From: an uncultured Anaerolineales bacterium
Lineage (GTDB): Bacteria > Chloroflexota > Anaerolineae > UBA7937
Direction: 5' to 3'
Assembly (NCBI GenBank): GCA_964383935.1
Contig: CAYLIE010000001.1
Coordinates: forward strand, 11,073 to 75,072
DNA length: 64,000 nucleotides
Shown: in pieces, positions 1 through 64,000 of the stretch
How positions within the stretch are numbered: position 1 is the stretch's first letter
How the letters are laid out: each line of letters starts with the position of its first letter
Notes under the pieces: generated by a model
Told to the model about the DNA's origin: nothing
The model's input: the letters and a program-made list of their open reading frames with translations, nothing else
The model's database searches: none
Program-made: the position numbers and the translations under genes

Positions 1-1
1 G

Positions 2-130
2 GGCACCATCACTTTGGCTCAGGTGCGGGATCTCTTCTCCACCAGTCGCAAGTACGCCCAAGCCTTCCTAGAAGATTTGGATGCCCAAGGGATCACCAGA
101 AGGGCGGGGGATGAGAGAGTGCTTAGGTAG
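2..130 (+). CDS. selB: selenocysteine-specific elongation factor SelB, C-terminal winged-helix fragment (5' partial, gene runs off window start)
   Basis: Frame-2 translation ...[42 protein letters not shown] matches the conserved SelB C-terminal WH4 motif (RKYA..LE.LD..GiTrR.GD.RVL). Stop TAG at 128-130. Confidence 0.6.
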
Positions 131-139
131 GAGGAGACC

Positions 140-1309
140 TTGCCTCTTGAGTTAGGCCTCATAAGTGAACAGTTGGAGGAGATGGCTCGTGCTTTAAGAG
201 GGATGAAGAGCCAGGAGATAGAGCGGGCTCGCCTCCTATTGAGGGAGACCGACCCTGACAAGTTGAGGGCCAAGATAGAGAAAGCCAAGACCTCTTGGCT
301 CCTGGCTTGGCCTGAAAACACCCTTTCTGGAGCCTATCCTGCCCCGGAGCCTCCTTTGAACTTCAGCGTGGCGGCCACCGATGGCTCTTATATCAGACCA
401 GACCGACACATTCCGGCTCGCTTCGTGGTCATCAATATAGGTTCGGCGCTACTCACCTATGGCGATGACCCTATGGCGCGGCTAGATTCGAAGAGCCATT
501 TCTATTTCCGGGAGGAGGAACTCCGCATCCCCCACCCCTTCAAAGACCTTCATCTGGAGGGAGAGTTTCTGGGGGCCAGACGGACGGTCTTAGAGTTAGA
601 GGCTTTGGTAGAGGTCGCCGCCCAAGGTACAAAACCGGTGGTGGGCCTTCAAGACGGTAGCCTCATCCTTTGGGGGCTGCCTACCACCGATGACCCGGAT
701 GATATCTCGGTGCGAGACCATTTCTTGCATCCTTTTTTGGGAGCCCTCCAAAAGTTGCGGGCCCAGGGCATACCGGTAGCCAGTTACCTCAGTCAGCCTC
801 AGAGCAAAGATGTGGTTAATTCATTGCGAGTTGAGATCTGCGATAACGACCCGGTCAACTGCGATAAGTGCTCTTATGTGGCCCAGCGCCAGCGGCCTAT
901 CTGCAGCCACTTGGCGGGGGTCTTAGACCGTCAGATTTTCGCCACCTTGAAGCCAGGGGAGCGTTCGGATATCTATAAGGGCTCATCGAAGATCCTTCGA
1001 GTGGGATACGGCGGGCAGGGGATATATTTCTTCTACTTGAACGTGGGGCAGGAGATCGTCCGATTGGAGATTCCCCAATGGGTGGCCGGCGATGAGGAGA
1101 AGTTGAACCTCCTCCAGGCCTTGGTTTACGACCAATCTCGGCGGGGTCGAGGGTACCCTTCTGCCTTGCAGGAGGCTCATGAGCAGGCGGTCATCACCGG
1201 GCCCGAGAGACGGGTGGTGGAGAGCCTGGTGGAGCAGGCATTGGCTAGGGAGGGGGTGGAGTTTTTCAGGTCGGGGAAAGCCACCAGCAAAAGGGAGCGA
1301 GGGGTATGA
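140..1309 (+). CDS. nurA: NurA-domain 5'-3' nuclease
   Basis: TTG start 8 nt after a GGAGGAG RBS. NurA-like N-terminal motif 'SVAATDGSYIRPDRHIPARFVVINIG'. Sits in an operon ending in a HerA-like ATPase. Stop overlaps the next start (ATGA at 1306-1309). Confidence 0.65.
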   Translation: MPLELGLISEQLEEMARALRGMKSQEIERARLLLRETDPDKLRAKIEKAKTSWLLAWPENTLSGAYPAPEPPLNFSVAATDGSYIRPDRHIPARFVVINIGSALLTYGDDPMARLDSKSHFYFREEELRIPHPFKDLHLEGEFLGARRTVLELEALVEVAAQGTKPVVGLQDGSLILWGLPTTDDPDDISVRDHFLHPFLGALQKLRAQGIPVASYLSQPQSKDVVNSLRVEICDNDPVNCDKCSYVAQRQRPICSHLAGVLDRQIFATLKPGERSDIYKGSSKILRVGYGGQGIYFFYLNVGQEIVRLEIPQWVAGDEEKLNLLQALVYDQSRRGRGYPSALQEAHEQAVITGPERRVVESLVEQALAREGVEFFRSGKATSKRERGV

Positions 1310-1896
1310 GGATTGGGGAGATCATCCAGACGAGAAGCACCGGTTTCGTAGCCGAGAGTTACCAGTTGCATCAGCCTCCCGCCTTGGGTAGCCTGGTCAA
1401 AGTTAAGGTGGATGATCACCGAGAGATCTACGCCGTGGTTTCCTATGGGGAGACGGGGGGCATCGAACCCGGCCGACGAGCGGTGCGCTGGAGCACCGAT
1501 GAGGTCTTCGATGAGGCGATCTATAAGGAGCACCCAGAACTGAGGCGCACCCTGCGCACCGAGTTCACCGCTCTCCCCGTAGGGAGTGTGGAGGGAGAAG
1601 AGGCGAGGCAGGGGTTGCCTTCTGAGCCTCCACCTATGCATTACTCGGTCTATTTATGCCAGTCGGAGGAGGTACATCGCTTCACCGAGGAACTCTACTA
1701 CCTCCGTCTCCTTCTGACTGGTGAGGGACCGGTTCCCAAGGAGCAACTCTTGGTAACCCACCTGCGAGAGGTCTATCGGGCTCGGGGCAAAGATGAGGAG
1801 TGGCTCTCGAGGGCGGCGCGGGAGATCGCCAGATTGTTAAAGCGGGACTATGACCGGTTGATGACCGTGCTTTTGGGGATAGAGTCAGCTAGTTGA
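1306..1896 (+). CDS. hypothetical protein, NurA/HerA-operon associated; possible small beta-barrel (HAS-barrel-like) protein
   Basis: 196-aa ORF translationally coupled to nurA (ATGA overlap). N-terminus MRIGEIIQTRSTGFVAESYQ...LGSLVKVKVDDHREIYAVVSYGETG resembles a HAS-barrel beta-rich pattern. Codon usage matches the neighbours. No firm homology recognised. Confidence 0.45.
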   Translation: MRIGEIIQTRSTGFVAESYQLHQPPALGSLVKVKVDDHREIYAVVSYGETGGIEPGRRAVRWSTDEVFDEAIYKEHPELRRTLRTEFTALPVGSVEGEEARQGLPSEPPPMHYSVYLCQSEEVHRFTEELYYLRLLLTGEGPVPKEQLLVTHLREVYRARGKDEEWLSRAAREIARLLKRDYDRLMTVLLGIESAS

Positions 1897-1932
1897 GCTA
1901 AGCCAGAGCAATAGATGTGAGAGGCTATTGAA

Positions 1933-2697
1933 GTGGCAAAAGGACGGTATAGATTAGAATTCCCTTTGGAGTCATTCCTTACCTCGGGCAAAGAAATTGG
2001 CTCGCAGGACAAGGGTATCAGACTAGTTCCAAATCCAGACAGGAATAACTTGCTTGACAAAGGAATCGTTGAAATTGAAGCTCGTTCGATGGAGCAAGCG
2101 TGGGATGAAGCGCATGACACTCTATCAGGCTATCTCAGCATTTTGTCTTATGAATATGACTGCCCCATCCGGATCTCAGACCCACCTAGCTGCCACGAAA
2201 TTTCGCCTGCCGCTAGTGGAAGAACCACTCGCAGCGTTTCGCAGACCGCAAGGGCGTATATTGCTGGCTCAGCGCGCATAGACCGTTTACCCGATGTTGC
2301 TAAATATCAATCGATGCAAGTTGCCTTAGCTTGCTATAGGGAGGCCAGAAGTTCTACCAACGAATTTCATCAGTACCTGAACTACTACAAGGTGATAGAG
2401 AATCTTTTGGACGCGAAGGGCACGCCGGGGAAGAAAGGAAAGAAGACCGTGGATGTCCTTCACGAGAAATTGAACGAGGTTGGCGTCACTATTGATAGTA
2501 AGCGTATCAGCCAAGACCAGGCAAAAGAGATATACAAGGATTCCCGGTGCGCTTTAGCCCATGCTGGTAAGCAACCGACTTTGACTAGAGACAGGATAAG
2601 GGATGTGAGAAGAGTTCGCAAAGGGGTGCCAGTAATAAAGGATATTGCGCGGCAGTGTTTAGAGTGGAAAAAGCGATCACTAGAGGCAAGTCCGTAG
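1933..2697 (+). CDS. hypothetical protein with C-terminal Rx4H (HEPN-like) motif; low-GC insert
   Basis: GTG start after a GAGAGG RBS (an ATG at 2089 is an alternative start). GC is about 45% against about 60% for the flanks. C-terminal 'KDSRCALAHAGKQ' matches R-x4-6-H. Confidence 0.5.
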   Translation: MAKGRYRLEFPLESFLTSGKEIGSQDKGIRLVPNPDRNNLLDKGIVEIEARSMEQAWDEAHDTLSGYLSILSYEYDCPIRISDPPSCHEISPAASGRTTRSVSQTARAYIAGSARIDRLPDVAKYQSMQVALACYREARSSTNEFHQYLNYYKVIENLLDAKGTPGKKGKKTVDVLHEKLNEVGVTIDSKRISQDQAKEIYKDSRCALAHAGKQPTLTRDRIRDVRRVRKGVPVIKDIARQCLEWKKRSLEASP

Positions 2698-2706
2698 GAG
2701 AAACTG

Positions 2707-4329
2707 ATGGCACGTAAGCGCTTAGGTGTAGTAACCGATGGAGCCTTCGAGGCGGGGCTCACGGTGCGGCTGGATCCGGGTTGTTCCACCGAGGATTTGC
2801 GGATCGGCAGTTTCGTGGTTGTGGAGGGACGTAGCCATAGGTTCTTCTGCACCATCACCGATATGCGACTGCAAGCCACAGATCCCGGACTTCTGGCTGA
2901 CCCACCTCGTGATGCCTCTCCTTTCGTCACCAGGGCCTTGGCGGGGGTAAGTAGTTACGCTACGGTACAGGTGAAGCCTCATCTCATGCTGGATATATCG
3001 AAAGGAGTGGGAGAGGAGACCCCGCCGGAGCCGGTGCGCACCATCCCCATGCATTTCGCCGAACTCTACGAGGCCTCGGGACTCGATTTCGCCACCGTCT
3101 TCGGCGAGGAGGGAGGGATGAACTTCGCTATGGGGGCTCCCCTCACCATGGAACTCCCCATCTGCCTCCGGCTGGATCGATTCGTGGAGCGTTCCAACGG
3201 CGTCTTCGGCCAGACGGGGACGGGGAAGAGTTTCTTGGCCCGCCTTCTCCTGGCGGGGATCATCAAATCTAAGGCGGCGGTGAACCTGGTCTTCGACATG
3301 CATAACGAGTACGCTTTCGGAGCCCAAACGGAGGATGGGGGGTGGGTCAAGGGGTTGCGCGACCTCTTCGGCCCCCAGGTGCTTGTCTACTCCCTAGATG
3401 AGGAGTGGGGAGCCCGGCGGAATGTGGATGTGACCTTGAAGGTGGGGCTCAACCAGATGGAGTTGGGGGATGTCTTGCTCCTGGCTGAGGAGTTAGAGTT
3501 GAGCCCCACGGCGGTCACCACCGCCGAGTTGGTCTATGCCCGCTTCGGAAGGGGCTGGATGAGAAGGCTGGTGGCGCTGGAGAGTGGCGATAGCGAGGCG
3601 CTGAAGGAGTTTTGCGACCTCACGGGCGCCCAATCGGAGTCCCTGAAAGCCCTTCAACGTAGGGTGAAGCGGATCGCCGGTCGGGAGTATGTGCGAGACG
3701 AGGTGGCCTTCTCCGCCATCGATGAGATGGTGGCCGCTTTGGATAGGGGGCAACATGTGGTCTTGGTTTTTGGCCGCCACGACACACCTCTCGATTATAT
3801 GTTGGTAGCCAATATCGTGGCTCGAAGGGTGCGCCGGCTATATCAAGAGAAGGTAAACAGGTACGAGGGGACGAGAGACGAGGCGGACAAGCCGCAACCT
3901 CTCCTCATCACCTTAGAGGAGGCCCACAAGTTCTTGAGCCCCCAGGTCTCCAGACAGACCATTTTCGGCACCATCGCCCGGGAATTGAGGAAGTTCTATG
4001 TGACCCTCATGGTGATCGACCAGAGGCCCAGTGGGATAGACCCGGAGGTGATGAGCCAGTTAGGGACTCGAGTGACGGGGAAACTCACTGACCAGCGGGA
4101 TATCGACAGCGTTTTCACCGGGGTAGGAGGGCGGAGTTTCTTGCGTGGGGCCTTAGAGAGTCTAAATACCCGTCAAGAGATCCTCATTCTAGGCCACGCC
4201 GTCCCCATGCCCATCGTTCTCAGGACCCGTCAGTACGACGAGGGGTTCTATAGGGCTATGGGGGCTAGAGGTAGGGAAGGGAAAGAGAGGCAGGCTCTCA
4301 AAGATATCGCCGACCTATACGGGGATTAG
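2707..4329 (+). CDS. herA: HerA-like (DUF87/FtsK-HerA superfamily) hexameric ATPase/helicase
   Basis: N-terminal HAS-barrel-like region (GVVTDGAFEAGLTVRLDP...GSFVVVEG). Walker A 'GIFGQTGTGKSF' and Walker B 'LLITLEEAHKFL'. Good RBS AGGAGAAACTG-ATG. Same operon as nurA. Confidence 0.75.
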   Translation: MARKRLGVVTDGAFEAGLTVRLDPGCSTEDLRIGSFVVVEGRSHRFFCTITDMRLQATDPGLLADPPRDASPFVTRALAGVSSYATVQVKPHLMLDISKGVGEETPPEPVRTIPMHFAELYEASGLDFATVFGEEGGMNFAMGAPLTMELPICLRLDRFVERSNGVFGQTGTGKSFLARLLLAGIIKSKAAVNLVFDMHNEYAFGAQTEDGGWVKGLRDLFGPQVLVYSLDEEWGARRNVDVTLKVGLNQMELGDVLLLAEELELSPTAVTTAELVYARFGRGWMRRLVALESGDSEALKEFCDLTGAQSESLKALQRRVKRIAGREYVRDEVAFSAIDEMVAALDRGQHVVLVFGRHDTPLDYMLVANIVARRVRRLYQEKVNRYEGTRDEADKPQPLLITLEEAHKFLSPQVSRQTIFGTIARELRKFYVTLMVIDQRPSGIDPEVMSQLGTRVTGKLTDQRDIDSVFTGVGGRSFLRGALESLNTRQEILILGHAVPMPIVLRTRQYDEGFYRAMGARGREGKERQALKDIADLYGD

Positions 4330-4358
4330 CGAAGAGGCGGTTGCCATTTCCATATCGA

Positions 4359-4382
4359 GCCCGACCTGAAAAATGGTCGGGC
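4359..4382 (+). terminator. GC-rich hairpin downstream of herA (possible terminator, no U-tract)
   Basis: GCCCGACC-tgaaaaat-GGTCGGGC perfect 8-bp stem, 30 nt after the herA stop. Confidence 0.35.
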
Positions 4383-4587
4383 AGTTGACATGAGGTGGAT
4401 GATCTAACCCAAACACGAAAGGGAGTTCTAGGGAGGGGGAGGTCGTCATTTTGAAAGATGTCCGTCTAATACGCCGGTGGGGGGAATAGACGGAAAAATC
4501 GCGGCCTAATACCGAGTTAGGCGGCGTAGTACACATTCCGGGGATGGCACTCAGCCATTCGCGTAGACCCCCAAAAGGAGGTTTACC

Positions 4588-4959
4588 ATGAAAGAGCAAC
4601 ACAAGTACACTATCAACTTGGATTCAGAGTTCGGTTTCCTTGAGCTAATTGACGTACCAAGCCTCGTTGCCGCCTGCCAGGAGCAATGGTACAACCAGAC
4701 TCTTTGTCAGGTGAATGACTGTGTAGTTCGCCTCGGCGTCATGCAAGGGGAATTTCATTGGCACAAACATGATGAAGAAGACGAGTTCTTTTTCGTCCTC
4801 CAGGGCAAGTTTCTAATCGATCTAGAAAATGAGACGATAACACTTGAACCCCACCAGGGTTATACTATCCCGAGAGGGGTCGTACATCGTACCAGAGCAC
4901 CGGAACGGACGGCCATCCTTATGGTGGAGGCGAGTTCGGTAAAGCCAACTGGGGACTGA
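4588..4959 (+). CDS. cupin-domain protein
   Basis: Strong RBS AAAAGGAGG 7 nt before ATG. Cupin motifs G-EFHWHKHDEEDEFFFVLQG and PRGVVHRTRAPERTAILMVE. GC is about 45%, below the flanks. Confidence 0.7.
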   Translation: MKEQHKYTINLDSEFGFLELIDVPSLVAACQEQWYNQTLCQVNDCVVRLGVMQGEFHWHKHDEEDEFFFVLQGKFLIDLENETITLEPHQGYTIPRGVVHRTRAPERTAILMVEASSVKPTGD

Positions 4960-5151
4960 AATTAGCCTTCCCTGGTAGTTCGAGCGTGATAAGTGGCAAC
5001 TACTGCAAGCACGTCTTTATCGCTCCGGTCTTGCCTGGCTTAACCGCCTTCGCTCCGCGGGTGAACGATAGCCAGAGAATCGGTACGGCGGGTTTCCCTG
5101 GCCCAACGATGCCAGGACGGGCGAAACCTGCTCTACTACCAGATAGTAAAC

Positions 5152-5172
5152 CGTCGCAGGTAAACTGCGACG
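5152..5172. terminator. bidirectional-looking hairpin between cupin gene and permease gene 3' ends
   Basis: CGTCGCAG-gtaaa-CTGCGACG perfect 8-bp stem, about 45 nt beyond the minus-strand permease stop. A/T runs on both sides (ctcaaaaagg / ggtttact). Confidence 0.4.
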
Positions 5173-5215
5173 CTCAAAAAGGTGTAACCCCACCATTGTC
5201 TGAGAGCCCTCCGGA

Positions 5216-7492
5216 TTACCCCCGTATAGTGATCTCCCGTATCCAGGATCTCACCGGCCCTTGATACCTCTTGACCATGATCACCGTCTTAGAGCACTCC
5301 TCAGCCACCCGGCGGGGGATAGCGCCAAGAAGCAATTGGTCGAAGAGCCCTTCTCGCGTGGCCCCCAGGATCACTAGGTTGTACCCCCCAGCCTCTTTTA
5401 GGATGCCGGCGACCGCATCGGGAGCCGTGACCACTTTAGTTTCCAGGGGGTAATCATAGGGGGCTATGGTCTGCTTCAACATTTTCCCTGCCCACCTACC
5501 CTTTTCCTCATCTCCCTCTCGAACTACATATAGTGCGGTTATAGTGGGCTTGATCCCCTCTTGCTCTTCGTATTGACGGGCTTGGGAGATAGCCAACTCC
5601 AAGGCCAGGGAGGTGTTGGGCCCTCCGGCGGTGGGGACTAGGATCCGGCTCAACCCTTCCCTCTTCCTGAACCTGACCACAGCGAGATCGCAAGGTGGGT
5701 TCCTGCTCACGTAATCTATCACTTGGCCGAAGGCTTTATCCTTGCTCTCCGTGTAGCCCAGCCAACCTAGAAGGATGAGGTTAGATTCCCTCTTGATGGC
5801 GGTATCGATGATCGCCTTCCCTACATCATGTCCCATGCGTATCATGGTGTGAACCGGGACATCCACCTCTTTGGCGTGCCTTATGACTTCCTCTAAGAGA
5901 GGTTTCCCTTCGCGCAAGAAATGGCGACCCTCGGAGAGGGAGAGTTGCAAGGGCACCCTTACTACATGGAGGGCGAAGAGTTCTCCGGCTTGGTCTTTGG
6001 CGATGGCGCTTCCCAAGATGCTCAACATATGGGCCTGCTGCTCATCGGCGACGGGGATGAGGACCGAATACTCCCTTACCGCCACTACCTCTTCGTGGAT
6101 GATCTCAAATAGTTCCTCCATGGCCTCGGTGCGGGAGGCGTAGACGTAGTAGAAGAGGAGCCCCCCCACTATCCAAAGGAGAGTAGTGTACCAGGCGATA
6201 GGGCTCAGCCGGAAGAGATAGAGGGCCAGGAATATTTGGCTGCCTATAGCGGCCAGAGGGACAAAGGGGAGCCAAGGAACTTTGTAGCCGCGATCGAGGT
6301 CCGGCCGCTTCTTGCGGAGGCTAATAAGGGCCAGATTAACCATCATGAAGAGGAGGAGGAACATGATATCGGCTGCGCTGGCCACATCTTTGATGGGCAA
6401 GGTAGTCACCATCAATATCACCAAGCCTGTAGAGACGGCGATGGCCCATTGAGGGGTTCTGTGCTTAGAGTGAACCTGGGCGAAGAAGGGTGGCAAGTTA
6501 CGGTCTCGCCCCATGGCGAAGGATACCCGAGAGGAGGAGTAGATGGTGGCGTTGAGGGCGGACATGGTGGACATCAGCCCCCCGATGATTATCACCGCTG
6601 CCCCCCCAGGTAGCAACTGCTTTGCCGCTTCCACCAATGCCACCTCTGCGTGCTTTCCCAAGTATAGCCAGGTGGGGAGATCCCCGGAGTCGATGGCTCC
6701 CAAGGCTACGAAGGCTACAGCCAGATAGATGAAGACCACGATAGCCACAGAGAGGAAGGTGGCGCGGGGGATGTTGCGCTTGGGGTCTTTGACCTCCTCC
6801 CCCGATTGGGCCACGATCTCATACCCCTGGAAAGCGATGGCGGTCAACCCCATAGCCCCCAAGATGCCCCCTAAGCCGCGGGGCAAGAAGGGGTAAAAAT
6901 GTCCTTGCCAGGTTTGATTGGTCATAGCGCGGAGACCAAAGAGTACGAAAACCGCCAGGATGACTATCTTAGCCAAAGTTACGATATTGCCCACCGCCCC
7001 CGTCTCCGAGGCCCCCAGGTAGTTTATATAACCGAAGAGAAGAGCCATGCATATGGCTAGGAGTATAGCCGCCTGGGGTTCGGGAAGACCGAGGAGGGAG
7101 AGGTTTCCTAAAAAGAGGAGATGGGCAGCGTAGGTCCCGAAACCTAGCGCATAGAGGCTACAGGCTAAAGAGTGGGCAAACCACGACATCCAGCCGCTGA
7201 GGAACCCGAAGATATTGGATAGACCTTCTTTGATCCAGAGGTAGCCCCCTCCAGCCTCGGGGAAGCAAGAACCTAGTTCGGCGTAAGAAGCAGCGGTGCA
7301 AAGGGTTACCAACCCATTGAGGAGGAAGGCCAGAAGTAGACCGGGGCCTGCTTCGCCCGCGGCGATGCCGGTCAAAACAAAGATGCCAGCCCCGATCATA
7401 GCTGCCACGCCGATCATGGTGACATCAAAGAGCCCCAGATCGCGGCTGAGCGAAACCCCTACCCTCTGCCTAGCCCTAATCACTCCGCCCAC
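5216..7492 (-). CDS. APC-family amino acid permease fused to tandem C-terminal universal stress protein (UspA) domains
   Basis: 758 aa. N-terminal 12-TM APC permease sequence (GVAAMIGAGIFVLTGIAAGEAGPG...). C-terminal UspA-like repeats (VLIPVADEQQAHMLSILGSAIAK... and LVPTAGGPNTSLALELAI...). Confidence 0.8.
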   Translation of the reverse strand: MGGVIRARQRVGVSLSRDLGLFDVTMIGVAAMIGAGIFVLTGIAAGEAGPGLLLAFLLNGLVTLCTAASYAELGSCFPEAGGGYLWIKEGLSNIFGFLSGWMSWFAHSLACSLYALGFGTYAAHLLFLGNLSLLGLPEPQAAILLAICMALLFGYINYLGASETGAVGNIVTLAKIVILAVFVLFGLRAMTNQTWQGHFYPFLPRGLGGILGAMGLTAIAFQGYEIVAQSGEEVKDPKRNIPRATFLSVAIVVFIYLAVAFVALGAIDSGDLPTWLYLGKHAEVALVEAAKQLLPGGAAVIIIGGLMSTMSALNATIYSSSRVSFAMGRDRNLPPFFAQVHSKHRTPQWAIAVSTGLVILMVTTLPIKDVASAADIMFLLLFMMVNLALISLRKKRPDLDRGYKVPWLPFVPLAAIGSQIFLALYLFRLSPIAWYTTLLWIVGGLLFYYVYASRTEAMEELFEIIHEEVVAVREYSVLIPVADEQQAHMLSILGSAIAKDQAGELFALHVVRVPLQLSLSEGRHFLREGKPLLEEVIRHAKEVDVPVHTMIRMGHDVGKAIIDTAIKRESNLILLGWLGYTESKDKAFGQVIDYVSRNPPCDLAVVRFRKREGLSRILVPTAGGPNTSLALELAISQARQYEEQEGIKPTITALYVVREGDEEKGRWAGKMLKQTIAPYDYPLETKVVTAPDAVAGILKEAGGYNLVILGATREGLFDQLLLGAIPRRVAEECSKTVIMVKRYQGPVRSWIREITIRG

Positions 7493-7544
7493 TTTCTATA
7501 TGGTTATAAATCAAATCATCTATGGGCATCGGTAGAGGCCTCTT

Positions 7545-8747
7545 CTATAGACCTAGGAGGCGAAGAAGGCAGCCCTCTCCCCCGGGAGAGGGCGTAACCG
7601 GGGTTAGTTCTTCTAGGTAAGCGGCGTAAGCATCGGCCCGGCCTGACCCCTGGTCGTTGGGTGAGAGTCCTAAATCTAGAGCCGTCTCCATGAGAAGGGC
7701 TTTCAGTTGGGCGGGGGTCAACTCCGGCTTCGCTTGCAGGATGAGGGCCGCTATCCCTGAGGCGTGGGGGGTGGCCATACTGCTTCCCGAGAGTTCGGTA
7801 TAATTTTCGCCTGCCGGGTTGCCCAAAGAGGTATCCTTAGCCCGGCAGGAGATGATGCTCGCACCGGGGAGAAGGATATCCGGCTTGATCCGCCCATCGG
7901 TGGTAGGGCCTCGGGAGGAGAAATCGGCCACCTCATCCTGGTCGGTGGAGGCCCCCACGGTGATCACTTGCTTCGCGCATCCTGGGGGGCCGATGGTATA
8001 AGGTGCGGGCCCTCCGTTCCCGGCCGCCACGCAGACCACGTACCCCTTCTCCACCGCCACGTCACAGGTCTCAGAGAGGGCATCGGTGCCATCGCAGGGG
8101 GGGGCGCCCCCCAAGGAGAGGTTGATGATATCTACCTCTTGCCCTACGGCCCACTCGATGCCGGCCATCACATCGCTCATCAGGCCGGCCCCTTCCCGGC
8201 CTAGGACCTTGGCGATATAGAGGCTCGTCTCTGGCGCCAGGCCGCGGTACCTGCCCTCTGAAGCGCGCCCGCTACTGGCGGCTATCCCTGCTACATGGGT
8301 ACCATGGCCATCCCGGTCTTGTGGCCCTTCGCCGGTGAAATCGGCCGTAGCCACGATCCGTCCTGCGAAGTCGGGATGGTAGGGGTCTATCCCCGTGTCC
8401 AAAATGGCGATTTTCACCCCTTTCCCGGTATAGCCTGCTTCCCACACCCGAGGCGCGCCGATGAGAGGGACCGAGGCGTCGAGGCAGACGCGGACGGGGA
8501 GATCTGGCCATATCCTCTCTACATCCGGATCACGGCTCAAACTCTCAATAACTTTCGGGGTGGTGGTGAGGGCCGCCGCGGGGATGATCCGGAAGGTGCG
8601 CGAGGGACGTATGCCGACCAGAAGAGTCTCCAGGGGGCGCTTGCGGAACTTCCCGTATTTGACGATGACCGGGATCTGGGCATCCACGGGCTTAATTTTC
8701 ATATCTCGGAGCAGAGAATGAGCGATCTTCTCCATAACACCCTTCAT
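7545..8747 (-). CDS. subtilisin-like S8 serine peptidase with N-terminal I9 propeptide
   Basis: Catalytic triad motifs DTGIDPYHPDF, HGTHVAGIAAS and GSSMATPHASGIAALIL. Confidence 0.85.
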   Translation of the reverse strand: MKGVMEKIAHSLLRDMKIKPVDAQIPVIVKYGKFRKRPLETLLVGIRPSRTFRIIPAAALTTTPKVIESLSRDPDVERIWPDLPVRVCLDASVPLIGAPRVWEAGYTGKGVKIAILDTGIDPYHPDFAGRIVATADFTGEGPQDRDGHGTHVAGIAASSGRASEGRYRGLAPETSLYIAKVLGREGAGLMSDVMAGIEWAVGQEVDIINLSLGGAPPCDGTDALSETCDVAVEKGYVVCVAAGNGGPAPYTIGPPGCAKQVITVGASTDQDEVADFSSRGPTTDGRIKPDILLPGASIISCRAKDTSLGNPAGENYTELSGSSMATPHASGIAALILQAKPELTPAQLKALLMETALDLGLSPNDQGSGRADAYAAYLEELTPVTPSPGGEGCLLRLLGL

Positions 8748-8760
8748 ATCAGGGATAGGG

Positions 8761-9018
8761 CTAGGTTAGGGCTCGCACCTCCCTATCCTCTTCCAGGGAA
8801 ACGACCCACCCCTCTCGCAGAAGAGCCAAGGCAGAGGAAGCCTCACATTCGATGGCTAGAGCCTTGATGAGTGCCAGTTCTCGCTTTACTTTAATTCCCT
8901 TCCTAGCCAAGAGAGAACGGTAGGCTTTAGGTTCGCCTCTGGTGCGCACGAGGAGCCGAACCTTGGCCTCAGGCTCCTTCATCAATCGTCGCTTGAAAGA
9001 TCTATCGATTTTTCCCAA
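8761..9018 (-). CDS. small I9 propeptide-like protein upstream of the S8 protease gene
   Basis: 85-aa ORF whose pattern (KVRLLVRTRG...LARKGIKVKRELALIKALAIE) resembles the protease N-terminal inhibitor domain. Co-directional, 14 nt upstream of the protease gene. Confidence 0.35.
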   Translation of the reverse strand: MGKIDRSFKRRLMKEPEAKVRLLVRTRGEPKAYRSLLARKGIKVKRELALIKALAIECEASSALALLREGWVVSLEEDREVRALT

Positions 9019-9095
9019 CTATCTTTCCTCTCGAACTACATGGAGAGATAATACCACCGCCTTACCTTACCGTCAAGGAGCGTGCGTAGGTAAGC

Positions 9096-9499
9096 CAAGA
9101 GATGGTGACCGCTCTTCTTGCAGGACCAGGGGGTGTTTAAGAGAACATCTCGTCTTAAGGGAGGACCGGTTATATGAGAGGCTCTTAGAGGGCTCGGAGT
9201 CGGTTCTCAGAAGGGTAGAGGCGGCTCGGGAGGTGCAGAGAGGGGTTCGAGGGGATGCAACTTACCTGCAACGCTGAGATGGGGTCAGCAGAGGTGAGGG
9301 AGTATTGCCGACTCGGCGATACGGGGAGGAGCCTTCTTAGATCGGCGATGCACCGGTTGTAGATGAGCGCCAGGGCCTTTCATCGTATCTTGAAGTTGGC
9401 TCGTACCATAGCGGACCTGGCTGGAGGGGAAGAGATCACCACCGCTCATCTGGCGGAGGCTATTCTGTATCGGCCAAAAGGCAGATATGAACCAGGATA
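9096..9499 (+). pseudogene. comM: comM/yifB (Mg-chelatase-like competence ATPase) C-terminal remnant, 5'-truncated and frameshifted
   Basis: Three frames give ...SESVLRRVEAAREVQRGVRGDATYLQ, then MQLTCNAEMGSAEVREYCRLGDTGRSLLRSAMHRL*, then [40 protein letters not shown]. Together these match the last roughly 110 aa of ComM/YifB (cf. ...RVMAARERQ...LNAWL...LKVARTIADI...LQEAVSYR). N-terminal roughly 400 aa absent. Confidence 0.6.
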
Positions 9500-9616
9500 G
9501 GCTCAACCCTCCTCGGGGTTGTGGGTCGTGTTCCCAGTTGGCTGTAGTCGATGCTGAGGGAAAGAGGGGAATGCAGCCCTGCGCCTGCGCACAAGCAAGC
9601 GTTCCTCGGCTCTTCG

Positions 9617-10591
9617 CTACTCTGTAACGAAGGGCCTACCCAAGGCTGACGGCGGGGCTACCCGCAACGCTTCCCTTAGCAGGCGGCGTATCCGAGGCGG
9701 GAAGAGGGAAAGGAGACGCTCCAGAGCCCCCCCACTTACGAAGAGAAGAACTAAAATCATGAGAGCAAAAGGCGCTGCCTGGAAGACCTGGGTAGGCACC
9801 CCGGGGATGCTCCGCTGTAGAATGCCACCTAGTGATATTAGCGCCCCGAAGAGGTAGGCTCCAAAGGCCACTCGAAGTGGGTGCCAACCTCCAAAGATGA
9901 CGATAGCCAGAGCGATCCAGCCATTGCCCAGGGTGTGTCCTTCGCTCCAGCCTAATTTCACGCTCAAGGAGTAGGCAGCGCCGGCGATCCCTACCAAGGC
10001 GCCGCCCGTCATCGTGTAGAGATACCGCAGTCGGTTGACGTTAACCCCCCGGGCAAAGGCCGCCTCTGGCCTCTCCCCAACCCCTCGTAGCCTGAGCCCT
10101 GCCTGGGTCTTGAATATCCAGAACCAGACCACGACTATGAGCACGATACTGGCGTAAACCAGAATATCATGTCTAAAGAATATCTCCCCCACGACAGGGA
10201 TATCACGCAACAGGGGGATGGGCATATGGGGAACCCTAGGGCCCGGTCGGCGAACAAAGGGCTCACCCAGGAAGTTAGCCAATTCAGCGCCCAGGAGGGT
10301 GAGCACAAAGCCCACCGCTACCTGGTCCTGATGCAAGGTAATACTAGCGAAAGCGATGAGGAGCGCAATAAGGGCTCCCACCATCATGGCGGCCAAAAAG
10401 CCCAAAACCACATTTCCGGTCAGATAGGCCACCGCGAAGCCACTCATGGCCGAGAGCATGATGGAGCCATCCAGGGAGAGGTTTATAACCCCTGCCCTCT
10501 CACTGATCGTCTCACCCATGCCGGCTATGACCAGCGGGGAGGAGTCAGCCAACACCGAGCCTAGAATGCGAATCAGAAAAGCGATCTCCAT
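9617..10591 (-). CDS. ABC transporter permease (BMP/nucleoside-type uptake system)
   Basis: 324-aa polytopic membrane protein with overlapping stop/start to the upstream permease. Shares an operon with a BMP-family lipoprotein and a duplicated-ABC ATPase. Confidence 0.75.
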   Translation of the reverse strand: MEIAFLIRILGSVLADSSPLVIAGMGETISERAGVINLSLDGSIMLSAMSGFAVAYLTGNVVLGFLAAMMVGALIALLIAFASITLHQDQVAVGFVLTLLGAELANFLGEPFVRRPGPRVPHMPIPLLRDIPVVGEIFFRHDILVYASIVLIVVVWFWIFKTQAGLRLRGVGERPEAAFARGVNVNRLRYLYTMTGGALVGIAGAAYSLSVKLGWSEGHTLGNGWIALAIVIFGGWHPLRVAFGAYLFGALISLGGILQRSIPGVPTQVFQAAPFALMILVLLFVSGGALERLLSLFPPRIRRLLREALRVAPPSALGRPFVTE

Positions 10592-11622
10592 CAGTCCCCT
10601 CTAAGGAGCCTCGTCCTAAGGCCAGCCACCAACAACACAGAGAGCACCAGACCGGCCTCCAGTACACCCGCCAGTGAAGGGTCCAGTTGCATCCGTAGGT
10701 GAAGCCGGGCTGCGCCCACCCCGATGGCGGCGAAGAAGAGGGCCACGGGGGCCACCCCTAAGGCCCTGAAACCAGATAGCATAGTCACTAAAAGGGCCAG
10801 ATAGCCGATACCGCCAGAGATCTGAGGTATGTCCCTCCCCCAAACACCGGAGACCTGAACCACCCCTGCCAGTCCAGCCAGGGCCCCACAGAGGGCGAAG
10901 GACAAAAGCATATGCCGGTTGGTGGCTATGCCCAAGAGATAGGCTGAGCGGACGTTCTTGCCTATAGCCTTTAACTGCAAACCCCATAAGGTGCCTCGTA
11001 GGATGAAGAAAACCACCACCACGGCCATGACAGCCAGGAGCAAAGAAACCGGACTAAGCCGCAACCCGGCCAGGCGGGGCAGCCAGGCCGCCGGTTGGAA
11101 GGGGTCCGTGCCTTGCATGGTGGCCCCCAGGTCCGGCCTCCAAGGCTTGGCGATTAACCAGATGTTGGTGGTCATGGCTATGAAATTCAGGCCCAGTCCC
11201 GCGAATATTTCGTGCACGCCCCCGTAGACCTTCAATGTCCCGGCCAAGAATCCCCAGAGAGCACCTCCGATCATCCCGGCCACTATCATGAGGGGGAGTA
11301 AGAGCATTACTGGGAGATAGATGTTACGGGCTACCCAAGTAGCGAATATGACTCCAAAGATGATCTGGCCCTCAACGCCGATATTCCAGAGGCCAGCGGT
11401 AAAAGTAAAGAGAAGGCCTGCAGAACAGAGCACCAGGGGCACCCAGACTACCAGGACGTCGGCTATCTTGGCCGGGCTCTCCGATGCCCCCTGTAAAAGA
11501 TGCTTATACGCCTCCAAGGGAGGAGCGCCAGCAGCGATGAGAACGAGAGTAGAGAGCATCAAGGCCAAGGCGATAGGAGCCAGGCCAAGGAGCAGATTCG
11601 CTAACCTGTGAGAGTAGGTCAT
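10591..11622 (-). CDS. ABC transporter permease (BMP/nucleoside-type uptake system)
   Basis: 343-aa polytopic membrane protein. 4-nt overlap with the ATPase gene upstream. Confidence 0.75.
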   Translation of the reverse strand: MTYSHRLANLLLGLAPIALALMLSTLVLIAAGAPPLEAYKHLLQGASESPAKIADVLVVWVPLVLCSAGLLFTFTAGLWNIGVEGQIIFGVIFATWVARNIYLPVMLLLPLMIVAGMIGGALWGFLAGTLKVYGGVHEIFAGLGLNFIAMTTNIWLIAKPWRPDLGATMQGTDPFQPAAWLPRLAGLRLSPVSLLLAVMAVVVVFFILRGTLWGLQLKAIGKNVRSAYLLGIATNRHMLLSFALCGALAGLAGVVQVSGVWGRDIPQISGGIGYLALLVTMLSGFRALGVAPVALFFAAIGVGAARLHLRMQLDPSLAGVLEAGLVLSVLLVAGLRTRLLRGD

Positions 11623-13151
11623 CCTCTTTTTCCCCCGATCAAGTAGCCCAGTTGCTCCACGTCCGTCTGGTTGGCATCCAAGATCTCAAGCATCCTTCCC
11701 CCTGAAAAGACCAGAATCCTATCGCTGCGCTCCAAGATCTCGTCCAGATCCGCGGAGGTAAAGAGTATGGCTGTGCCTTCTTCTCTACGCTCCAGCAACC
11801 TATCCCAAACCCACAGCGCCGACTCCACATCTAGGCCACGGGTGGGGTGCTCGAGGAGAAGAAGCCGCAAGGAATCGGGAAGTAGAGCCAAAAGTGCTCG
11901 CTGCTGGTTGCCGCCGGAGAGCCCCTCCACGAGGGTGGAAGGGCTGCCTATAATGTTGAACTCTTCGATTTTGCGCGCGGTATCCCCTCTAGCCAAAGCC
12001 CAGTTAATGAAGAAGGGAGACCTTCCCTTTCTAGCCAGCACGAAATGCTCCGTCAAATTCAAGCCTGGGATCAGACCCTCTTCTAGTCTCCCTGCAGGGA
12101 GGTAAGCCCCTCCCGCATCTAAGAACCTCTGGTACGATTTGCCACTCATATCCTTTCCCTGGAGGGAGAGAGAGCCTCTACTGGGCTTGATGAGGCCCGC
12201 ACAGGCTCGCAAGAGGAGCCTCTGCCCGCTACCCTCCAAGCCCGCCAGCCCGATCACCTCACCAGCCCTTACCCGCAAGGAGATGGGGGAAAGGTCAAAT
12301 CTATAGGTGTGCACACCCAACTCCCTCAACTCAAGAACTGGCTCGCCCAGGGAAACCTCCTCGGCGACACGCGTGGTGATTGCCTGTCCGAACATAAGGC
12401 GCACCAGCTCCTCGGAGGTACAGGGCATGGTTATTTCCCCGGCCACTTTCCCCCTCCTCAAGACGGTGACTTCAGAACAGAGTTCCAGCACCTCCTCTAG
12501 TTTATGAGAGACGAAGATCACCGACTTACCCTCTTCCTTCGTCAGCCGGTGCAGGGTGGCAAAGAGGGTCACCTTCTGCGGAGTGGAGATCCCGGTGGTT
12601 GGTTCATCGAAGATCAACACCTCCACACCCAGGGAGAGTAACCGTACGATCTCCAACTGCTGCCTTTCCCCCACGGCAAGGGTATTCACGTAGGCTTCAG
12701 GATCTAGGGCGAACCCAAACCTCTCCGAGAGTTCCAAAAGTTCCTTCCTCGCCGGCTGTCTCTTCTGCAAGAAACCGCTATCTCGTCCGAAAAGGAAGTT
12801 ATCTAGCACCTTCAAAGGGGGGAAATCCAAAGGATCTTGATGAAGCATCCCTATCCCCTTTTCAATGGCCTGGGCTGGAGAGGAGAAGAAGGTCTCTTTT
12901 CCGTCTAGAAGAACCCTTCCCCCCTCAGGACTCAAGAAGCCAGAGAGAACTTTCATGAGGGTGGTCTTGCCAGCGCCATTCTCCCCCAACAATCCATGGA
13001 TGGTCCCCGGCTCCACGTTCAGGGAGATACCATCGTTGGCGCGAACGCTGCCAAAGTATTTCTTGATCTCTTTCAGTTCGACTTTCATCGCTTCTCTTGC
13101 CAATGCCAAGGGAGGGGCAAAGCGACAGGCCGTCACCTCCCCCTCCCTCAA
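11619..13151 (-). CDS. ABC transporter ATP-binding protein with two fused ABC domains
   Basis: Walker A GENGAGKTTLMKVLSG, signature LSGGNQQR, and a second domain GLAGLEGSGQRLL ... LLLEHPTRGLD. 510 aa. Confidence 0.85.
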   Translation of the reverse strand: MREGEVTACRFAPPLALAREAMKVELKEIKKYFGSVRANDGISLNVEPGTIHGLLGENGAGKTTLMKVLSGFLSPEGGRVLLDGKETFFSSPAQAIEKGIGMLHQDPLDFPPLKVLDNFLFGRDSGFLQKRQPARKELLELSERFGFALDPEAYVNTLAVGERQQLEIVRLLSLGVEVLIFDEPTTGISTPQKVTLFATLHRLTKEEGKSVIFVSHKLEEVLELCSEVTVLRRGKVAGEITMPCTSEELVRLMFGQAITTRVAEEVSLGEPVLELRELGVHTYRFDLSPISLRVRAGEVIGLAGLEGSGQRLLLRACAGLIKPSRGSLSLQGKDMSGKSYQRFLDAGGAYLPAGRLEEGLIPGLNLTEHFVLARKGRSPFFINWALARGDTARKIEEFNIIGSPSTLVEGLSGGNQQRALLALLPDSLRLLLLEHPTRGLDVESALWVWDRLLERREEGTAILFTSADLDEILERSDRILVFSGGRMLEILDANQTDVEQLGYLIGGKRG

Positions 13152-13162
13152 AGCGAAGATCT

Positions 13163-14356
13163 CTACTCGCTCGGCCCCTCCATGCCTTCCAGGAGTTGCC
13201 TCAGGTACCAGATCTGCTCATCGGTGGCTACCTGGCCCTCCGCCAGATAGGTGGTGCCATCCTGGTAGTTGAGGGGGCCTACAAAGAGCTTGATGTCGCC
13301 GGAAGCCAGCCCCGAGATGTACTCTTGCACTTGCGCCTTCTGAGCCTCGGGCAGCCCATCCCCGAAGAGGAAGCCCGCGTGGCTAGTGTCGGGGTTGTTG
13401 ATGTCGCTCCAATCGGGGCCGTTCCAATCCCAGCTCTGTTTCCAGGTGCCATCCACCACCGCCTTGACCGTGGAGAGGTAAGCCGGACCCCAGTTGAAGT
13501 AGGGCACCCCCAGGCAGATATCAGGGGCTTCGTCGCAGGCATAGATGTAGTCATAGGGGATGGCGAAGACGCGCGCGCCCTGATCAGCCCGTTGTTTGGC
13601 CACCACCAGGCCCTCCGTGGTGTCGATCCCGGAGATCACCACATCGGCTCCCTCATCGAAGAAGCCGTTGGCCACCACGGTGGGATCGAGGGTAACTCCT
13701 GGGAGATGGAACCAGAAACCGATCCAGGTCACGATGAAGCGCAGATCGTCAGGGTCCAATCCCTGGTAGTGCTCATAGCAGTAGCGAGCCCCTAGATAGG
13801 CCGCTGAGGCTAGCCGGCGGGTCTCGTCGTTGATCAGGGGGCCCAGGTAAGCGATGGTCCCGCTGTCGGTCATGAGGGCGGCGGTGCAGCCAGCGACGCC
13901 CTTCATATACTCCATCTGGCCCATAAAGTTGCCTTCGTTGGATGGGGCTTCCCCGGTTAGCACATCGTCGCCCGAGACGTTGATGAAGACGATCTCCGGG
14001 TACTTCTCGGCCACCCCGATGGTGTCCTCTTCAAAAGCATCGGAGGTGGTGAGGATCAGTTGAGCCCCCTGGGCCACCATATCGTCCACCACCTGTTCCA
14101 GGGTCACCTCGCCTCCGGGGATGAGGCTCTCATAGACGATGAAATCCGACCCGGGAACGTGCTCTTTTGCGTATTCAGCCGCGATATAGTGGGCCTCGCT
14201 CCATCCATGGTCGTCTTTGGGGCCCACCAGAACGATGCCGAAGAGGAACTCCTCGGGGGTAGGGGTGGCTGCCGGAGTCGCTGGTCCCGCACAACCTGCT
14301 ACTAGAAGAGCCACCACTACTAGAAGCGCCCATAGGCCAATGACACGTTTAGACAT
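13163..14356 (-). CDS. BMP-family (basic membrane protein) ABC substrate-binding lipoprotein
   Basis: Lipoprotein signal MSKRVIGLWALLVVVALLVAGC with a Pro/Thr linker. Start set at the internal ATG 14356, preceded by AAGGAGGG RBS; the ORF track extends 22 codons further upstream. Confidence 0.75.
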   Translation of the reverse strand: MSKRVIGLWALLVVVALLVAGCAGPATPAATPTPEEFLFGIVLVGPKDDHGWSEAHYIAAEYAKEHVPGSDFIVYESLIPGGEVTLEQVVDDMVAQGAQLILTTSDAFEEDTIGVAEKYPEIVFINVSGDDVLTGEAPSNEGNFMGQMEYMKGVAGCTAALMTDSGTIAYLGPLINDETRRLASAAYLGARYCYEHYQGLDPDDLRFIVTWIGFWFHLPGVTLDPTVVANGFFDEGADVVISGIDTTEGLVVAKQRADQGARVFAIPYDYIYACDEAPDICLGVPYFNWGPAYLSTVKAVVDGTWKQSWDWNGPDWSDINNPDTSHAGFLFGDGLPEAQKAQVQEYISGLASGDIKLFVGPLNYQDGTTYLAEGQVATDEQIWYLRQLLEGMEGPSE

Positions 14357-14823
14357 CTTCTCCCTCCTTAAGTGCACTAATAGACCCACTTCAGTGCTCT
14401 GCTCTCCGCTCCCTTCTATCACCTCCCTTTCGCTGCTTGAGGCCTGCTAATGCTGCTAGGCGCAGAACCTTATCTCAGGCCGCATCAGCCTCCCAGCCTA
14501 GTCGCTCTTTCGAGCCCTCCAAACTGAAGTGTAGCACAATCCGCCATATTTGGCAATGGCCAGAGGCCGAGAGAAAAAATTTTCAAATTACCTTACTGGT
14601 CCTTGGAGAATGGACTGATACTAAGCAATTCAACTGGCATCGTTTCAGCTACGAGTTGGTCAAAAGATGGCGAGGAGATGACTCTTGTGGTACACTAGCG
14701 AGAGTTGCCATGGGGCGGGGAGGAAGAGCGAATTCTCTGTATGCACGGATCGAGGCCACTCTTCTGATAGGGGATGTGAAGATCAGGCCAGGCCGCTCGG
14801 AGCAACGTTTGGGAGGGGAATAG

Positions 14824-15801
14824 GTGATCAGGCCATCCTTTAGGGATATCTTGGCTGCGCAACGAAATGTGGGGGGACTCATAAGGAGGACACCTTTAGA
14901 ATATTCCCCCCTCCTCAGCCGCAAAACCGGCTGCCAACTCTATTTGAAACTGGAGAATTGGCAGAAGACCGGCTCCTTCAAAGTGCGGGGGGCCACTAAC
15001 AAGGTAGCTAGCCTCTCGGAGGCGGAAAGAGCCGAGGGTTTAGTTACCGCCTCCTCGGGGAACCACGGACTGGGGGTCTTCTACGCTGCTCGGGCCCTCG
15101 GTGGCTTGAAGGCAACGGTATTCGTTCCCACCAATGCTCCTCGGTCGAAAGTGGAGAAGTTGCAAGGGTTCGAAGGGCAACTTTTTCTGGAGGGCAAGGA
15201 CTACGACGAGGCGGATACGATAGCGCAAGAATTCGCCCGGAAGCAAGGGGCTACCTATATCCACGCTTATGAGGATTCGGAGGCTATCGCTGGGCAGGGC
15301 ACTGTGGGGCTGGAGATCATGAGCGACCTACCGAAGGTAGAAGCGCTTCTGGTGCCTGTAGGTGGCGGCGGCCTCATCTCTGGGGTGACTATCGCTGCCA
15401 AGACGATTAACCCTGGGGTGAGGGTGATCGGCGTTCAGTCAGAGGCCTCGCCGTCGGGCTATCTCTCTCTGAGGGATGGCCGTGCCTATGAGAGGTACGA
15501 GGCAGCCCCTACTATAGCCGAGGGGTTGGCAGGGGGGTTCGGGAGACTACCCTTGGAACTGATTAAGGGACGTGTGGAGGAGATAGTTCTCGTCACCGAG
15601 GAGGAGATCCGGGCAGCGGTGTTGGCTCTCTTGGAGTCAGACCAACTGGTAGTGGAGGGGGCTGGGGCCGTAGGTGTAGCGGCGCTTCTCGCGGGGAAGA
15701 TCGACCTTGAGGGCAAGAAGGTGGCGACGATCCTCTCGGGGGGCAACATCGACACCGACCTCCTCTTCCAGATAATGGCTGAGCGTTATGGAGGGGAGTA
15801 G
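14824..15801 (+). CDS. threonine/serine dehydratase-like PLP-dependent enzyme (fold type II)
   Basis: PLP-lysine motif 'SFKVRGATNK' and glycine-rich loop 'VPVGGGGLISG'. 325 aa. GTG start after a GGGAGGGG RBS. Confidence 0.75.
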   Translation: MIRPSFRDILAAQRNVGGLIRRTPLEYSPLLSRKTGCQLYLKLENWQKTGSFKVRGATNKVASLSEAERAEGLVTASSGNHGLGVFYAARALGGLKATVFVPTNAPRSKVEKLQGFEGQLFLEGKDYDEADTIAQEFARKQGATYIHAYEDSEAIAGQGTVGLEIMSDLPKVEALLVPVGGGGLISGVTIAAKTINPGVRVIGVQSEASPSGYLSLRDGRAYERYEAAPTIAEGLAGGFGRLPLELIKGRVEEIVLVTEEEIRAAVLALLESDQLVVEGAGAVGVAALLAGKIDLEGKKVATILSGGNIDTDLLFQIMAERYGGE

Positions 15802-15802
15802 A

Positions 15803-16616
15803 ATGAAAGTCTATATCTCCTGCGATATGGAGGGCATCTCTGGAGTAGTAAGTGGCGAACAGACCCACATGGGCAACAAGGAGTATGAACGGGCTTGCAA
15901 ACTTATGACCGAGGAGGCTAATGCGGCCATCGAGGGGGCGTTGGTTGGCGGAGCGACGGAGGTCGTGGTTAACGACGTCCAGGGGGAAGGACGGAATATC
16001 CTCATCGAGGGGTTGAACCCCAGGCCCGACTCATATCGGGTTGCCCCCAGGCCTTGGGGCATGACGCAAGGGATAGACGGAACCTTCGGCACCGCCTTTT
16101 TCATCGGATACCACGCTCAGGCGGGGACGAGAGATAGCGTCATCGCTCATACCGTTAGCGGCCGCATCTATCAGGTGAGACTCAACGGAGAGCCGATAGG
16201 CGAGACAGGGCTCAACGCCGCTCTAGCTGGCTACTTTGGCGTTCCCGTGGTCTTGGTCACAGGGGATAGTTGCTAGTCGAGGAGGCTAAGACCTTTCTGG
16301 AGCCTTCTTTGGAGACGGTGATCGTCAAAGAGGGGTATGGCACTCGGGCCGCCAAGTGCCTGTCGCCCCAAAGGGCACAACAACTGATCAGGGAGGCAGC
16401 AGAGAGTGCTTTGGAGGGGGGTGGGAAGCCCTTTAGGGTTTCCCCTCCTCTCCCCTCACTTTGAGTGTGGATTTCGCAAGGGGGGTACAGAGTGAGATGG
16501 CTGGACTGATTCCCGGCGTGGTGCGTCTTGAGAGCCGCCGGGCAGGGTATGCTGATGATGACTATTTAACCATCTACAAGGTCTTCCGGGCTATGAACAG
16601 CCTGGTGGCTCGATGA
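15803..16616 (+). pseudogene. dppA: D-aminopeptidase DppA (peptidase M55) split into three frames
   Basis: MKVYISCDMEGISGV...VLVTGDS* at 15803-16276, then LLVEEAKTFLEP...KPFRVSPP* in the -1 frame at 16270-16464, then MAGLIPGVVRLESRRAGYADDDYLTIYKVFRAMNSLVAR* at 16497-16616. All three match consecutive parts of DppA. Two frame disruptions, the second in a C/G-rich run. Confidence 0.5.
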
Positions 16617-16632
16617 CCTTAGGGAGGGGAGT

Positions 16633-17628
16633 ATGTCTCGGGAGATCCGTGTTATCCATTATGGCCTGGGAGCCATCGGTAGTCAGATAGCCAGGCTAGT
16701 CCTTTCCAGGGAAGGGATGCGGTCTGTGGCCGCCATCGATATCGACGAGGGAAAAGCGGGCCGGGATCTGGGCGCGGTGATCGGTCTTGACCGACTTTTG
16801 GATATACCCGTCTCTAAAACCTTGGCCTCCGCTCTGGAGGGGAAAGAGGCTGAGGTGGTTCTCCATTCCACAGGCTCCTTCTTGGAGAAAGTGATCTCCC
16901 AGTTGTGGGAGGTTATCAGCGCTGGCCTCCATATCATCTCCACCTGTGAGGAACTGGCCTACCCCGCGGCTCAGCACCCCAAACTTGCGGTCGAGATCGA
17001 TGCCTTGGCTAAGGAGCGAGGGGTTACGGTCTTAGGCACCGGTGTTAACCCTGGATTCATAATGGACACCCTGCCTCTAGTTATCACCGGGGCTTGCCAG
17101 GAGGTCCAACGGATCTATGTTAGGCGGAGGGTGGATGCTGGTCGCCGCCGGCTCAGCCTGCAGCGGAAGGCGGGAGCGGGGCTCACCCTGACTGGGTTTC
17201 AGGATGGGGTGAAGGCTCGCCGGGTGGGACATATAGGCTTGCGGGAATCGGTGGCCATCATCGCTGGGGCCCTGGGTTGGGAACTAGAATCCATAGAGGA
17301 GAGCCTGGAGCCGGTGATCGCTGAGCGGCCGATGCGTACCCAGTTCTTGGAGGTGGAAGCAGGTCAAGTAGCGGGTGTACATCAGATCGGGCGGGGGATC
17401 AAGGATGGACAAGAGGTGATAACCCTTGACCTAGAGATATGTGTGGGTCTGGAGGGGGCAAAAGATACCATTTCTGTGGAGGGGAGACCCTCTGTCAAGT
17501 TAACTATTGAGGGGGTGCAGGGCGATATCGCCACCGCGGCTATGGTGGTGAACGCCATCCCCCGGATGGTCGATGCGCCGCCGGGCCTGGTGACTATGGC
17601 CGATCTGCCCCTCGTTTGCGCCCCCTAG
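16633..17628 (+). CDS. DapB-like NAD(P)-dependent dehydrogenase (dihydrodipicolinate reductase / 2,4-diaminopentanoate dehydrogenase family)
   Basis: N-terminal Rossmann motif IRVIHYGLGAIGSQIARLV. 331 aa. Co-directional with amino-acid catabolic genes. Confidence 0.55.
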   Translation: MSREIRVIHYGLGAIGSQIARLVLSREGMRSVAAIDIDEGKAGRDLGAVIGLDRLLDIPVSKTLASALEGKEAEVVLHSTGSFLEKVISQLWEVISAGLHIISTCEELAYPAAQHPKLAVEIDALAKERGVTVLGTGVNPGFIMDTLPLVITGACQEVQRIYVRRRVDAGRRRLSLQRKAGAGLTLTGFQDGVKARRVGHIGLRESVAIIAGALGWELESIEESLEPVIAERPMRTQFLEVEAGQVAGVHQIGRGIKDGQEVITLDLEICVGLEGAKDTISVEGRPSVKLTIEGVQGDIATAAMVVNAIPRMVDAPPGLVTMADLPLVCAP

Positions 17629-17814
17629 GGCCAGGCAGGCCTTTACAGATCGCCGCCTAGTCTCTAGTTAGGGGTTATATCTGCCTCGGCAAGGGAGGCT
17701 CTCTCACTTGAGGGAACCTCCCTTTAGGTCTGTCGGAGCCATTTGTGATATAATGAACAACAGTAGCGAACTGTCTTCACATAGTTGTGGGGAAACGATC
17801 CAAGGGAGGATGGA

Positions 17815-18747
17815 ATGCCACTCTTGAGAAGCCTGCTTTTGCGTCTTTCCCGCAGCACGACCCTTCGAGATTTCATCGTGGGGTTCAGTGTCTCCCGGCG
17901 GATGAGTCGCCGCTTCGTGGCTGGGGAGACCCTGGAGGAAGCGATCGAGGCGATCAGGTCTCTGAACCAGAGGGGGATCCTAGCCACCATCGACCACTTG
18001 GGGGAGAACGTCACCTCCCAAGAGGAGGCCCATCAGGCGATGGAGGAGTACCTGAGAGCCCTGGATGGGTTGGCGGATTCGGGGGTGGATTCGGGGGCGA
18101 GCCTCAAACTTACCCAGATGGGGCTTGATATCGATCGTAGTTTCTGCCAAGGGAACGTAGGCCAGATCGTGGAGAAAGCCAAAGGGTATGGTATCTTTGT
18201 GCGGATAGACATAGAGGGCTCACCCCATACGGAGAGGACAATCCAGGTCTATAGAGCCTTGCGGCAGAGGTACGACAACGTGGGGATCGCCATCCAATCC
18301 TATCTTTATCGTTCAGAGGATGATGTACGGCAGATGATACCCCAGGGGTTAAACGTTCGTTTGTGCAAAGGGGCTTACGACGAGCCGCCCGACATCGCCT
18401 TCCCCGATAAGAGGGATGTGGACGCCAACCTGATAAAACTGACGGAGATGCTCCTCACCGAAGAGGCGAGGAGGGCAGGATGCTACCCGGCCCTAGCCAC
18501 TCACGACGAGAGGATCATCAACTGGTGCAAGGAGCACGTTCAAAAAGAGGGTATCGGCAAAGAGGAGTTCGAGTTCCAGATGCTCTACGGCATCCGCCCT
18601 CAGTTACAGCAGGAGTTGGCAGACCAGGGTTATCGGGTTCGGGCCTATGTCCCTTATGGGAATTCTTGGTACCCCTATCTTATGCGCCGCTTGGCTGAGC
18701 GGCCAGCCAACCTCTTTTTCCTTTTGGGGAACCTCTTTAAGGCTTAG
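17815..18747 (+). CDS. proline dehydrogenase (monofunctional PRODH)
   Basis: Start set at MPLLRSLL, which follows an AAGGGAGGA RBS. Conserved PRODH C-terminal region ...YGIRPQLQQELADQGYRVRAYVPYGNSWYPYLMRRLAERPANLFF. Confidence 0.8.
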   Translation: MPLLRSLLLRLSRSTTLRDFIVGFSVSRRMSRRFVAGETLEEAIEAIRSLNQRGILATIDHLGENVTSQEEAHQAMEEYLRALDGLADSGVDSGASLKLTQMGLDIDRSFCQGNVGQIVEKAKGYGIFVRIDIEGSPHTERTIQVYRALRQRYDNVGIAIQSYLYRSEDDVRQMIPQGLNVRLCKGAYDEPPDIAFPDKRDVDANLIKLTEMLLTEEARRAGCYPALATHDERIINWCKEHVQKEGIGKEEFEFQMLYGIRPQLQQELADQGYRVRAYVPYGNSWYPYLMRRLAERPANLFFLLGNLFKA

Positions 18748-18849
18748 TGAGGCGACATTACCAGGTGGTATGGATGAACAGTGTTTGCGATTCGCGGAGT
18801 TTATCCTGACCCCGCAACCTCCCAAAAGATTCGGAGCAAGGAGTTACAA

Positions 18850-20398
18850 ATGAGACCTGAGTTCAAGAATGAGCCCATAATCGATTTTTCCCAGCCGGCC
18901 AACAGGGAGGCGATGGAGAAAGCCCTGGCCCAGGTGGAGTTAGAACTGGGTAGAAGGTACCCTCTCATCATCGGGCGGAGAGAGGGTGGAAACGGGGGAG
19001 GGGTTTGATTCCACAAACCCCTCCCACCCCCGGCAGGTGGTAGGGAGATTCGCCCAGGCGGCTCAGGTGGTGGCTAAGCGGGCGGTGGAGGTGGCTAACG
19101 AGGCGTTCCAGAGGTGGAAGAGGGTAGAGCCAGAGGTGCGAGCCCGTTACCTCTTCAAAGCGGCGGCTGAACTGAGGCGGCGAAGGCTGGAGTTCGACGC
19201 CTGGATGGTCTACGAGGTAGGCAAGAACTGGGTGGAAGCGGATGCCGACACCGCCGAGGCGATAGATTTTCTGGGGATCTATGGTCACCAGATGCTCCGC
19301 TTGGCTTTGCCCCAGCCAGTGACCACCATAGAAGGAGTGGAAAACGAACTGGTCTATATCCCCCTTGGGGCGGGGGCGGTCATCTCTCCCTGGAACTTCC
19401 CTTGTTCCATCATGGTAGGCATGACCATGGCCTCGGTGGTGGCGGGCAATACGGTGGTCTTGAAGCCGGCCTCCACCTCGCCCACCATAGCCGCCAAATT
19501 TATGGAGATATTGGAGGAGGTGAGCCTCCCCCCAGGGGTAGTGAACTTCCTCCCTGGCCCAGGCGGGGTGATAGGTGACACCTTGGTCACACATCCCAAG
19601 ACCCGGTTCATCGCCTTCACCGGTTCCAAGGAGGTGGGGCTGCGGATCAATGAACTTGCGGCCAAGCCCCAAACGGGCCAGGTTTGGATCAAGCGCACCA
19701 TCCTGGAGATGGGAGGCAAGGATGCGGTGGTGGTGGATTCCAGTGCTGACTTGGAGGCGGCCGCGGAAGGGATCGTCACCTCCGCTTTTGGGTACCAGGG
19801 GCAGAAATGCTCCGCAGGCTCTCGAGCCATCATCTTGGATGATGTCTATGATCAGGTGGTGGATAGAGTGGTGGCCCTTGCGGCGAAACTCACCATCGGC
19901 CCGGTGACAGACCCCCATAACTACCTAGGTCCAGTCATCGACCAAGCGGCCTTTGACAAGATAATGGGGTATATCGAGATCGGGAGGAGGGAGGCCAACT
20001 TATTGGCAGGTGGCCAGCGCGCCATAGAGGAAGGTTACTTCATCCAACCCACCATCTTCGGGGATGTGCCCCCTGAGGCTCGCATCGCCCAGGAGGAGAT
20101 TTTCGGGCCGGTGCTTTCCATTATAAGGGCCCGAGATTTCGATCATGCTCTGGAGATTGCCAACGCCACCGAGTATGGTTTGACGGGGGCGGTCTATAGC
20201 CGCAACCGAGAACATCTGGAGCAGGCCCGCCGAGAGTTTCATGTAGGCAACCTCTACTTCAACCGCAAATGCACCGGGGCCCTGGTGGGGGTGGAGCCTT
20301 TTGGAGGCTTCAATATGAGCGGCACTGACTCCAAAGCCGGGGGCCGAGATTATCTCTTGCTCTTCACCCAAGCCAAATCCATCTCAGAGCGGCTCTAA
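18850..20398 (+). pseudogene. 1-pyrroline-5-carboxylate dehydrogenase (ALDH family), interrupted by a 1-nt frameshift near 18995
   Basis: N-terminus MRPEFKNEPIIDFSQPANREAMEKALAQVELELGRRYPLIIGRRE in one frame, body (V)ETGEGFDSTNPSHPRQVVG...470 aa in the +1 frame. Join lies in the G-run gagagggtggaaacggggg. Removing one G restores a continuous RocA-like protein. Confidence 0.6.
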
Positions 20399-20402
20399 GA
20401 GT

Positions 20403-21011
20403 TTGTGGGAGGATGATGTGGAGAAGACGCCCAGCACAGACAAGAGCCTGGAGGAGTTGACGGACCGGGCTCGGCGGATGGCTCTCCGCTACGTGGAGGT
20501 GAGCCCCTATCGCCTGAACCCCGACCAGGATATCTGGGAGGGGATCGTCAAGGGTATAGGTCGACAGGCTTATACCTTCGGTTGGCCCTACTGTCCTTGA
20601 CAGGAGCGGACCGGCGATCCCGTGGAGGATCGCAAATTCATCTGTCCTTGCTACCGCCACGAACAAGATATCGCCGAGACCGGCCATTGCATCTGCCACC
20701 TCTTCGTGAGCGAGGATTATCGACCGCCGAAGATGGAGAGCCCACCTATCCGAGAGGAGGGTAGCCCCTGGCCTCGCATCGTGGTCTATGGCACATACTG
20801 GTGTAGCGACACCATCCGCACCAGGCGTTTCCTCAACCGCCATGGTGTTCCTTTCACCCTCATCGACGTGGACAAAGATCCCCAGGCAGCCCAGAGAGTG
20901 AAGGAGTGGAACCGAGGTTTCCTCTCCACCCCCACGTTGGATATCGAGGGGCATATCGTCACTGAGCCCTCGGACGAAGAGCTAGCGAGACTTCTGGGGA
21001 TAGAGGCGTAG
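20403..21011 (+). CDS. candidate selenoprotein: ferredoxin-thioredoxin reductase catalytic-subunit-like domain fused to a glutaredoxin-like domain; in-frame TGA (20598-20600) read as Sec
   Basis: ORFs 20403-20600 (...YTFGWPYCP*) and 20622-21011 (FICPCYRHEQDIAETGHCICHLF...VVYGTYWCSDTIRTRRFL...) share a frame. Reading through gives GWPYCP-U-QERTGDPVEDRKFICPC...CHC, the FTR-C pattern CPC-x15-CPC-x-CHC with the second Cys of the first CPC replaced by TGA. selB is present in the window. TTG start 20403 or GTG 20418. Confidence 0.55.
20614..20633 (+). promoter_or_regulatory. candidate bacterial SECIS hairpin 13 nt downstream of the in-frame TGA
   Basis: GCGATCC-cgtgga-GGATCGC, 7-bp perfect stem with a GU-containing apical loop. 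Position fits the bacterial SECIS window (+11 to +37 from UGA). Confidence 0.45.
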
Positions 21012-21072
21012 GTTCTTGGGAGAGGTGAAAGTGGTGGTTTAGTAGTCCGTCTGAGGGTCAGAAGGGAGGCCT

Positions 21073-21942
21073 TTGATGCAGATAGATTTCTTTAGCCTAC
21101 TATGGATCGTCTTCATTATCATGACCTTGATCCCGGCCATCAACCGCAGGCTCGTAGAGAGGAGCCGGCAACGGTTGATGCGGGCCATGGAGGAGAAGCG
21201 AGGATCGAGGCTCATCACCCTCATCCATCGCCAAGAGGCCTTGAGTTTCTTGGGGATAGCCTTCTCTAGGTACATAGACATCGAGGACTCGGAGCAGGTT
21301 CTGCGGGCTATCCGCCTCACCCCCGAGGATCTGCCTATAGACATCGTCCTCCATACCCCGGGAGGCTTGGTCTTGGCTGCGGAGCAGATCGCCCACGGCC
21401 TGGTGAAGCATAAGGCCAAGGTCACGGTTTTTGTGCCCCATTACGCCATGTCGGGAGGGACTTTCGTGGCCTTGGCGGCGGATGAGATTGTGATGGAGGA
21501 GAACGCCGTTCTGGGCCCCGTCGATCCTCAGTTGGGGAAATACCCTGCCGCTTCCATCCTCACCGTCTCCGAGGTTAAGGATATAAACGAGATGGACGAT
21601 GAAACCCTCATCCTCTCCGATATGGCTCGCAAAGCCCAGAAACAGGTGCACGCGTGTCTGGTGGAGATCCTTGTGGCCAACGATATGCCTCAGGATAAGG
21701 CGGAGAAGATAGCCACGACCCTAAGTTGTGGCCAGTGGACCCATGACTACCCCATCACCTTTGAAGAGGCGAAGGAACTGGGGTTACCTGTCTCCTCCGA
21801 CCTGCCGAACGAGGTCTATCAATTGATGGAACTTTTCCCCCAGGCAGCAGGCCGGCGACCCTCGGTGGAGTATATCCCTCTCCCCTACCGCCGCGAAGAA
21901 CCGCCAGAGAAGCAGAAGGGCCAGAGTTGGAGATACTCTTAG
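21073..21942 (+). CDS. SDH-family / ClpP-SppA-fold serine protease-like protein (S49-like)
   Basis: N-terminal TM segment, then 'IVLHTPGGLVLAAEQIAHGL' and 'HYAMSGGTFVALAADEIVM', typical of the Clp/S49 fold. Confidence 0.55.
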   Translation: MMQIDFFSLLWIVFIIMTLIPAINRRLVERSRQRLMRAMEEKRGSRLITLIHRQEALSFLGIAFSRYIDIEDSEQVLRAIRLTPEDLPIDIVLHTPGGLVLAAEQIAHGLVKHKAKVTVFVPHYAMSGGTFVALAADEIVMEENAVLGPVDPQLGKYPAASILTVSEVKDINEMDDETLILSDMARKAQKQVHACLVEILVANDMPQDKAEKIATTLSCGQWTHDYPITFEEAKELGLPVSSDLPNEVYQLMELFPQAAGRRPSVEYIPLPYRREEPPEKQKGQSWRYS

Positions 21943-22616
21943 ATTTCGACTTGGAGTTGGAAACCTCTCGCATCCTGGAGCTCCTGGGCGGCACGACCCT
22001 AAAGGAGGAGCGCTATCTACAAGTGATCCAGGGGATGATCCATCGGGCCCGGGGACTCCTGGAGCCGGTGATCCTCTACGACCTCTTCTCCGTGGAGGAG
22101 ATACACCCTGGAGAGGTGGTGTTGAAAGAGGCGAGACTGAGGAGCAAGGGGCTGGCCAAACTTTGGGTTCAGGCCCGTGAGATAGCCTTGATCCTCTGCA
22201 CCATCGGGCCGGCCCTGGATGAGCAGGTCTCCGCCTACTTCATCGCCTCCGACCCCCTTGGGGGCCTGGTCCTAGATGCTATAGGGACCGCCGCCCTCGA
22301 GGAGTTGGCGGAGGAAGCTTGCCGCCTCATAGCGGAGATAGCCAAGGAGAAGGGTTGGGAGGCCAGCGCCCCCCTCAGCCCGGGGAACCTGGATTGGGAT
22401 CTAGAGGAGCAGCGAGTCTTCTTCGCTCTCTTGCCCGCAGAGGGGATAGGGCTCCGGTTAAAGGAGAGTTACCAGATGACCCCTCTGAAATCGCTCTCCC
22501 TGGCCATGGGGCTGGGAGAGGAGGTTCTTCCTTCCATAGAGGAGTCACCCTGCGCCTACTGCTCCTTGGGTGGGAGGTGTAGATATCGCCGAGAGATAGA
22601 GCCCCTTCCAAGGTAG
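21927..22616 (+). CDS. methionine synthase B12 activation-domain-like protein
   Basis: 229 aa. Motif 'YQMTPLKSLSLAMGLG' resembles the M.P..S.SG..F signature of the MetH activation domain. TTG start overlapping the previous gene's end. Confidence 0.4.
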   Translation: MEILLDFDLELETSRILELLGGTTLKEERYLQVIQGMIHRARGLLEPVILYDLFSVEEIHPGEVVLKEARLRSKGLAKLWVQAREIALILCTIGPALDEQVSAYFIASDPLGGLVLDAIGTAALEELAEEACRLIAEIAKEKGWEASAPLSPGNLDWDLEEQRVFFALLPAEGIGLRLKESYQMTPLKSLSLAMGLGEEVLPSIEESPCAYCSLGGRCRYRREIEPLPR

Positions 22617-22656
22617 GAAGGGGCATCTTATATGGCAGGGTTAGGAGAGGTTTTAA

Positions 22657-23043
22657 CTAGGCCGGCTGTTTCGCCTTCTGCTTTTCCAAGTAATCCTCAA
22701 TGGCCGCATGGATGGCATCGGCCGCCAGGTTAGAGCAGTGCATCTTGATGGGGGGAAGGCCGTCCAAAGCCTCGGCTACCGCTTTGTTAGTTATCTCCAT
22801 CGCCTCTTCTATAGTTTTCCCCTTCACCATCTCCGTAGCCATGGAACTAGTGGCGATAGCCGCCCCACAGCCGAAGGTGCGGAATTTGATATCCGCTATG
22901 CGGTCATCTTTTACCTTGATGAAGATCTCCATCAGGTCGCCACAGACGGGGTTCCCTTCTTTCCCCACACCATCTGGATCTTCTATTACCCCCACATTGT
23001 GGGGGTTCATAAAATGCTCCATCACCTTTTCAGAGTACATCAA
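22657..23043 (-). CDS. nifU: Fe-S cluster assembly scaffold NifU/IscU
   Basis: MMYSEKVMEHFMNPHNVG...NPVCGDLMEIFIKV...FGCGAAIATSS...HCSNLAADAI, the three conserved Cys of IscU-type scaffolds. Confidence 0.85.
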   Translation of the reverse strand: MMYSEKVMEHFMNPHNVGVIEDPDGVGKEGNPVCGDLMEIFIKVKDDRIADIKFRTFGCGAAIATSSMATEMVKGKTIEEAMEITNKAVAEALDGLPPIKMHCSNLAADAIHAAIEDYLEKQKAKQPA

Positions 23044-23064
23044 GAGGGTTCCTTTCTCCCTAGT

Positions 23065-24240
23065 TTACGGAGCCGTGGTGTAGAGGGGTGACATGGAACG
23101 GAGCCGCTCCACTATCCCCGGCAAGAGTTCCAGTAGATAGCCCACATCCTTCTCGCTGTTCTCGTGGCCCAGGGTGAGGCGTAAAGAGCCATGGGCTACC
23201 TCGGGAGGGATGCCCATGGCCAAAAGGACGTGGGAGGGCTCCAGGGAGGCCGAGGTACAGGCGGAACCGCTGGAAGCGGCTATGCCCATCATATCCAAGC
23301 CCAGAAGCATCCCTTCCCCCTCTACGTAATTTATGGTAAAACTGGCGTTATTGGGCAGCCTCTCTTTAGGGTGACCGGTCAACTGGGTGTCCGGGATGGA
23401 GGAGAGGATGTCCTCGATTAAGCGGTCTCGGAGGGCTACGAGTTTGCGATTGTTCTCCTCCCGGTGCTCTTGGGCCAACTTGAGCGCCGTGGCCAACCCC
23501 ACGATGCCGGCCACGTTCTCCGTACCCGCCCGTCGGTTCAGTTCATGGGACCCGCCGGTCTGGGTGGGGAGAAGCCGCACTCCTCGCCGCAGGTAGAGAA
23601 CCCCCACCCCCTTGGGCCCGTAGAGCTTGTGGGCCGAAAGCGAGAGAAGATCTGCCTTAAGGGCTTTTACATCTAGGTCTAGGGCTCCTCCCGCCTGGAC
23701 GGCGTCGGTGTGGAAGGGTATCTTGTGGGCTCGAGCGATCTCCCCTATCTCGGCGATGGGCTCGATGGTCCCCACCTCGTTGTTGGCATACATAATGGTG
23801 ATGAGGATCGTCTTTTCGGTGATAGCTTTCTCCACATCGGCGGGATCGACACGGCCGTACTTATCTACCGGCAGATAAGTGACCTGAAAGCCAAAATGCC
23901 TCTCCAGTTGCTCGCAGGTGTGACCCACGGCGTGGTGCTCGATGGAAGAGGTGATGATATGGTTCCCCTTGCCCCGGTCCATGAAGGCTATACCTCGGAT
24001 GGCCAAATTATCGCTCTCCGAGCCGCAACTGGTGAAAACTATCTCTCTGGAAGTGCAGTTTAAGATCTGGGCCACATCGGCCCGGGCCTCATCTATCGCT
24101 TTGCGTGCCTCCTGTCCTAGGCGATAGACGCTGGAGGCGTTGCCGTACCCCTCGGTGAGGTAGGGGAGCATAGCCTCCACCACCCGGGGGTCCACCGGGG
24201 TGGTAGCCGCATGATCCATATATACCGTACGCTTGGCCAT
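23065..24240 (-). CDS. nifS: cysteine desulfurase (NifS/IscS family)
   Basis: PLP-dependent class V pattern with active-site loop 'SSGSACTS'. 391 aa. Confidence 0.85.
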   Translation of the reverse strand: MAKRTVYMDHAATTPVDPRVVEAMLPYLTEGYGNASSVYRLGQEARKAIDEARADVAQILNCTSREIVFTSCGSESDNLAIRGIAFMDRGKGNHIITSSIEHHAVGHTCEQLERHFGFQVTYLPVDKYGRVDPADVEKAITEKTILITIMYANNEVGTIEPIAEIGEIARAHKIPFHTDAVQAGGALDLDVKALKADLLSLSAHKLYGPKGVGVLYLRRGVRLLPTQTGGSHELNRRAGTENVAGIVGLATALKLAQEHREENNRKLVALRDRLIEDILSSIPDTQLTGHPKERLPNNASFTINYVEGEGMLLGLDMMGIAASSGSACTSASLEPSHVLLAMGIPPEVAHGSLRLTLGHENSEKDVGYLLELLPGIVERLRSMSPLYTTAP

Positions 24241-24243
24241 CTT

Positions 24244-25173
24244 TCAGACTCCTTCGAAAAGTTCGGTGCTTAGATACCTTTCCCCTGTATCGGGCAGGAC
24301 TGCGACGATCAGTTTGCCTTTGTTCTCTGGCCTCTTGGCTACCTCTAAGGCGGCGAAGGCGGCAGCGCCAGAGGAGATACCTGCCAGGATCCCTTCCTCC
24401 TTGGCTAGCCGCCGAGCCATGGTTGCGGCATCCTCGTTTTTTACCTGGAAGACCTCGTCTACGAGGTCCAATTGTAAGACGTCGGGGACGAAGCCAGCAC
24501 CTATCCCTTGGATAGGGTGGGGCCCTGGCTCTCCGCCCGAGAGGACCGGGGAGGCGGCTGGCTCCACGGCGATGGCCTTGAAGTTGGGTTTGAGAGGTTT
24601 TATCACCTCCGCCACGCCGGTGATGGTTCCTCCTGTTCCCACGCCGACCACGACAATATCTACTTTCCCCTCGGTATCCTCCCAGATCTCTTTAGCCGTG
24701 GTTCGGCGATGGATCTCCGGGTTGGCTGGGTTCTTGAACTGCTGGGGGATGAAATACCTGGGATCCCGGGCCGCTAACTCTTCGGCCTTCCTTACCGCCC
24801 CGGGCATCCCTTCGGCTCCGGGAGTCAAGATGAGTTCCGCACCGAAAGCCTTAAGCAACTTTCTCCGCTCTACCGTCATCGTTTCGGGCATGGTGAGAAC
24901 CAGCCTATACCCCTTTGCTGCGCAGACGAAAGCCAGAGCGATGCCCGTATTGCCGCTGGTTGGTTCCAAGATGATGGTATCCTCTTGGATGAGACCTTCC
25001 CGTTCCGCGGCCTCGATCATGCTAACTCCGATCCTGTCCTTGACGCTGGCCAAAGGGTTGAAGGACTCCAGTTTGGCAAGCACGGTGGCCTCCACCCCCC
25101 TTGTGACCTTGTTTAACCTCACGAGAGGTGTGTTGCCGATAGTTTCAGTGATATCTTCGTAGATCCTTCCCAT
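24244..25173 (-). CDS. cysK: cysteine synthase A (O-acetylserine sulfhydrylase)
   Basis: [10 protein letters not shown]...ASVKDRIG...[10 protein letters not shown], classic CysK motifs. 309 aa. Confidence 0.85.
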
Positions 25174-25175
25174 GC

Positions 25176-25955
25176 TCAGGCCTCACTTTCTCGCTCTATT
25201 GTCCCCTCTTGGCTAGCGAGAGCGTTCTCTAACTCCTGAACCCTCCCTTCCAAAGTGGTAATTTTCGATGCCAAGCCGTTGATCGCCTCTACTACCGGGT
25301 CGGGGAGTTTACCATGTTCCAGGGTCAGAAAGGTAGGCTCCTCAGCCCCTTCTCCCTTCACCACCCTTCCGGGCACGCCCACCACCGTCGCTCCTGGGGA
25401 CACGGGTTTAACCACTACTGAGCCAGAGCCGATCTTGGCATGGTCCCCGATGGTAACGGCTCCCAAGACGATGGCATCCGACCCCAGAACCACACAATTC
25501 CCGATGGTGGGGTGGCGCTTTGTCTTCCTCAGAGATGTCCCTCCCAATACCACCCCTTTATACATGAGGACATCGTCGCCAATCTCCGCCGTCTCCCCGA
25601 TCACTATACCCATCCCGTGGTCGATGAAGAGTCGGCGGCCGATCTTAGCCCCGGGATGGATCTCTATACCGGTAAGAAAGCGGTTGATATGGGAGAGGAG
25701 ACGGCCCCAAAAGAGCAAATTACGCTCCCAGAGGAGATGGGCTACCCGGTGCATCCAGATGGCGTGGAGGCCGGGGTAGAAGAAGAGTACCTCCAGTGTG
25801 CTTTTGGCTGCCGGATCTTTGGCGAAGACGGTGTCGATATCCTCTCGAAGCCAAGCGAGCATCTCTTGCCACCGACCTAGAACCCCTCTGGAGCGAGGAT
25901 CGCTCTCCTCGGCTGGTTCTGGGGTTAACCTTTCTACCCTGTCGCACTCGACCAT
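25176..25955 (-). CDS. cysE: serine O-acetyltransferase
   Basis: SATase N-domain followed by hexapeptide repeats [45 protein letters not shown]-terminal extension present. Confidence 0.8.
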
Positions 25956-25957
25956 TT

Positions 25958-26362
25958 TTACACTAACTCCGCTAAGGTGGTGGAATCCAGTATCTCGGCA
26001 ATACCGTCGTGCACCCTTTTCCAGACTACCCGCGTGGAGCAGGTTTCGCTCATCTCACAGCACTCCAACTCTACCGACTCCAATAGACACTCCACAGGAG
26101 CGATGGCTACCTCCAGGGCTCGCATTATCTCGCCCATGGTAATGGCTTCAGGCTCCTGAGCCAGGGCATAACCACCCTTAGCCCCGCGCTTGCTCCTCAC
26201 CAGGCCAGCCTTTCTCAAGGGAGCGATGATCTGTTCCAGATAGGCCAGGGAAAGGCCCTGGCGTCGTGCCACCTCGGAGAGGGAGGTATGACCCTGGCCG
26301 AAATCGCGCGCCAACTCGGCCATCACCCGAAGCCCATATTCCCCTTTAGTAGTGATGCGCAT
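25958..26362 (-). CDS. Rrf2-family transcriptional regulator (IscR/CymR-like)
   Basis: [18 protein letters not shown]...[41 protein letters not shown] plus a C-terminal Cys triad (ECCEMSETC). First gene of the cysE-cysK-nifS-nifU operon. Confidence 0.8.
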
Positions 26363-26429
26363 AATTAATTCCTAGTAAAATAGTCGGAAATAATAATACC
26401 ATATTTGGTCTTATTTGTCAAGAGTGATC

Positions 26430-26458
26430 TTGACAGAGCCTAGAAAATGTAGTAGAAT
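26430..26458 (+). promoter_or_regulatory. consensus sigma70-type promoter for the 26537 gene, in the divergent AT-rich intergenic region
   Basis: TTGACA (26430-35), 17-nt spacer, TAGAAT (26453-58). An adjacent near-palindrome TTGTCAAG-n5-CTTGACAG (26415-26436) could be an operator. Confidence 0.55.
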
Positions 26459-26536
26459 TTAATTAGACCTTTCGCCGGTGTGGGGTGTTATACCCCACCT
26501 TTTTTGGAGATTATGTTTTTAGAGGTGATGGAGTAG

Positions 26537-26881
26537 ATGAAGACGGTCTATTTCAGGAGCGAATTGCTTTTCCCTCACGAGTGCGTCTCTGACCTGATGG
26601 ATATAAGGGACGGGAAGTGGCAGAAGTTAGTAGCCCGAGTGGCCTCCTTGCCGGACACCCATGAGGATAGTCTAGCCTTCTCCTTGATGATGATTAGGCT
26701 TTGTGGCTGCCTCAGGTGCAACCCAGGTAGTTATAAGGCCTCGTTGGGCTGCTCTGATTGCGCTCGACGGATGATCGGTATGCTCAAGCAATCGGACATG
26801 AAACTTATAGAGCGTTTTCGTCGGGCGAAGGAGGATGTCCGGCGCTATCTAGCGGGTGAGATGATGGAGATTCTGGAGTAG
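26537..26881 (+). CDS. Cys-rich hypothetical protein (putative zinc-binding), low-GC stand-alone transcription unit
   Basis: 114-aa ORF with LCGCLRCNPG...LGCSDCARR. Own consensus promoter and a textbook intrinsic terminator. GC about 47%. Confidence 0.5.
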   Translation: MKTVYFRSELLFPHECVSDLMDIRDGKWQKLVARVASLPDTHEDSLAFSLMMIRLCGCLRCNPGSYKASLGCSDCARRMIGMLKQSDMKLIERFRRAKEDVRRYLAGEMMEILE

Positions 26882-26900
26882 CGGGTTCTTCAAAGGGTGT

Positions 26901-26935
26901 GAGCCGCCTATCGTATGAGAGGCGGCTCTTTTTTT
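26901..26935 (+). terminator. rho-independent terminator
   Basis: GAGCCGCCT-atcgtatgag-AGGCGGCTC followed by TTTTTTT. Confidence 0.8.
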
Positions 26936-27111
26936 GGCTTCCCGCTCGCTCGTCTCGGTGATATAATGAATTGGAGGAAGAGGAAGAAGGCCGACATCCT
27001 TATCTTGGAGACCTCCGACTACCGGGATTTGGCCTATCGCTTCGGTGGCAACCTGGTGGCCGGGGCCTTCAAGGGAGGTCGATCTGTCTGGCCCCAGGAG
27101 GTTGACTGACC

Positions 27112-27768
27112 TTGCGAATCGACCTCCACGTGCACACCGCCTATTCCTACGATTGCTGGATGTCCCCTCAGGCGGTGATGAGGGCCGTGCAGCGGAATAA
27201 CAAGGTAGACGCCATCGCCGTCCTGGACCATGACGAAATAGAAGGGGCCCTTAGGCTGGCCGAGGTCGCCCCCTTTCCGGTGATAGTGGGGGAGGAGGTG
27301 CTCACCAAAGAGGGAGAGATAGGGGGGATATTCCTTAAGGAGAGGATCCCTCCAGGGCTGCCTCTAAAAGAGACGGTGGATAGGATCAAGGAGCAAGGGG
27401 GGCTGGTATATGCCACCCACCCTCTGGCTCGGGATGTGCCCAAGAGCGTGGGGCGCGAGGCTCTGGAGTCGATCATAGATAGGATAAATATCATCGAAGG
27501 TTTCAACGCTCGCATCCGGCATAAATCCGATAACGAAGAGGCGAAAGAGATAGCCCAAAGGCACGGCATCGCCGTGGCCGCAGGGAGCGATGCCCATTTC
27601 CCCTGGGAGATCGGGCGAGCAGGTATCGAGATAGCCCCCTCCTCTACCCCCCAAGAGTTCTTAGAAAACCTCCGTCAGGCCCGAATATTTGGCCGGCGAA
27701 CTCCTTATATCTTCGCCGGCCTCACATACATCATCTGGTGTGCTCATAGGTTTCTAAAGCGGTTATAG
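27112..27768 (+). CDS. PHP-domain metal-dependent phosphoesterase
   Basis: MRIDLHVHTAYSYD...AVLDHD...YATHP, PHP histidine/aspartate motifs. TTG start. An extended -10 (TGATATAAT near 26955) lies upstream. Confidence 0.7.
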   Translation: MRIDLHVHTAYSYDCWMSPQAVMRAVQRNNKVDAIAVLDHDEIEGALRLAEVAPFPVIVGEEVLTKEGEIGGIFLKERIPPGLPLKETVDRIKEQGGLVYATHPLARDVPKSVGREALESIIDRINIIEGFNARIRHKSDNEEAKEIAQRHGIAVAAGSDAHFPWEIGRAGIEIAPSSTPQEFLENLRQARIFGRRTPYIFAGLTYIIWCAHRFLKRL

Positions 27769-29298
27769 GCGAGTCTCCAGCAACCCCTCGATCTGAGCCA
27801 TCAGTTCCTCTGTCCTATCTTCGAAGCCTCCTATCTGCTCCTCGAAGGCTCTAGCCAGGTCCTCATCGGCGAGGGAGGTGGCGTTGGTGCGCACGTTGAG
27901 GGCTGAGCCGCGCACCGCGGCCTTCGCCATCTGGGCCGCCGTCCCTGTGTCGGGCAGGACGTTGGGGTTACCTTTCTCGGCCACGGTGAGCAAGACCTCT
28001 AAGACTTTCACCGCCCTATCGGCCACGGCCAAAGGGACGCTAGCCGCACCACGGAGGGCCATCTGAACGGCCATCGTCCGGCTCTCTTTTTCCTCTTCTG
28101 TATCCTTAGGCAGGCTGTAGGCCGCCAGCAACGCCTCGAAGGCTTGGGCATCCTCCTCGATAAAGGCGAAGAGATCCTTTTGGAGACCTCGTGCCTGTTC
28201 CAAGGCCGCCCTCATCTCCTTCTCCGCCTCGGCGTACTCCTCTTTCCCCACCGTCAATTGGCAGGCCATGCTGGCCAGGGCCGCGGCTAAAGCCCCGGAG
28301 AGGGCGGCTACGCTCCCTCCCCCCGGGGTGGGTGAAGGGCTTGCCACCTCCTCCAAGAAGGCCCTCATATCCGCTTTGGGCTCCGCTACCAGAGCCTCCT
28401 CTGGCACCTCCAGTTGCCTCTCCAGAACCTGCTCCTCGGAGAGATCTTCCAGTCGCAAATAGTATTCCGCGCTCTCTAGGAGGGCTCCCTCCGGCACCAG
28501 CCCCACGATCTCGCTTCCCACCACTGTTACCCCATACCGGGCTGCCTCTCGTCTGATCATCTCGAAAACGCGATAGAGAGGCGTCTGGTGGTAGTTGGTC
28601 ATGTTCATAGAGACTTGAGCCAGCCCCCGCTGGGCGATATAGAGCCCTAGGGCTTTCACATATCTTAGGCCTCCAGAGGAGTGGCGGATGGCTCTAGCGA
28701 TCTTTTGGGCGACCTCCACATCGTCGGCATTCAAGTAAACGTTATAGGCGATGAGAGGGTCGCGGGCTCCCACCACCGTGGCCCCGGCCTTGCCTAATTG
28801 CCGTGGGCCGTAGTCTGGCTCTCGATCCAGATCGGTCTCGATCGTCTCCTTGAGCCCCTCGTATTCGCCGCGGCGGATGTAGGCCAAATCTTTTCTCTCT
28901 GGCCTGGTGGCGGCTTTCTCATAGAGGTAGACCGGTATCGAGAGTTCGGCGCCTATCCGCTCCCCTAGCCGCCTAGCCATCTGGACGCACTCTTCCATGG
29001 TGACCCCCCTCAGGGGGATCAAGGGCACGACGTCCGTGGCGCCGACCCTAGGGTGCTCTCCCTGATGCTCTTCCATATCTATCAGTTCCGCCGCCTTTTT
29101 CACGGCCCGGAAGGCTGCCTCCTCCACCGGCTCTGGCTCGCCAGCAAAGGTCACCACGGCCCGGTTGTGATCGGCGTCCATCTGAAGATCTAAGAGTTGG
29201 GCCCCCCTAACTCCTGTGATCTCGGCCATTATTTGATCGATGACCTCTTTCCTTCTCCCTTCGCTGAAGTTGGGGACGCATTCCACGAGCCTTCGCAT
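27763..29298 (-). CDS. glutamate formimidoyltransferase / formiminotetrahydrofolate cyclodeaminase (bifunctional FTCD-like)
   Basis: N-terminal MRRLVECVPNFSEGRR...HPRVGATDVVPLIPL (formiminotransferase) and a C-terminal helical cyclodeaminase-like domain. 511 aa. Confidence 0.75.
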   Translation of the reverse strand: MRRLVECVPNFSEGRRKEVIDQIMAEITGVRGAQLLDLQMDADHNRAVVTFAGEPEPVEEAAFRAVKKAAELIDMEEHQGEHPRVGATDVVPLIPLRGVTMEECVQMARRLGERIGAELSIPVYLYEKAATRPERKDLAYIRRGEYEGLKETIETDLDREPDYGPRQLGKAGATVVGARDPLIAYNVYLNADDVEVAQKIARAIRHSSGGLRYVKALGLYIAQRGLAQVSMNMTNYHQTPLYRVFEMIRREAARYGVTVVGSEIVGLVPEGALLESAEYYLRLEDLSEEQVLERQLEVPEEALVAEPKADMRAFLEEVASPSPTPGGGSVAALSGALAAALASMACQLTVGKEEYAEAEKEMRAALEQARGLQKDLFAFIEEDAQAFEALLAAYSLPKDTEEEKESRTMAVQMALRGAASVPLAVADRAVKVLEVLLTVAEKGNPNVLPDTGTAAQMAKAAVRGSALNVRTNATSLADEDLARAFEEQIGGFEDRTEELMAQIEGLLETRL

Positions 29299-29361
29299 CG
29301 GTATCCTCCCTCCCCATGAATGGTAAAAATCATAATATCATAACAAGAGGTGATCTTCAAC

Positions 29362-29390
29362 CTTGCTTGGGGTTGACTTCTGGGTTATAA
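29362..29390 (+). promoter_or_regulatory. sigma70-type promoter for the 29422 gene
   Basis: TTGCTT, 17 nt, TATAAT (29385-90), 31 nt upstream of ATG. Confidence 0.45.
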
Positions 29391-29421
29391 TAGGCGAAAG
29401 GATCGGGAAGAAAGGTCGTTC

Positions 29422-30069
29422 ATGGCCAAACGGAGCCGCGTACTCGACCCCCAAGAGTTGGAGGGGGCCATCAATCAGGTTCAAGGTGTGGTCGCCAACC
29501 GGGTAGTCCCCGGCGATAAGGACGATCTCTCCGAGATCCATGTTATGGCCTCCACGGAGCGGGCTCCGAAGCAGATCGTCAGGGACATCGAGTCGCTGCT
29601 TTTCGTCAAGTTCGGTTTTCGAGTCGACTACCGGAAGATAAGTCTCGTCCAGTTGGGGGAGGAACAGATTTTGCCGTTGGGTCTCTCCCGTCTCAAACTT
29701 ATCTCTGTGCATTGCCAGGCCGGGCCAGTTGGCGCGGAGGCGGAGGTTCAAATCGGGAGCCCGGAAGGGTTGCATGTGGGTTTGGCCCAGGGTGAGGGGA
29801 TAGGGGAAGCGGAACTGGTAGTCCAAGCCACTCTTAACGCCCTCCAGCAGGTGGTGGGAGCCAAAGCGGAACTGGCTCTACAAGGAGTGGAGCGGTTCGA
29901 TTTGGGAGGGAGAGAGATCATAGTGGTGCAGGTCTCTTACCTCTTCCCCGCTGGCGAAGAGACCCTTTTGGGAGTTAGTTTCGTCGGAGGCGAGGGAGAG
30001 AAGGAGGCCAGCGCAAGGGCGGCCTTAGACGCTGTGAACCGCCGCCTACCGGTGATGAGACTTTCCTAA
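29422..30069 (+). CDS. hypothetical protein (two-domain, beta-rich)
   Basis: 215-aa ORF with its own promoter. No family recognised. Confidence 0.45.
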   Translation: MAKRSRVLDPQELEGAINQVQGVVANRVVPGDKDDLSEIHVMASTERAPKQIVRDIESLLFVKFGFRVDYRKISLVQLGEEQILPLGLSRLKLISVHCQAGPVGAEAEVQIGSPEGLHVGLAQGEGIGEAELVVQATLNALQQVVGAKAELALQGVERFDLGGREIIVVQVSYLFPAGEETLLGVSFVGGEGEKEASARAALDAVNRRLPVMRLS

Positions 30070-30146
30070 CCTTTCCTAGCGCTATCCCGTTACTCATCTC
30101 TTCTAATTTATAGAAAAAGGTCCTCTTTTTTAGTCCCTTTGAGGCA

Positions 30147-30175
30147 TTGACATCCTCTTCAGGATATGATAGAAT
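30147..30175 (+). promoter_or_regulatory. consensus sigma70-type promoter driving a structured leader and small ORF
   Basis: TTGACA (30147-52), 17 nt, TAGAAT (30170-75). Confidence 0.55.
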
Positions 30176-30313
30176 GCAATAGGCCGGTGAGAGGCGTGCC
30201 TGGGTGGTCTAACCTCTCCTAGGGAGGTGCAGGCGGAAGCCTGAAGCGGAGAGAAGGGGAATCTAACTTGGGCTCTTCAGGGGCCCAAAATGAGCGAAAG
30301 GAGATTCCCCGAC

Positions 30314-30409
30314 ATGAAATGGCGCACCGTCTACCTGAGAGCGCTATATGTGTTGCTCACCATCACAGCACTAGTGCTCGCCAGCGGCGCCGGCAGCAAG
30401 TGGAACTGA
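30314..30409 (+). CDS. small hydrophobic peptide (31 aa) in the leader of the HD-GYP gene
   Basis: AAAGGAG RBS 10 nt upstream. MKWRTVYLRALYVLLTITALVLASGAGSKWN*. The RBS lies in a 9-nt inverted repeat (GGGGAATCT...AGATTCCCC, 30271-30279 and 30302-30310). Hairpin GAGCCT-n7-AGGCTC overlaps the stop. Confidence 0.35.
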   Translation: MKWRTVYLRALYVLLTITALVLASGAGSKWN

Positions 30410-30499
30410 GCCTCCCTGGCAGGCTCTCACCGGCTCTTTCTTGCTGCCCAGGCGAGTCTCTTCATCAAGGTTGATAGTGGGCTAATATATGGTAAGATA

Positions 30500-30527
30500 G
30501 GAAGAGCCTCCAATGGGAGGCTCTTCC
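30500..30527 (+). promoter_or_regulatory. perfect 12-bp GC-rich hairpin 25 nt upstream of the HD-GYP gene start (attenuator/terminator-like)
   Basis: GGAAGAGCCTCC-aatg-GGAGGCTCTTCC followed by CTTTG. Confidence 0.5.
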
Positions 30528-30552
30528 CTTTGCCCAGTGGAGGGGAATCCCA

Positions 30553-31851
30553 GTGAGAGCCTTGCCCAGAGCCGCTAAACTATATATCGTTGCTCTAGTC
30601 CTTATAGCGGGCTTTATCATAGCCACCTCCATCCCGCTCTTGCCTACCACCCCCTCCGGGCTAGCCACCTTGGGCCTCTTTGCCCTCATGTTGTGCCTTG
30701 CTGATCTCCTTCCCATCGTTATGCTGGCAGAGAGGGGAGAGGTCGTCATGTCCACGGCTATTCAGATCGGTTCCATCATCCTCTTCGGGCCGGCTTTCGC
30801 CGCCTTCGCCACCATACTGGGTACCCTGGCCGCCGAGATCATCAGGCGAAGGGTTTGGTACAAGGCAGCCTTCAACGCGGCCCAGTTTGTTATCACGGTG
30901 GCTACCGCGGGCATCATATATATGGGCCTCGCCGATGAGACCCCCGCCCATTTGAACTCCTTGCCCGACTTGATGGCTCTCTTGGTAGCCGGGCTAGTCT
31001 ACTATTTTATGAACGATTCTCTGGTCGTAGTGGCAGTGGCTCTGGCGGAACACAGCCCTGTCCTAACGGTTTGGCGGACGGCTTTTAGAGATGTGGCTTG
31101 GCACAATGTGGCCATGATCCCTTTGGGGGCTATGTTCGCCCTTCTCTGGCAAATCCAGCCTTGGAGCGTTGTGCTGGCCATCCTCCCCGTGTTCGTCGTT
31201 CGCTCATCGATGGGGCTGGTGCGCCAGTTGCGGGATCAAACCAAAGAGGCCTTGATAGCCCTAGCGGACACCATCGACGCTAGGGATTCTAGCACCTACC
31301 AGCACTCCCAAAGAGTGGCTGAGTATGCGGAGATGATCGCCCGCCAGATGAGGCTCCCCTATGATGAAGTCGAACTGATCCTCACCTCCGCTCGGTTACA
31401 CGACCTGGGAAAGATAGGGATGGACAACGCGATGCTATACAAACCGGGTTCCCTTTCCAACGAGGAGCGGAGGAAATTCCAGCGGCATCCCTCTATCGGG
31501 GAGTCTCTGGTGGGGTATTTCCCCGCTTTCGGCGCCGGTCGCGACATCGTGCGTCATCATCATGAGCATTTTAATGGTAGGGGCTACCCTAACGGCAAGA
31601 AAGACGAGGAGATACCTCTAGGGGCCAGGATCCTGGCCGTGGCCGATGCCTACGACGCGATGATTTCGGATCGTCCCTACCGCCCGGCCATGTCCGAAGA
31701 GAAAGCGATAGCGGAACTGAAGGCTGGAAGCGGCACTCAATTCGATCCCCAAGTGGTGAAGGCATTCCTTTCGGTCCTAGAGGGAAAAGAACAAGAGAGG
31801 CGCGTAGCCCAGTCAAAATCGGAGGCTCTCTCTGAGGCTAGCGAGGTATGA
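30553..31851 (+). CDS. membrane-anchored HD-GYP domain c-di-GMP phosphodiesterase
   Basis: N-terminal multi-TM sensor region. HD motif 'RLHDLGKIG' and 'HHHEHFNGRGYPNG' (GYP). Confidence 0.8.
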   Translation: MRALPRAAKLYIVALVLIAGFIIATSIPLLPTTPSGLATLGLFALMLCLADLLPIVMLAERGEVVMSTAIQIGSIILFGPAFAAFATILGTLAAEIIRRRVWYKAAFNAAQFVITVATAGIIYMGLADETPAHLNSLPDLMALLVAGLVYYFMNDSLVVVAVALAEHSPVLTVWRTAFRDVAWHNVAMIPLGAMFALLWQIQPWSVVLAILPVFVVRSSMGLVRQLRDQTKEALIALADTIDARDSSTYQHSQRVAEYAEMIARQMRLPYDEVELILTSARLHDLGKIGMDNAMLYKPGSLSNEERRKFQRHPSIGESLVGYFPAFGAGRDIVRHHHEHFNGRGYPNGKKDEEIPLGARILAVADAYDAMISDRPYRPAMSEEKAIAELKAGSGTQFDPQVVKAFLSVLEGKEQERRVAQSKSEALSEASEV

Positions 31852-32783
31852 CTTTCTTTATCGTCGTCTCCATACTCGTCGCCCTGCTGAGGGGAGGGGG
31901 TCTCCTACGGCTGGGTGAACTCCGTCTCCGCCACGGCTACCTCATCCTCTTGGGACTAGCCTTGCAGTTGTTCGTCTTCTCCCCTCTCGGGGCTCGCTGG
32001 GAGCCTTGGATCGGCTACCTCTATCCAACCTCCTTGGCTCTCCTTCTCCTGGCCGTTGCCCTTAATCGGGATCTTCCGGGGATCAGGCTCCTCGGTTTAG
32101 GGCTTTTTTTTAACCTCTTGGTGATAGCGGCCAACGGCGGCCTCATGCCTATCTCCGTCGAGGCTGCGCGTCGGGCGAGACTCTTCGACGTGATAGCCAC
32201 GCTACAGGCTACGGGCCGCCACAGGCATATGGCTCTTATGGATGAGGGGACCAAACTTTGGTTTCTGGGGGATACCATCGTCTTGGGGTACCCCTTGCCT
32301 TCGGCCCAGGTCTTCAGTCCCGGCGACATCCTGGTGGCTCTGGGCGCTTTCATCTTCCTGCAATGGGCGATGCTGGGCCCCAACTGGCTGCCCCGTTACC
32401 TCCAGGAAGGGAAGCCGGTCGCCTATCTTCTCTCCTTAGGCCAGACCTCCTGGGTCAAGGGGGCTGCCATATTCGGCCTAGGGCTGCTTTTGGGTTGGCT
32501 GATTATAGGATGGGTTCTATGGCCGGTGGAGTACTGCGATACCGATCCTCCCGACCTTCGGCGGAATCACCAGGAGGTCTATATCTCGTTGGTGGCCGAC
32601 TCCTTTGGCCTTAATGGGGACGTACAACTGGCCAGAGAGCGGCTGCGAGATTTTAACGAAGAGGAGATAGGGGATATTATCTTGACTCTCTTGGAGAGGC
32701 AGGAGGAGGATCTTGCCAAAAGCCAAAGGCTCCGCGATCTGGCTCAGGCTCTCGCCTTGTCTCTAGCCCCTGGTGGGGAGTAG
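31848..32783 (+). CDS. DUF5317-like integral membrane protein with cytoplasmic C-terminal extension
   Basis: ATGA overlap with the HD-GYP stop. Multi-TM N-terminal region. Such membrane proteins are commonly paired with c-di-GMP enzymes. Confidence 0.45.
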   Translation: MTFFIVVSILVALLRGGGLLRLGELRLRHGYLILLGLALQLFVFSPLGARWEPWIGYLYPTSLALLLLAVALNRDLPGIRLLGLGLFFNLLVIAANGGLMPISVEAARRARLFDVIATLQATGRHRHMALMDEGTKLWFLGDTIVLGYPLPSAQVFSPGDILVALGAFIFLQWAMLGPNWLPRYLQEGKPVAYLLSLGQTSWVKGAAIFGLGLLLGWLIIGWVLWPVEYCDTDPPDLRRNHQEVYISLVADSFGLNGDVQLARERLRDFNEEEIGDIILTLLERQEEDLAKSQRLRDLAQALALSLAPGGE

Positions 32784-34919
32784 TTTTTCCATTTGGGCGA
32801 AGCTGACCAGAAGCCTTTTGGGCTTCATCCCCACGAAGGCCACCACTACTTCCTCATCGTCCCCTGCCAACTTACTGGAGACGACTACCCCCTCTCCGAA
32901 TTGAGGGTGGCGGACTTTGTCGCCAGGATTGAACTGGCGCACTTCCACAGCCGCGGGACCCCTTGGAAGCCAAGTCGCGCGCTCATATTCGGTGCTTCCC
33001 CTCACTAACTGAGGGGGGATGTCGAGGAGGAAGCGGGAAGGGGTATTCACTTGGGAGAGGCCTCGCAAGGTGCGACGGAAGGTGTGGATCAGGTAAAGCC
33101 GTTCCTTGGCCCGGGTGATCCCCACGTAACAGAGGCGACGTTCTTCCTCCATCGCTTCCCGATCATCGAAGGAGCGGCTGTGAGGGAGGACCCCTTCCTC
33201 CAAGCCCACGATGAAGACCACCGGGAACTCCAGCCCTTTGGCCATGTGGAGGGTGAGGAAAGTGGGGGCGTTAGCCCGCTCATCATAGTTGTCTACATCG
33301 GAGACCAGAGCCACCTCTTCCAAGAAGGTCGTCAACCCCACCTGGGGAGCGAGATCGGCGTACTCGCTGGCTACGCTCCGCAACTCCATCACGTTATTCC
33401 ATCGCTCTTCGCCTTGCTCTGTGCCGTCCCTTACATACTCGGCGTATCCTGTCCTCTCCAAAATGAGATCGAAAAGTTCAAGGAGATCTAACCTCAGGCC
33501 GGCATCGACTAGCTCCTCTAGGAGATTGGCGAATCCTGAGAGGATGCGCTTACTGCGAGGGTGAAAGGGTGTCTCCTCTTTCTCCCGTCCTTCGGATAGC
33601 CGACCTAGGGCGGTGTGTATAGGGACCCCTAGCCGGTTAGACCACACCATAAGTTGCTCTAGAGTCTTTTTCCCTATAGCCCTGCGGGGCACATTGATGA
33701 TCCGTAACAGGCTAAGAGCGTCATAAGGGTTATGGACGAGGCGCAGGTAGGCGATGATATCCTTCACCTCCCGCCGCTCGTAGAACCTGGTGGCCCCCAC
33801 CAGACGGTAGGGCACGCCAGCCCGCACGAAGGCGTCCTCTAGGGCCCGAGATTGGGCGTTGGTACGATACATAACCGCGCAGTCGCCGAGATCGCATACC
33901 CCTCGTGCTTCCAACCGTTGTATCTCGCCCAGGACGTATTGGGCCTCCTCTTCCTCGTCGTAGGCCTCGATGATGGTGAGGGGGAGACCACACTCTTCCT
34001 CTGTCCAGAGCCTCTTCTCCACCCGCGCCTCATTTTTGGAGATGACCGCGTGGGCTGCGTCCAAGATGTTCTGGGTGGAGCGGTAGTTCTGTTCCAGGAG
34101 GATGATCTTCGCCTCTGGGAAGTCCTTCCGAAAACGGCGGACATTGCGGAAATCGGCCCCCCGCCAGGTGTAGATGCTCTGGTCCTCATCCCCTACTGCA
34201 AAGAGGTTCCGGTGCTCTAAGGTCAAGAGTTTCACCAGTTCATATTGAACCATATTTGTATCCTGGAATTCGTCCACCAGGACATGTTGGTAGCGCCTTC
34301 GGTACTTATCCAGAACATCTCCCTCATTTCGAAAAAGATCTACGGTCTTGGTGAGAAGGTCATCGAAATCTAGGGCGTTGTTTGTGGCCAAGAGTTCCTG
34401 ATAACGGTGGTAGACTCTCCTTGCTATCTCATGCCAGTAGGTGGGAGAGGGGAAAGCGGAAGGGGGGATCAGTTCGCACTTGGCGTGGGAGATGGCGGCC
34501 AGGAGCGCTCTGGGGCGATAGCTCTTCTTGTCGAGCCCTAATTCATCTATCGCTTCGGCTACTAGGTTAGCCTGGTCGTTCTCGTCATAGATGACAAAAC
34601 TTCTCTCTATCCCTGCTCGTTCGCTCTCCCGGCGGAGGATGCGGACACAGGTGGCGTGAAAAGTGCCTATCGTTATCTCCCGAAGCCCATGGCCCAGGAG
34701 TTGGAAGAGACGCTCTTTCATCTCTCGGGCCGCCTTATTGGTAAAGGTAACGGCCAAGAGGTGGTAGGGTTTTACGCCTCGCTCCTTGACCAGATAAGCC
34801 ACTCGATGAGTAAGCACCCGGGTCTTGCCGCTGCCCGGCCCCGCCACCACTAAGATGGGTCCCTCAGGGCCTTCTACAGCCTGGCGTTGAGCGGGGTTAA
34901 GACCTTCCAAGATATTCAT
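32763..34919 (-). CDS. pcrA: ATP-dependent DNA helicase PcrA/UvrD
   Basis: Motif I 'AGPGSGKTRVLTHRVAYLV', UvrD motifs throughout and a C-terminal Tudor-like tail. 718 aa. Confidence 0.85.
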   Translation of the reverse strand: MNILEGLNPAQRQAVEGPEGPILVVAGPGSGKTRVLTHRVAYLVKERGVKPYHLLAVTFTNKAAREMKERLFQLLGHGLREITIGTFHATCVRILRRESERAGIERSFVIYDENDQANLVAEAIDELGLDKKSYRPRALLAAISHAKCELIPPSAFPSPTYWHEIARRVYHRYQELLATNNALDFDDLLTKTVDLFRNEGDVLDKYRRRYQHVLVDEFQDTNMVQYELVKLLTLEHRNLFAVGDEDQSIYTWRGADFRNVRRFRKDFPEAKIILLEQNYRSTQNILDAAHAVISKNEARVEKRLWTEEECGLPLTIIEAYDEEEEAQYVLGEIQRLEARGVCDLGDCAVMYRTNAQSRALEDAFVRAGVPYRLVGATRFYERREVKDIIAYLRLVHNPYDALSLLRIINVPRRAIGKKTLEQLMVWSNRLGVPIHTALGRLSEGREKEETPFHPRSKRILSGFANLLEELVDAGLRLDLLELFDLILERTGYAEYVRDGTEQGEERWNNVMELRSVASEYADLAPQVGLTTFLEEVALVSDVDNYDERANAPTFLTLHMAKGLEFPVVFIVGLEEGVLPHSRSFDDREAMEEERRLCYVGITRAKERLYLIHTFRRTLRGLSQVNTPSRFLLDIPPQLVRGSTEYERATWLPRGPAAVEVRQFNPGDKVRHPQFGEGVVVSSKLAGDDEEVVVAFVGMKPKRLLVSFAQMEKLLPTRG

Positions 34920-34959
34920 ATTTTCATTTTATCACCTTTCGTCCTCCCTGGCCAAAGGT

Positions 34960-34988
34960 TTGACAAAGAGCCATTCGAGGGCTATAAT
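34960..34988 (+). promoter_or_regulatory. perfect-consensus sigma70 promoter for the lysE-like gene
   Basis: TTGACA (34960-65), 17 nt, TATAAT (34983-88). Confidence 0.6.
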
Positions 34989-35037
34989 CTCCCAAACCTC
35001 CCGTTATATGAAATCGCGCTCTACCCCGAGAGAGAGA

Positions 35038-35654
35038 TGGAGATCGGTTTCCTGCTTAGAGGGTTCATCATCGGTTTCTCAATTGCTGCCCCTGTCGGGC
35101 CCATCGGTGTGTTATGCATACGTCGCACATTGGCTGAAGGTCGCACCTCTGGTCTCGTCTCTGGTCTGGGGGCTGCCACGGCTGATGCCATCTATGGCTG
35201 CATTGCTGGATTCGGTCTGACCTTCATTTCGAGCAGCTTAATCAGTGGACAAGTATGGCTTCGCCTTATCGGCGGTATGTTTCTCTGTTATCTGGGCCTC
35301 AAGACCTTCCTGGCTCGGCCTGCTCAGCAAGCGGCCTCAGCCAAAGGAGATGGGCTCCTTGGTGCCTATGCCTCAACTTTTTTCCTGACGCTCACAAATC
35401 CGATGAGCATCTTTGCTTTTGCGGCGATAGTTGCCGGGTTGGGGGTGGCAAGCGCAAGTGGGAACTATCTCTCTGTGGGAGTATTTGTCTTAGGTGTATT
35501 TATCGGCTCAACCCTATGGTGGCTTATCCTAAGCGGTGGTGTCGGCGTGTTTCGGGCAAAGTTCAGCCCTCATGGGTTGCGGTGGGTGAACAGGATTTCA
35601 GGCGTAATCATCACGGGGTTTGGTTTGCTTGCGCTCCTGAGTCTGAGAGTATGA
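35038..35654 (+). CDS. LysE/RhtB-family amino acid exporter
   Basis: 205 aa from MEIGFLLRGFIIGFSIAAPVGPIGVL. Six TM segments typical of LysE translocators. GC about 50%. Confidence 0.75.
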
Positions 35655-35674
35655 GAGCACAACTTCATATAGTA

Positions 35675-35785
35675 GTGGCGTGTTTGCGGTCCGTCCCGCT
35701 GAAAGCGGGGCTCACCCGAATCTCGCTTTGCGGGGCTTCGCAAACACGCAGGTCGACAGGTTTGGCGTTCCTTTTCTTTGGCCAC
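35675..35785. repeat. nested inverted-repeat element between lysE and the adenine deaminase gene
   Basis: Outer GTGGC...GCCAC. 11-nt perfect inverted repeat GCGTGTTTGCG (35678-88) / CGCAAACACGC (35739-49) enclosing hairpin CCCGCT-gaa-AGCGGG and a GCGGGGCT direct repeat. Confidence 0.45.
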
Positions 35786-35965
35786 TGGCGGGGCGATCTC
35801 TATCGATGGGTAGTCAATCAACTACTCTTCTAAGGAGAGCCCATGGCGACTGAACTGGCATGCCCAGCCCTCTATAAAGTGTCGTCTCGGACACCATATA
35901 CCCCATGCTACAGCATCGGTATGGGGTCTTGATATAAAGGACCTTCAAGGGCGAAGGAGGCGAAA

Positions 35966-37675
35966 ATGGAACTCGACCAGCTGATCAAAGTGGCGCGCGG
36001 CGAAGAGAAGGCCGACCTGCTTCTCAGGAACGCCCAACTAGTGAACGTCCTCTCTGGGGAGATCCATGAGGCTGACGTGGCTCTCTTCGGTAGTTTGATC
36101 GTGGGCCTGGGGGCTTACGAGGCCCGGGAGGTAATAGACTTGGAGGGCGATTATCTCTCTCCCGGCCTCATCGACGGCCACGTACACATCGAGAGTGCCA
36201 TGATCCGCGTCCCCGAGTTCGCCAGGGCGGTGGTGCCCCATGGGACTACTACGGTGGTGATCGACCCCCATGAGATCGCCAACGTTATGGGCCTGGACGG
36301 CATAAGATATATGCTGGAATCGAGCAAGCATAACCCCTTAAGCGTTTATGTAATGGTGCCTTCCTGTGTCCCCTCTACGGAGATGGAGACGGCAGGGTCT
36401 CACCTTACGGCCTATGATATATGGCCCCTCTTGAGCGATGAATGGGTTTTGGGGGTGGCGGAGATGATGAACTACCCCGGCGTGTTAGAGAGGGAGCCAG
36501 ATGTCTTGGAGAAGATAAGGATCGGTCAGCATAGTCGTATAGACGGACACGCTCCACGCCTCACCGGTCGAGATCTGAACGCTTATGTGGCGACTGGTAT
36601 CTCCTCCGATCACGAATGCACTACCCTGGAGGAAGCGCGGGAGAAGTTACGCCTGGGGATGTATATCATGATCCGGGAGGGGAGTGTGGCCAGGAATTTG
36701 GAGGCCCTACTCCCCTTAGTAACCCCGAAAAACGCTGGACAATTCATGTTTGTGAGCGATGACCTCCTTCCCGGGGACCTTTTGGACGAGGGGCATATCG
36801 ATCATATAATCCGGAAGGCGGTCGGTTTGGGACTTGACCCCCTCCTCGCCATTCAGTTAGCCACCATAAACACCGCTCGGTACTTCGGTTTGAATGATCG
36901 AGGGGCCGTCTCCCCCGGCTACAGGGCTGATCTGGTGGTCTTCGACAACTTCCAAGATCTCAACATCAAGAAGGTCTTCCGGGGAGGTCAACTGGTAGCC
37001 CAAGATGGACAACTCATGCCCGGGGTCTTTGCGCCTCGGGAGGTGCCCTTGCGGAGTTCCATCAATGTGGCCAGGATATACCTAGAAGATTTCCAGATAA
37101 AGGCGGAGGGCAAGCGGGCTAGGGTAATCGGGCTGACTCCCCAGCAAGTGGTGACCCAGAGATTGGTGGAGGAGGTGAGGATAGAGGATGGCCTGGCGGT
37201 GGCCGATGTGGGGCGAGACATTCTCAAGTTAGCGGTCGTCGAAAGGCATCAAGCCTCAGGGAGCATAGGGTTGGGCTTTGTCAAGGGGTTCGGCCTCCAG
37301 CGAGGGGCTCTGGCCTCCTCCGTGGCTCACGACTCCCATAATATCATAGTGGTAGGGACTAGCGATGCCGATATGCTCAAGGCGGCGGTGGAGATCGTGA
37401 AGATGCGCGGGGGGTTAGTCGTAGCGGCTGACGGTGAGGTGCTAGCCACCCTTCCTTTGCCTATCGCCGGGCTCATGTCTGACAAGTCGATCGAGGAGAC
37501 GAGGACTGAACTGGATGAATTAGAGACTGCGGCCCAGGGTCTGGGCTGTCAGGTGGATAGCCCCTTCATGGCCATGTCGTTCTTGGCCCTTCCCGTCATC
37601 CCCGAACTCAAGTTGACAGACAAGGGGCTAGTGGATGTGACCCAGTTCAAGATAGTCTCTCTGTTTGAGGAGTAG
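35966..37675 (+). CDS. ade: adenine deaminase
   Basis: RBS GAAGGAGG. SPGLIDGHVHIES amidohydrolase metal-binding motif. 569 aa. Confidence 0.85.
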   Translation: MELDQLIKVARGEEKADLLLRNAQLVNVLSGEIHEADVALFGSLIVGLGAYEAREVIDLEGDYLSPGLIDGHVHIESAMIRVPEFARAVVPHGTTTVVIDPHEIANVMGLDGIRYMLESSKHNPLSVYVMVPSCVPSTEMETAGSHLTAYDIWPLLSDEWVLGVAEMMNYPGVLEREPDVLEKIRIGQHSRIDGHAPRLTGRDLNAYVATGISSDHECTTLEEAREKLRLGMYIMIREGSVARNLEALLPLVTPKNAGQFMFVSDDLLPGDLLDEGHIDHIIRKAVGLGLDPLLAIQLATINTARYFGLNDRGAVSPGYRADLVVFDNFQDLNIKKVFRGGQLVAQDGQLMPGVFAPREVPLRSSINVARIYLEDFQIKAEGKRARVIGLTPQQVVTQRLVEEVRIEDGLAVADVGRDILKLAVVERHQASGSIGLGFVKGFGLQRGALASSVAHDSHNIIVVGTSDADMLKAAVEIVKMRGGLVVAADGEVLATLPLPIAGLMSDKSIEETRTELDELETAAQGLGCQVDSPFMAMSFLALPVIPELKLTDKGLVDVTQFKIVSLFEE

Positions 37676-37693
37676 GCAAGGGTTGTCTATCTT

Positions 37694-38337
37694 TTAAGTT
37701 ATGCTTGCTGGGCAGTTATAGCCTGTGAAACCTATACAGGCTTCAAGAGGAGTGGCGGGTGCTTTTACCCCTACCCTCTTTAAGGCTGTGTAGAGGTGGC
37801 ACAACGGCAACCCCATGACGTTGGCGTAGCACCCCTTCACCTTAGCCACCGGTCGAAACTCCTTATCTTGTATAGCATAACCTCCTGCTTTATCGAAAGG
37901 CTCCCCTCGCCCTATATAGCGCGTTATCTCCTCCTGGGAATAGTCCCTCATCCATACTTGCGTATCGGCCACTTCCTCTCTTTTCTCTCTTGTGGCCGCA
38001 TTGAGAACTATCACGCCGCTGATAACCCGATGCTTCTTCCCCCTCAGCGCCTCTAGGACGGCCACTGCTTCGTCTCCATCCCCTGGCTTTCCCAGGATCT
38101 TATCCCCTAGTATGACCAGGGTGTCGGCGGCCACGATGACAGCCTCCGGGTGGCTCATTGCCGCTTTTTGAGCCTTGGCGGAGGCCAGACGCAAAGCGGT
38201 GCTCTTCGGGTTTTCCCCCTCCAAGGGGGTCTCTTCTACTTGGGGATCGACCACCTGAAAGGGCAGGCCCAAGAGGGCGAAGAGTTCCTTTCGCCGGGGT
38301 GAACTGGAGGCTAAAACTATCATTGATTTCTCGACCA
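37694..38337 (-). CDS. maf: Maf-family nucleoside triphosphate pyrophosphatase
   Basis: MVEKSMIVLASSSPRRKEL...VIVAADTLV...YIGRGEPFDKAGGYAIQ. ORF extends to 38365; start here set at the Maf-typical position. Confidence 0.75.
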
Positions 38338-38528
38338 TGCCTCTTATTGTATCCTCTTTTGGCATTTCCTCAAAGGGTGGTATACTTGATATCGTGATAT
38401 ACCCAACCCTCTCTTGAAGGAGAAGAACGAACTCGATTTCGGCTCCCTGGAGCCCGGTGATCTCTTGTTAGTGGCCAACCCCACCGAATTCTTGCGGCTC
38501 GTTGTTATAGAATAGATAGGAGGCTCAC

Positions 38529-39353
38529 ATGCCGGTCATAGATTTTCACCTGCACCCCGTGAAATACGAGACCTATCAGCCCGGGGCTAAGGGTTATCTG
38601 GAGTCGGTCATCGGCGAGGATCTGGAGGGGTATATCGAACGGATGGCTACCCCCGAGGCAGTAGTGGAGATGCTGGAGGAGAGCGGAGTGGATTATGCCG
38701 TAGTCTTGGCGGAACTGAGCCCCATCACCACGGGTATGATGAGCAATGAAACGATAGCGGAGTTCTGCCAGGCATCGGAACGGCTCATCCCTTTCGCCAA
38801 CATCAACCCCTATCTGGTGGCCAGCCCGGCGGAGGAACTGGAACGGTGTGTGAAGGGAGTTGGCTTCCGGGGCCTGAAACTCTACCCTACCTATCAGCAT
38901 TTCTACCCTAACGAGAGTGCGCTCTACCCTCTCTATGCCCGGGCTGAGGAACTGGGGATACCGGTGATGATCCACACCGGCTCTTCTGCTTTCCGCGGAT
39001 CGCGGCTAAAATACGGCGATCCCCTCTTCATAGACGACGTGGCCGTGGATTTCCCTAACCTAGTGCTCATCCAGGTGCATAGTGGCCGAGGCTTCTGGTA
39101 CGACCGGGCTCTCTTTTTAGCCCGGCTCCATGAAAACGTCTATATGGAGATAGCCGGGCTGCCGCCTCAGAAACTTTTAACCTACTTCCCTGATCTGGAG
39201 AGGAACTCGGCAAAAGTGCTCTTCGGCTCCGACTGGCCGGGGGTGAAAAGCATCAAAGCCAATATCGAGGCCCTGAGAGCCTTGCCCATAAGCGAGGAGG
39301 CCAAGAGAAAGATATTGGGGGGAAACGCGGCTCGGATTCTGGGAGTTGAGTAG
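38529..39353 (+). CDS. amidohydrolase-2 (TIM-barrel metal-dependent hydrolase) family protein
   Basis: MPVIDFHLHPV...IHTG...GSDWP pattern of PF04909-type hydrolases. 274 aa. Confidence 0.7.
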   Translation: MPVIDFHLHPVKYETYQPGAKGYLESVIGEDLEGYIERMATPEAVVEMLEESGVDYAVVLAELSPITTGMMSNETIAEFCQASERLIPFANINPYLVASPAEELERCVKGVGFRGLKLYPTYQHFYPNESALYPLYARAEELGIPVMIHTGSSAFRGSRLKYGDPLFIDDVAVDFPNLVLIQVHSGRGFWYDRALFLARLHENVYMEIAGLPPQKLLTYFPDLERNSAKVLFGSDWPGVKSIKANIEALRALPISEEAKRKILGGNAARILGVE

Positions 39354-39357
39354 GTCT

Positions 39358-42204
39358 CTACTCCTCGATTCGGATCGTGGCTAAGATGACCCTATCCCCT
39401 TCTAGCCGGTTTCCCTCTTCATCGAAGGCGGGAAGGCGCGTCCCCGTTTCGGCTTGGTACATCCCCACCTCTAGGAGGTAGGAGCCAGAAGGAGCATTGG
39501 GGGGGACGGGGATCTCGTATTCGTCTCGTACCACCTCCCCTTCCAGCCAGCCGGTGGTGGGGTGTTTGCCCCCTTGTGGCGGGTTATCTTTCTGACCCCA
39601 GAGTTGCCCTCCTTCATTCAGAAGGTGGGTGAAGACGGTATAACTGGTGCTCATCTCCCTCTGGGCTTGCCAGTAAAGGACTAGGTGCAACTCCCCTCCT
39701 GGCTTAGCCACCTTGCTCTGCAAATCATATCCCAGAAGGGTAACCACCTCTCCCAGGTTGATCGTTAAGGGGTGCTCCGGGGAGGGGAGGGCGAACTCTC
39801 TAGGCCGCTCCAAGATGCGAACGGGACTGAGGACGATGCTCTCCCCTGAATCTCCGACTAGAGGAAGATACTCCCCCGTTTCCATATCGAAAACCCGAAG
39901 CAAGAGGCGATATCCCCCTGGGGGGGTTTCGGGAGGGATGGCGTAGTCAAAACGGTCGCGGACGATCTCCCCGGCCTTCCAGCGGCTGGTAGGGTAATCC
40001 CCATCTAAGGGTTGGCGGCGGAGTTCCCCGAACCCATTTCCTTCCTCATCGGCGAGGAAGACGGAGAGGGCGTAATCTCTCTTTGGTTGGCCTTGCGCTT
40101 GCCACCAGAGGGAGATGTGTATTCTCTCCCCAGGGCCCGCCCGGCGACGGCTGACCCCCCGCCCCAAGAAAATCAATTTATGGTCCAAGTTGCCCCGACG
40201 AGGCTGGGGTATCTCCAAGGCCTCTAAAGGAACGGAGGTCGCCTTGGCTACGACGAGGGGTTCGGAGGAGAGAGCGTCCAGGTAGGGTTCTTCCGCCATC
40301 TTAACCCTCTTTCCCGTAGCCCGGTCATAGAGGCCTATTTGGAGGCGATATTCTCGGGGCGGCGTATCGGGGGGGATGGGGAGAGTGAACCACTCTGCTA
40401 CCAGGTCGCCCTCTTGCCAACTGGAAGGGGGATAGCCCAAGGAGTCGGCTTGGGCCCAAAGGTAGCCTCGCAGATCCACCAGATGGAGGAAGAAGGAGTA
40501 ATCTATATCCCCTCTTGCCCTGCTGAGGGCGCGCCAGTAGAGGACGAGTTGTAAGGGCTCCCCGGCTCGAGGCAGGGAGACGAGATCATATCCCAAGATC
40601 TCGATCTGGTTATCGAGATTGGCTGAAAGGGGATAGTGGGGTTGGATCTTTTGGAGACCAGCCAGATCTCCTAAATCCAAGCGGTAGGCCTGAAAGGCTG
40701 GCTCTCCCTGGGGGTCGAGGACGCTATCCGCTACTGGCAGGCTAGAGAAATAGTCGTCTTTCCATTCCTCTCGCAAGGGGCCGGTGGCAGGGAAGATATA
40801 GGTCACCTCCTCGCGGGCAGGGAAGACGAGGGACCTCTGTCCGTTGAACCATCTGATGAAGCGGGGTTTCCCCAACATATAGTTTAGGACTTGTTGATCT
40901 AAATCGGCGGCGAACTCCGCGGAGATGCAGATGGTACCCCCCTCTAACTGGCTCAAGTACCGGGCCACCTCTGTCAGATCGGCTCGATAGATCTCCCGCA
41001 CCCCAGGGTTTTGAGCCCAGAGGAGAAAATAATCGCGGTAGGTGAAAAGGGCTGTGGCCAAGAAGAGGGCACCTATAGCCCCCATAGCTACCCTTTTGGC
41101 GGTCTCCCCCTTCCTCTGAGTGAGCCACCTCCAAGCGGCCACGATGGCTATCGAAGGGAGGGTATATATCGCTCCCAGGGCGCCGATGGCCCTCAGGGTA
41201 GAAGGGCTGGCCCGAGTTATGGCGCTGGTTATGAGGTTTAAGGGCAGCCAGAGGAGAAGAAAAGCGTACTCTGGTCTCTTGAACCTGGCTAGACAGATAA
41301 GGAGACCTCCATAGAAGAGGAGAGAAGTTAGGGGGTCGAAGACCGGACGCCCCGCCAGGTTGTATCGCCACTCTGGGTCGCCGCGAAGGCTGAACATCCC
41401 TAGAACATTCAAGGCGTCTTTGAGTACAGGTCGGGGGTCGCCTTGGAAGAGGAGGTGGAGGTGGTCGCTGAGATCGCGCACCCTGGCCGTGGAAGCGAGG
41501 GGATTTCTCTGCAAGTGATAGCCCATGGGGAGAAAGACCACCGAGGCCACGATGAAGAGGAGGACGATACCCTTAAGGTTGCTACGGAGGAGATCTCTGT
41601 GCCAGATGAAAAGGTAGAGCACGAAGAAGGCAAGAGTTGCAGCCACCAGGGGAGCCGAGGTGTAGGTATACTGAGCCAGGCCCAAAATGAAGCCCGAGGC
41701 CAGGAACCATGTCGTACCTCTCTTTAGCCCCTGCCAAGAGAGGTAGAAGCAGGCGAGTTCCAGGAGAAGGAGGGTAATAGGGCGCAACCCCACGCGACTA
41801 TCGAAGATATGCCAGAAAGAGATCGCTACCCCGGCGGCGGTGAGGAGGGCTACCTCTGAGCCGAAGAGTTCCTTGGTCAAGCGGTAGAGTATGGCGATGC
41901 TCACGACCCCTGAAAAGACGGCCACCAGGCGGAGGGCGAAATAGTTCTCCCCCAGAAGGGTGATAGAAAGAGCCGTTAGATAAGGGTAGAGGGCCTCCTC
42001 CCCGCCGTTGGCATCAAAAAAAGCGGGGAACTCTCCTTTAAGGATATAGGTGGCGAAGTTGGCTTTGAATATCTCATCGTGCTGAAGGCCAGGGGGAGCG
42101 GCCTGGAAACGGTAAGTCCGAAGGAAGGTGGCCAGGAGAAGGATAACGACGATTAGCCAAAGGGTTCGTCGATTTGCCGAGGTCTGAACACCGCTCTTTT
42201 GCAA
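39358..42204 (-). CDS. GT39/ArnT-PMT-family membrane glycosyltransferase with three C-terminal repeat domains
   Basis: N-terminal multi-TM GT-C region (LQHDEIFKANFA...). C-terminus has three roughly 110-aa repeats with LxLYWQA...F.HL.D..G..W.Q.D..P..G.YPTS.W..GE.V.D.Y.IP. Confidence 0.7.
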   Translation of the reverse strand: MQKSGVQTSANRRTLWLIVVILLLATFLRTYRFQAAPPGLQHDEIFKANFATYILKGEFPAFFDANGGEEALYPYLTALSITLLGENYFALRLVAVFSGVVSIAILYRLTKELFGSEVALLTAAGVAISFWHIFDSRVGLRPITLLLLELACFYLSWQGLKRGTTWFLASGFILGLAQYTYTSAPLVAATLAFFVLYLFIWHRDLLRSNLKGIVLLFIVASVVFLPMGYHLQRNPLASTARVRDLSDHLHLLFQGDPRPVLKDALNVLGMFSLRGDPEWRYNLAGRPVFDPLTSLLFYGGLLICLARFKRPEYAFLLLWLPLNLITSAITRASPSTLRAIGALGAIYTLPSIAIVAAWRWLTQRKGETAKRVAMGAIGALFLATALFTYRDYFLLWAQNPGVREIYRADLTEVARYLSQLEGGTICISAEFAADLDQQVLNYMLGKPRFIRWFNGQRSLVFPAREEVTYIFPATGPLREEWKDDYFSSLPVADSVLDPQGEPAFQAYRLDLGDLAGLQKIQPHYPLSANLDNQIEILGYDLVSLPRAGEPLQLVLYWRALSRARGDIDYSFFLHLVDLRGYLWAQADSLGYPPSSWQEGDLVAEWFTLPIPPDTPPREYRLQIGLYDRATGKRVKMAEEPYLDALSSEPLVVAKATSVPLEALEIPQPRRGNLDHKLIFLGRGVSRRRAGPGERIHISLWWQAQGQPKRDYALSVFLADEEGNGFGELRRQPLDGDYPTSRWKAGEIVRDRFDYAIPPETPPGGYRLLLRVFDMETGEYLPLVGDSGESIVLSPVRILERPREFALPSPEHPLTINLGEVVTLLGYDLQSKVAKPGGELHLVLYWQAQREMSTSYTVFTHLLNEGGQLWGQKDNPPQGGKHPTTGWLEGEVVRDEYEIPVPPNAPSGSYLLEVGMYQAETGTRLPAFDEEGNRLEGDRVILATIRIEE

Positions 42205-42448
42205 CTGCTCTCTCCTATCGTTGGGAACGCATGAAGGATTATAACAAACCTCGTGACTAGGGGGTAGATATGGTTGCGCAGGAGACTAATAGAGTTCTAC
42301 TCAAAGTTCCCTCGAAGAGGATATCGAAAGCCTCATCGTAGTGTAACAAGTCTCATACAGCCGGAAGAAGGTGGCTATTAGTATAGCCAAGACCAGAAGC
42401 GCGATCTTCGACACAGAGGTTTGTGAGACCATACGCTTTGCCAGCCTC

Positions 42449-45307
42449 TTAGCGCACCAGTCGGATGGGCGTCTCCCCCAAAAGGAGCCTCTCTCCTATA
42501 TGGTTCCCCTCTTGGTCGTAGATGGGTAGCCGCATTGAGGTCGAAGCATCGTACATACCGATCTCGATGAGGTAATCTCCGAGAGGTGCATCCTCTTTAA
42601 GGGGGATCTCATACTCATCTACGATGTACTCCCCTTCGATCCAACTGGTGGTGGGGAGGGTCCAGTCGCCGGGAACAGCGTCTTTCTGTCCCCAGATGCC
42701 ATCTTCTTCATCGACGAGGTGAGTGAAAACGGTATAAGAGGTCCCCATTTGAGCCAGGGCCTGCCAGTAGAGGGTGAGATGCAAACTCCCGCCGGGACGG
42801 CTTTCTGTCGATGTCAGGTCGTAGCCCAAGAAGAGGACGCTGTCCCCCAAGCGGGCCCAGAGCGGGTGTTGGATGGCTTTAGGTGGCTCAGTGGAATGGG
42901 CTCTTCCTTCCACTTCGATAGTGGTAAGGGCCAGTTCCTGGGCTCGCCAGAAGGGCCAGCGACCGATGGTCAAACGGGTTCCGTTCTCTGAGCGTTGGAG
43001 TCCCAAAAGCAGGCGGTAGTGGCCAGGAGGCAGATTAGCCAGTAGCAGCAGTCGATAGGGATCGCGAGTGAGACTATCAACCGGCCACCGACTGGTAGGG
43101 TAGGTGCCATGGATGGGGGCTTTCTCTTCCTGGACCCAGGTTTTGCCGCTCTCATCCTCCAGATGCAAGGAGACTTTATACTCTTCCATCTCAGTCAAAG
43201 CCTGCCAAAAGAGGGTCACCTCTGTCTCCTCGCCGGCAAGGTAAGGACCCTCGCCCAGGCTATAGCCTAAGAGCCGCATCCCTCCTTCGAAGTCGGCTTG
43301 CTGAGGGTACTGGATGGGGAGCGCCTCCACCGGTGGCTGGCGAGCGGGTAGAACGACTTTCACCTCTCCCAATATCGCTTCCACCCCCAGAGGTTCTCCT
43401 AGCGATGTCACCTCCAGGGGAGCGCTTTCGGGGGCACTGTAAAGGGAGAGGCGAAGTTGGTAGGTGCCGGGAGGGGTTCCGGCGGGCACCAAGAGGCCTT
43501 GGCTATCCCTAAGAGTGGCCCCCAGGGGTAGTTCGGAGAAAGGGCGGAGCCCAGCGAGGGGCTCGCTATCGTGACTGGCCCATACATAGCCACTCTTGTC
43601 CGTCAGACGCAAGGCTACTCGATACCTCTCTTGGAAATGGTCTATCCTTTGCCAAAGGAGATCCACCCTTATCACCCCCCAGGCGGCTTCCACCGGTTGG
43701 GCACTTATCCCATAGGCTTGGAGAAGCATCAGGCCTCCAAATTCCAGTGACCGATCGCTGGCGGTGAGGGAGGCTTGGCTGGCGTAGGCGGCAAGTTTCG
43801 TGCTCTGGCTATACCACTCGGCGAGGAAGGGGTAATATTCTCGACTCAGGTACTCCTCGACCTCGCTCTCCAAGATCCTCCCCAATACTTGATGGGTAGG
43901 GAACCAGAGACGGGGGTGTTGGGAAAGTAGCCCATCTAGCCCCTGGCCCATGAGATGGGGGCGCTCCATCCACCGCTCCTGTGTCACGTCGGTCTCTTCC
44001 TTGGGGGTGAGGTAAAGGAAGGGCAAGGGGGCTGGGTAGTAACTGCGAAAGTAGCCCACCTGCCAAGGGTGGACGACCAAGATCACATCTTTCGGTTGGG
44101 CTAGCGCCTCCATTCGGGCGATAAGGGGGCGGTAGTCGTCTTCTGCATACCGCGGGATGGTATAGAAATAGAAAAGAGAGAGGCCGCAAACGGCGATCAA
44201 GATCAACCCCGTCAAATATAGAAGGGTTCTCTTTCCCTTTAGAGAAGAGAGACCCAAAGCCACTAAGATATAGAAGGCCGGCGTGGCCAGGAGGAGGAGT
44301 CGCTCTATCCCTATGGCTCTAAAGGGGAAGCGGAGGTTGATGAGAAACCCCGAAAGTAGGGGAACGAAGAGGTAGAGGAGGAGGAAAACGATGCCTTCTT
44401 CTCCCTCCTGCTCCAGGGAAACCCTCGAAGCGGGAAGAAGAGCGCTTCCCACCCCTAGAGCAGCGAAAAGCAAGGGTATGATGCCCAACCAAGCCAGATA
44501 GGTAGGCTCAGGCAGATGTCCTATGCCAAAGGCGGCTAGATGGCTTCCCATATAGGTAGCGAAGCCCAGGGGAAGGTCGGCCTCCTTCACTAACTTGGTA
44601 GCCACGTAATCGATCAATTTGCTCCCCGCAAAGAGGATCCAAGGGGCATAAAGGAGGAGCCAGATCGCTTGAGCGACGAGCCATTTGAAGATCAGGAAAC
44701 GGTAACGACGAGCCAGGATGAGGAAAAAGAGCGTCTGGGCTAAGGGTATAAAGGCCGCATAGTATTGAGTGTATGCCGCCGCGGTAGTGGTCAAGATGTA
44801 GGCTACCCAGAGACCTATTGAGAGTTGGCCTTCTTTCAACCCTTTCCATATCTGCAAGGCGAAAAGAGTAGATAGGAGTCCTAGGAAAGTGACCAGGGCG
44901 TACATGCGGGCCTCTTGGGAGTAGTAGATAGGAAAGGGGGCCACAGCCCAAACCAGAGCGGCCAGCAGACCTATCGAGGGGTTAAAGAGGCGGCGGGCCA
45001 CGAGGAAGATGACAGTGACCGAAAGAACGCCCACCAGGAGGGAGAAGAAGCGGATGGCGAAAGGGCTAGGCCCCAGGAGTAGTACCCAAAGGTGGAGAAG
45101 TAGATAGTAGAAGGGAGGGTGAATATCGATGGCCGTGCGGGCCATCATGGAGAGGATATCGCTGGTGGCGAAATAGACCGTCCACCCCTCATCCCACCAG
45201 AGAGGTTGAAACTCCAGCCTGGCGATGCGGAGGGCGAAGGCCAAAAAGGTGATCAAGGTGAGCCAATAGGCCAAAGGTACTCTTTGAAGGATCGAATATC
45301 TTCTCAT
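42449..45307 (-). CDS. GT39/ArnT-PMT-family membrane glycosyltransferase paralogue with three C-terminal repeat domains
   Basis: Same architecture as the neighbour. Last repeat about 50% identical to that of the 39358 gene (LGYDL.S...PGG.LHL.LYWQA...SYTVFTHL...G..WGQKD). Confidence 0.7.
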   Translation of the reverse strand: MRRYSILQRVPLAYWLTLITFLAFALRIARLEFQPLWWDEGWTVYFATSDILSMMARTAIDIHPPFYYLLLHLWVLLLGPSPFAIRFFSLLVGVLSVTVIFLVARRLFNPSIGLLAALVWAVAPFPIYYSQEARMYALVTFLGLLSTLFALQIWKGLKEGQLSIGLWVAYILTTTAAAYTQYYAAFIPLAQTLFFLILARRYRFLIFKWLVAQAIWLLLYAPWILFAGSKLIDYVATKLVKEADLPLGFATYMGSHLAAFGIGHLPEPTYLAWLGIIPLLFAALGVGSALLPASRVSLEQEGEEGIVFLLLYLFVPLLSGFLINLRFPFRAIGIERLLLLATPAFYILVALGLSSLKGKRTLLYLTGLILIAVCGLSLFYFYTIPRYAEDDYRPLIARMEALAQPKDVILVVHPWQVGYFRSYYPAPLPFLYLTPKEETDVTQERWMERPHLMGQGLDGLLSQHPRLWFPTHQVLGRILESEVEEYLSREYYPFLAEWYSQSTKLAAYASQASLTASDRSLEFGGLMLLQAYGISAQPVEAAWGVIRVDLLWQRIDHFQERYRVALRLTDKSGYVWASHDSEPLAGLRPFSELPLGATLRDSQGLLVPAGTPPGTYQLRLSLYSAPESAPLEVTSLGEPLGVEAILGEVKVVLPARQPPVEALPIQYPQQADFEGGMRLLGYSLGEGPYLAGEETEVTLFWQALTEMEEYKVSLHLEDESGKTWVQEEKAPIHGTYPTSRWPVDSLTRDPYRLLLLANLPPGHYRLLLGLQRSENGTRLTIGRWPFWRAQELALTTIEVEGRAHSTEPPKAIQHPLWARLGDSVLFLGYDLTSTESRPGGSLHLTLYWQALAQMGTSYTVFTHLVDEEDGIWGQKDAVPGDWTLPTTSWIEGEYIVDEYEIPLKEDAPLGDYLIEIGMYDASTSMRLPIYDQEGNHIGERLLLGETPIRLVR

Positions 45308-45344
45308 AGGTATATCGGGCTGTATTATAACACACAGGATGTAA

Positions 45345-45373
45345 GGGAGAAAACTTGAGTTTTCTCTCCTTTT
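45345..45373 (+). promoter_or_regulatory. terminator-like hairpin in the rplI leader
   Basis: GGGAGAAAAC-ttga-GTTTTCTCTCC (10-bp stem with one G-U pair) followed by TTTTGG, 20 nt before the L9 start. Confidence 0.4.
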
Positions 45374-45392
45374 GGTGTATGATAGTAAAGGT

Positions 45393-45851
45393 ATGGATAT
45401 ACTTCTCCTTCAAGACGTGGAGGGGGTAGGGAAGGCTGGTGAGGTTCGCGCTGTGGCTGGAGGATACGCCCGCCATTTCCTCATCCCTCGAGGCCTAGCC
45501 GTGGTGGCTACCGAGGGCGCTCTCAAGGAAGCGGAGGGTTGGCGCCAGGCCCAGGCGCGGCGCGAAGAGCGGCAGAGAGCCAAGTTTGAGGACTTGGCGG
45601 CGCGGATGGAGAAGACAACCCTTAACTTCAAGGCCAAGGTGGGCGAGAAGGAGAGACTCTACGGCTCGATCACCAGCGGGGATATCGCGGAAGCCCTGGA
45701 GAGGGAGTTGGGAGAGGGCATCGATAAGCGAAAGATCGACCTTCCAGAGCCCATCCGGGAATTGGGAACCTATCAGGTGGCCGTACGGCTCATGGGAGAT
45801 CTCTCGCCTGAGGTCACTGTAGTGGTGGAGGAAGCCTCGGAGGGAGGGTAG
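45393..45851 (+). CDS. rplI: 50S ribosomal protein L9
   Basis: MDILLLQDVEGVGKAGEVRAVAGGYARHFLIPRGLAV, a near-consensus L9 N-terminus. Confidence 0.9.
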   Translation: MDILLLQDVEGVGKAGEVRAVAGGYARHFLIPRGLAVVATEGALKEAEGWRQAQARREERQRAKFEDLAARMEKTTLNFKAKVGEKERLYGSITSGDIAEALERELGEGIDKRKIDLPEPIRELGTYQVAVRLMGDLSPEVTVVVEEASEGG

Positions 45852-45852
45852 C

Positions 45853-46200
45853 GTGGAAGAGGATAGAGAGCGGTATTTTCTCATCAAGCATCTCATCAGC
45901 AACATCAGGTGTGCGGTCTGTAGCCAGCGGTATGAGCCCAAGGATGTGCGGATCCTGGGCCGCCAGGATGACCTCTGGATCATGGGGGTGACCTGTGCCC
46001 ATTGCGATACGCAGGGGATGATCTTCGCCGTGGTGCGCGAGGGCCAGCCCCCAGAGGTGATCACGGAGATGACGCCCGAGGAGTTAGCCAGAATCCCGGA
46101 ACTCTCCCCCATCGATGCCGACGATGTTCTGGATATGCACCGGCTCTTGAGAGATTTCAAAGGCGATTTTTACGATCTTCTGGGGGAGAATGAGACTTAA
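45853..46200 (+). CDS. hypothetical zinc-ribbon-like protein coupled to rplI
   Basis: GTG start 1 nt after the L9 stop. Paired CxxC motifs (CAVCSQ...CAHCDT). Confidence 0.45.
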   Translation: MEEDRERYFLIKHLISNIRCAVCSQRYEPKDVRILGRQDDLWIMGVTCAHCDTQGMIFAVVREGQPPEVITEMTPEELARIPELSPIDADDVLDMHRLLRDFKGDFYDLLGENET

Positions 46201-46218
46201 GGACAGAGGTTTAAGAGA

Positions 46219-46246
46219 AGCCACCGCCGACAGGCGGTGGCTTTTT
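46219..46246 (+). terminator. rho-independent terminator after the rplI operon
   Basis: AGCCACCGCC-gaca-GGCGGTGGCT followed by TTTTT. Confidence 0.75.
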
Positions 46247-47309
46247 AATATGCCCGCGATAGGAGGTGGCGGTTCCCGATATGAACGTTAGTCAGACCGG
46301 CCTGGCGAGCTGCACGTTCGGCCTCTTCCGCATGGCGCACTGAGGTGCGCGGCAGATCATGGATATAGAAGTGGGGGTGGAACCCCAAGAGAGAGTAAGG
46401 GATATTTGGATCTAGGGAGGCGATGAAGCGGGCGATACCACTTACCTCTTGGGCATCGACATACCCTGGAACTAGAAGGGTGCTAGCCACCACCAACGAC
46501 GGTTCGGGGCGTTGCGAGATATACCTGGCAGTCAGGGCGAAGTTCTCTAACGTCTGTCTGTTCGTCACCCCCGTGAGGGCCAGATGTAGGTTTTCATCAT
46601 AGGCCTTAAGGTCGAACTTCACGCATCCCCCCGTCTCCAAAGACAACCTCACCGCTTGCTCTAAGGCCTTCGGTTCTAGGGAGCCGTTGGTCTCCCAGCA
46701 AACCCTCACCCCCCGTCGGGCCAGGATGCGGGAGGTAGCCAGGGCGTGAGGGATTTGCGGCGTAGGGTCGCCCCCGAAATAGCAGATACAGAAGGTCCGT
46801 GAATCGGCCTTCTCCGCTAACTCTTGAGCGCTCAGGCCATTGTCCCGAGGCGACATCTGGCGGTAATGCCAGTTCTGACAGAAGAGGCAGTTGAAAGAAC
46901 AGGCCCCGTAGAAGACGGCTAGGTTATGGTAGCCGTACATCTTGCTCCCTTCACAGACCCAGGCGGCCACACAGTTGGTGGGCAAGGGGTCATAATACCA
47001 GTGGAGGATCCCCTTCTTGGCGGTTCCCGCCAGGTGAACCAATTTTCCACCTTCGTTAGTGCGCAGGCCACAGAACCCCCGCCCGCCTTCTGGGATCAGA
47101 CATTCATTGACACAAAGGGGACATCGTACCCCTTTATCATCCCGGGGCGGCTCCGGGGAGAGGTTGAACTCCCAGCGCGTGGCGTGCTGCACCTCCCTTA
47201 TGGAGGGAAGAACCTCATTTGGGAAAGCGCGGATACAATCCACACAGGCCCCTAGTGTGGAAGCGATGAGAGGGGAAGATCTCCCACAATGCGAGCAACG
47301 CCCAGCCAT
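46245..47309 (-). CDS. radical SAM protein (PflA/AmrS-like) with extra N-terminal Cys cluster
   Basis: CxxxCxxC 'GACSFNCLFCQNW' plus an N-terminal CSHC...CVDC cluster. 354 aa. Confidence 0.6.
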   Translation of the reverse strand: MAGRCSHCGRSSPLIASTLGACVDCIRAFPNEVLPSIREVQHATRWEFNLSPEPPRDDKGVRCPLCVNECLIPEGGRGFCGLRTNEGGKLVHLAGTAKKGILHWYYDPLPTNCVAAWVCEGSKMYGYHNLAVFYGACSFNCLFCQNWHYRQMSPRDNGLSAQELAEKADSRTFCICYFGGDPTPQIPHALATSRILARRGVRVCWETNGSLEPKALEQAVRLSLETGGCVKFDLKAYDENLHLALTGVTNRQTLENFALTARYISQRPEPSLVVASTLLVPGYVDAQEVSGIARFIASLDPNIPYSLLGFHPHFYIHDLPRTSVRHAEEAERAARQAGLTNVHIGNRHLLSRAY

Positions 47310-47312
47310 GAT

Positions 47313-48413
47313 CTATTCAGTCTCTATCTCCAGCGTGGGGGGGACGACCTCTATCCAGGAGTTACCTTCGGCCAAGGAAATGGGGTTTCCTGCCTCGTCG
47401 AAGAAGGAAAGCATATTCCCCGTGCCCGCCCAGACCCAATGGGCAGGGACGAGATAGCCATCCCTGAAGATAACCGCTTTCCCCTCGCCGTTAAGGACGA
47501 TGCGAAGCGAATGCACATAGTTGTACTCATCCTCGATGATGTCAGTCTCTTCGTGCTCAGCCCAGATGACGATCACATTTGCGGCGTTGATCTGTTCCCC
47601 GCTGGAGGCTTCGAAGGAAAGAGCCTCATTGAGGAAGCGAAGGTTCTTTTGCGAGGCAGCATCCCAGCGCCAGCCCACGCGGTTGTCGACGAAGTAGGGG
47701 ATGATGATCTCACTTCTGGTCTCCTTAGAGATGGCAGGGTCCAGGGGGCCGAAGAGAAGCGGGGGAACCCGCATAGGGTGCTGCCACTTTTCCCTCTCTT
47801 CGGCGATCTGCCAGAGGGTGAAGGTGCTGGTGAAAGTGTTGTAGGGCCATCCTTCCTTTGGGCCCTTGTTGAATCCGGGGTCGCCGCGAGTCTCATCTAA
47901 CCTGGGGAAGTTGGTCTCGTTGTTGAGCACCCAGAGCACCCCCGGGCTGGCCCCAGTATGGGCCACGATGCCGTCGAAGAGATAGGCTAGGGGGATATCG
48001 ATGAGACGAGCGCTCCTCACCGCCCCGATCTTCTCGAAATCCTGACAAAGATAGACAGCATCGAGGCGGGTTATCCCCCCCTCGGCGAGATGCTCGATGA
48101 TTATATCCGCCTTATGGAGCCCGGACTGGGGGCGGGATCTTTTGTCGTTACCTATTTTGACTATCAGAGGCCTGCGCAGCGCCTTTTCCGGTTCCTCCAT
48201 CGCTTCCCCGGTCAAGGGGCAGCGATCGGATTGTGGGGTCGGTGTAGGAGTTGGTGGCTCTGGGGTGTTGGTGGGAGCGACGGGGGTGACCAGGGGTCGA
48301 GGGGTCTTGGTGGGGGTAGGGGTAGCGATGGGACCGCTCGGCCCGCAGCCCCCAAGGAGGGTGACCAGAAAGCCTATTAAAAGGAGCGAAATCGCTCCCT
48401 TCGAACGTGCCAT
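47313..48413 (-). CDS. DUF3048-like secreted lipoprotein
   Basis: Lipobox LLGGC, a Pro/Thr-rich linker, then CPLTGE, typical of YerB/DUF3048 proteins. Confidence 0.5.
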   Translation of the reverse strand: MARSKGAISLLLIGFLVTLLGGCGPSGPIATPTPTKTPRPLVTPVAPTNTPEPPTPTPTPQSDRCPLTGEAMEEPEKALRRPLIVKIGNDKRSRPQSGLHKADIIIEHLAEGGITRLDAVYLCQDFEKIGAVRSARLIDIPLAYLFDGIVAHTGASPGVLWVLNNETNFPRLDETRGDPGFNKGPKEGWPYNTFTSTFTLWQIAEEREKWQHPMRVPPLLFGPLDPAISKETRSEIIIPYFVDNRVGWRWDAASQKNLRFLNEALSFEASSGEQINAANVIVIWAEHEETDIIEDEYNYVHSLRIVLNGEGKAVIFRDGYLVPAHWVWAGTGNMLSFFDEAGNPISLAEGNSWIEVVPPTLEIETE

Positions 48414-48810
48414 ACTCCTGACCTCCAGCTCAGATACTGGTCAGATTATAGCATATCCTGCTCTGGCTATCGAGTCAAAGAGGGGGGACAAGTAGGGCAG
48501 AGGGTCTCGATCTCTTGGGGCGCCTATGCTTGAGGCTCCTGCTCTCCTATGATATGATAAAATTAGCCGCCGACCTTGGCGGCGGTGAGGAAAAGCGGGA
48601 CAAAAGGTCGCTTGGATCGCAATCGCGACCGAGACGGTGGGGGATAGGGATGAAGTTTGGCCTCTCGGAGCATTGGGAGGCCATTTCGATCTATAGAGGG
48701 GCTTTTATAGCGAGGGAATAGAATCAGGACGCTGGGGGGGGAGCCACCGTTCTCATCACCTTGGCGGTGATCCTCCCCTGGCTTCCGAATAACATATCTT
48801 GGAGGGGGAA

Positions 48811-49803
48811 ATGGCTAAGAAACTATATAATGCCATCACCGATGTGTCCGGTATCCGCGTGGGTCACATCACCGATGCTCAAGCGCTGACCGGCTGCACC
48901 GTGGTGCTCTGTGAAAGAGGGGCTGTGGTAGGAGTGGATCAGAGAGGTGGGGCTCCTGGCACGCGCGAAACGGATCTGGCCCGACCTTTGCATCTGGTGC
49001 AAGAGGCTCACGCGGTGGTCCTTTCAGGTGGGAGCGCTTTTGGGCTAGATGCAGCCAGCGGTGTAGTTCGCTACTTAGAGGAGAAAGGGGTGGGCTTCGA
49101 TGCTGGTGTGGCTCGAGTGCCTATCGTGCCCGCTGCTATTTTGTACGACCTGGATGTGGGAGATCCCAGCATTCGTCCCGATGCTAAGATGGGATACGCC
49201 GCCTGCCAAGCGGCGACATCAGGTCTCATAGAGGTGGGGAACGTTGGTGCCGGCACGGGTGCCAGTGTGGGTAAGATCCTCGGGCCCGGCCGGGCTACAA
49301 AGTCAGGGCTGGGGACAGCGAGCATCGACTTGGGTGGGGGGCTTATCGTGGGCGCCTTAGTGGCGGTCAACGCCTTTGGCGATGTGATCGATCCCTCCAC
49401 AGGGGAGATCATCGCTGGGGCCAGGCGGTTGCGCGGGGGTGGGTTCGCCGATACCCTAAGCACCATGAGGGGTTTTGTGGGCAAGGCCATCATGCGCTTC
49501 GCTAGCCGGGGGCATACGATTATAGGTGTGGTGGCTACCAACGCCCGGCTGAACAAAGAGGGGGTGAATAAGGTAGCCCAGATGGCCCACGACGGTGTAG
49601 CCCGGGCCATTCGTCCCTCTCACACCATGTTCGACGGGGACACACTTTTCGCCCTAGCCACCGGCGGGAAGAAGGCTGATGTCAACCTGGTAGGGGCGTA
49701 CGGCGCGGAGGCTATGTCGGCAGCCATCCTCTCTGCTGTGCGCCAGGCGAAAAGCACTGGGGGGCTTTTAGCCTGGCGGGATCTGCAATCCAGCCCTGGC
49801 TGA
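48811..49803 (+). CDS. S58/DmpA-family (P1) aminopeptidase
   Basis: ITDVSGIRVGHITD...TGCTVVLC...GGAPGTRETD...LSGGSAFGLDAASGV. Start ATG 48811 after a GGAGGGGG RBS. Confidence 0.75.
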   Translation: MAKKLYNAITDVSGIRVGHITDAQALTGCTVVLCERGAVVGVDQRGGAPGTRETDLARPLHLVQEAHAVVLSGGSAFGLDAASGVVRYLEEKGVGFDAGVARVPIVPAAILYDLDVGDPSIRPDAKMGYAACQAATSGLIEVGNVGAGTGASVGKILGPGRATKSGLGTASIDLGGGLIVGALVAVNAFGDVIDPSTGEIIAGARRLRGGGFADTLSTMRGFVGKAIMRFASRGHTIIGVVATNARLNKEGVNKVAQMAHDGVARAIRPSHTMFDGDTLFALATGGKKADVNLVGAYGAEAMSAAILSAVRQAKSTGGLLAWRDLQSSPG

Positions 49804-49957
49804 AGCCAGCGTCGTTACCTCTGGCTAGGATAGATGTCAAATCACCCTGGTCTTCAATCTCGTGGCAGACGGCTACGCCAGGGCAAAAGAGCTGAACCTT
49901 CTCCCGCTGCCCGATCTGCTTGGGTTCCCGCCGGAATAATACGCTCAACAAAAATGA

Positions 49958-49974
49958 GCGGCCTCTTCGGCCGC
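49958..49974 (-). terminator. hairpin with U-tract on the minus strand downstream of the recombinase gene
   Basis: GCGGCC-tcttc-GGCCGC. On the minus strand it is followed by TCATTTTTGTTG. Confidence 0.4.
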
Positions 49975-50065
49975 CCATCTCACGTTGCCACCCACTCTAG
50001 AAGCTTCGGGGCGTGGCACTTATGCCCCCGACTGGAGATGAGGGCGTAGATAACCGCAATGTCGT

Positions 50066-51628
50066 CTAGTCGCATTTTATCTCGAATTTCTCCGCATTTT
50101 CTTTCAATATCCCGATTTCTCGGAAAAGCGGCATAAAAGCGAGCTTGGGTCTGAGGGCGACTAGCCTCTTTTGGACCGGATCGCAATAGACCGCCTCAAA
50201 GAGAGCAGAGAGAATCTCGCTCCTCTCTTTTTTGGTCGCACTTTGCCAGGCCATCCTCATTGTCTTCAATTGATCCGCCGTGATGTCAATCTTGGCTCTC
50301 GGGGGCGGATTCAAGTTAGCTAGGGCCGCTTCGACTTCCGCCTTGCCTCGCCGGAATTGCTCTTCGTCTATCAGAACTTCCAAATAGAGGCTCTTAAGCC
50401 TCTTCAGTTTCTCCTCTAGCCTCGCTCGTTCTTGCTCTACGTTCGTTGTCTGCTCCCTTGCATTGACCAATTCCTCTATGCGAGTTTGCCAGTCAGGGGG
50501 CAGTTCAAGTCTAGTGATAATCTGCCCGATTTGCTCCTCAAGTCCTGATTCGTGAACCCGCCATCGGGGAGCGGTACAAGGGATTTGCTTGAAGTATGAC
50601 ATACAACGGTAGAAACTGACCCCGCTGCGGCTAGTCTCGCCCGTCATAGCCTTACCGCAGCCCTCGCAGATAAGCATCCCCCGGAAGAGATAGGTGCGAA
50701 ACTTAGGAGTGAAAGTTCGTGCCCTCCTCCGGTTGCGAATGCGAATCTCCTGGCACCTGTCCCACGACTCTTGAGAGACAATGGCCTGTTGCTTGCCTGG
50801 GAACCTCTGGCCCTTGTGGGTTACGTAGCCGAGATAGATTGGGCTCGTGATGGCTTTCTTTACGGTATCTCCTATCCAGAGTCTTCTACCCCAGCGAGTA
50901 TTCATCTGATAGCCCAAACGAGTCAATTCACGCGCCACACTGTTGTAGGAATACTGCCCTGTGGCGTAGAGTTCAAAAAGCTTTATCACCCCTTCACTGT
51001 CCACAGGATGCACAATCGGAATCCGCCCATCTCCTTGATCTTCGTGGCCCAAGTTGGGGCAAAGATGGTCTCCGCAGTTCGAGCACAGGCCAAGGCAATA
51101 TCCGGTTGCTAGATTGCCGAGCCACAACCCTTCCCTGGCTCGTTGGCTGAGCCCCTTCTTGATCTCCTGGCCCAAGTTCTCCGAATACCATTGGGCTAGG
51201 GCTGCAAGAATGTGCATTTGCAGTCGGCCCTCGGGCCGGGTGTAGTCGAAACGCTCTTGGATCGACACAAAGCCGATACCGTGGTCCGCCAACTGCCCCA
51301 GGTAGGTGATCGTATCTCGGAGGCTGCGGCTGAAACGATCCAACTTGTGGATTACCAAGACATCAAAAAGGCCAGCCTCTGCGTCCTTCATCATCTGCTC
51401 GAACTGTGGACGCCGAGCTGACCTTCCTGAGAAGCCAGGGTCAAGGTATTCGGAGACTACTTGCCAGCCTTCGGACTCGCAATACTCCCGGCAGCGCCCT
51501 ATTTGGGCGTCAAGTGAATAGCCCTCGGTCTGCTCTTCAGTTGATACACGCGCGTAAAGAACAGCCCTCACGATTGCACCCCAGGCTATTCTACCCGGAA
51601 GGTTGCACCTTGTCAACCCCTTGGTCAA
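50066..51628 (-). CDS. large serine recombinase (resolvase/invertase N-domain + recombinase + zinc-ribbon)
   Basis: VLYARVSTEEQ (catalytic Ser), DRFSRS, LGYQMNTRWGRRLW recombinase domain and a CEGCGK zinc ribbon. TTG start at 51628 or GTG at 51571. Confidence 0.85.
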   Translation of the reverse strand: MTKGLTRCNLPGRIAWGAIVRAVLYARVSTEEQTEGYSLDAQIGRCREYCESEGWQVVSEYLDPGFSGRSARRPQFEQMMKDAEAGLFDVLVIHKLDRFSRSLRDTITYLGQLADHGIGFVSIQERFDYTRPEGRLQMHILAALAQWYSENLGQEIKKGLSQRAREGLWLGNLATGYCLGLCSNCGDHLCPNLGHEDQGDGRIPIVHPVDSEGVIKLFELYATGQYSYNSVARELTRLGYQMNTRWGRRLWIGDTVKKAITSPIYLGYVTHKGQRFPGKQQAIVSQESWDRCQEIRIRNRRRARTFTPKFRTYLFRGMLICEGCGKAMTGETSRSGVSFYRCMSYFKQIPCTAPRWRVHESGLEEQIGQIITRLELPPDWQTRIEELVNAREQTTNVEQERARLEEKLKRLKSLYLEVLIDEEQFRRGKAEVEAALANLNPPPRAKIDITADQLKTMRMAWQSATKKERSEILSALFEAVYCDPVQKRLVALRPKLAFMPLFREIGILKENAEKFEIKCD

Positions 51629-52698
51629 GCACCCTTCGAAGGATTGTCGCTATCAACCTGCAAAGTTGCTCAACTTCCGCCGACATGATCCCGCCTCAAA
51701 GCCAAGCCGTCACCAGCGACGCCACACCAGGGAACCCGAAGTTCCCTGTACCTCCAACGGGGGTACCTCGATTCCATCGCCTTCTTCTACTCTGCCGTTT
51801 TCTCCCTTTAGGCGGAAGCCCGGCCTCGTCTCTCACATCTCACCTCAGCCGTGACTAGGCTACTTGAACCATCCGTATGCAGCGCACACTTCCGCTTCCG
51901 AATCATCTCGCTATGTCAGAACGCATCAATGCCACTCACTGGCACCAAGTCAGCAGTCTCTTCCTCAGGCCACGGTTGTCCTTCCTGTCGGCCTTCTTGC
52001 GGAAAATGAGGTCCCGGGCCGCATCTTTTCCGCTCAATAGACCTCGGCACCCTCCAGGCAGGTGCAACGCCTCATTGTCTCAACAAGCCTCCTAATCCAC
52101 GCGGCAAACTACAAGAGGGCCATACGGCTGATTGGAGGTTTTCTCGCACTCAGGACGAGGATCACCCTTCTCTCTTCTTAGAGCTCTCCGAATGTCAAGT
52201 CTCTTCCTGTTGTGCCTGATCCTACAGCTCATCCTGCATCTGGTTCGAACCGAGAAATTTACGTCGTAAAACTGGGACATCCGCCCGTACGTCAACTTTT
52301 GGATGAGCAGCCGACTGAGAAGGTACTGCCCCGGGACCGCCTCGAGCGCGGGCCGATGCTACGTCAGCGCTATGGGCTGGTCGGCCGCGCGCTCCCGTCA
52401 ACCTCGCCGACCCCCCGGCTCTTGGTCTTCTATGTTCATCTTCTTCCACAGATTGACCGATGAGTAACGCTTTCAAGGGCGACACCCTTTCCCCTGCGTC
52501 TCTTCCGATGTCACGAGCGACCTGGTGCGATACTTCTCGCACCAGGGTGGCCATCGTAGTTCCTCTCCGGAAACGCCCGTTCGCTGTCAAACAAAAAACC
52601 TCGCCATTTCGGCGAGGCAACGGATCAGCGCATCCTCTAGGGCCAGCCTTGCTGGGGAGCCAAAGCGGGCCCGCCTCCGGGGGATTTTCGTACGACCG

Positions 52699-53150
52699 TC
52701 AACGTTTCTTCTCTGGAACTGCGCCTTTGTTGACGATGTCGGCATGATGAGTTGGCGCTCCAATGATTTTGTGGTCCACCTTGGTCATAATGATAGATTT
52801 CTTGCCAAGGACACGCTCTCGCATCGGGCCTACATGAAGATCTCGGTCACCTGAAAGTGATCGGCCATCTCCGCGAGGTCCATCCGTTGAGCGAAGCACG
52901 CCCTGGAACAGGTCTCGGGACATGGCCACTTCGGCCAGCTGGAACACCAGCCGCCGGGCGTGGCGCACCAGGCGACCCCCAACCTTGATCAATTTCACCT
53001 GCACGCTGCGGAGCGACCAGTCCCTTACGGCCCGAGGAAGCCCCACCCGCCGGAGGAAGTTGCCCAGGTTGTACCCCAGGATGAACAGGGCCAGCCGCGC
53101 TTGGTTGGCCAGATATCGGTGGCACGACAGCCCAGTCCACTTGAGGGCCT
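52699..53150 (-). mobile_element. DDE transposase C-terminal remnant (IS4/IS1380-like), N-terminally truncated
   Basis: Continuous minus-strand frame ALKWTGLSCHRYLANQARLALFILGYNLGNFLRRVGLPRAVRDWSLRSVQVKLIKVGGRLVRHARRLVFQLAEVAMSRDLF, the conserved C-terminal helix region of DDE_Tnp_1-type transposases. Stop codon immediately upstream, no catalytic domain. Confidence 0.6.
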
Positions 53151-53572
53151 ACTTTGCTTTCACTGACGTACACAAACACCTTTGTCCGACGCAGTTGGGC
53201 CTCTCTTGAGGAGCGATGCCTCGGGAAAGTGTTCTCTCTATTGAGTTATGGGTAGACCTTTCGGTCGCGTATTCAGCCTATAAGCAGTTTGCTCCTGGCT
53301 GTTCGGCCCTTGACAGTTACTCAGGGGAGCTGAGCTCATTCAGCCTTCTCCGGCTTACCTTGAGCTTCTGTCTCGGATCGTCGCCTCCTTGGTAAACTAG
53401 TCGATAGTGATCGATCCTTAGGATTCCATCGGGAGCTGAGCTCTACCGACCATTTATCTGGCGGACCGATGAGAACCCTCAGAAGGGAAACAATCTGTTG
53501 GGCCATCCCTCCTGTTATGCGGCTTTTCCGGGGAGCCGCACAGAAACCCATTCACATAGACTAACAATAGTA

Positions 53573-53588
53573 TAGCACAGGTGTGCTA
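53573..53588. repeat. 16-bp perfect palindrome TAGCACAGGTGTGCTA
   Basis: TAGCACA-gg-TGTGCTA in the non-coding stretch between the transposase remnant and the tandem repeats. Confidence 0.4.
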
Positions 53589-53689
53589 ATCTGTCAAGGG
53601 GTTCAGTGAAAAAGACAGCCCGATTGATACCCGTAGGCAAGTCCGATCGGGGCTAGCGAGCTCTTGCGCATCGCGGTGAAGCGAGCACA

Positions 53690-53850
53690 GAGGGAGACAC
53701 GAACAAGAGATTTACGGCGTAAATTTCTTTGGTCCTGCTGCCTACCGGCCAGAGAGAGAGTGACGAGTTTTACGCCGTAAATCTCTCGGGGGCTCCTATT
53801 CGCCGTTGAGGGAGACACTGTGATAGGTTTTACGCCGTGAATCTTACATG
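53690..53850. repeat. three tandem roughly 58-60-bp imperfect direct repeats, each carrying a 13-15-bp palindrome TTTACG(G/C)CGTAAA
   Basis: Unit 1 agggagacacgaacaagagATTTACGGCGTAAATttc (palindrome 53710-24). Unit 2 ...gagTTTTACGCCGTAAATctc (53769-81). Unit 3 agggagacactgtgataggTTTTACGCCGTGAATctt (53829-41). Confidence 0.6.
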
Positions 53851-53940
53851 GCGCTTCGGAGAGTCTGCAAAGAAGGATAGCCGCCTTGCAGAAGATACAT
53901 GCTGGTCGGCTTCGGTAGGGCTGACAGTTATAGTATCTAA

Positions 53941-54144
53941 CTACCACTCACACTCACCACACGCCTCTTTTCCTTCACTGACAACCGTCCCGTCACCTAG
54001 TGATGCTCTCCCTCCTGCATCGACCCAAGTATCCAGCATCAGATTCTGGAACTCCACTCCATTGTAAGGCCTATGATGATCTTCTCCTCGTAAGATGCAT
54101 CGATCATGGATATGGATATCCATCTTCCTTATCAATCTCACCAT
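53941..54144 (-). CDS. small hypothetical protein (67 aa) downstream of small peptide C1
   Basis: Strong RBS AAGGAGGAA-ATG. MVRLIRKMDIHIHDRCILRGEDHH.... The 137-aa track ORF is more likely two genes. Confidence 0.35.
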   Translation of the reverse strand: MVRLIRKMDIHIHDRCILRGEDHHRPYNGVEFQNLMLDTWVDAGGRASLGDGTVVSEGKEACGECEW

Positions 54145-54215
54145 TTCCTCCTTTCTTGTGGTCTTCCCTTGGTAGTCATGTACATTGCTTTGTGAGACTC
54201 CAAGGCACGACTCTC

Positions 54216-54317
54216 CTACGGGCCGTCTTTCTTCCGCTTCTTCCCAAAACTCAGGGCTAGAGCCATAAGGATGATGGCAACCACCATGCCGAGCAACAGG
54301 CCGGGGATAGTTGGAAT
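54216..54317 (-). CDS. small hydrophobic peptide with basic C-terminal tail (paralogue C1; type I toxin-like)
   Basis: Frame gives (I)PTIPGLLLGMVVAIILMALALSFGKKRKKDGP*. Synonymous changes relative to C2 at 58127-58216. AAGGAGGTG RBS 9 nt upstream of an ATT codon. Canonical ATG (MVVAIIL...) 10 codons in. Confidence 0.45.
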   Translation of the reverse strand: MPTIPGLLLGMVVAIILMALALSFGKKRKKDGP

Positions 54318-54970
54318 AGATCACCACCTCCTTACTACTTTTCGACTTTAGCAAAAGCGTGTCCGGCGGTCAAGGGTCAGTCTCAGACGGTTCGTCATTG
54401 TGGGGCCTGAAGGCGGCGGTGCACCGCGCCCACCCCCACGGGCCGGAGCCGAAGTCCCCGCTGGAAACCCGCTCCCGAGACAGAGGGCTACTTAGTAGAT
54501 CAATCTTCTCTTATAGGAGGATGAGCGGCGGCTTTGGCAAGCCTAGCAGAGGTCGAAAACAGCTTGCCGACAGCCGACTCGGAGCGGGCGGACTTTCGGC
54601 TCTGATGAGAGGAGGCCTCTCGCAGGGGGCGAGAAGGCGTCCATATCCCCCACCGCCGTCAACTTTTCGATGTCAAAGAGAGCGGATTTCGAAGGATATA
54701 TCCCAAGAGGGATTTATCCCCCCCGGTTTTCGGGGCTCTCCGGGCTTCTAGGAGGCCGACCGTGCTCAGGAAAGCACCCCGAGCTTGCTTAGGGTTCACT
54801 TGCCCCTGCGCTTCGCTCACGGGGTGCTGAAAACAACCCTCCGGCCTTCGGCGGGCAACTCCCCCTTCCCAGGCGGAGATGACGGGCTGTTCTCTCCTTC
54901 GCGCGCTTCTACCATTTGACTCCAATTCTAACTATGCTACAATACATGCAAAGCTATGGAGGGAAGGCGA

Positions 54971-56770
54971 ATGCACATCACCCACTTCAGGGCTAAGCAC
55001 TTTCGCTGCCTCTATGATACGGACTGGATAGCAATCCACGATTTGACCGTTCTGATCGGTGAGAACGATGGAGGCAAGACGGCAACGATTGATGCCCTTG
55101 AGATTCTGCTCACCATTAAGCCCCCCGACACAGAAGATTTTTCTTTCGTGCCAGGGAGCCAGGAGCAGCACGAACAGGAAATGGTTTTGGAGGCAAAATT
55201 CACCCTTGAGTCGAACGACGTTTCTGCGTTGCAGGAGTTCTGCAGGTACAGTAGCGAGCAGCTAATCATTCGTCGGGATTTCTCCCCGGATTCTGCTGGG
55301 CCATGGACATATAGAACGATGGTTCACGCTGATGAAAGGCTGTCTGCAGATCTGGCCGCCTATACCGTAGCTACACTCCGTGAGATAGCGGAGGAACACG
55401 GGATAGACGTCCCCTTGAGTCCAAAGGCCGACATCGTCGATGCTATCGAGACATGGCTCGCCACTCAGCCGTTGTTTGAGGGATACCGAGAGTTGCCGCG
55501 TGCCGCTCGCGACCTGCTTCCCCAGGTTCAAGTGTTCAGGTCAGCACAGGCACTTGACCCGCAGAGAGAGGTAGACGCTGTTCTCCGAACTGTCTTCGTT
55601 GCCGAGATAGATGGTGAAACATATCGGGGTAAACTGGGTGACATATCCGCTCAAATTGAAGCTAGCCTCAACGAGCGTGTGTCCAGGTTAACACCCGTCG
55701 TTCAAAAATATCGTCCTGAGATCACGGAAGTACGCGTGGATCCTCGTTTCGACTATTCGCGCGGGCTAGCCACGTCGCGCCTCCAACTCATCGGACAGGA
55801 TGGCCACCCCATAAGCCTTGACAAACGCGGAGAAGGCATCAAGCGCCAAGTGACACTGGCTGTCTACGAGTGGAATTCGGAGCTTCTAGCCGCTCGTCCG
55901 GAGGAAGGTGCCCGCCCTCTCCTCCTGGCTTTCGACGAACCCGATAGTCATCTCGACTATTACTCTCAGCGCAAGATATTTGAGATTATACGGAGTCTCG
56001 TCAAACCGGGGATTCAGATAGTCGTCTGCACCCACTCGCTTAATCTCATAAACCGCGTCCCCCTAACCAACATAAATCATTACTGCTTGGACGATCACTA
56101 TTGCACGCGGGTGACCGCTTTGCAGAGCGATGATCCCGCCACGCTTGAGTATTTCGTCGACGACATAGGCAAGAATATGGGCTTGGAAAACAGCCTCATG
56201 TTTCACGAGCGTTGTTTTCTCGTTGTGGAGGGCCCAAGTGAAATGAACGCTTTACCCCCGCTCTTTCGCGTTTGGCACGAGGACGGGCTCAGTCTAACAT
56301 CTGCTGGTATCCGGTTGCTGAACGGTCAGAACAACGTTGGAGCGAGGAATTTCGCCAAGTTCCTTAACGACAATAATCGCAATGTCGTCTTCATGCTCGA
56401 TTCGGATTCTCGAACAGATCCCACAGGCCGCGTCTTCTCTGAGGAAAGCCTTCGTCGCGCAGGTTTTGATATCGATCGCCAGGTCTTCTTCGTCGGAGAT
56501 AGGGAGTTCGAGGATGCGTTCAGTGACACGCTTTGGGCCAGAGTCGGCAATACTAGATGGCCTCCAGAAGACGGGCGACCTTGGCAACCGGATGATTTTT
56601 CAGGCCGCAGGTCCCAAGACAAGAAATTCTCCGATGGCCTTTGCGCCGCATTCCGAGCGTCCAAGCCCAAAATAGCTTATGAACTTGCGAAGCGTGTAGC
56701 CGACCCCACTGAGATCCCCGCTCAAATCCAACGGTGTTTTAAGCACGCACTGGCGTTGGCGAATTCCTAG
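54971..56770 (+). CDS. OLD-family ATP-dependent endonuclease (N-terminal AAA_15/21 ATPase + C-terminal TOPRIM)
   Basis: RBS GGAGGGAAGG. MHITHFRAKHFRC...IHDLTVLIGENDGGKTATIDALEIL (Walker A), LLLAFDEPDSHLD (Walker B), TOPRIM CFLVVEGPSEMNALPPLF...VVFMLDSD. Confidence 0.75.
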   Translation: MHITHFRAKHFRCLYDTDWIAIHDLTVLIGENDGGKTATIDALEILLTIKPPDTEDFSFVPGSQEQHEQEMVLEAKFTLESNDVSALQEFCRYSSEQLIIRRDFSPDSAGPWTYRTMVHADERLSADLAAYTVATLREIAEEHGIDVPLSPKADIVDAIETWLATQPLFEGYRELPRAARDLLPQVQVFRSAQALDPQREVDAVLRTVFVAEIDGETYRGKLGDISAQIEASLNERVSRLTPVVQKYRPEITEVRVDPRFDYSRGLATSRLQLIGQDGHPISLDKRGEGIKRQVTLAVYEWNSELLAARPEEGARPLLLAFDEPDSHLDYYSQRKIFEIIRSLVKPGIQIVVCTHSLNLINRVPLTNINHYCLDDHYCTRVTALQSDDPATLEYFVDDIGKNMGLENSLMFHERCFLVVEGPSEMNALPPLFRVWHEDGLSLTSAGIRLLNGQNNVGARNFAKFLNDNNRNVVFMLDSDSRTDPTGRVFSEESLRRAGFDIDRQVFFVGDREFEDAFSDTLWARVGNTRWPPEDGRPWQPDDFSGRRSQDKKFSDGLCAAFRASKPKIAYELAKRVADPTEIPAQIQRCFKHALALANS

Positions 56771-56778
56771 GAGGGGCC

Positions 56779-57039
56779 ATGAACAGAAACGAAATCGTCG
56801 ACACCATAAGACGTGCCGGAAGAGAAAAAACAATTCTCTGGATACGAGCATACGAAGCCGATGGCTCAATCGAACCCAGAGAGGTTGAGCCCTATAGCTT
56901 TCGTCCATCAGGCACCACGGAGTGTTTCTTCTTTTACTGCCTGCTCCACAAGGGAACTCGTAACTTCCTGGTTGACAAGATCATTGAAGTGCGACTCACC
57001 GACAAGCGCTTTGAACTGCGCTGGCCCATAGAACTATAG
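56779..57039 (+). CDS. stand-alone WYL-domain protein coupled to the OLD nuclease gene
   Basis: ATG 8 nt after the OLD stop, with RBS overlapping the stop. EVEPYSFRPSGTTECFFFYCLLHKGTRNFLVDKIIEV matches the WYL ligand-sensing fold. Confidence 0.6.
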   Translation: MNRNEIVDTIRRAGREKTILWIRAYEADGSIEPREVEPYSFRPSGTTECFFFYCLLHKGTRNFLVDKIIEVRLTDKRFELRWPIEL

Positions 57040-57261
57040 ACGTTCATTCAGCTCGAATAGCCAGTCGGCCAAGAGACACGTTTCTTCGTCAAATGACACT
57101 TAGACGAACAAAAAGCCCGTGGGCCCGCGATCGCTTTCCGATCCTTTCAAACCTTCTCATCTTGCCAGAGCCAGTAAAACCAGGCCGGGTGAAGTGGACG
57201 GCTTCGCCTTTTAAGAATTGACCCTCTCGCTCTTTTCAAAGACTTTGCAGGAAATAAAAAC

Positions 57262-57286
57262 CGCACCCCGAAGGGTGCGTTCTGTT
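57262..57286. terminator. bidirectional rho-independent terminator between the OLD-WYL operon and the NYN gene
   Basis: AAATAAAAAC-CGCACCC-cgaa-GGGTGCG-TTCTGTT. The minus strand reads hairpin then GTTTTTATTT. Confidence 0.7.
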
Positions 57287-57345
57287 AAACCAATATATTT
57301 ATATCACAGCATGACATTTTTGTCAAGTTTTTCAAGTAGGATCAC

Positions 57346-57888
57346 TTATCTTCGTTGAACCGTTTGTTGTATATCCTCAAGGAATCGGTATTCTTGGCAG
57401 GCAAGCTTTAGCTCCCAAGAGAGGGTTTTGCGAGAAGAGAAAACCACCAGCGTTTTCCCCAAATCCCTCAGGCGCTTTCCAAGATCGGCAAAGTCACTGT
57501 CCCCCGAGAACAAAATGACGCAATCCAAATCCGCCCTCTCTAGAAGAATATCAGCGGTCATCTCCACATCGAAATTGGCCTTGTATACAAAGGTGTATCC
57601 ATACAACTTCCAATAGGGATGGTCCTTGTCAATGGCGATCTTTTTGAGAGGTTTAGTGATGGTGGTAAAGCCGATCTTATCCAAATACCGCAAATATTTG
57701 GGCATTTTGCGATCGCCCTTCTTTAGGCCGGTGTAGTAGCGAAACTCCAGCACGTCAAACTCTTGTTGAACAAGGGCTTTGACCTTCTCCCAGTCGATAC
57801 TCCAGCCCAGCTTGCGCTGGGTGTAGAACATGTTGGCGCCGTCAATATATACTTTTGCTCTGGGTTTTTCCCGAGAAAGATGGGCCAT
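57346..57888 (-). CDS. NYN-domain (LabA-like, PIN-fold) putative RNase
   Basis: KVYIDGANMFY...DCVILFSGDSDFADL NYN motifs. Leaderless arrangement, TGCTATAAT -10 ending 6 nt before ATG. Confidence 0.7.
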   Translation of the reverse strand: MAHLSREKPRAKVYIDGANMFYTQRKLGWSIDWEKVKALVQQEFDVLEFRYYTGLKKGDRKMPKYLRYLDKIGFTTITKPLKKIAIDKDHPYWKLYGYTFVYKANFDVEMTADILLERADLDCVILFSGDSDFADLGKRLRDLGKTLVVFSSRKTLSWELKLACQEYRFLEDIQQTVQRR

Positions 57889-58057
57889 GGGTCTATTATA
57901 GCACCCAGCCCCTTACTTCAACAAGTTGACTAGCGAGGAGCACCCCGGGGGTTCTAAGGCAGAAGTAGAAGCCCAAGCCAAAATTTCAAAATCAACCCAA
58001 CCGATCTGCCACTTGCCACCACGACGGCGCGCCTCTATAGAGACTTAACACCACGAT

Positions 58058-58082
58058 GGCATGCTTGTATATACAGCATGCC
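58058..58082. repeat. 25-bp near-perfect palindrome between small peptide C2 and the NYN promoter
   Basis: GGCATGCT-TGTATATACA-GCATGCC (one-base bulge). Confidence 0.45.
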
Positions 58083-58126
58083 ACAGACGGTCAAGCGCGC
58101 TCACGAAAGCCACCGGCCCCGCCCAT

Positions 58127-58216
58127 CTACTTTCGTTTCCTGCCGATAGACAGTGCCAGCCAGATCAGTATTGTGGAAAGCAGCATGCCCAGCAACAGTC
58201 CAGGGATAGTTGGAAT
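58127..58216 (-). CDS. small hydrophobic peptide with basic tail (paralogue C2)
   Basis: (I)PTIPGLLLGMLLSTILIWLALSIGRKRK*. GGAAGGAAG RBS 9 nt upstream of ATT. First 10 codons identical to C1 at protein level with synonymous nucleotide changes. Confidence 0.45.
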   Translation of the reverse strand: MPTIPGLLLGMLLSTILIWLALSIGRKRK

Positions 58217-58383
58217 GAATCATCACTTCCTTCCTCTCTCATCGTAGCATAGAGAAAACGGGCCGATCAATATGAAGAGGTGTTCGCAACTAGGGCAGGA
58301 AAGTCAGGGATGGGACCACCGGAGGAGACCACCTCGGCCCACTGCGAATTGATCATTGACAGGGGTATCCTCAATTTGCTACT

Positions 58384-59166
58384 GTGAGAATGGAGGGGAT
58401 GCCCGGAGCTATCCATTGGGCTTCTGGAGGGCGCACCAGCCATGCAATGTGCCACAACCAGCCGCCCGGGGAAGCCGAATCTGTTCTCATGAAGGAAAAG
58501 CAACCCGTTCACCACACATCTGACGAACACGCTGTGTCATCGGAGCAGAGGAAAGAATATCCCCTCGGCAGAAGCATCGTTAGACGGCTCAAGAAAACAC
58601 TCAACGAAGAGTGGGACTCTTGGCTGGTGGAGGAAGACGAGGATACCTTCAAGACCCTCTACCTGACAGAGCGACGGGTGTGCATCCCCGAACATCTGCT
58701 TAGCGGCGAGATCATGGAGGACATCATGAGTCTTTTCTACTACCCCCTCTCCACCGTCAGGGAGGAGCTCAAGGAGCGCACAGAGGCAAAGGAGTTCATC
58801 TCTATCTTTGTCCAACCCTCATACACGGACACCTCTTTTGCCGTGATGGTGGCCGGAGAAAAAGCTCTGTTGACCGTCTCTGACAAGGCGTGGAACTTCT
58901 ACTGGGATAGTGAAGAGGAGATGGTGAAGGAGCTGGAGAGTTGGTATCAGATTGCTGAAGCCAGGCTCAAGGGCGGACCCAGGCTCTTCGGCGGTGATGC
59001 CTGGGCACTTGAGACCCTGCTACGGCAGGTGAGGGAAGAGGACATTCCCAGGCTGCAAGAGGAAAGCCGCTGGCGGGCTGACGAACTCCGCAGAGCCCTT
59101 GATCTTCTCTCCCGCTTGCTTGAAGAGCCACGGGATAGAGAAGAATCGCTCCAGGACCTCAGCTAG
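58384..59166 (+). CDS. hypothetical protein (acidic, helical)
   Basis: 260-aa ORF in the island. Start uncertain (internal ATGs at 58443 and 58492). No family recognised. Confidence 0.4.
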   Translation: MRMEGMPGAIHWASGGRTSHAMCHNQPPGEAESVLMKEKQPVHHTSDEHAVSSEQRKEYPLGRSIVRRLKKTLNEEWDSWLVEEDEDTFKTLYLTERRVCIPEHLLSGEIMEDIMSLFYYPLSTVREELKERTEAKEFISIFVQPSYTDTSFAVMVAGEKALLTVSDKAWNFYWDSEEEMVKELESWYQIAEARLKGGPRLFGGDAWALETLLRQVREEDIPRLQEESRWRADELRRALDLLSRLLEEPRDREESLQDLS

Positions 59167-59261
59167 GGGAGAGCAGGGAACAGAGGAGACCCCAGGCTCC
59201 CAGGAACTTGTTCCTTTGCAGGGCGAGAAAGGCCGCGAGCTACTTATACTATTATATATAT

Positions 59262-59822
59262 ATGAAGGAACGTGAACCCGATTTCGAAAACGAGAAGATA
59301 CGGGCCTGGCTGATAGGGCCTTCCTTAGAGGGTCCCGCGGAAAAGGAGCAAGATCTTGAAGGTCTCGAGAAAGACCCAACTGTCATAACCATTGATGAGG
59401 AGACCGAAGAGATATTCGAGAGTCGCGCCTATCACTTCAGGCCTGGCCCGGAGACCTTCTCTTTTCTCCTTGGCTCGCTAGCCAAGACGATGGGTGAGAA
59501 TCTTGCTGAGATCCCTCCGGAGGAGCTTGTGGATCATGTGATGGACATGATCGAAGGCACTGGTATCAAGTTCCTGGCCAAGCGGCGCAAGGAGGATGGT
59601 CGAATCACCTTTATTTTGGTGGGGATCAGTTGCCATTCACGGTCGCTCCTCGATCGCCAGGAATTGGTCAAGGAGGCCGGTTATCGCAAGGCGGTCCAGG
59701 AGTTTGAAGAGCTCCCCCTTTCAAGGGCGATCCTTTCGCCACCGGCAGTGGTCACCCTTGAGGAGTGGCGCCGCTATGCTGAGGAAGGTCCCCTCTCAAG
59801 AAGCGAACGCGAGGGAGAATAG
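59262..59822 (+). CDS. hypothetical protein
   Basis: MKEREPDFENEKIRAWLIG.... 186 aa from ATG 59262; track ORF starts at 59208. No family recognised. Confidence 0.4.
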   Translation: MKEREPDFENEKIRAWLIGPSLEGPAEKEQDLEGLEKDPTVITIDEETEEIFESRAYHFRPGPETFSFLLGSLAKTMGENLAEIPPEELVDHVMDMIEGTGIKFLAKRRKEDGRITFILVGISCHSRSLLDRQELVKEAGYRKAVQEFEELPLSRAILSPPAVVTLEEWRRYAEEGPLSRSEREGE

Positions 59823-59874
59823 AAAGAGCCAGACTTGAGCTGGGAAGGAAGAAGCCTCCAGGCCACGTTGATGC

Positions 59875-59982
59875 CTACCTGGGCTTTCTCTTCCGTCCCT
59901 TCTCAACCATGACCGGAAGAGCCAGTAACCATATGAAGACCGTGATTCCTACAAGAAGCCATTCTAGAGGCGTCAAGGCCAT
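59875..59982 (-). CDS. small hydrophobic peptide with basic tail (paralogue C3, canonical ATG)
   Basis: AAGGAGGTG RBS, 9 nt, then ATG. MALTPLEWLLVGITVFIWLLALPVMVEKGRKRKPR*. Same RBS spacing and architecture as C1 and C2. Confidence 0.55.
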   Translation of the reverse strand: MALTPLEWLLVGITVFIWLLALPVMVEKGRKRKPR

Positions 59983-60501
59983 ATGTTCAATCACCTCCTT
60001 CGGAGAAAGAGACAACTCATCAAGTATCCAGATATAAACAGGGTCAGTCCTATGAGTGTCACTCGAAAGGAAAACCCTCGCTCGGAAAGAATCTGTCCGA
60101 AGACGAGGGCTCCAATCGCTATATTTGCCAGATCGACTAACTTGTCCGCAGAAAGCCTTCGATGATCCTCGTTGAAGCGGATAACCATGCACTCTGATGT
60201 TAGCACATTGAGCGAGATGCTGTCAATACCACAATACGGAGTATCCTAGGCGAAGCATAGACAGCCGACCTGCACATAGCGATCTGGTCTACATTTCCCC
60301 CCTTTACCGCCTTTTCCTTATTTTGTTTTCCCTCGCGCCCGCGCGAAAGAGGGGATTGAGAGAGCTGGGGGAGGGTAGACGATATGCCTATGTGCAATCC
60401 GATTCCACTGACATCCGCTAATGAGAAATGCTCAAGGTGTCCCTGAGTAATAGTCTGATCAGGATGGAGCTTATGCGCCTTTGTATGACTCTTGGTAATA
60501 G

Positions 60502-60530
60502 TTGACTGTTACGGTGCCATAGGTTATACT
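60502..60530 (+). promoter_or_regulatory. sigma70-type promoter for the PAPS-reductase-like/PLD/NTPase operon
   Basis: TTGACT (60502-07), 17 nt, TATACT (60525-30), 65 nt before the ATG. Confidence 0.5.
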
Positions 60531-60595
60531 GGTTGCAAACCTAAATCCTTCTCTGCAGGTTCGCAATCTCGCACGCTACAGAAACGGGCAGGTGA

Positions 60596-61321
60596 ATGCA
60601 GGTACCAGAGTGGCTGGGGCATCTGCAAGAGGCTGAAACCGCGTACGTGCTGTTTTCGGGCGGCAAAGACAGTTCGGCGGCCCTGGTGTACACCAAGGAG
60701 CTGAGTGACGAGTTTTGCGAATCTCCTCGATTAGTAGCGGTCCATGTGGATACGACGGCGGGACTTCCTGCTGTTGAAGAGTTCTCAAAGCAGTTCTGTA
60801 GTCATGTTGGCGTGCCTCTTACGGTTTTGAGGCCTGAAGAGGACTATTTTAGTCTAGTGAAGCGTTGGGGCGTGCCGCGCCCTAGGGCGAGGTGGTGTTG
60901 CTTCCATCTGAAAATAGAGCCGATCAAGTTGTTCCTTGATGGGCAGAAGAATTACGTGGTCTTGGACGGGATGCGAAGGCAGGAATCACGGAAGCGCTCC
61001 CAGTATCCGCCCACCTACGATCATCCCCATTTTGGGCTGGTAATTCACCCAATTATAGATTGGACAAAGGACAGAGTTGAAGATTTCATTGCCTCAAGGG
61101 ACTTGCCTATCAATCCAGCGTACGAAATGGGATTCAGTTCCTGGGAGTGCTGGTGTGGTGTGTTCAAGCGAAAGTGTGAATTTGAGAAACTGCGGGATGT
61201 GGATAGGGACTTCTTCATGAAACTGGTGGAACTGGAGGATTCCCTTACAAGTGGGTATGCTTACGCCTATTTTGATGGCAAACCCTTCTACCTAAAGGGT
61301 CTACTACAGGAGAAAGATTGA
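60596..61321 (+). CDS. PP-loop ATP pyrophosphatase of the PAPS-reductase/DndC-SspD-like family with Cys cluster
   Basis: PP-loop 'VLFSGGKDSSAAL'. Cys-rich segments RARWCCFH and WECWCGVFKRKCEF suggest an Fe-S site. 241 aa. Confidence 0.65.
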   Translation: MQVPEWLGHLQEAETAYVLFSGGKDSSAALVYTKELSDEFCESPRLVAVHVDTTAGLPAVEEFSKQFCSHVGVPLTVLRPEEDYFSLVKRWGVPRPRARWCCFHLKIEPIKLFLDGQKNYVVLDGMRRQESRKRSQYPPTYDHPHFGLVIHPIIDWTKDRVEDFIASRDLPINPAYEMGFSSWECWCGVFKRKCEFEKLRDVDRDFFMKLVELEDSLTSGYAYAYFDGKPFYLKGLLQEKD

Positions 61322-61322
61322 T

Positions 61323-61859
61323 TTGCAAGTGGAAGTTGTGGCAAACCAGCATCATCGTGGAGTGATAGAACGCTTATTGGAAGGAAGGCCGTTCCGCGTG
61401 CGGCTGTACGCACTACACGTTCATGATGTCCAACTGATCAGCTCTTCGCTAGGATTGCGCTTAATCAGGCTATTGGGGTCAGATTGTACAGTAACGGTAG
61501 CTTTTGGAGACAGGCTTTGGGACACGGAGACGGGCAGCCCCAGGAACGAGTTATGTAGGCAAGTCCTCGACTTCTTGAAGGAGATCGAGGATTATGGGGC
61601 AAACGTGTGGCACGTACCAGATCCCTTGCTACACGCAAAAGTCCTATATGTTGAGGAAGAAATGCCGGGTGCCGGGCGAACGAGTCGTGCGTTGGTGAGT
61701 AGCGCGAACTTCACGGAGACGGGTATTGGCGGTAGCAACTTTGAACTGGGGATCGGTTTCGAAGACTTAGAGGCGTGCCCAATCCTGGCACAGAGCATAA
61801 AGAAGTTCACCGATGGAGTACTCGGTGCAGCCAGACCTATACCTTGGGAAGGAGTTTAG
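61323..61859 (+). CDS. phospholipase D (HKD)-like nuclease-family protein
   Basis: Single HKD-like motif HAKVLYVEEE...GRTSRALVSSANFTETG. Start 2 nt after the previous stop. 178 aa. Confidence 0.55.
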   Translation: MQVEVVANQHHRGVIERLLEGRPFRVRLYALHVHDVQLISSSLGLRLIRLLGSDCTVTVAFGDRLWDTETGSPRNELCRQVLDFLKEIEDYGANVWHVPDPLLHAKVLYVEEEMPGAGRTSRALVSSANFTETGIGGSNFELGIGFEDLEACPILAQSIKKFTDGVLGAARPIPWEGV

Positions 61860-62978
61860 ATGATGTGGTTCGAGAGGTACAACTTCAAAGAAGATCCCTA
61901 CGTGGTGCGCGATCCATTCGAGACTTCACTAGAGTTCATCCAATGGGATAGGGAGGACCTCGTACACAAGAAGAATCTTGACTTTTTCATAAGGGATGTC
62001 GTAGGTGGCTATCGCGTTGGATTGAAGGTGTATGGCGCCAGTGGCAGTGGGAAAACCTGGTTGCTGAGATATCTCCAGAAAGAATTGGTGCGGCAGCTTG
62101 GTGACGAGGTAGTTGTTCTCTATGGAAAGATTCCGCGGTTTGATCCCACGTTCTGGGTCTTCTATGACATGGTAGTGAAGGGTTGGCTCGACCATCGAAG
62201 TAGAATCCTAGAGACCATCGCAAGGACAGCCGGTGACGTGGAATCCGCATGGCAGGAGCACATAGGAGACGCTGACTTGGCAAGCTGTCTATGGAGGCTA
62301 AAGTACAAGGCTGACGAAAAGGTAACAATCAGCCTTTGTGAGCATTGGTTAAGGGGCACAAAGATTCCGGTTCGTGACCTGAGCCAAGTCGGTGCAACGG
62401 CTTCACTGGATCGCGACTACTCGAGGTATTCCGTCCTTGTCCAATTATTGGACCTAGCCTTGCAGGCTTTCGGCACATGCGTCCTCATGGTTGATGAGCT
62501 TGAGAATGCTCCTGGGTCACTCGCTCGGGCGCTCGGCGATGCCCTCAGAGACCTCTTGGATAGCTTCTCCGAGCGATTCGCATTGGCATGCAGCTACACA
62601 GCTCAAGCGGCGGACGAGTTGCTCGATAGGGGATACGGAGAGTTCTTGTTCAGGCGCTTGGAGTGGCACGTAAAGCTTGATCCAATCACGCCTGACAACG
62701 CTCCTGGCGTTTTTAGGGTCCATCATGGCACGTACCGAAAGCCTGGACATGAGGGCGATCAATTGGCTCCCTTCACGGAGCAAGCACTACGCAGGTTGTT
62801 GAGGGAAATGGAGCCAGAAAAGTGGTATCCGGGGTTCATATTCCCTAATTGTGGAGTCTTAGGGCGTCTAGCGAGTGAAGCAAGTGCTGATACGATAGAC
62901 GAGACTTTTGTGGAGACGACGGCGTTTCAGAAGCGGGAAGTCTTTCCATACCTGGGGCCAGAGTCCAGACTTATATAG
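61860..62978 (+). CDS. P-loop NTPase (AAA/ORC-like) of unknown family
   Basis: ATG immediately after the PLD stop with an AAGGAG RBS. Walker A 'VYGASGSGKTWLLRYL' and Walker B 'CVLMVDELEN'. 372 aa. Confidence 0.55.
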   Translation: MMWFERYNFKEDPYVVRDPFETSLEFIQWDREDLVHKKNLDFFIRDVVGGYRVGLKVYGASGSGKTWLLRYLQKELVRQLGDEVVVLYGKIPRFDPTFWVFYDMVVKGWLDHRSRILETIARTAGDVESAWQEHIGDADLASCLWRLKYKADEKVTISLCEHWLRGTKIPVRDLSQVGATASLDRDYSRYSVLVQLLDLALQAFGTCVLMVDELENAPGSLARALGDALRDLLDSFSERFALACSYTAQAADELLDRGYGEFLFRRLEWHVKLDPITPDNAPGVFRVHHGTYRKPGHEGDQLAPFTEQALRRLLREMEPEKWYPGFIFPNCGVLGRLASEASADTIDETFVETTAFQKREVFPYLGPESRLI

Positions 62979-63967
62979 GAGAGCTTGCCGTCCCGACCAG
63001 CTATGGCTGACTGCACTATGCCTTCATTCGCCAATCGCCTAATTAGCCGCCGCAAAGTCTTCTCTTCGAGTACGCAGTACCGTTCTATCAGTAGGCTCAT
63101 ACAGACATATACACTGATGGAACGTACGTCAGACAAGCGCAGCTGTGGTCTCTCAAAGAGGGCGTAGGCCTTACGGAACAGCTCGAGAAAACGCGCGCGG
63201 CTAGGCTTGTGCTCATATCGAAAGTCAGGGAGACATCCAGGCGCGTCACCTACGTAGGCAGATGCTGCCCAATAGATCTTCTCCTGCAGTTCAGCGCCCT
63301 CCTTGGAGAAGAGACCGAGCAGCTTCTGTGCCATGCTTGTTAACTGAAGCCGTTGAGGATTCACGAGGCCCAGTTGCTGCAACCAAAATCGGAAACAATC
63401 AAAGTTGTTCCGCACTTTCCTTGGTGGGGAGTCTGGCTGCCTAGAGAAGTGCAAGGACAAATACGCCTTGTCCTCCCAGGTGCTACAGGTGCTATTGGAC
63501 AAGACCCTTTGGCCGTAAGACGTGATGACTCGTTCTATGGGTCCGCCTGCATTCTGAGAGATGGCTCCTAGAGCAGAACTGAACTGCAACGGGAGGTACA
63601 GGGCAAGAGCGCGAAAATAGAATACCTTTTCTGCAAGTTCAAGGGTTTTGTTTGACTTTGCAGGCACCAGAGCGCAAAGCGCTTTTCCCTCGCTGGAAAG
63701 CACATAGCCGCCATTCTCGCGCGTCACTAGTCCGAGTGATTCCATGGCGCGCAAATGCCTCTTGATCACCTTGACATTCGTCAGACCCAGCTCTTTCTGA
63801 ATCAAGGGCACAAGCATATCAGTTTCCATAAGTCCTTCGGGGCGCATGATGTGGCAAATTCCCGTGAAGCGGTGCAATTGCCCCTCTGACGTGGTCAGGT
63901 CTGCCAGGAATCCAGTGCGCGAGACTTCCATGCGATTGGTATTCGCTTCCTTATCTACTATGTCCAT
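62927..63967 (-). CDS. hypothetical protein with winged-helix (MarR/HxlR-like) DNA-binding region
   Basis: LIQKELGLTNVKVIKRHLRAMESLGLVTRENGGYVLSSEGKAL. 346 aa. Convergent with the NTPase gene, ends overlapping by about 50 nt. Confidence 0.4.
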   Translation of the reverse strand: MDIVDKEANTNRMEVSRTGFLADLTTSEGQLHRFTGICHIMRPEGLMETDMLVPLIQKELGLTNVKVIKRHLRAMESLGLVTRENGGYVLSSEGKALCALVPAKSNKTLELAEKVFYFRALALYLPLQFSSALGAISQNAGGPIERVITSYGQRVLSNSTCSTWEDKAYLSLHFSRQPDSPPRKVRNNFDCFRFWLQQLGLVNPQRLQLTSMAQKLLGLFSKEGAELQEKIYWAASAYVGDAPGCLPDFRYEHKPSRARFLELFRKAYALFERPQLRLSDVRSISVYVCMSLLIERYCVLEEKTLRRLIRRLANEGIVQSAIAGRDGKLSYISLDSGPRYGKTSRF

Positions 63968-64000
63968 ACCAAACTAGGCTATAGACATATTGTACGCACA

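Follow-up and report, generated by a model that had tools for sequence, protein, structure and literature searches.

The nuclease–ATPase pairs formed by bacterial NurA and HerA are poorly understood outside Deinococcus and Thermus. In Deinococcus radiodurans, the HAS-barrel of HerA mediates the binding of NurA (PMC9960219). HerA hexamers are also known to scaffold effectors via their N-terminal face (PMC11291478), and a nuclease nested within a host DNA-processing locus has been described in PrrC, a HEPN anticodon nuclease embedded in hsdMSR whose activator is an anti-restriction protein of a phage (PMC1484252; 10.1101/2024.01.29.577857). Here we describe a nurA-herA locus at the start of a 64,000-nucleotide stretch of DNA from an uncultured Anaerolineales bacterium (hereafter the window), in which two genes, termed p196 and p254, lie between nurA and herA. 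With a probability of about 0.6, we read this locus as a vertically inherited Chloroflexota nuclease/translocase module, ancestrally composed of nurA, p196 and herA with p196 as a putative adaptor, to which p254 was added by horizontal acquisition as a putative RNase toxin or defence gene of the MauJ/HEPN type. A check of the open reading frames confirmed all four predicted genes at the coordinates given below, on the forward strand:

1 to 130, plus strand: 3' end of selB (context only), about 10 nt upstream of nurA, from the genes called on contig L003, which is identical.
140 to 1309, plus strand: nurA, TTG start, 389 aa, NurA-family nuclease by Pfam, with 389-aa orthologues in L001 and L005.
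1306 to 1896, plus strand: p196, 196 aa, stand-alone protein with a predicted HAS-barrel and a helical region, ATGA overlap with nurA.
1897 to 1932, no strand: 36-nt spacer 5' of the inserted gene, defined against the empty site in L005.
1933 to 2697, plus strand: p254, 254 aa, GTG start, low-GC inserted gene with an N-terminal alpha/beta domain, a linker and a C-terminal MauJ domain.
2545 to 2562, plus strand: codons of R205-C-A-L-A-H210, candidate HEPN Rx4H active-site motif, from MauJ-family conservation and its position in the model.
2696 to 2700, plus strand: AGGAG, likely herA ribosome-binding site from reading of the sequence, overlapping the p254 stop.
2707 to 4329, plus strand: herA, 540 aa, hexameric ATPase of the HerA/FtsK type that has a HAS-barrel of its own (Pfam DUF87, HAS-barrel).

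NurA matched the Pfam NurA family with E=5.7e-28 (98.5 bits against a cutoff of 21). HerA matched the DUF87/HerA central domain with E=5.7e-28 (98.9 bits), its HAS-barrel was detected with E=2e-5 at 25.0 bits, slightly below the Pfam cutoff of 25.2, and a Walker A motif (GQTGTGKS) could be read in its translation. The locus has the gene content and arrangement of a NurA-HerA module: a NurA-domain nuclease and a P-loop ATPase with HAS-barrel and DUF87 domains, encoded on the same strand at tight spacing in one operon. The herA gene was 96% identical to its L001 orthologue with a dN/dS of 0.05, and HerA showed no added divergence in genomes carrying p254. On these sequence comparisons, HerA is the vertically inherited copy and the lineage's own NurA partner. 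Comparisons with PDB sequences revealed no characterised close homologue of this module: NurA found no match at E<=0.01, and HerA did not match D. radiodurans HerA at E<=0.001 and is remote from all solved HerA structures. Searches of PHROGs with NurA, p196 and p254 returned no match.

The p196 gene starts at 1306 and shares 4 nt (ATGA) with the stop end of nurA, and judged from this overlap p196 is translationally coupled to nurA. Further downstream, the p254 stop codon (2695-2697) overlaps the AGGAG at 2696-2700, with the herA ATG 6 nt further on, and the same 3' junction was present at the orthologous locus of L001, the only locus used for this junction comparison. Compared with the empty site of L005, the 36-nt spacer between p196 and p254 stands in place of an ancestral p196-herA intergenic region of about 80 nt. 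This tight packing, with the herA ribosome-binding site lying over the p254 stop, is also compatible with functional integration. Scans for repeats, promoters and terminators around the insert gave nothing above chance, junction scans found no att-like repeats flanking p254, and no tRNA or Rfam elements were found in the window.

The original prediction had treated both intervening genes as inserts. For p196 our survey of relatives indicated the opposite, as no other gene accompanied nurA so constantly across Chloroflexota. It lay 0-192 nt after nurA in 66/66 measurable loci, herA followed within 90 nt of p196 in a compact nurA-p196-herA arrangement in 23 species, and selB-nurA-p196-herA synteny extended over 20 species, down to a p196 identity of 42%. 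At loci with no detectable herA, an HMM search for a divergent herA among the ORFs downstream of p196 found none. By gene order, nurA-p196-herA is an ancestral Chloroflexota operon with p196 as its conserved third gene.

In the predicted model of p196, a beta-barrel at the N-terminus (residues 1-117) is followed by a C-terminal region of five helices, so the earlier description of a beta-rich protein fits the first half and not the second. As modelled, p196 resembles the N-terminal HAS-barrel region of HerA without the ATPase. An hhalign comparison of the p196 profile with the window's own HerA was null, and the relationship between the two is therefore structural only; sequence and profile searches of PDB sequences with p196 also found nothing. 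Since the HAS-barrel of HerA docks NurA and p196 resembles this region, we infer by analogy that p196 may be a NurA-binding adaptor or regulatory subunit.

The gene p254 presented a different picture. Its GC content was 48.2% and its GC3 50.2%, compared with ORF means of 56.7% and 66.3%. Its GC3 was the lowest among the 46 long ORFs of the window (mean 66.3%, sd 5.7), and only 1.3% of 765-nt windows were as GC-poor. The low GC originally reported is thus significant, while the figures judged by eye (45%, with flanks of 60%) were off, the flanking genes having 56.6-59.1%. The p254 orthologues were likewise GC-poor (45-47%, flanks 59-64%). Only four lineages carried p254, all four orthologues in exactly the p196|herA slot, including two (L081 and L082) whose p196 is only 74% identical to that of the window. 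The same slot was empty in relatives at 95% and 74% p196 identity and held unrelated inserts at 93%; the interleaved lineages lacking p254 were L005 (95%), L006 and L056 (93%) and L007 (74%). Close relatives thus had herA genes 91-95% identical, yet p254 was absent or replaced by unrelated cargo. In the closest relatives, slots that were empty or had other contents contained no remnants of p254, and tblastn searches of plasmid and phage collections gave no match.

The p254 gene also evolves faster than its surroundings. Its copies were 64-72% identical between genomes with herA 95-96% identical, its dN/dS was 0.30 compared with 0.05-0.19 in neighbouring genes, and dS among its copies was 0.63 compared with 0.38 for the flanks. 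The dN/dS value indicates purifying selection on the coding sequence rather than decay. At the class level p254 is, on sequence comparison, clearly an addition to the operon, and its foreign composition and restriction to few lineages support the predicted acquisition of a HEPN-like gene. Because of its low GC, its fast evolution and a slot that is empty or otherwise filled in relatives, p254 is most likely an acquired accessory gene with a toxin or defence role rather than an additional subunit of the module. We propose that it entered the p196|herA junction by horizontal transfer in the small clade of the window; co-transcription with the operon would be probable simply from its landing site.

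This junction is, by comparison of relatives, a recurrent insertion point in the group. The slot was empty in 23 species and carried other cargo in at least 14. Some of this cargo was of defence type, i.e. a HEPN+MNT pair (in L055), a DrmMI/type IIG methylase with PDC-S11, and GIY-YIG. Other cargo was plainly not related to defence (AAC(3), AzlCD, cupin + SDR, an ABC transporter), and the hot spot alone therefore does not imply defence. Elsewhere, MauJ relatives were solitary and in unrelated contexts: beside VapBC, beside ParE/Phd with Fic and a resolvase, or inside an ICE. HerA and NurA were absent from all five remote MauJ neighbourhoods.

The p254 model begins with an alpha/beta domain (about aa 1-95), continues through a linker modelled with low confidence and ends in the MauJ domain (about aa 121-252). 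The match to MauJ (PF17419) reached 72.6 bits against a cutoff of 28 and covered model positions 1-115 of 116, and the MauJ region was common to all 253 remote relatives found. The family name derives from an uncharacterised gene of methylamine-utilisation clusters. No mau genes were found in the window operon or in the eight neighbourhoods with p254 or MauJ genes for which Pfam gene tables were available, and the literature searched contained nothing relevant on MauJ or PF17419. The RCALAH motif that first suggested a HEPN protein is present at residues 205-210. Among 153 MauJ-family sequences only 20-35% identical, R205 was kept in 152 and H210 in all 153, while R136 and E137 were each kept in 145; such near-perfect conservation of R205 and H210 at this identity speaks for a site that is catalytic or essential in some other way. 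The residue following the conserved arginine is mostly Cys and not the usual N, D or H. In the predicted model the motif closes helix 194-204 and extends into the loop that leads to the last helix, in agreement with the canonical position of the HEPN Rx4-6H motif, where helix 3 ends (PMC3710099). The C-terminal domain also shows the four-helix up-down arrangement of the HEPN fold in this model, and is thus predicted to be of HEPN type with an intact Rx4H site, as originally proposed. Neither of the two outcomes named in the original prediction as speaking against it, a lack of the HEPN fold and an ancestral four-gene order, was found.

The profile searches it had suggested recovered MauJ and no established HEPN family. 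Pfam scans of 48 MauJ-family members returned MauJ alone, searches of PDB sequences with the MauJ-family profile and with the p254 sequence found nothing, and hhalign of the MauJ profile against one canonical HEPN protein (PF05168) was null. Foldseek gave no significant PDB match for the p254 model, the best HEPN structure being 2hsb (E=0.16, probability 0.77). In these searches, the HEPN assignment of MauJ therefore had no profile-level link to established HEPN families. A possible identity with Dazbog DzbB, the sole PADLOC match of p254 (34 residues, E=0.002), was dropped since no DzbB match appeared in ten further members of the MauJ family, the close orthologue P0003 among them. Pfam and PADLOC scans found no SIR2 or DUF4297 domain in the operon, no antitoxin or immunity gene was evident beside p254, and an NTP_transf_2/Polbeta (MNT) domain was absent by Pfam from all four operon genes and the downstream cupin gene. 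From the modelled fold and its conserved motif we infer that p254 may be a metal-independent endoribonuclease. It might act as a stand-alone RNase toxin or as a defence effector of the abortive-infection type, with the N-terminal alpha/beta domain controlling or targeting the RNase domain. Points on the other side are the missing HEPN profile link, the Cys after R205, the lack of an adjacent antitoxin, the non-defence cargo of the slot and the lack of phage or plasmid matches.

Some of these points could also mean that p254 is not a nuclease, which we consider unlikely. MauJ would then be a HEPN-like helical module that binds nucleotides, proteins or RNA or has a regulatory function, or p254 would be a selfish gene of no consequence for its host. 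Sequence profiles that do not reach catalytic HEPN families, Cys where N, D or H is expected, and the origin of the MauJ name in methylamine-utilisation clusters would fit such a function, and some HEPN families are indeed non-catalytic binders (PMC3710099). However, HEPN families that lose activity usually lose the Rx4-6H motif as well (PMC3710099), whereas R205 and H210 are nearly invariant in MauJ, and p254 is under purifying selection and not decaying.

A more far-reaching version of the toxin reading, which appears quite unlikely as a whole, would make NurA-p196-HerA itself a machine that degrades DNA in defence or in connection with it, p196 being a new regulatory HAS-barrel subunit. In this version the p196|herA junction would serve specifically for the embedding of back-up immune genes, and p254/MauJ would be an unrecognised HEPN RNase family acting as a PrrC-like guarded toxin that is released on phage interference with NurA-HerA. 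The guarding step taken by itself, in which a latent p254 RNase fires as a backup when a phage inhibits or overloads NurA-p196-HerA, we regard as very unlikely. PrrC provides a precedent by analogy, no separate antitoxin adjoins p254, the gene is fast-evolving with persistently low GC, and defence-type genes have repeatedly entered the slot. But an interaction of p254 with the complex is only hypothetical, metabolic and transport genes have entered the slot as well, and the solitary MauJ relatives in unrelated contexts indicate that the family generally needs no such host complex.

The original prediction had favoured a composite nuclease/helicase system. Spelled out, all four proteins would belong to a single multi-enzyme defence complex in which HerA assembles or activates the HEPN effector, in parallel to SIR2-HerA and DUF4297-HerA. 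The tight one-strand packing, the herA ribosome-binding site over the p254 stop, the identical slot of all four p254 orthologues and the scaffolding ability of HerA hexamers would suit this idea. We nevertheless found nothing that ties p254 functionally to HerA: herA is conserved in close relatives with an empty slot or unrelated cargo, HerA is not extra divergent where p254 is present, the remote MauJ neighbourhoods lack HerA and NurA, and the short DzbB match of p254 is not common to other family members. HerA also scored only 56-76 bits with the NCBIfam anti-phage HerA models, against cutoffs of 800-850; as no NCBIfam HerA equivalog cutoff was reached, it belongs to a divergent clade. Such a complex is thus highly improbable. 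Least probable of all is a four-gene order ancestral to the genus-level clade with p254 repeatedly lost or replaced, for which its constant position in L081 and L082 and the deep divergence of its copies in dS could be cited, since its low GC persists unameliorated in all four copies, it is missing from the interleaved lineages, and p196 and herA are directly adjacent in 23 species outside the clade.

If p254 is an acquired RNase toxin or defence gene beside an inherited three-gene module, several consequences might follow. A phylum-wide third subunit that mimics the NurA-docking domain of HerA would hint at the way in which the nuclease is regulated or loaded. The metabolic name of MauJ appears misleading, as the evidence points to a HEPN-type RNase family that travels as mobile accessory cargo; if true, this would represent a new toxin or defence family and call for corrected annotations. 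In this uncultured group, toxin-antitoxin, restriction-modification and nuclease genes gather at the p196|herA hot spot, where new defence genes could be sought. A further question is whether DNA-repair operons can harbour guarded toxins in the way that PrrC is harboured by a restriction-modification locus.

Compared with the NurA-HerA end-resection complex of D. radiodurans (PMC9960219), the locus has the same combination of a NurA nuclease and a HAS-barrel HerA ATPase in a one-strand operon, whereas the sequences are very distant and the constant third gene p196 is not described in the Deinococcus and archaeal systems. SIR2-HerA/Nezha and HerA-DUF4297 (PMC11291478) likewise place a HerA-family ATPase beside a nucleic-acid-degrading effector (a putative one here), but there the effector-HerA pair is a conserved unit, while here the pair occurs in four lineages only and the relatives of p254 and of herA each occur without the other. 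PrrC in the EcoprrI type Ic restriction-modification locus (PMC1484252; 10.1101/2024.01.29.577857) is, like the putative RNase p254, of HEPN type and nested among genes for a DNA-processing ATPase/nuclease complex. PrrC, however, is regulated by an ABC-ATPase domain and has been demonstrated to be linked to its host complex both physically and functionally; for p254 such a link is hypothetical, and NurA-p196-HerA is not an established defence system. Pfam MauJ (PF17419, "methylamine utilization protein MauJ") is matched by p254 over its full length, while the methylamine context of the name is absent from the neighbourhoods. Unlike established HEPN RNase toxins (HEPN-MNT, e.g. SO_3166, 7ae2 and 8xdj; AbiV; Csm6; PMC3710099), p254 has no profile match and no MNT or antitoxin neighbour, and it carries an extra N-terminal alpha/beta domain and a Cys after the conserved arginine; the accessory and mobile contexts of these toxins are shared by the family of p254.

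The four genes at the start of the window were recovered by the ORF list at exactly the positions first proposed:

140-1309, plus strand: nurA, TTG start (Pfam NurA, E=5.7e-28)
1306-1896, plus strand: p196, a 196-aa ORF with a 4-nt ATGA overlap with the nurA stop codon
1933-2697, plus strand: p254, a 254-aa ORF with GTG start
2707-4329, plus strand: herA (Pfam DUF87, E=5.7e-28; HAS-barrel, E=2e-5)

The herA ATG lies 9 nt past the end of p254, with an AGGAG overlapping the p254 stop codon, and p254 is probably expressed from the operon transcript. The window sequence was also found, identical, on a metagenomic contig (L003), and related loci came from Anaerolineae/Anaerolineales and other Chloroflexota MAGs. 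The operon is preceded directly by selB and followed, on the opposite strand, by genes for an amino-acid permease and an S8 peptidase. In 20 species selB immediately preceded nurA-p196, among them some with a p196 only 42% identical, and the downstream permease was seen in nine species. The nurA-herA locus is vertically inherited and chromosomal and is not a mobile island. About 10 nt separate the end of selB from the start of nurA (window 1-139; L003:6306-8207). As this adjacency is kept in the 20 Chloroflexota species, selB and nurA-p196-herA may share a transcript. A 123-aa cupin gene (4588-4959, GC 49%) sits between herA and the permease gene; the locus of MAG W31_47 (L001/L004), otherwise syntenic, lacks it, and it is a second small accessory insertion beside the operon.

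The original prediction had counted p196 among the extra genes inserted into the operon. This has to be rejected, since a scan with one genome for each species detected p196 in 72 species, and in each of the 66 loci that could be measured it followed nurA at a distance of 0-192 nt, in many cases again with overlapping start and stop. More than 338 homologues were found, the named ones all from Chloroflexota (48-95% identity). Sequence methods gave only a marginal HAS-barrel match for p196, and no match to the window's own HerA. The AlphaFold model (pLDDT 81.8, pTM 0.79) predicts a beta-barrel at the N-terminus and five helices at the C-terminus, so that p196 resembles the N-terminal HAS-barrel region of HerA, standing alone without the ATPase. 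In D. radiodurans HerA the HAS-barrel is the NurA-binding surface (PMC9960219). Because of this, and because nurA and p196 form an invariant pair while herA is often displaced, p196 might serve as a NurA-binding adaptor or regulator. As a constant third gene of the operon it appears to be undescribed.

A census of the p196|herA junction, the site of p254 in the window, covered 53 informative species. The herA gene lay within 90 nt of p196 in 23 species, was separated from it by 0.55-5.4 kb of other DNA in 14, and was absent within 4.5-6 kb in 16. Among the window's nearest relatives, the junction was empty in L005 and L007 (p196 95% and 74% identical, respectively). In two loci with a p196 93% identical it held an unrelated protein of 249 aa whose hydrophobic N-terminal segment resembles a membrane anchor (L056) or about 440 bp of other sequence (L006). 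Further cargo was varied:

Defence-like or selfish: HEPN+MNT pair (L055)
Defence-like or selfish: 1350-aa DrmMI/type IIG methylase and PDC-S11 protein (L070)
Defence-like or selfish: GIY-YIG nuclease (L073)
Ordinary: AAC(3) (L061)
Ordinary: AzlCD (L061-L063)
Ordinary: cupin and SDR
Ordinary: ABC-transporter genes

The gene families of L070 (methylase, PDC-S11) recurred after p196 in L026; in L017 p196 was followed by a PDC-S11 protein with a short methylase-family fragment. The nurA|p196 junction was interrupted in none of the loci. Insertions thus recur specifically at the p196|herA junction, and their cargo is mixed, though in part defence-like. In L006 (1900-2520; Anaerolineales UBA3082), about 50 nt from the 3' end of p196 (GAAGCGGGACTAYGACCG..TGATGACCGTGCTYTTGGGGATAGAGCC) are directly repeated on either side of the insertion. 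The copy on the left completes the p196 ORF, and the one on the right is followed by the ancestral intergenic sequence and herA. The repeat resembles a target-site or att-type duplication, a hint that the insertion into the 3' end of p196 was site-specific.

p254 is an insertion into this variable site. The dip in GC content first judged at about 45% against 60% is real but smaller, with 48.2% GC in p254 (GC3 50.2%) and 56.6-59.1% in its neighbours (GC3 67-73%). Its GC3 was the lowest of 46 long ORFs in the window, and only 1.3% of 765-nt windows were as GC-poor. Among 5.8 billion proteins there were only three close relatives (67-69% identical), all encoded between p196 and herA, and all four copies have 45-48% GC. 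Between the window and MAG W31_47, identity was 89% for nurA, 87% for p196, 96% for herA and 70% for p254, with dN/dS of 0.15, 0.19, 0.05 and 0.30, respectively; dS was about 0.38 for the first three and 0.63 for p254. Loci L081 and L082 likewise shared herA at 95% identity but p254 at only 72%. p254 is thus under purifying selection, and it diverges fast or exchanges alleles.

Residues 131-243 of p254 match the Pfam family MauJ (PF17419; 72.6 bits, cutoff 28). Searching 1.84 billion representatives exhaustively yielded 253 remote relatives (25-39% identity) sharing residues ~110-245, and all ten that were scanned matched MauJ only. The predicted RCALAH motif is present at residues 205-210. 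Among 153 aligned family members R205 was found in 152 and H210 in all, with the consensus R-C-A-[IVL]-A-H, in which the residue after the arginine is usually Cys; R136 and E137 were each found in 145, and Y135, L149, K153, P219 and D224 were also strongly conserved. Many family members (P0127-P0153, P0274-P0382) are at least 415-450 aa long with uncharacterised regions beyond the MauJ domain, one carries an N-terminal SEC-C motif, and conserved sequence also extends N-terminal to the 116-residue Pfam model. In the AlphaFold model of p254 (pLDDT 84.5, pTM 0.84; all five models 82-84.5) an N-terminal sheet-plus-helix domain and a disordered linker precede a helical C-terminal domain, where helix 194-204 ends at R205, H210 lies in the next loop and residues 222-252 form a long last helix. 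HEPN domains have a conserved acidic residue upstream of the motif, which marks catalytically active, metal-independent RNases (PMC3710099), and the predicted structure fits this description. Foldseek returned no significant match for the model, and sequence profiles did not connect MauJ to any established HEPN family. We conclude that p254 has a predicted HEPN-type domain whose active site appears intact, and infer RNase activity. MauJ was found neither in the 2013 HEPN census (PMC3710099) nor elsewhere in the searchable literature, and as a HEPN family it appears undescribed in the literature available.

The contig surroundings of five remote MauJ genes were inspected: one gene adjoins VapBC, one adjoins ParE/Phd, Fic and a resolvase, one lies within an ICE (DUF736, relaxase, SLT) and two lie amid unrelated genes; HerA or NurA was near none of the five. 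The HerA in the window is native to the lineage and strongly constrained, without special divergence in p254-bearing genomes, and scored below the cutoffs of anti-phage HerA models. Together with the heterogeneous cargo at the junction, these findings speak for p254 as accessory cargo that hitch-hikes in the operon, and against a role as a subunit. An arrangement like that of PrrC, with p254 as a latent HEPN RNase guarded by the host complex, would account for the missing antitoxin and has precedent (PMC1484252; 10.1101/2024.01.29.577857), though we consider it unlikely. Least supported is the composite NurA/HerA/HEPN system originally proposed; the observation behind it was confirmed, its interpretation only in part. 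Elsewhere in the window, a low-GC stretch (54956-63967) with defence-like genes may be a defence island:

54956-56770: OLD/GajA-like ATPase-TOPRIM protein
57346-57888, minus strand: NYN-domain protein
60596-61321: PAPS-reductase-like protein
61323-61859: PLD-like protein (weak)
61860-62978: AAA_16 ATPase

Two testable leads come out of the locus: MauJ would be a family of HEPN RNases, and p196 would be a HAS-barrel protein that partners NurA. It also offers an apparently defence-enriched insertion site; as a comparative observation, this hot spot is modest but useful. On present evidence the locus is not a new machine. The NurA-HerA pair itself is of a known kind, and all solved examples are very distant from the window's clade.

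Follow-up and report, generated by a model that had tools for sequence, protein, structure and literature searches.

Does the TGA at positions 20598-20600 end a short gene, or does it encode a selenocysteine (Sec) within a longer one? The question arises in the 64-kb window (the whole stretch of DNA analysed here), where two open reading frames, 20403..20600 and 20622..21011, lie in a common frame with this TGA as their sole interruption, an arrangement pointed out in the initial annotation and reproduced in the window sequence. Translation across the TGA gives ...GWPYCP*QERTGDPVEDRKFICPCYRHEQDIAETGHCICHLF..., then VVYGTYWCSDT.... On the joint evidence, we hold with good confidence that the locus encodes a single 197-residue selenoprotein, decoded by means of SelB and a bacterial SECIS (bSECIS) element and composed of an FDR-type domain and a 1-Cys glutaredoxin (Grx) domain, for which a mechanism can be proposed by homology.

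Reading frame and domain architecture

GTG 20418 is the likely start codon, as a ribosome-binding site and homologue starts agree on it: a Shine-Dalgarno-like GGGAGG lies just upstream (see the table), and M/V/L starts align with this codon in about 40 homologues. The earlier choice, TTG 20403, is by the same evidence an in-frame alternative only. The TGA falls inside the FeThRed_B domain, which it splits between the first and second CPC motifs, and the predicted Sec replaces the second cysteine of the first of them, as originally supposed, in alignment with Cys57 of the catalytic subunit of Synechocystis ferredoxin-thioredoxin reductase (FTRc). Cluster and redox roles may be assigned to this and the other five residues through their alignment with FTRc Cys55/57/74/76/85/87 and the established FTR literature. 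Of the pattern first written as CPC-x15-CPC-x-CHC, the Sec in the first motif stood, while the third motif proved to be CIC and the spacing CPU-x14-CPC-x12-CIC; judged from the sequence, this spacing is of the FDR type and not the canonical x16/x8 of FTR. The best PDB sequence match is 4tpu (2.5e-15), 7pwe also matches (7e-15), and alignments extend to 1dj7 and 7bzk.

The Glutaredoxin-like domain expected to follow (VVYGTYWCSDT...) is detected by PF00462 at 3.2e-11 and is mycoredoxin/YruB/NrdH-like, with a monothiol active site. Of 115 family members, 102 have the active-site motif CxxT and 13 have CxxS, while 104 carry a single cysteine in the domain. The site of the window protein is neither a CxxC dithiol nor of the CGFS type, and each of its matches to an NCBIfam Grx equivalog stays under the cut-off of that model. 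An AF2 model was built on a Cys-containing homologue (P0003), not on the window protein. With a shallow N-terminal alignment its FTR-like domain remained at pLDDT < 50; after addition of FtrB sequences both domains were modelled well, at pLDDT 84-96 for the FTR-like and 82-90 for the Grx-like part, with the linker below 50, a pTM of 0.63 and undefined domain packing. Foldseek searches with this model ranked 4tpu and 7pwe first and second and matched the Grx-like domain to Grx, Mrx1 and BC3987 structures. The predicted protein consists of two folded domains, connected flexibly through some 15-20 residues.

Features of the candidate selenoprotein locus, in window coordinates
Feature	Position	Strand	Basis or remark
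selB 3′ end, C-terminal winged helix and TGA stop	2..130	+	SelB-wing_3 PF09107, 66.8 bits, 1.2e-18
Shine-Dalgarno-like GGGAGG	20407..20412	+	5 nt before GTG 20418; read from sequence
Candidate FTR-like/Grx-like selenoprotein gene	20418..21011	+	197 codons including Sec61; GTG start, TAG 21009-21011
FTR catalytic-subunit-like (FDR-type) domain	20469..20732	+	PF02943 FeThRed_B, 67.6 bits vs gathering 22, 1.2e-18
Predicted [4Fe-4S]/redox residues C59, U61	20592-94, 20598-600	+	invariant alignment columns
In-frame TGA, predicted Sec codon U61 in C59-P60-U61	20598..20600	+	aligns with Cys57 of Synechocystis FTRc
bSECIS core	20613..20633	+	stem 20614/15-20620 with 20627-20632/33; loop CGUGGA 20621-20626
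Predicted [4Fe-4S]/redox residues C76, C78	20643-45, 20649-51	+	invariant alignment columns
Predicted [4Fe-4S]/redox residues C91, C93	20688-90, 20694-96	+	invariant alignment columns
Glutaredoxin-like (mycoredoxin/YruB/NrdH-like) domain	20778..20957	+	PF00462, 43.7 bits vs gathering 22.9, 3.2e-11
Monothiol active site W-C129-S-D-T	20802-20804 (Cys codon)	+	within Glutaredoxin-like domain

A probable selenocysteine codon and its downstream hairpin

Alignment of homologues revealed that the frame and the in-frame TGA are both kept in 44 loci, the window counted, from Anaerolineae and sediment metagenomes; these homologues do not stop at this point with a separate gene downstream. Median dN/dS is 0.12 over the 57 codons 5′ of the TGA and 0.09 over the 40 codons 3′ of it, which points to purifying selection on both flanks. 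Full-length forms with a cysteine at exactly the TGA position exist as a minority of homologues: the codon is TGC in four loci (L035, L046, L048, L049), three proteins carry Cys (P0001-P0003), and the peptide GWPYCPCQQR, in which this Cys aligns to the UGA, is shared by P0001-P0003, L035, L046 and L048. From this comparison, the TGA is very probably a genuine selenocysteine codon.

A 7-bp SECIS-like hairpin with a GU-containing loop had been noted 13 nt after the TGA, and it is indeed present in the window as GCGAUCC/GGAUCGC (20614-20620 paired with 20627-20633), of which 6 bp (20615-20620 with 20627-20632) are conserved in the family. Published criteria for bSECIS elements call for a loop of 3-9 nt, a stem of 4-16 bp, a UGA-loop spacing of 16-37 nt and a folding energy of <= -7.5 kcal/mol, with a G among the two leading loop bases, in a loop of the form N1-G-[G|U]-N-N2-N (PMC13188914, Fig. 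2 legend). The hairpin agrees with all four criteria, with a loop of 6 nt, a stem of 6-7 bp, a spacing of 20 nt and energies of -8.49 kcal/mol for the 6-bp consensus (RNAalifold) and -12.0 kcal/mol for the window hairpin, and in its loop, CGUGGA, the second base is G, followed by U (N1 = C, N2 = G). The sequence of the hairpin occurs once in the 64-kb window.

Constraint on the RNA is seen at synonymous sites. Across 34 unique genes, the 20 nt at 20613-20632 show zero synonymous change, with codons +5 to +10 (GGC GAT CCC GTG GAG GAT) invariant together with the CG that opens the following codon, whereas elsewhere only 2 of ~91 other degenerate codons are. In TGC-form genes (L035, L048, L049) the hairpin is absent, its 3′ arm lost, and the same peptide varies in Cys-form proteins (PEEDKK, PQEDKK, AQEDKK). 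RNAalifold found no covarying pairs in the stem, which is invariant, so that the structural case rests on synonymous-site conservation instead; a divergent copy (L050) is frameshifted and offered no clean covariation. Compared with shuffled sequences, the 73-nt region folds with an unremarkable energy (z = -0.98), and the case for a structure beyond chance comes from the comparative data. Rfam returned no match, either for the whole window at the gathering threshold or for 20560-20700 at E up to 10, a null that is uninformative because Rfam lacks a suitable model for bacterial SECIS elements. In the family at large the hairpin and the TGA are imperfectly coupled: L062, one of the marine genes, retains the hairpin although its first site reads TGC.

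As to decoding, the window opens with 42 codons that match the SelB C-terminal winged helix, confirming the earlier statement that the window begins inside selB; these 42 are the only selB codons it holds. A tRNA scan of the 64 kb found no tRNA, hence no tRNA-Sec, and neither selA nor selD was seen there. TGA ends about 11 of the 43 long ORFs of the window and is thus an ordinary stop elsewhere, which argues that the code is not reassigned. A scan for other TGA-joined ORF pairs in the window gave no further convincing selenoprotein candidate. As far as the window and its homologues reach, none of the three findings that the initial annotation had named as refuting the idea turned up.

Could the UGA be read as something other than Sec? 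Near-cognate or SelB-independent suppression might insert Cys or Trp, with the hairpin acting as a mere read-through stimulator, and some pipelines do place Trp at the UGA of homologous marine genes (P0292-P0300). We regard this as quite improbable. The loop sequence and spacing fit the SelB-type bSECIS consensus, selB is present in the window, and TGA acts as a stop in other genes; moreover, the position is that of a redox-active nucleophile, where exchange between Cys and Sec is the rule and where Trp at position 61 would destroy the active site.

Termination at the TGA would leave two genes, a fragment of 60-65 residues and a 129-residue 'mycoredoxin' starting at GTG 20622. This reading, which we judge highly improbable, would cut FeThRed_B between its cluster-binding motifs and begin the second gene at a GTG that sits in the invariant hairpin loop without a ribosome-binding site of its own. 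Gene callers do deliver such products, with > 100 clusters that bear the name mycoredoxin or glutaredoxin and span 127-139 residues (128-131 in most) and N-terminal database fragments ending in ...WPYCP, and other genes of the window end normally at TGA; against this stand the 44 loci that keep frame and TGA with purifying selection on both sides, the full-length Cys forms, and the synonymous-site freeze past the TGA, which an ordinary stop leaves unexplained. That the window copy is a pseudogene or an assembly or sequencing error has a negligible chance, for although degraded relatives are known (L005, with extra stops and a G-to-C change in the loop; L040 and L050, frameshifted), this copy is intact on both sides and shares its architecture with about 40 independent intact copies of low dN/dS, which come from different samples.

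Relationship to known selenoprotein and reductase families

The predicted selenoprotein belongs to a family with precedent. The view that no Sec-containing FTR-like reductase was known has to be withdrawn: in 2008 Zhang & Gladyshev (PMC2398784) reported, from GOS metagenomes, Sec-containing FTR homologues whose CPU motif places Sec identically, two reviews list a Sec-containing FTR-like family with a CxU motif, and the best NCBIfam match of the window protein is NF041072, the 'FtrB family double-selenoprotein'. In both proteins the CPU motif carries Sec where FTR has Cys57; they share 45% identity over 95 residues and follow a CPx-x14-CPC-x12-CIx layout. In the marine NF041072 genes, the SECIS stem of the window gene, GCGAUCC/GGAUCG, recurs after the first UGA at an unchanged offset and likewise encodes GDPVEDRK, with loops AGUUGA, CGUUGA or CGGUGA in the marine double-Sec FtrB genes. 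Both families are also associated with a Grx-like redoxin.

The two also differ. The window protein scores 106.3 bits with NF041072, below the cut-off of 160, as compared to 187.5 for the GOS reference. NF041072 members have two Sec residues (CPU ... CIU) and the window family one, the second site being Cys in 34/34 unique window-family genes (TGC in 27, TGT in 7). The window protein carries its Grx-like partner as a fused, monothiol (CxxT) domain, whereas the marine Sec family encodes a separate, small UGPC Grx-like selenoprotein directly 3′ of ftrB. BLAST did not align this UGPC protein with the fused Grx domain, so that the argument from redoxin partnership holds at the family level only. 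Finally, the window family comes from Anaerolineae and sediment samples and NF041072 from marine surface samples. These sequence comparisons place the window protein in a sister subfamily of Sec-FTR, not in a new kind of selenoprotein, and extend the Sec-FTR family from marine plankton to sediment Chloroflexota, with a single SECIS hairpin inherited across both subfamilies.

Among proteins of known structure, 7PWE, a Grx/ferredoxin disulfide reductase fusion of Desulfotalea psychrophila, likewise combines an FDR-type domain and a Grx fold in one chain, and superposes on the P0003 model with an rmsd of 1.7 A (86 aligned columns, 30% identity). Its two domains stand in the opposite order, with Grx at the N terminus and not, as in the window protein, at the C terminus, and it has Cys (CPC) at the Sec position; no paper on the 7PWE structure was found in the literature searched. 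4TPU, the FDR of Methanosarcina acetivorans, has, as 7PWE does, the CPC-x14-CPC-x12-CxC spacing of the window protein, and the middle residue of the third motif is not His in either protein (CYC in 4TPU, CIC here). According to PMC6262447 (citing Kumar et al. 2015 and Prakash et al. 2018), M. acetivorans FDR has a C-terminal rubredoxin and acts on separate Trx/NrdH-type proteins; it carries rubredoxin and no Sec, in contrast to the Grx-like domain (PF00462) and the Sec of the window protein. Canonical FTRc shares the Pfam family PF02943, the fold and all six aligned cysteine positions, yet matches in sequence only at about 1e-3 to 1e-4, reads CPC-x16-CPC-x8-CHC with the His of CHC replaced by Ile in the window protein, and acts on free thioredoxins where the window protein has a tethered Grx-like domain.

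Fusion of FTR-like domains to redoxins is recurrent, as seen in 7pwe, in Trx fusions (P0173, P0201) and in four proteins whose FTR-like domain is accompanied by between one and three monothiol Grx domains (P0142, P0146-P0148). In the literature searched, no description was found of the combination of Sec, an FDR-type domain and a C-terminal 1-Cys Grx, which databases systematically conceal under the name 'mycoredoxin'.

Gene context and a tentative mechanism

The immediate flanking ORFs encode a P5C dehydrogenase, an SDH-type protease and a 229-aa ORF without family assignment; none of the flanking ORFs matched the FTR variable subunit (FTRv) in Pfam. The order ProDH - P5CDH - gene - SDH-type protease recurs in relatives that exceed about 80-85% protein identity and not beyond them, and within about 1.6 kb of the fusion gene no neighbour is common beyond close relatives, so that gene context indicates no substrate. 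The context of the Cys-form gene is unrelated to that of the Sec form. The cysE-cysK-nifS-nifU operon, once proposed as a source of a selenocysteine lyase, does exist but lies on the opposite strand, and such a supply is unsupported: its NifS scores above the cut-off of the model for ordinary cysteine desulfurases (an equivalog; 564.8 bits vs 530.75) and reaches 116.7 with the SclA model (cut-off 525).

Sec insertion itself is a prediction; by analogy to FTR and FDR, we further infer an iron-sulfur cluster, a ferredoxin donor, a U61-C93 bond and a relay to C129. C59, C76, C78 and C91 would hold a [4Fe-4S] cluster, with U61 and C93 forming a redox-active selenenylsulfide beside it. Reduced ferredoxin would open the U61-C93 bond in two successive one-electron transfers, and the U61 selenolate, in place of the FTR nucleophile Cys57, could then attack a disulfide or mixed disulfide on C129 of the tethered Grx-like domain, a built-in acceptor that may in turn reduce disulfides or S-thiolated targets. 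That FTR-like and Grx-like proteins are encoded by adjacent genes in one lineage and fused in another indicates that the redoxin is the direct acceptor; since the low confidence of the linker leaves the interdomain arrangement unpredicted, any contact of U61 with C129 is hypothetical. We put forward only tentatively, as a possibility rather than an expectation, a self-contained, ferredoxin-driven and Se-dependent monothiol reductase in which U61-C93 reduces a mixed disulfide on the single Cys of the Grx-like domain. If true, anaerobic Anaerolineae would gain a de-thiolation or disulfide-reducing module independent of NADPH and glutathione.

With Sec in a CPU motif and Grx/FDR fusion each known before, the advance is useful but incremental. 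Its practical weight lies in annotation: more than 100 public protein clusters named mycoredoxin or glutaredoxin start past this UGA, and the NCBIfam Sec-FTR model misses the window subfamily because its members score under the cut-off. A model built for this widespread selenoprotein of Anaerolineae would set its annotation right.

Gene layout and neighbourhood

As the initial annotation had described, the two ORFs share one frame and are interrupted solely by a TGA, and their read-through product reads ...GWPYCP-U-QERTGDPVEDRKFICPCYRHEQDIAETGHCICHLFVSEDY...RIVVYGTYWCSDT.... With the stop replaced by Cys, Pfam recognized FeThRed_B (PF02943; 67.6 bits, residues 23-110) and, in line with the glutaredoxin-like domain proposed to follow it, Glutaredoxin (PF00462; 43.7 bits, residues 126-185). 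Given the span of the former, the TGA falls inside the ferredoxin-thioredoxin reductase (FTR)-like domain and separates the first cysteine motif from the second. The cysteine pattern had been given as CPC-x15-CPC-x-CHC; while the first two motifs and the TGA within the first CPC stand, the third motif is CIC and the spacing differs, yielding CPU-x14-CPC-x12-CIC. Translation probably starts at a GTG 5 nt past GGGAGG, where the Met, Val or Leu starts of homologues align. A 196-aa antisense ORF covering nearly the entire gene is most probably a spurious product of the GC-rich sequence, because of the strong plus-strand domain matches and the conservation pattern.

Features of the window and their coordinates
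Feature	Position	Strand
NurA-domain gene, unassigned 196-aa ORF, MauJ-like-domain gene, HerA-like ATPase gene	140-4329	+
2,4-diaminopentanoate dehydrogenase-like, proline dehydrogenase and aldehyde (P5C-type) dehydrogenase genes	16633-20398	+
Antisense ORF	20364-20954	-
ORF before the TGA	20403-20600	+
Probable GTG start	20418	+
In-frame TGA	20598-20600	+
Invariant block	20613-20632	+
Hairpin 5' arm	20614-20620	+
Hairpin 3' arm	20627-20633	+
ORF after the TGA	20622-21011	+
229-aa ORF	21927-22616	+
cysE, cysK, nifS, nifU	22657-25955	-
ORF joining glutamate formimidoyltransferase (FtcD) and methenyl-THF cyclohydrolase (FchA-like) domains	27763-29298	-

We found no gene neighbour conserved across the FTR-Grx family. 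Linkage of the proline and aldehyde dehydrogenase genes, just upstream, to the selenoprotein gene was seen in close relatives only. The 229-aa ORF has a Cys-rich C-terminus (CAYCSLGGRCRYR), matches nothing in Pfam or NCBIfam, and is kept downstream of an SDH-type protease in close relatives. The cysE-cysK-nifS-nifU genes are present downstream as annotated and score as ordinary equivalogs; the suggestion that this NifS serves the gene as a selenocysteine lyase was rejected, as it scores 564.8 bits as a cysteine desulfurase but 116.7 bits against the selenocysteine lyase SclA (cut-off 525), and nothing connects the opposite-strand operon to the gene. The genes directly after selB resemble a NurA/HerA-type cluster, with a possible role in defence or repair.

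Evidence for Sec at the in-frame TGA

A protein search returned full-length homologues (P0001-P0003, 62-66% identity) that carry Cys at the TGA position (GWPYCPCQQRTGD), along with >100 shorter clusters (127-139 residues, mostly 128-131) starting just past the TGA and labelled 'mycoredoxin' or 'glutaredoxin domain-containing protein' in the source databases. These short clusters are products of gene callers stopping at the TGA. Alignment of DNA loci from species-representative genomes and metagenomes, the check proposed in the initial annotation, placed an in-frame TGA at this position in 44 loci (window counted; ~40 intact on both sides) and TGC in L035, L046 and the P0001 loci L048 and L049; the named genomes with the gene were Anaerolineales/Anaerolineae MAGs. 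Median pairwise dN/dS was 0.12 upstream of the TGA (57 codons) and 0.09 downstream (40 codons), indicating that both halves are translated in this frame. Since TGA closes ~11 of 43 long window ORFs, the genetic code is standard. The window indeed begins inside selB, its first 42 codons matching the C-terminal winged helix of SelB (PF09107, 1.2e-18).

Starting 13 nt past the TGA, GCGAUCC pairs with GGAUCGC around the loop CGUGGA, which is the 7-bp hairpin with GU-containing loop noted initially. A codon-by-codon scan of 34 unique TGA-containing genes revealed synonymous variation at almost all degenerate codons and none at codons +5 to +10 (GGC GAT CCC GTG GAG GAT) and at bases 1 and 2 of codon +11. 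Elsewhere in the gene 2 of ~91 degenerate codons are invariant, a background against which a run of six would be a ~1e-8 to 1e-10 event. RNAalifold yielded a 6-bp consensus hairpin (CGAUCC/GGAUCG, loop CGUGGA, -8.49 kcal/mol) with no covariation in the stem, because no position varies. The folding energy of the 73-nt region alone was not exceptional (z = -0.98), and neither the window scan nor a local scan gave an Rfam match to the hairpin region, as expected because Rfam lacks a fitting model. Cys-form proteins vary in the peptide at the hairpin (PEEDKK, PQEDKK, AQEDKK), and in L035, L048 and L049, the TGC-form genes examined, the 3' arm is gone and the best local folds reach only -4 to -5 kcal/mol versus -8.6 to -12.0 in Sec forms. 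The proposed SECIS-like character is supported by all four constraints on bacterial SECIS elements in the Fig. 2 legend of PMC13188914, with an apical loop of 6 nt (3-9 nt required) whose second base is G followed by U, an upper stem of 6-7 bp (4-16 bp), a UGA-to-loop spacing of 20 nt (16-37 nt) and an MFE of -8.5 (consensus) or -12.0 kcal/mol (window; -7.5 or lower required).

With selB present and a consensus SelB-type hairpin, read-through of the UGA by decoding other than as Sec is unlikely. A further reading is a pseudogene or sequence error, and degraded copies do occur in relatives: L005 (CAZBJW010000074.1, 4001-4327), which shares its MAG with another copy, L003, has extra stops, CR* for CP* and a loop G changed to C, and L040 and L050 are frameshifted. 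For the window copy, however, domain continuity, 44-fold conservation, Cys-form homologues and synonymous sites frozen after the TGA exclude this reading. Two separate genes, as the databases annotate homologues, are contradicted by the FTR-like domain that would be split, the frame and TGA kept 44-fold, the full-length Cys forms and the same frozen sites. We conclude that the window gene is a well-supported and very probably real selenoprotein gene.

Relation to the marine FtrB family

FTR catalytic-subunit homologues were described as a new selenoprotein family in GOS metagenomes, one read carrying Sec at both redox-active cysteine positions (Zhang & Gladyshev 2008, PMC2398784); two reviews give this family with a CxU motif, one citing NCBIfam NF041072. 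The initial statement that no Sec-containing FTR-like reductase was known therefore fails, the family having been published in 2008 and modelled as NF041072. This model is the best NCBIfam match of the window protein (106.3 bits, below the cut-off of 160). The GOS sequence of Dataset S2 of PMC2398784 (...GYRYCPUMPLSGDPVEDRKKICPCERHHEDIARDGFCIUMFFVSEE) scores 187.5 bits on it and shares 45% identity with the window protein across 95 residues.

In the marine members retrieved, the same stem, GCGAUCC...GGAUCG(U/C), lies at the same 13-nt offset past the first UGA, indicating that the SECIS is homologous between both subfamilies. Marine loops read AGUUGA, CGUUGA or CGGUGA, and loop variation across the subfamilies stays inside the G-[G/U] rule. 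The second UGA of marine genes has its own hairpin (GCGAAGA-GUU-UCUUCGC). One marine gene, L062 (565-567), has TGC at the first site and TGA only at the second, retains the first hairpin with a loop identical to that of the window (CGUGGA), and may represent a recent Sec-to-Cys change. Several marine entries (P0292-P0300) show Trp at both UGA sites (CPW…CIW), their contigs apparently having been translated with a code-4/25-type code.

Enzyme type and a proposed relay

By sequence, the closest solved structure is the Methanosarcina acetivorans ferredoxin-dependent disulfide reductase (4TPU, 2.5e-15), alongside a Desulfotalea psychrophila 'glutaredoxin/ferredoxin disulfide reductase fusion protein' (7PWE, 7e-15); canonical FTRc structures match more weakly (~1e-3 to 1e-4). 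The x14/x12 spacing and non-His middle residue are likewise those of ferredoxin:disulfide reductases (FDRs). U61 and C93 align to Cys57 and Cys87 of Synechocystis FTRc, and C59, C76, C78 and C91 to its four cluster ligands. When FtrB sequences were included in the alignment, AlphaFold modelled the Cys homologue P0003 as two confident domains (pLDDT 84-96 and 82-90) with a disordered linker between them (residues 105-118, pLDDT <50; model pTM 0.63). Foldseek ranked 4TPU and 7PWE top (7PWE rmsd 1.7 Å, 86 columns) and matched the second domain to Grx, Mrx1 and BC3987-type redoxins. This domain is monothiol family-wide (CxxT in 102 of 115, CxxS in 13), usually with no other Cys. A Grx/FDR fusion is already known structurally from 7PWE, albeit in the opposite domain order and with Cys instead of Sec.

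In FTR, the disulfide beside the [4Fe-4S] cluster joins Cys57 and Cys87; Cys57 is reportedly its exposed nucleophile and forms the transient heterodisulfide with thioredoxin (Dai et al. 2007, as cited in PMC2398784). By analogy, Sec at the equivalent position would make chemical sense and suggests a relay from U61-C93 to C129: U61 and C93 would pair as a selenenylsulfide, two ferredoxin electrons would open this bond via the cluster, and the U61 selenolate would attack a (mixed) disulfide formed by C129, in the tethered Grx-like domain. Context lends support to the redoxin as a putative direct acceptor. FTR-like/redoxin fusions recur (7PWE; the Trx fusions P0173 and P0201), and the Cys-only relatives P0142 and P0146-P0148 bear from one to three Grx-like domains of the monothiol type. 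Directly downstream of marine ftrB (L051-L061; e.g. L051 ~1130-1378, L056 ~1040-1270) lies a small Grx/NrdH/YruB-like gene, itself a predicted selenoprotein gene whose in-frame TGA yields a UGPC active site (…VFTSVG-U-GPCHMVKVY…) and which gene callers begin past that TGA. BLAST gave no alignment of this UGPC protein with the fused Grx-like domain, so the redoxin link holds at the family level only.

The window protein is one of the Sec-containing FTR/FDR-like reductases, a kind already known, and belongs to a subfamily missed by every current curated model. Three traits set this subfamily apart from the described marine family: a single Sec in place of two, a monothiol Grx-like domain at the C-terminus, and occurrence in Anaerolineae and sediments. 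As a discovery the finding has moderate to low value, and for annotation its value is real.

What the first reader, a model, noticed from the sequence alone, without database searches (positions are those of the whole stretch)
49804..64000. Low-GC accessory island bounded by a large serine recombinase and a transposase remnant
From the serine recombinase gene (50066-51628) rightwards the GC content drops (about 50% vs about 60%, judged by eye) and the gene content switches from housekeeping to defence/mobile functions. About 1.6 kb of non-coding, degenerate sequence (51629-53300) with a truncated DDE transposase follows the recombinase. The island continues beyond the window, so its right border and att sites are not visible.
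Basis: partly seen in the sequence, partly recalled or inferred. Interest (0 to 1): 0.55.

Follow-up and report, generated by a model that had tools for sequence, protein, structure and literature searches.

The report
Defence island inserted in tRNA-Leu gene
At least 25 kb of foreign, mostly anti-phage genes sits inside a leucine tRNA gene of an uncultured Anaerolineae bacterium, apparently put there by a large serine recombinase, an enzyme type that only rarely uses tRNA genes as landing sites.

Summary
The island is real, but its description needs correcting. GC falls from 57.1% to 53.2%, not from 60% to 50%, and tetranucleotide usage drifts away from the core. The left border is not 49804. 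It lies at about 50034-50036, inside a tRNA-Leu(GAG) gene. A close relative (MAG W31_47) has that tRNA intact right after the same S58 peptidase gene; the window keeps only its last 15 nt.

The intact large serine recombinase (LSR) gene ends 30 nt from this junction. Two relatives (85-89% identical LSRs, different host flank) show the same arrangement: stop codon, GCGGTTATC, a 13-nt arm, CC, tRNA-Leu 3' end. More distant relatives (60% and 50%) abut intact tRNA-Arg and tRNA-Leu genes in the opposite orientation. This points to an LSR clade that targets the T-arm and acceptor end of tRNA genes.

The IS1380 fragment (52894-53157) is an internal scar, not a border. It truncates the element's ImmA-like regulatory gene.

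Cargo is a solo OLD nuclease with a WYL protein, a NYN protein, and a PAPS-reductase/PLD/ATPase cluster. Beyond the window lie a DrmMI-like methylase and a BrxHII-like helicase.

The right end was not found. Island length, and whether the tRNA is restored, remain inferred.

The parts
48811..49803 (+). Peptidase S58 (DmpA-like) gene, the last core gene to the left of the island.
   Evidence: Pfam PF03576, E = 5e-45. Orthologues at 90-91% identity in MAGs UBA7937 and W31_47. The exact protein is on Logan contig SRR14802574_3503.
50021..50036 (-). 3' end of a tRNA-Leu(GAG) gene, about tRNA nt 60-73 plus one base. It is all that remains of the gene at this border, and forms the B' half-site of attL.
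   Evidence: The 15 nt at 50022-50036 are identical to the 3' end of the intact tRNA-Leu(GAG) found at the syntenic position in L004. ARAGORN finds no tRNA in the window.
50034..50035 (-). Inferred crossover dinucleotide: CC on the minus strand, equal to tRNA positions 61-62.
   Evidence: This is the centre of the best inverted repeat downstream of the LSR stop: 9/13 in the window and 10/13 in L089 and L090. L084 and L091 have their best centre at the same offset of 33 nt. Inferred, not shown.
50036..50057 (-). LSR-proximal, element-derived arm (P'): TACGCCCTCATCT plus the conserved outer motif GCGGTTATC (50049-50057).
   Evidence: The arm is unique in the window. It is conserved in L089, L090 and the L003 scar. 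It is homologous, with the same spacing, to the LSR-proximal arm of L087.
50066..51571 (-). Large serine recombinase, 501 aa from the GTG at 51571. The ORF is open up to the TTG at 51628.
   Evidence: Pfam Resolvase E = 9e-43, Recombinase 2e-13, Zn_ribbon_recom 3e-9. The catalytic YARVSTEEQ motif is conserved. The ATG used by the closest relatives is ATA here, and the GTG aligns with the Met start of P0003, P0008 and P0012. dN/dS is 0.11-0.16 against relatives.
51572..52904 (-). Element backbone upstream of the LSR, mostly non-coding. It holds a remnant of a small basic protein (51936-52067), one palindromic operator-like site (52256-52272) and the C-terminal pseudogene fragment of an ImmA/IrrE (M78) peptidase (about 52785-52904).
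   Evidence: blastn gives 90% identity to L090 over 50022-51789, 77% over 52035-52904, and 83% to L089 up to 52015. The M78 C-terminus ...AQRMDLAEMADHFQVTE.FM matches the L090 M78 protein and carries an in-frame stop. The small-protein remnant matches the L089 77-aa protein.
52894..53157 (-). IS1380-family transposase remnant: the C-terminal ~88 codons only, with neither IS end present.
   Evidence: Pfam DDE_Tnp_1_4 E = 2e-20, profile positions 339-427 of 435. NCBIfam transpos_IS1380 E = 3e-17, positions 345-417 of 419. Homology to L090 stops exactly here.
53709..53843 (.). Three copies, 58-60 nt apart, of the palindrome GATTTACGSCGTAAA. A fourth copy lies at 52256-52272.
   Evidence: 8 strand-matches against 0.05 expected by chance, all inside the island.
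54971..56770 (+). OLD-family nuclease (ABC-type ATPase + TOPRIM), with no partner helicase.
   Evidence: Pfam AAA_15, AAA_21 and OLD-like_TOPRIM. PADLOC AriA, GajA and Old at E = 1e-20 to 1e-22. No UvrD-like ORF is adjacent. The start at 54971 is confirmed by an exact-product look-up.
56779..57039 (+). Small WYL-domain protein directly downstream of the OLD gene.
   Evidence: Pfam WYL E = 2e-6, 28.2 bits against a cut-off of 21.8.
57346..57888 (-). NYN/LabA-like predicted RNase.
   Evidence: Pfam NYN E = 3e-24. PADLOC NYN E = 2e-19. This is the lowest-GC kilobase of the window.
58384..59822 (+). Two ORFs with no family match (58384-59166 and 59208-59822).
   Evidence: No hit in Pfam, PADLOC or NCBIfam.
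60596..62978 (+). Three-gene cluster: PAPS-reductase-like protein (60596-61321), PLD-like protein (61323-61859) and AAA_16/AAA_22 ATPase (61860-62978).
   Evidence: Pfam PAPS_reduct E = 2e-25. PADLOC BrxP 8e-19 and SspD 1e-18. PLDc_2 5e-4 and DrmC 3e-7. AAA_16 2e-8.
62927..63967 (-). 346-aa protein with only a weak winged-helix signal. It is the first gene of a leftward operon that continues beyond the window with a DrmMI / type IIG-like methylase and a BrxHII / HmaA / DrmD-like SNF2 helicase.
   Evidence: PADLOC Csa3 wHTH E = 2e-5 and no Pfam hit. Logan contigs L001 and L002 give the continuation.

Best explanation
The region from about 50035 to beyond 64000 is a mosaic genomic (defence) island in an uncultured Anaerolineae chromosome. 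Counting 10-11 kb seen on overlapping public contigs, it is at least 25 kb long.

Its integration module sits at the left edge. It is an intact large serine recombinase gene whose stop codon lies 30 nt from the junction with the chromosome. The junction falls inside a tRNA-Leu(GAG) gene, at the T-stem/T-loop boundary.

Inferred mechanism:
- LSR dimers bound an attP on the circular element and an attB formed by the T-arm and acceptor 3' strand of the tRNA gene.
- They cut both at a central CC (tRNA nt 61-62), rotated and religated.
- This left attL, which is P' arm - CC - tRNA 3' end, at 50021-50057. The 5' three-quarters of the tRNA went to the unseen right end.
- The LSR-proximal arm is itself an inverted, imperfect copy of the tRNA 3' end. 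In more distant relatives, integrated in the opposite polarity, the LSR-proximal arm supplies an exact tRNA 3' end. I therefore infer that the distal arm restores the tRNA at attR.

After integration the element decayed and accreted. An IS1380 insertion and deletions removed the ImmR/ImmA-type regulatory module.

Cargo to the right:
- a solo OLD nuclease with a WYL protein;
- a NYN RNase;
- small membrane peptides;
- a PAPS-reductase/PLD/ATPase cluster followed by a methylase and SNF2 helicase.

This cargo has heterogeneous composition and was probably assembled stepwise.
For: Shown:
1. The site is empty in a close relative. L004 (S58 protein 90% identical) has an intact tRNA-Leu(GAG) where the window has only the last 15 nt, and homology ends there.
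2. The junction recurs. L089 and L090 (LSRs 85% and 89% identical) have a different host flank but carry stop - 8 nt - GCGGTTATC - TACGCCCTCGACT - CC - AGTCGGGGGCAT.
3. The best inverted repeat is centred on that CC at offset 33 from the stop: 10/13 in L089 and L090, 9/13 in the window. L084 and L091 have their best centre at the same offset.
4. Relatives also touch tRNA genes. In L087/L085 (60% LSR) the stop is 19 nt from an intact tRNA-Arg(ACG). In L095/L096 (50% LSR) the stop is 1 nt from an intact tRNA-Leu(GAG) identical to that of L004. Both are antiparallel to the LSR.
5. The LSR ORF is intact, its catalytic motif is conserved and dN/dS is 0.11-0.16.
6. Backbone homology to L090 ends exactly at the IS1380 remnant, with an ImmA pseudogene fragment next to it.
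7. Composition and cargo differ from the core.

Inferred: the CC crossover, tRNA restoration at attR, and stepwise accretion of the cargo.
Against: - The right end (attR) was never seen. Neither the tRNA 5' part nor a second att-like site lies in the window or in the 10 kb beyond it. So the size, the unity of the island and the fate of the tRNA are all unproven.
- Recombination was not demonstrated.
- The window and the L003 scar share two substitutions next to the proposed crossover (CATCT against CGACT). The LSR's usual ATG is ATA, and the regulatory module is destroyed. This copy may no longer be mobile.
- The insertion seems to be shared by descent with UBA7937, so the window and L003 count as one event.
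- L097/L098 (59% LSR, prophage) gives only a weak tRNA-like match, p about 0.05.
- The target of L084 and L091 could not be identified as a tRNA.
Confidence: 0.7

Rival explanations
1. The LSR element is only a roughly 3-kb remnant (50036-52904). Everything to the right of the IS1380 scar arrived separately, either as a second element in tandem at the same tRNA hotspot or by IS-mediated or other insertions. On this view the 'island' is a composite, not one LSR-borne unit.
For: - Homology to related LSR elements stops at 52904, at an IS remnant.
- GC and tetranucleotide profile change stepwise along the island.
- Related elements carry quite different cargo: an AEP primase in L089, ImmR/ImmA in L090 and phage genes in L098.
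- Public contigs from two samples both break at 60096, and others break at 53348.
- An S24/LexA-like fragment at the far end of L001 resembles another regulatory module.
Against: - No second att-like site, tRNA fragment or second integrase is seen between 52904 and 10 kb past the window.
- Contig breaks in short-read unitig assemblies have many other causes.
- This reading refines the main explanation rather than excluding it. The left border and the LSR-tRNA junction stand either way.
Confidence: 0.35
2. The island was integrated by a tyrosine integrase encoded at the unseen right end, in the classical manner of tRNA-targeting islands. On this view the 15-nt tRNA fragment at 50022-50036 is the displaced direct repeat, and the LSR is cargo or belongs to a nested element.
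For: - tRNA genes are the classical targets of tyrosine integrases. 44.5% of such elements use them, against 4.9% of elements with serine integrases (PMC7192596).
- A displaced 3' fragment starting at the T-loop is exactly what tyrosine integrases leave.
- The right end is unseen.
Against: - The LSR stop codon keeps a fixed 30-nt distance to the junction in three loci with two different host flanks.
- The sequence between stop and junction forms an inverted repeat with the tRNA end around a 2-nt centre, as expected of LSR sites.
- LSRs only 50-60% identical also abut tRNA genes. Chance adjacency would be about 1e-3 per locus.
- No tyrosine recombinase appears in the 24 kb seen.
Confidence: 0.08
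3. There is no insertion. This is an ancestral, compositionally odd chromosomal region, and the relatives have lost it.
For: The GC difference is modest (4 points). 51.6-53.3 kb is host-like in GC.
Against: - An intact tRNA gene at the empty site in L004, against a truncated one here, cannot be produced by loss of the region.
- The same junction occurs next to homologous LSRs in a different host flank.
Confidence: 0.02

Closest known systems
Large serine recombinase (serine integrase) integration modules of phages and integrative elements, such as phiC31, Bxb1, A118, CcrAB and XisF
   Same: The three-domain architecture is the same (Resolvase, Recombinase, zinc ribbon). The gene sits at the very edge of the element. 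The att site next to the gene has imperfect inverted half-sites around a 2-nt non-palindromic centre. NCBIfam's best, sub-threshold, hits are CcrB and XisF.
   Different: From my own knowledge, those enzymes target protein-coding genes or intergenic sites. Here the target is the T-arm and acceptor end of a tRNA gene. Identity to the characterised enzymes is low: none of the NCBIfam equivalog cut-offs is reached.
Serine-integrase elements computationally mapped to tRNA genes: 14 of 297 S-Int elements in TIGER (Mageeney et al. 2020, PMC7192596), and eight Mycobacterium AICE serine recombinases predicted to integrate in a tRNA-Leu gene (Ghinet et al. 2011, PMC3218068)
   Same: An LSR-type integrase is associated with a tRNA gene target, including tRNA-Leu. 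The evidence is computational only. PMC7192596 states that such use 'has not been reported previously' and that 'experimental proof will be required'.
   Different: The phylum differs (Chloroflexota, class Anaerolineae). I could not compare sequences or crossover positions with those cases. Here several LSR lineages (50-89% identical) use tRNA-Leu(GAG) and tRNA-Arg(ACG) in both polarities.
Classical tRNA-targeting genomic islands with tyrosine integrases (Islander-type)
   Same: The island is inserted in the 3' part of a tRNA gene and a displaced 3' fragment marks one end. The integrase gene is at one end, the distribution among relatives is sporadic, and the cargo is accessory or defence genes.
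   Different: No tyrosine recombinase is seen. The recombinase next to the junction is a serine enzyme. It sits beside the displaced fragment rather than the regenerated tRNA, and the junction forms a palindrome rather than one copy of a direct repeat.
DISARM, BREX and Hma defence systems (cargo comparison)
   Same: Individual components match: DrmMI-like methylase (5e-122), BrxHII / HmaA / DrmD-like SNF2 helicase (7e-185, 1e-139, 9e-120), DrmC-like PLD (3e-7) and BrxP/SspD-like PAPS reductase (about 1e-18).
   Different: No PglZ, BrxC, DrmA or DrmB (DUF1998) was found among the genes seen. The cluster therefore does not meet the definition of BREX or DISARM. Membership of Hma was not established.

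Membership tests
Large serine recombinase (serine integrase) | N-terminal resolvase-type catalytic domain with the nucleophilic serine | tested here: met
   PF00239 E = 9e-43 over the full profile. The YARVSTEEQ motif and surrounding residues are invariant among 8 homologues.
Large serine recombinase (serine integrase) | C-terminal Recombinase domain and zinc-ribbon domain | tested here: met
   PF07508 E = 2e-13 and PF13408 E = 3e-9, with conserved Cys residues in the alignment.
Large serine recombinase (serine integrase) | att sites with imperfect inverted half-sites around a 2-bp crossover | tested here: inconclusive
   attL shows 9-10/13 symmetry around CC at a conserved offset. However, attR, attP and the cleavage position were not observed.
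Large serine recombinase (serine integrase) | Catalyses attP x attB integration | not testable with these tools
   Needs a recombination assay.
Integrative genomic island | Present in some close relatives and absent in others, at the same locus | tested here: met
   L004 is empty with an intact tRNA. L003 carries a scar. The window is occupied.
Integrative genomic island | Composition differs from the core genome | tested here: met
   GC is 53.2% against 57.1% (p = 3e-5). Tetranucleotide correlation falls to 0.38-0.77. The difference is modest and uneven.
Integrative genomic island | Both ends defined by att sites | tested here: not met
   Only the left end was found. No second site lies within 64000 + 10 kb. 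The attempt to reach the right flank failed.
Gabija (GajA/GajB) | OLD-type ATPase-TOPRIM protein together with an adjacent UvrD-like helicase (GajB) | tested here: not met
   GajA profiles hit at about 1e-20 to 1e-22. No helicase ORF lies next to 54971-56770; the neighbours are a WYL protein and a NYN protein. It is best called a solo OLD-family nuclease.
BREX | PglZ phosphatase and BrxC/PglY ATPase together with a PglX methylase | tested here: not met
   Only BrxP-like and BrxHII-like hits were found. No PglZ or BrxC hit appears in any protein of the window or L001.
DISARM | DrmA helicase and DrmB (DUF1998) core, plus DrmC and a methylase | tested here: not met
   DrmMI-, DrmD- and DrmC-like proteins are present. 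No DUF1998/DrmB was found, and the only DrmA hit is a cross-hit of the SNF2 protein.
IS1380-family insertion sequence | Complete DDE transposase and terminal inverted repeats | tested here: not met
Only profile positions 345-417 of 419 remain. The flanking sequence is element backbone on one side.

The most novel reading that the evidence does not exclude
The window may belong to a Chloroflexota clade of large serine recombinases specialised on tRNA genes. In this reading attP is an inverted pair of tRNA-3'-end mimics around a CC/GG centre. Flipping the central dinucleotide would then reverse the integration polarity: the LSR ends up next to the displaced fragment (window, L089, L090) or next to the regenerated tRNA (L087, L095). 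Either way one element arm rebuilds the tRNA. This would be the first well-resolved family of tRNA-targeting serine integrases, and it would test the 'symmetry hypothesis' for why integrases favour tRNA genes.
Probability: 0.35. Interest if true: 0.6.

Novelty: new member of a known kind. Interest (0 to 1): 0.42.

Why it matters
Serine integrases are the main tools for inserting large DNA, and their natural targets are almost always protein-coding or intergenic sites. Use of tRNA genes by them has only been inferred computationally, in a few percent of cases, with a published call for experimental proof (PMC7192596).

This locus and its relatives give a compact, testable set:
- a 501-aa enzyme;
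- a roughly 40-bp attL with a clear symmetry centre;
- the matching attB in a universally conserved part of tRNA-Leu(GAG);
- sister lineages on tRNA-Arg and in the opposite polarity.

If the model holds, it speaks to why integrases converge on tRNA T-arms. It would also offer integrases whose landing pads already exist in many genomes.

The cargo adds a solo OLD/WYL pair and an unclassified PAPS-reductase/PLD/ATPase cluster with a methylase and SNF2 helicase to the candidate defence genes of a poorly studied phylum.

Tried and rejected
1. Right end and attR.
- The tRNA-Leu 5' part, T-loop motif, P'-like arm and GCGGTTATC motif were searched in the window and in L001. Nothing was found.
- I looked for the orthologue of the glycosyltransferase that follows the scar in L003 and fetched its 251-kb contig (L094). 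Synteny there is different and there is no tRNA-Leu.
2. Displaced tRNA fragments at the far ends of the L087 and L095 elements were not found within 10 kb. One inverted match in L087 lies inside a radical-SAM Cys motif and is chance.
3. IMG/VR searches.
- The exact P' 18-mer gave two chance hits inside coding sequence.
- The LSR protein and the LSR alignment gave nothing closer than 30% identity.
4. Rfam and ARAGORN on the island found no RNA family and no tRNA.
5. A six-frame Pfam scan of 51600-54960 found only the IS1380 fragment.
6. Treating 52460-52747 as a conserved small gene was rejected. tblastx conservation is equal in several frames, so the region is better read as conserved non-coding DNA.
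7. The L097/L098 tRNA-Arg-like fragment scores only at the 95th percentile of shuffles. It is kept as a hint only.
8. tblastn of the 346-aa and ATPase proteins against plasmids gave no match.
9. The 68-nt spacer element shared with L089 showed no stable fold, z = 0.18.
10. Exact-product look-ups of the 520-aa LSR, the TTG-start S58 and the NYN protein found nothing on record. For the LSR and S58 this is probably a difference in called start codon.

Full report
**1. Observation**

Computed GC is 57.1% for 1-49803 and 53.2% for 49804-64000. The 1-kb windows average 57.0 ± 2.1% against 53.2 ± 2.7% (Mann-Whitney p = 3e-5). The lowest kilobase, 47.2%, is at 57-58 kb. Tetranucleotide correlation with the core is 0.92-0.95 in every 4-kb block up to 48 kb, then 0.87, 0.77, 0.69 and 0.38. 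The compositional break is therefore real, but it is about 4 GC points rather than 10, and it grows towards the right. The stretch 51629-53300 is host-like at 57.5%.

Genes to the left are ordinary chromosomal genes:
- amino-acid permease, subtilase, ABC transporter, aldehyde dehydrogenase;
- formiminotransferase-cyclodeaminase, PcrA/UvrD, adenine deaminase;
- PMT_2 glycosyltransferases, ribosomal protein L9, a radical-SAM protein, DUF3048 and S58 peptidase.

Genes to the right are mobile or defence genes.

**2. Host and the empty site**

The S58 peptidase finds only Chloroflexota, mostly Anaerolineae MAGs. The closest are UBA7937 (L003, 91%) and W31_47 (L004, 90%).

In L004 the S58 gene is followed, after a homologous spacer, by an intact tRNA-Leu(GAG) on the opposite strand. 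The window aligns with L004 up to 50036 and then diverges. It keeps exactly the last 15 nt of that tRNA (50022-50036), and ARAGORN finds no tRNA anywhere in the window.

L003 has the same truncated tRNA and the same first ~22 nt of foreign sequence, but then different DNA and no recombinase. It is a deletion scar. The island's left border is therefore inside a tRNA gene at about 50034-50036, not at 49804.

**3. The recombinase and its site**

ORF 50066-51628 (minus strand) has the Resolvase, Recombinase and zinc-ribbon domains of a large serine recombinase. The ATG used by its closest relatives is ATA here. A GTG at 51571 aligns with the Met start of other relatives and gives 501 aa. Catalytic residues are conserved, and dN/dS against relatives is 0.11-0.16, the same range as among the relatives themselves.

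Relatives were collected from JGI and Logan assemblies:

| Locus | LSR identity | What follows the stop codon |
|---|---|---|
| L090, L089 | 89%, 85% | Same arm and same tRNA-Leu 3' end; host flank differs from the window |
| L087/L085 | 60% | 19 nt, then an intact tRNA-Arg(ACG) on the opposite strand |
| L095/L096 | 50% | 1 nt, then an intact tRNA-Leu(GAG) on the opposite strand |
| L084, L091 | 76%, 77% | Best symmetry centre at the same offset of 33; target not recognisable as a tRNA |
| L097/L098 | 59% | Prophage; tRNA-Arg-like 12-mer plus a hairpin, at chance-borderline significance |

- In L090 and L089 the sequence reads stop codon, 8 nt, GCGGTTATC, TACGCCCTCGACT, CC, AGTCGGGGGCAT. This is the same arm and the same tRNA-Leu 3' end. 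The host flank then differs from the window's, although the two are homologous to each other.
- A scan for the best 13+2+13 inverted repeat puts the centre on that CC, 33 nt from the first base of the stop codon. Symmetry is 10/13 in L089 and L090 and 9/13 in the window. CC corresponds to tRNA positions 61-62.
- In L087, the part of the tRNA 3' of GGTTCGAGT-CC occupies the position of the window's P' arm, with the same spacing and 12/22 identities.
- The tRNA in L095 is identical to that of L004 and has the same 5' flank, while the 3' side is LSR instead of the S58 spacer.

**4. Mechanism**

Shown:
- a truncated tRNA at a site that is intact in a relative;
- an intact LSR gene at a fixed short distance from the junction;
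- recurrence of the junction in another host context;
- tRNA adjacency of three LSR lineages.

Inferred:
- The LSR recombined an attP with the T-arm and acceptor 3' strand of the tRNA gene at the central CC.
- In the window lineage the LSR-proximal arm is an imperfect inverted copy of the tRNA 3' end (AGTCGAGGGCGTA, or AGATGAGGGCGTA in the window, against AGTCGGGGGCAT). It ends up head-to-head with the real 3' end, which produces the palindromic attL.
- In the L087 and L095 lineages the central dinucleotide is inverted relative to the LSR gene. The element sits the other way round, and the LSR-proximal arm rebuilds the tRNA.
- By symmetry, the distal arm of the window-type element should rebuild tRNA-Leu at the unseen right end. 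This is a prediction, not an observation.

**5. Decay and mosaicism**

- Window 50022-51789 is 90% identical to L090. Window 52035-52904 is 77% identical to L090's spacer and to the C-terminus of its M78 (ImmA/IrrE) peptidase gene. L089 matches up to 52015.
- L090's backbone is LexA-type wHTH, HTH_19 repressor, M78 peptidase, a ~900-nt spacer and then the LSR.
- In the window only the last ~38 codons of the M78 gene survive, with an in-frame stop. They abut a 264-bp fragment of an IS1380-family transposase, positions 345-417 of 419.
- The 'degenerate non-coding' DNA is thus partly conserved element backbone and partly a deletion scar. The transposase remnant is internal, not a boundary.
- Further right, composition varies gene by gene. 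Short-read contigs that are 100% identical to the window end at 53348 and 60096, the latter in two samples. Related elements carry unrelated cargo. I therefore regard the cargo as accreted stepwise (rival 1), which does not affect the border.

**6. Cargo**

- A solo OLD-family ATPase-TOPRIM nuclease (54971-56770) followed by a WYL protein.
- A NYN/LabA RNase.
- Two ORFs without family matches.
- A PAPS-reductase-like protein, a PLD-like protein and an AAA ATPase.
- A divergent 346-aa wHTH-like protein.
- Beyond the window, contigs L001 and L002 add a 1333-aa DrmMI / type IIG-like methylase, a 1016-aa BrxHII / HmaA / DrmD-like SNF2 helicase, two unknown proteins and S24-peptidase fragments.

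The defining partners of Gabija (GajB), BREX (PglZ, BrxC) and DISARM (DrmA, DrmB) are absent. I do not file the cargo under those systems.

**7. What is known**

Mageeney et al. 2020 report tRNA/tmRNA gene use by 44.5% of tyrosine-integrase elements but only 14 of 297 serine-integrase elements. They state that such use had not been reported before and needs experimental proof (PMC7192596). Ghinet et al. 2011 predicted that eight Mycobacterium AICE serine recombinases integrate in one tRNA-Leu gene, and called serine-recombinase integration in tRNA genes rare (PMC3218068).

The present locus is a new, well-resolved member of that rare kind in a different phylum. A genomic or defence island as such is ordinary.

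**8. Limits**

The right end, attP and any excised form were not seen, and no activity was tested. The window and L003 probably share one ancestral insertion, and substitutions next to the proposed crossover may have immobilised this copy.

**Verdict:** observation partly confirmed, interpretation partly supported, interest 0.42.

Noticed in passing
window 54216-54317 (-), 58127-58216 (-), 59875-59982 (-): Three paralogous small hydrophobic peptides with Lys/Arg-rich tails: IPTIPGLLLGMVVAIILMALALSFGKKRKKDGP, IPTIPGLLLGMLLSTILIWLALSIGRKRK and MALTPLEWLLVGITVFIWLLALPVMVEKGRKRKPR. Each lies behind a Shine-Dalgarno-like AAGGAGG. The first two have no ATG and may start at ATT. Their differences are synonymous or conservative in this frame only. 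There is a weak LPXTG-anchor-like hit. They may be type I toxin-like or sorting-signal remnants; this is unresolved.
   Followed up: partly
window 52256-52272, 53709-53725, 53767-53783, 53827-53843: The 15-17 nt palindrome GATTTACGSCGTAAA occurs four times and only inside the island, against 0.05 expected by chance. Three copies are spaced 58-60 nt apart. It looks like operator sites for a dimeric repressor of the element.
   Followed up: partly
window 60596-63967 and L001 1-9742 (continuation to the right of the window): Gene cluster of a PAPS-reductase-like protein, PLD, AAA ATPase, a 346-aa wHTH-like protein, a DrmMI / type IIG-like methylase, a BrxHII / HmaA-like SNF2 helicase and two unknown proteins. 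It mixes parts known from DISARM, BREX and Hma without their defining cores, and has no tblastn match in PLSDB plasmids. It may be an undescribed modification-based defence system.
   Followed up: partly
window 51572-52700; L090 1622-2528: A 0.9-1.3 kb gene-poor stretch upstream of the LSR gene is conserved at 77-90% DNA identity between elements, with no frame-specific conservation and no Rfam match. Its role (leader, regulatory region or RNA) is unknown.
   Followed up: partly
L095 11531-11614 with LSR 10001-11530; L004 2558-2642: The same tRNA-Leu(GAG) locus is empty in L004. In a near relative (L095) it is occupied by a different LSR lineage (50% identity) in the opposite orientation, with the LSR stop codon 1 nt from the tRNA 3' end. 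This tRNA is a hotspot for at least two LSR lineages.
   Followed up: yes
L097 1996-3492 and L098 5896-7392: A 59%-identical LSR sits at the end of a prophage with terminase, portal and capsid genes. This shows that the clade also serves phages. A Xer-like tyrosine recombinase gene lies 100 nt downstream.
   Followed up: no
window 53348 and 60096: Public short-read contigs that are 100% identical to the window end at 53348 (one sample) and at 60096 (two samples). The OLD gene sits on a separate 2.7-kb contig. This could reflect strain-variable cassettes between these points or only assembly fragmentation.
   Followed up: partly
window 49817-49884; L089 9232-9299: A 68-nt segment of the S58-tRNA spacer recurs at 84% identity in an intergenic region of L089. 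It lies within a 124-nt stretch that is missing in L003. No stable fold (z = 0.18) and no Rfam match.
   Followed up: partly
window 2707-4329 (+): A HerA-like DUF87 ATPase lies in the otherwise housekeeping left part of the window. It could belong to a separate defence or repair module.
   Followed up: no
L004 75-287 and 2521-2736: Both ends of the 2.8-kb W31_47 contig carry inverted copies of a sequence containing ATGTAACCGAAACGG repeats. This probably explains why that contig ends just past the tRNA.
   Followed up: no
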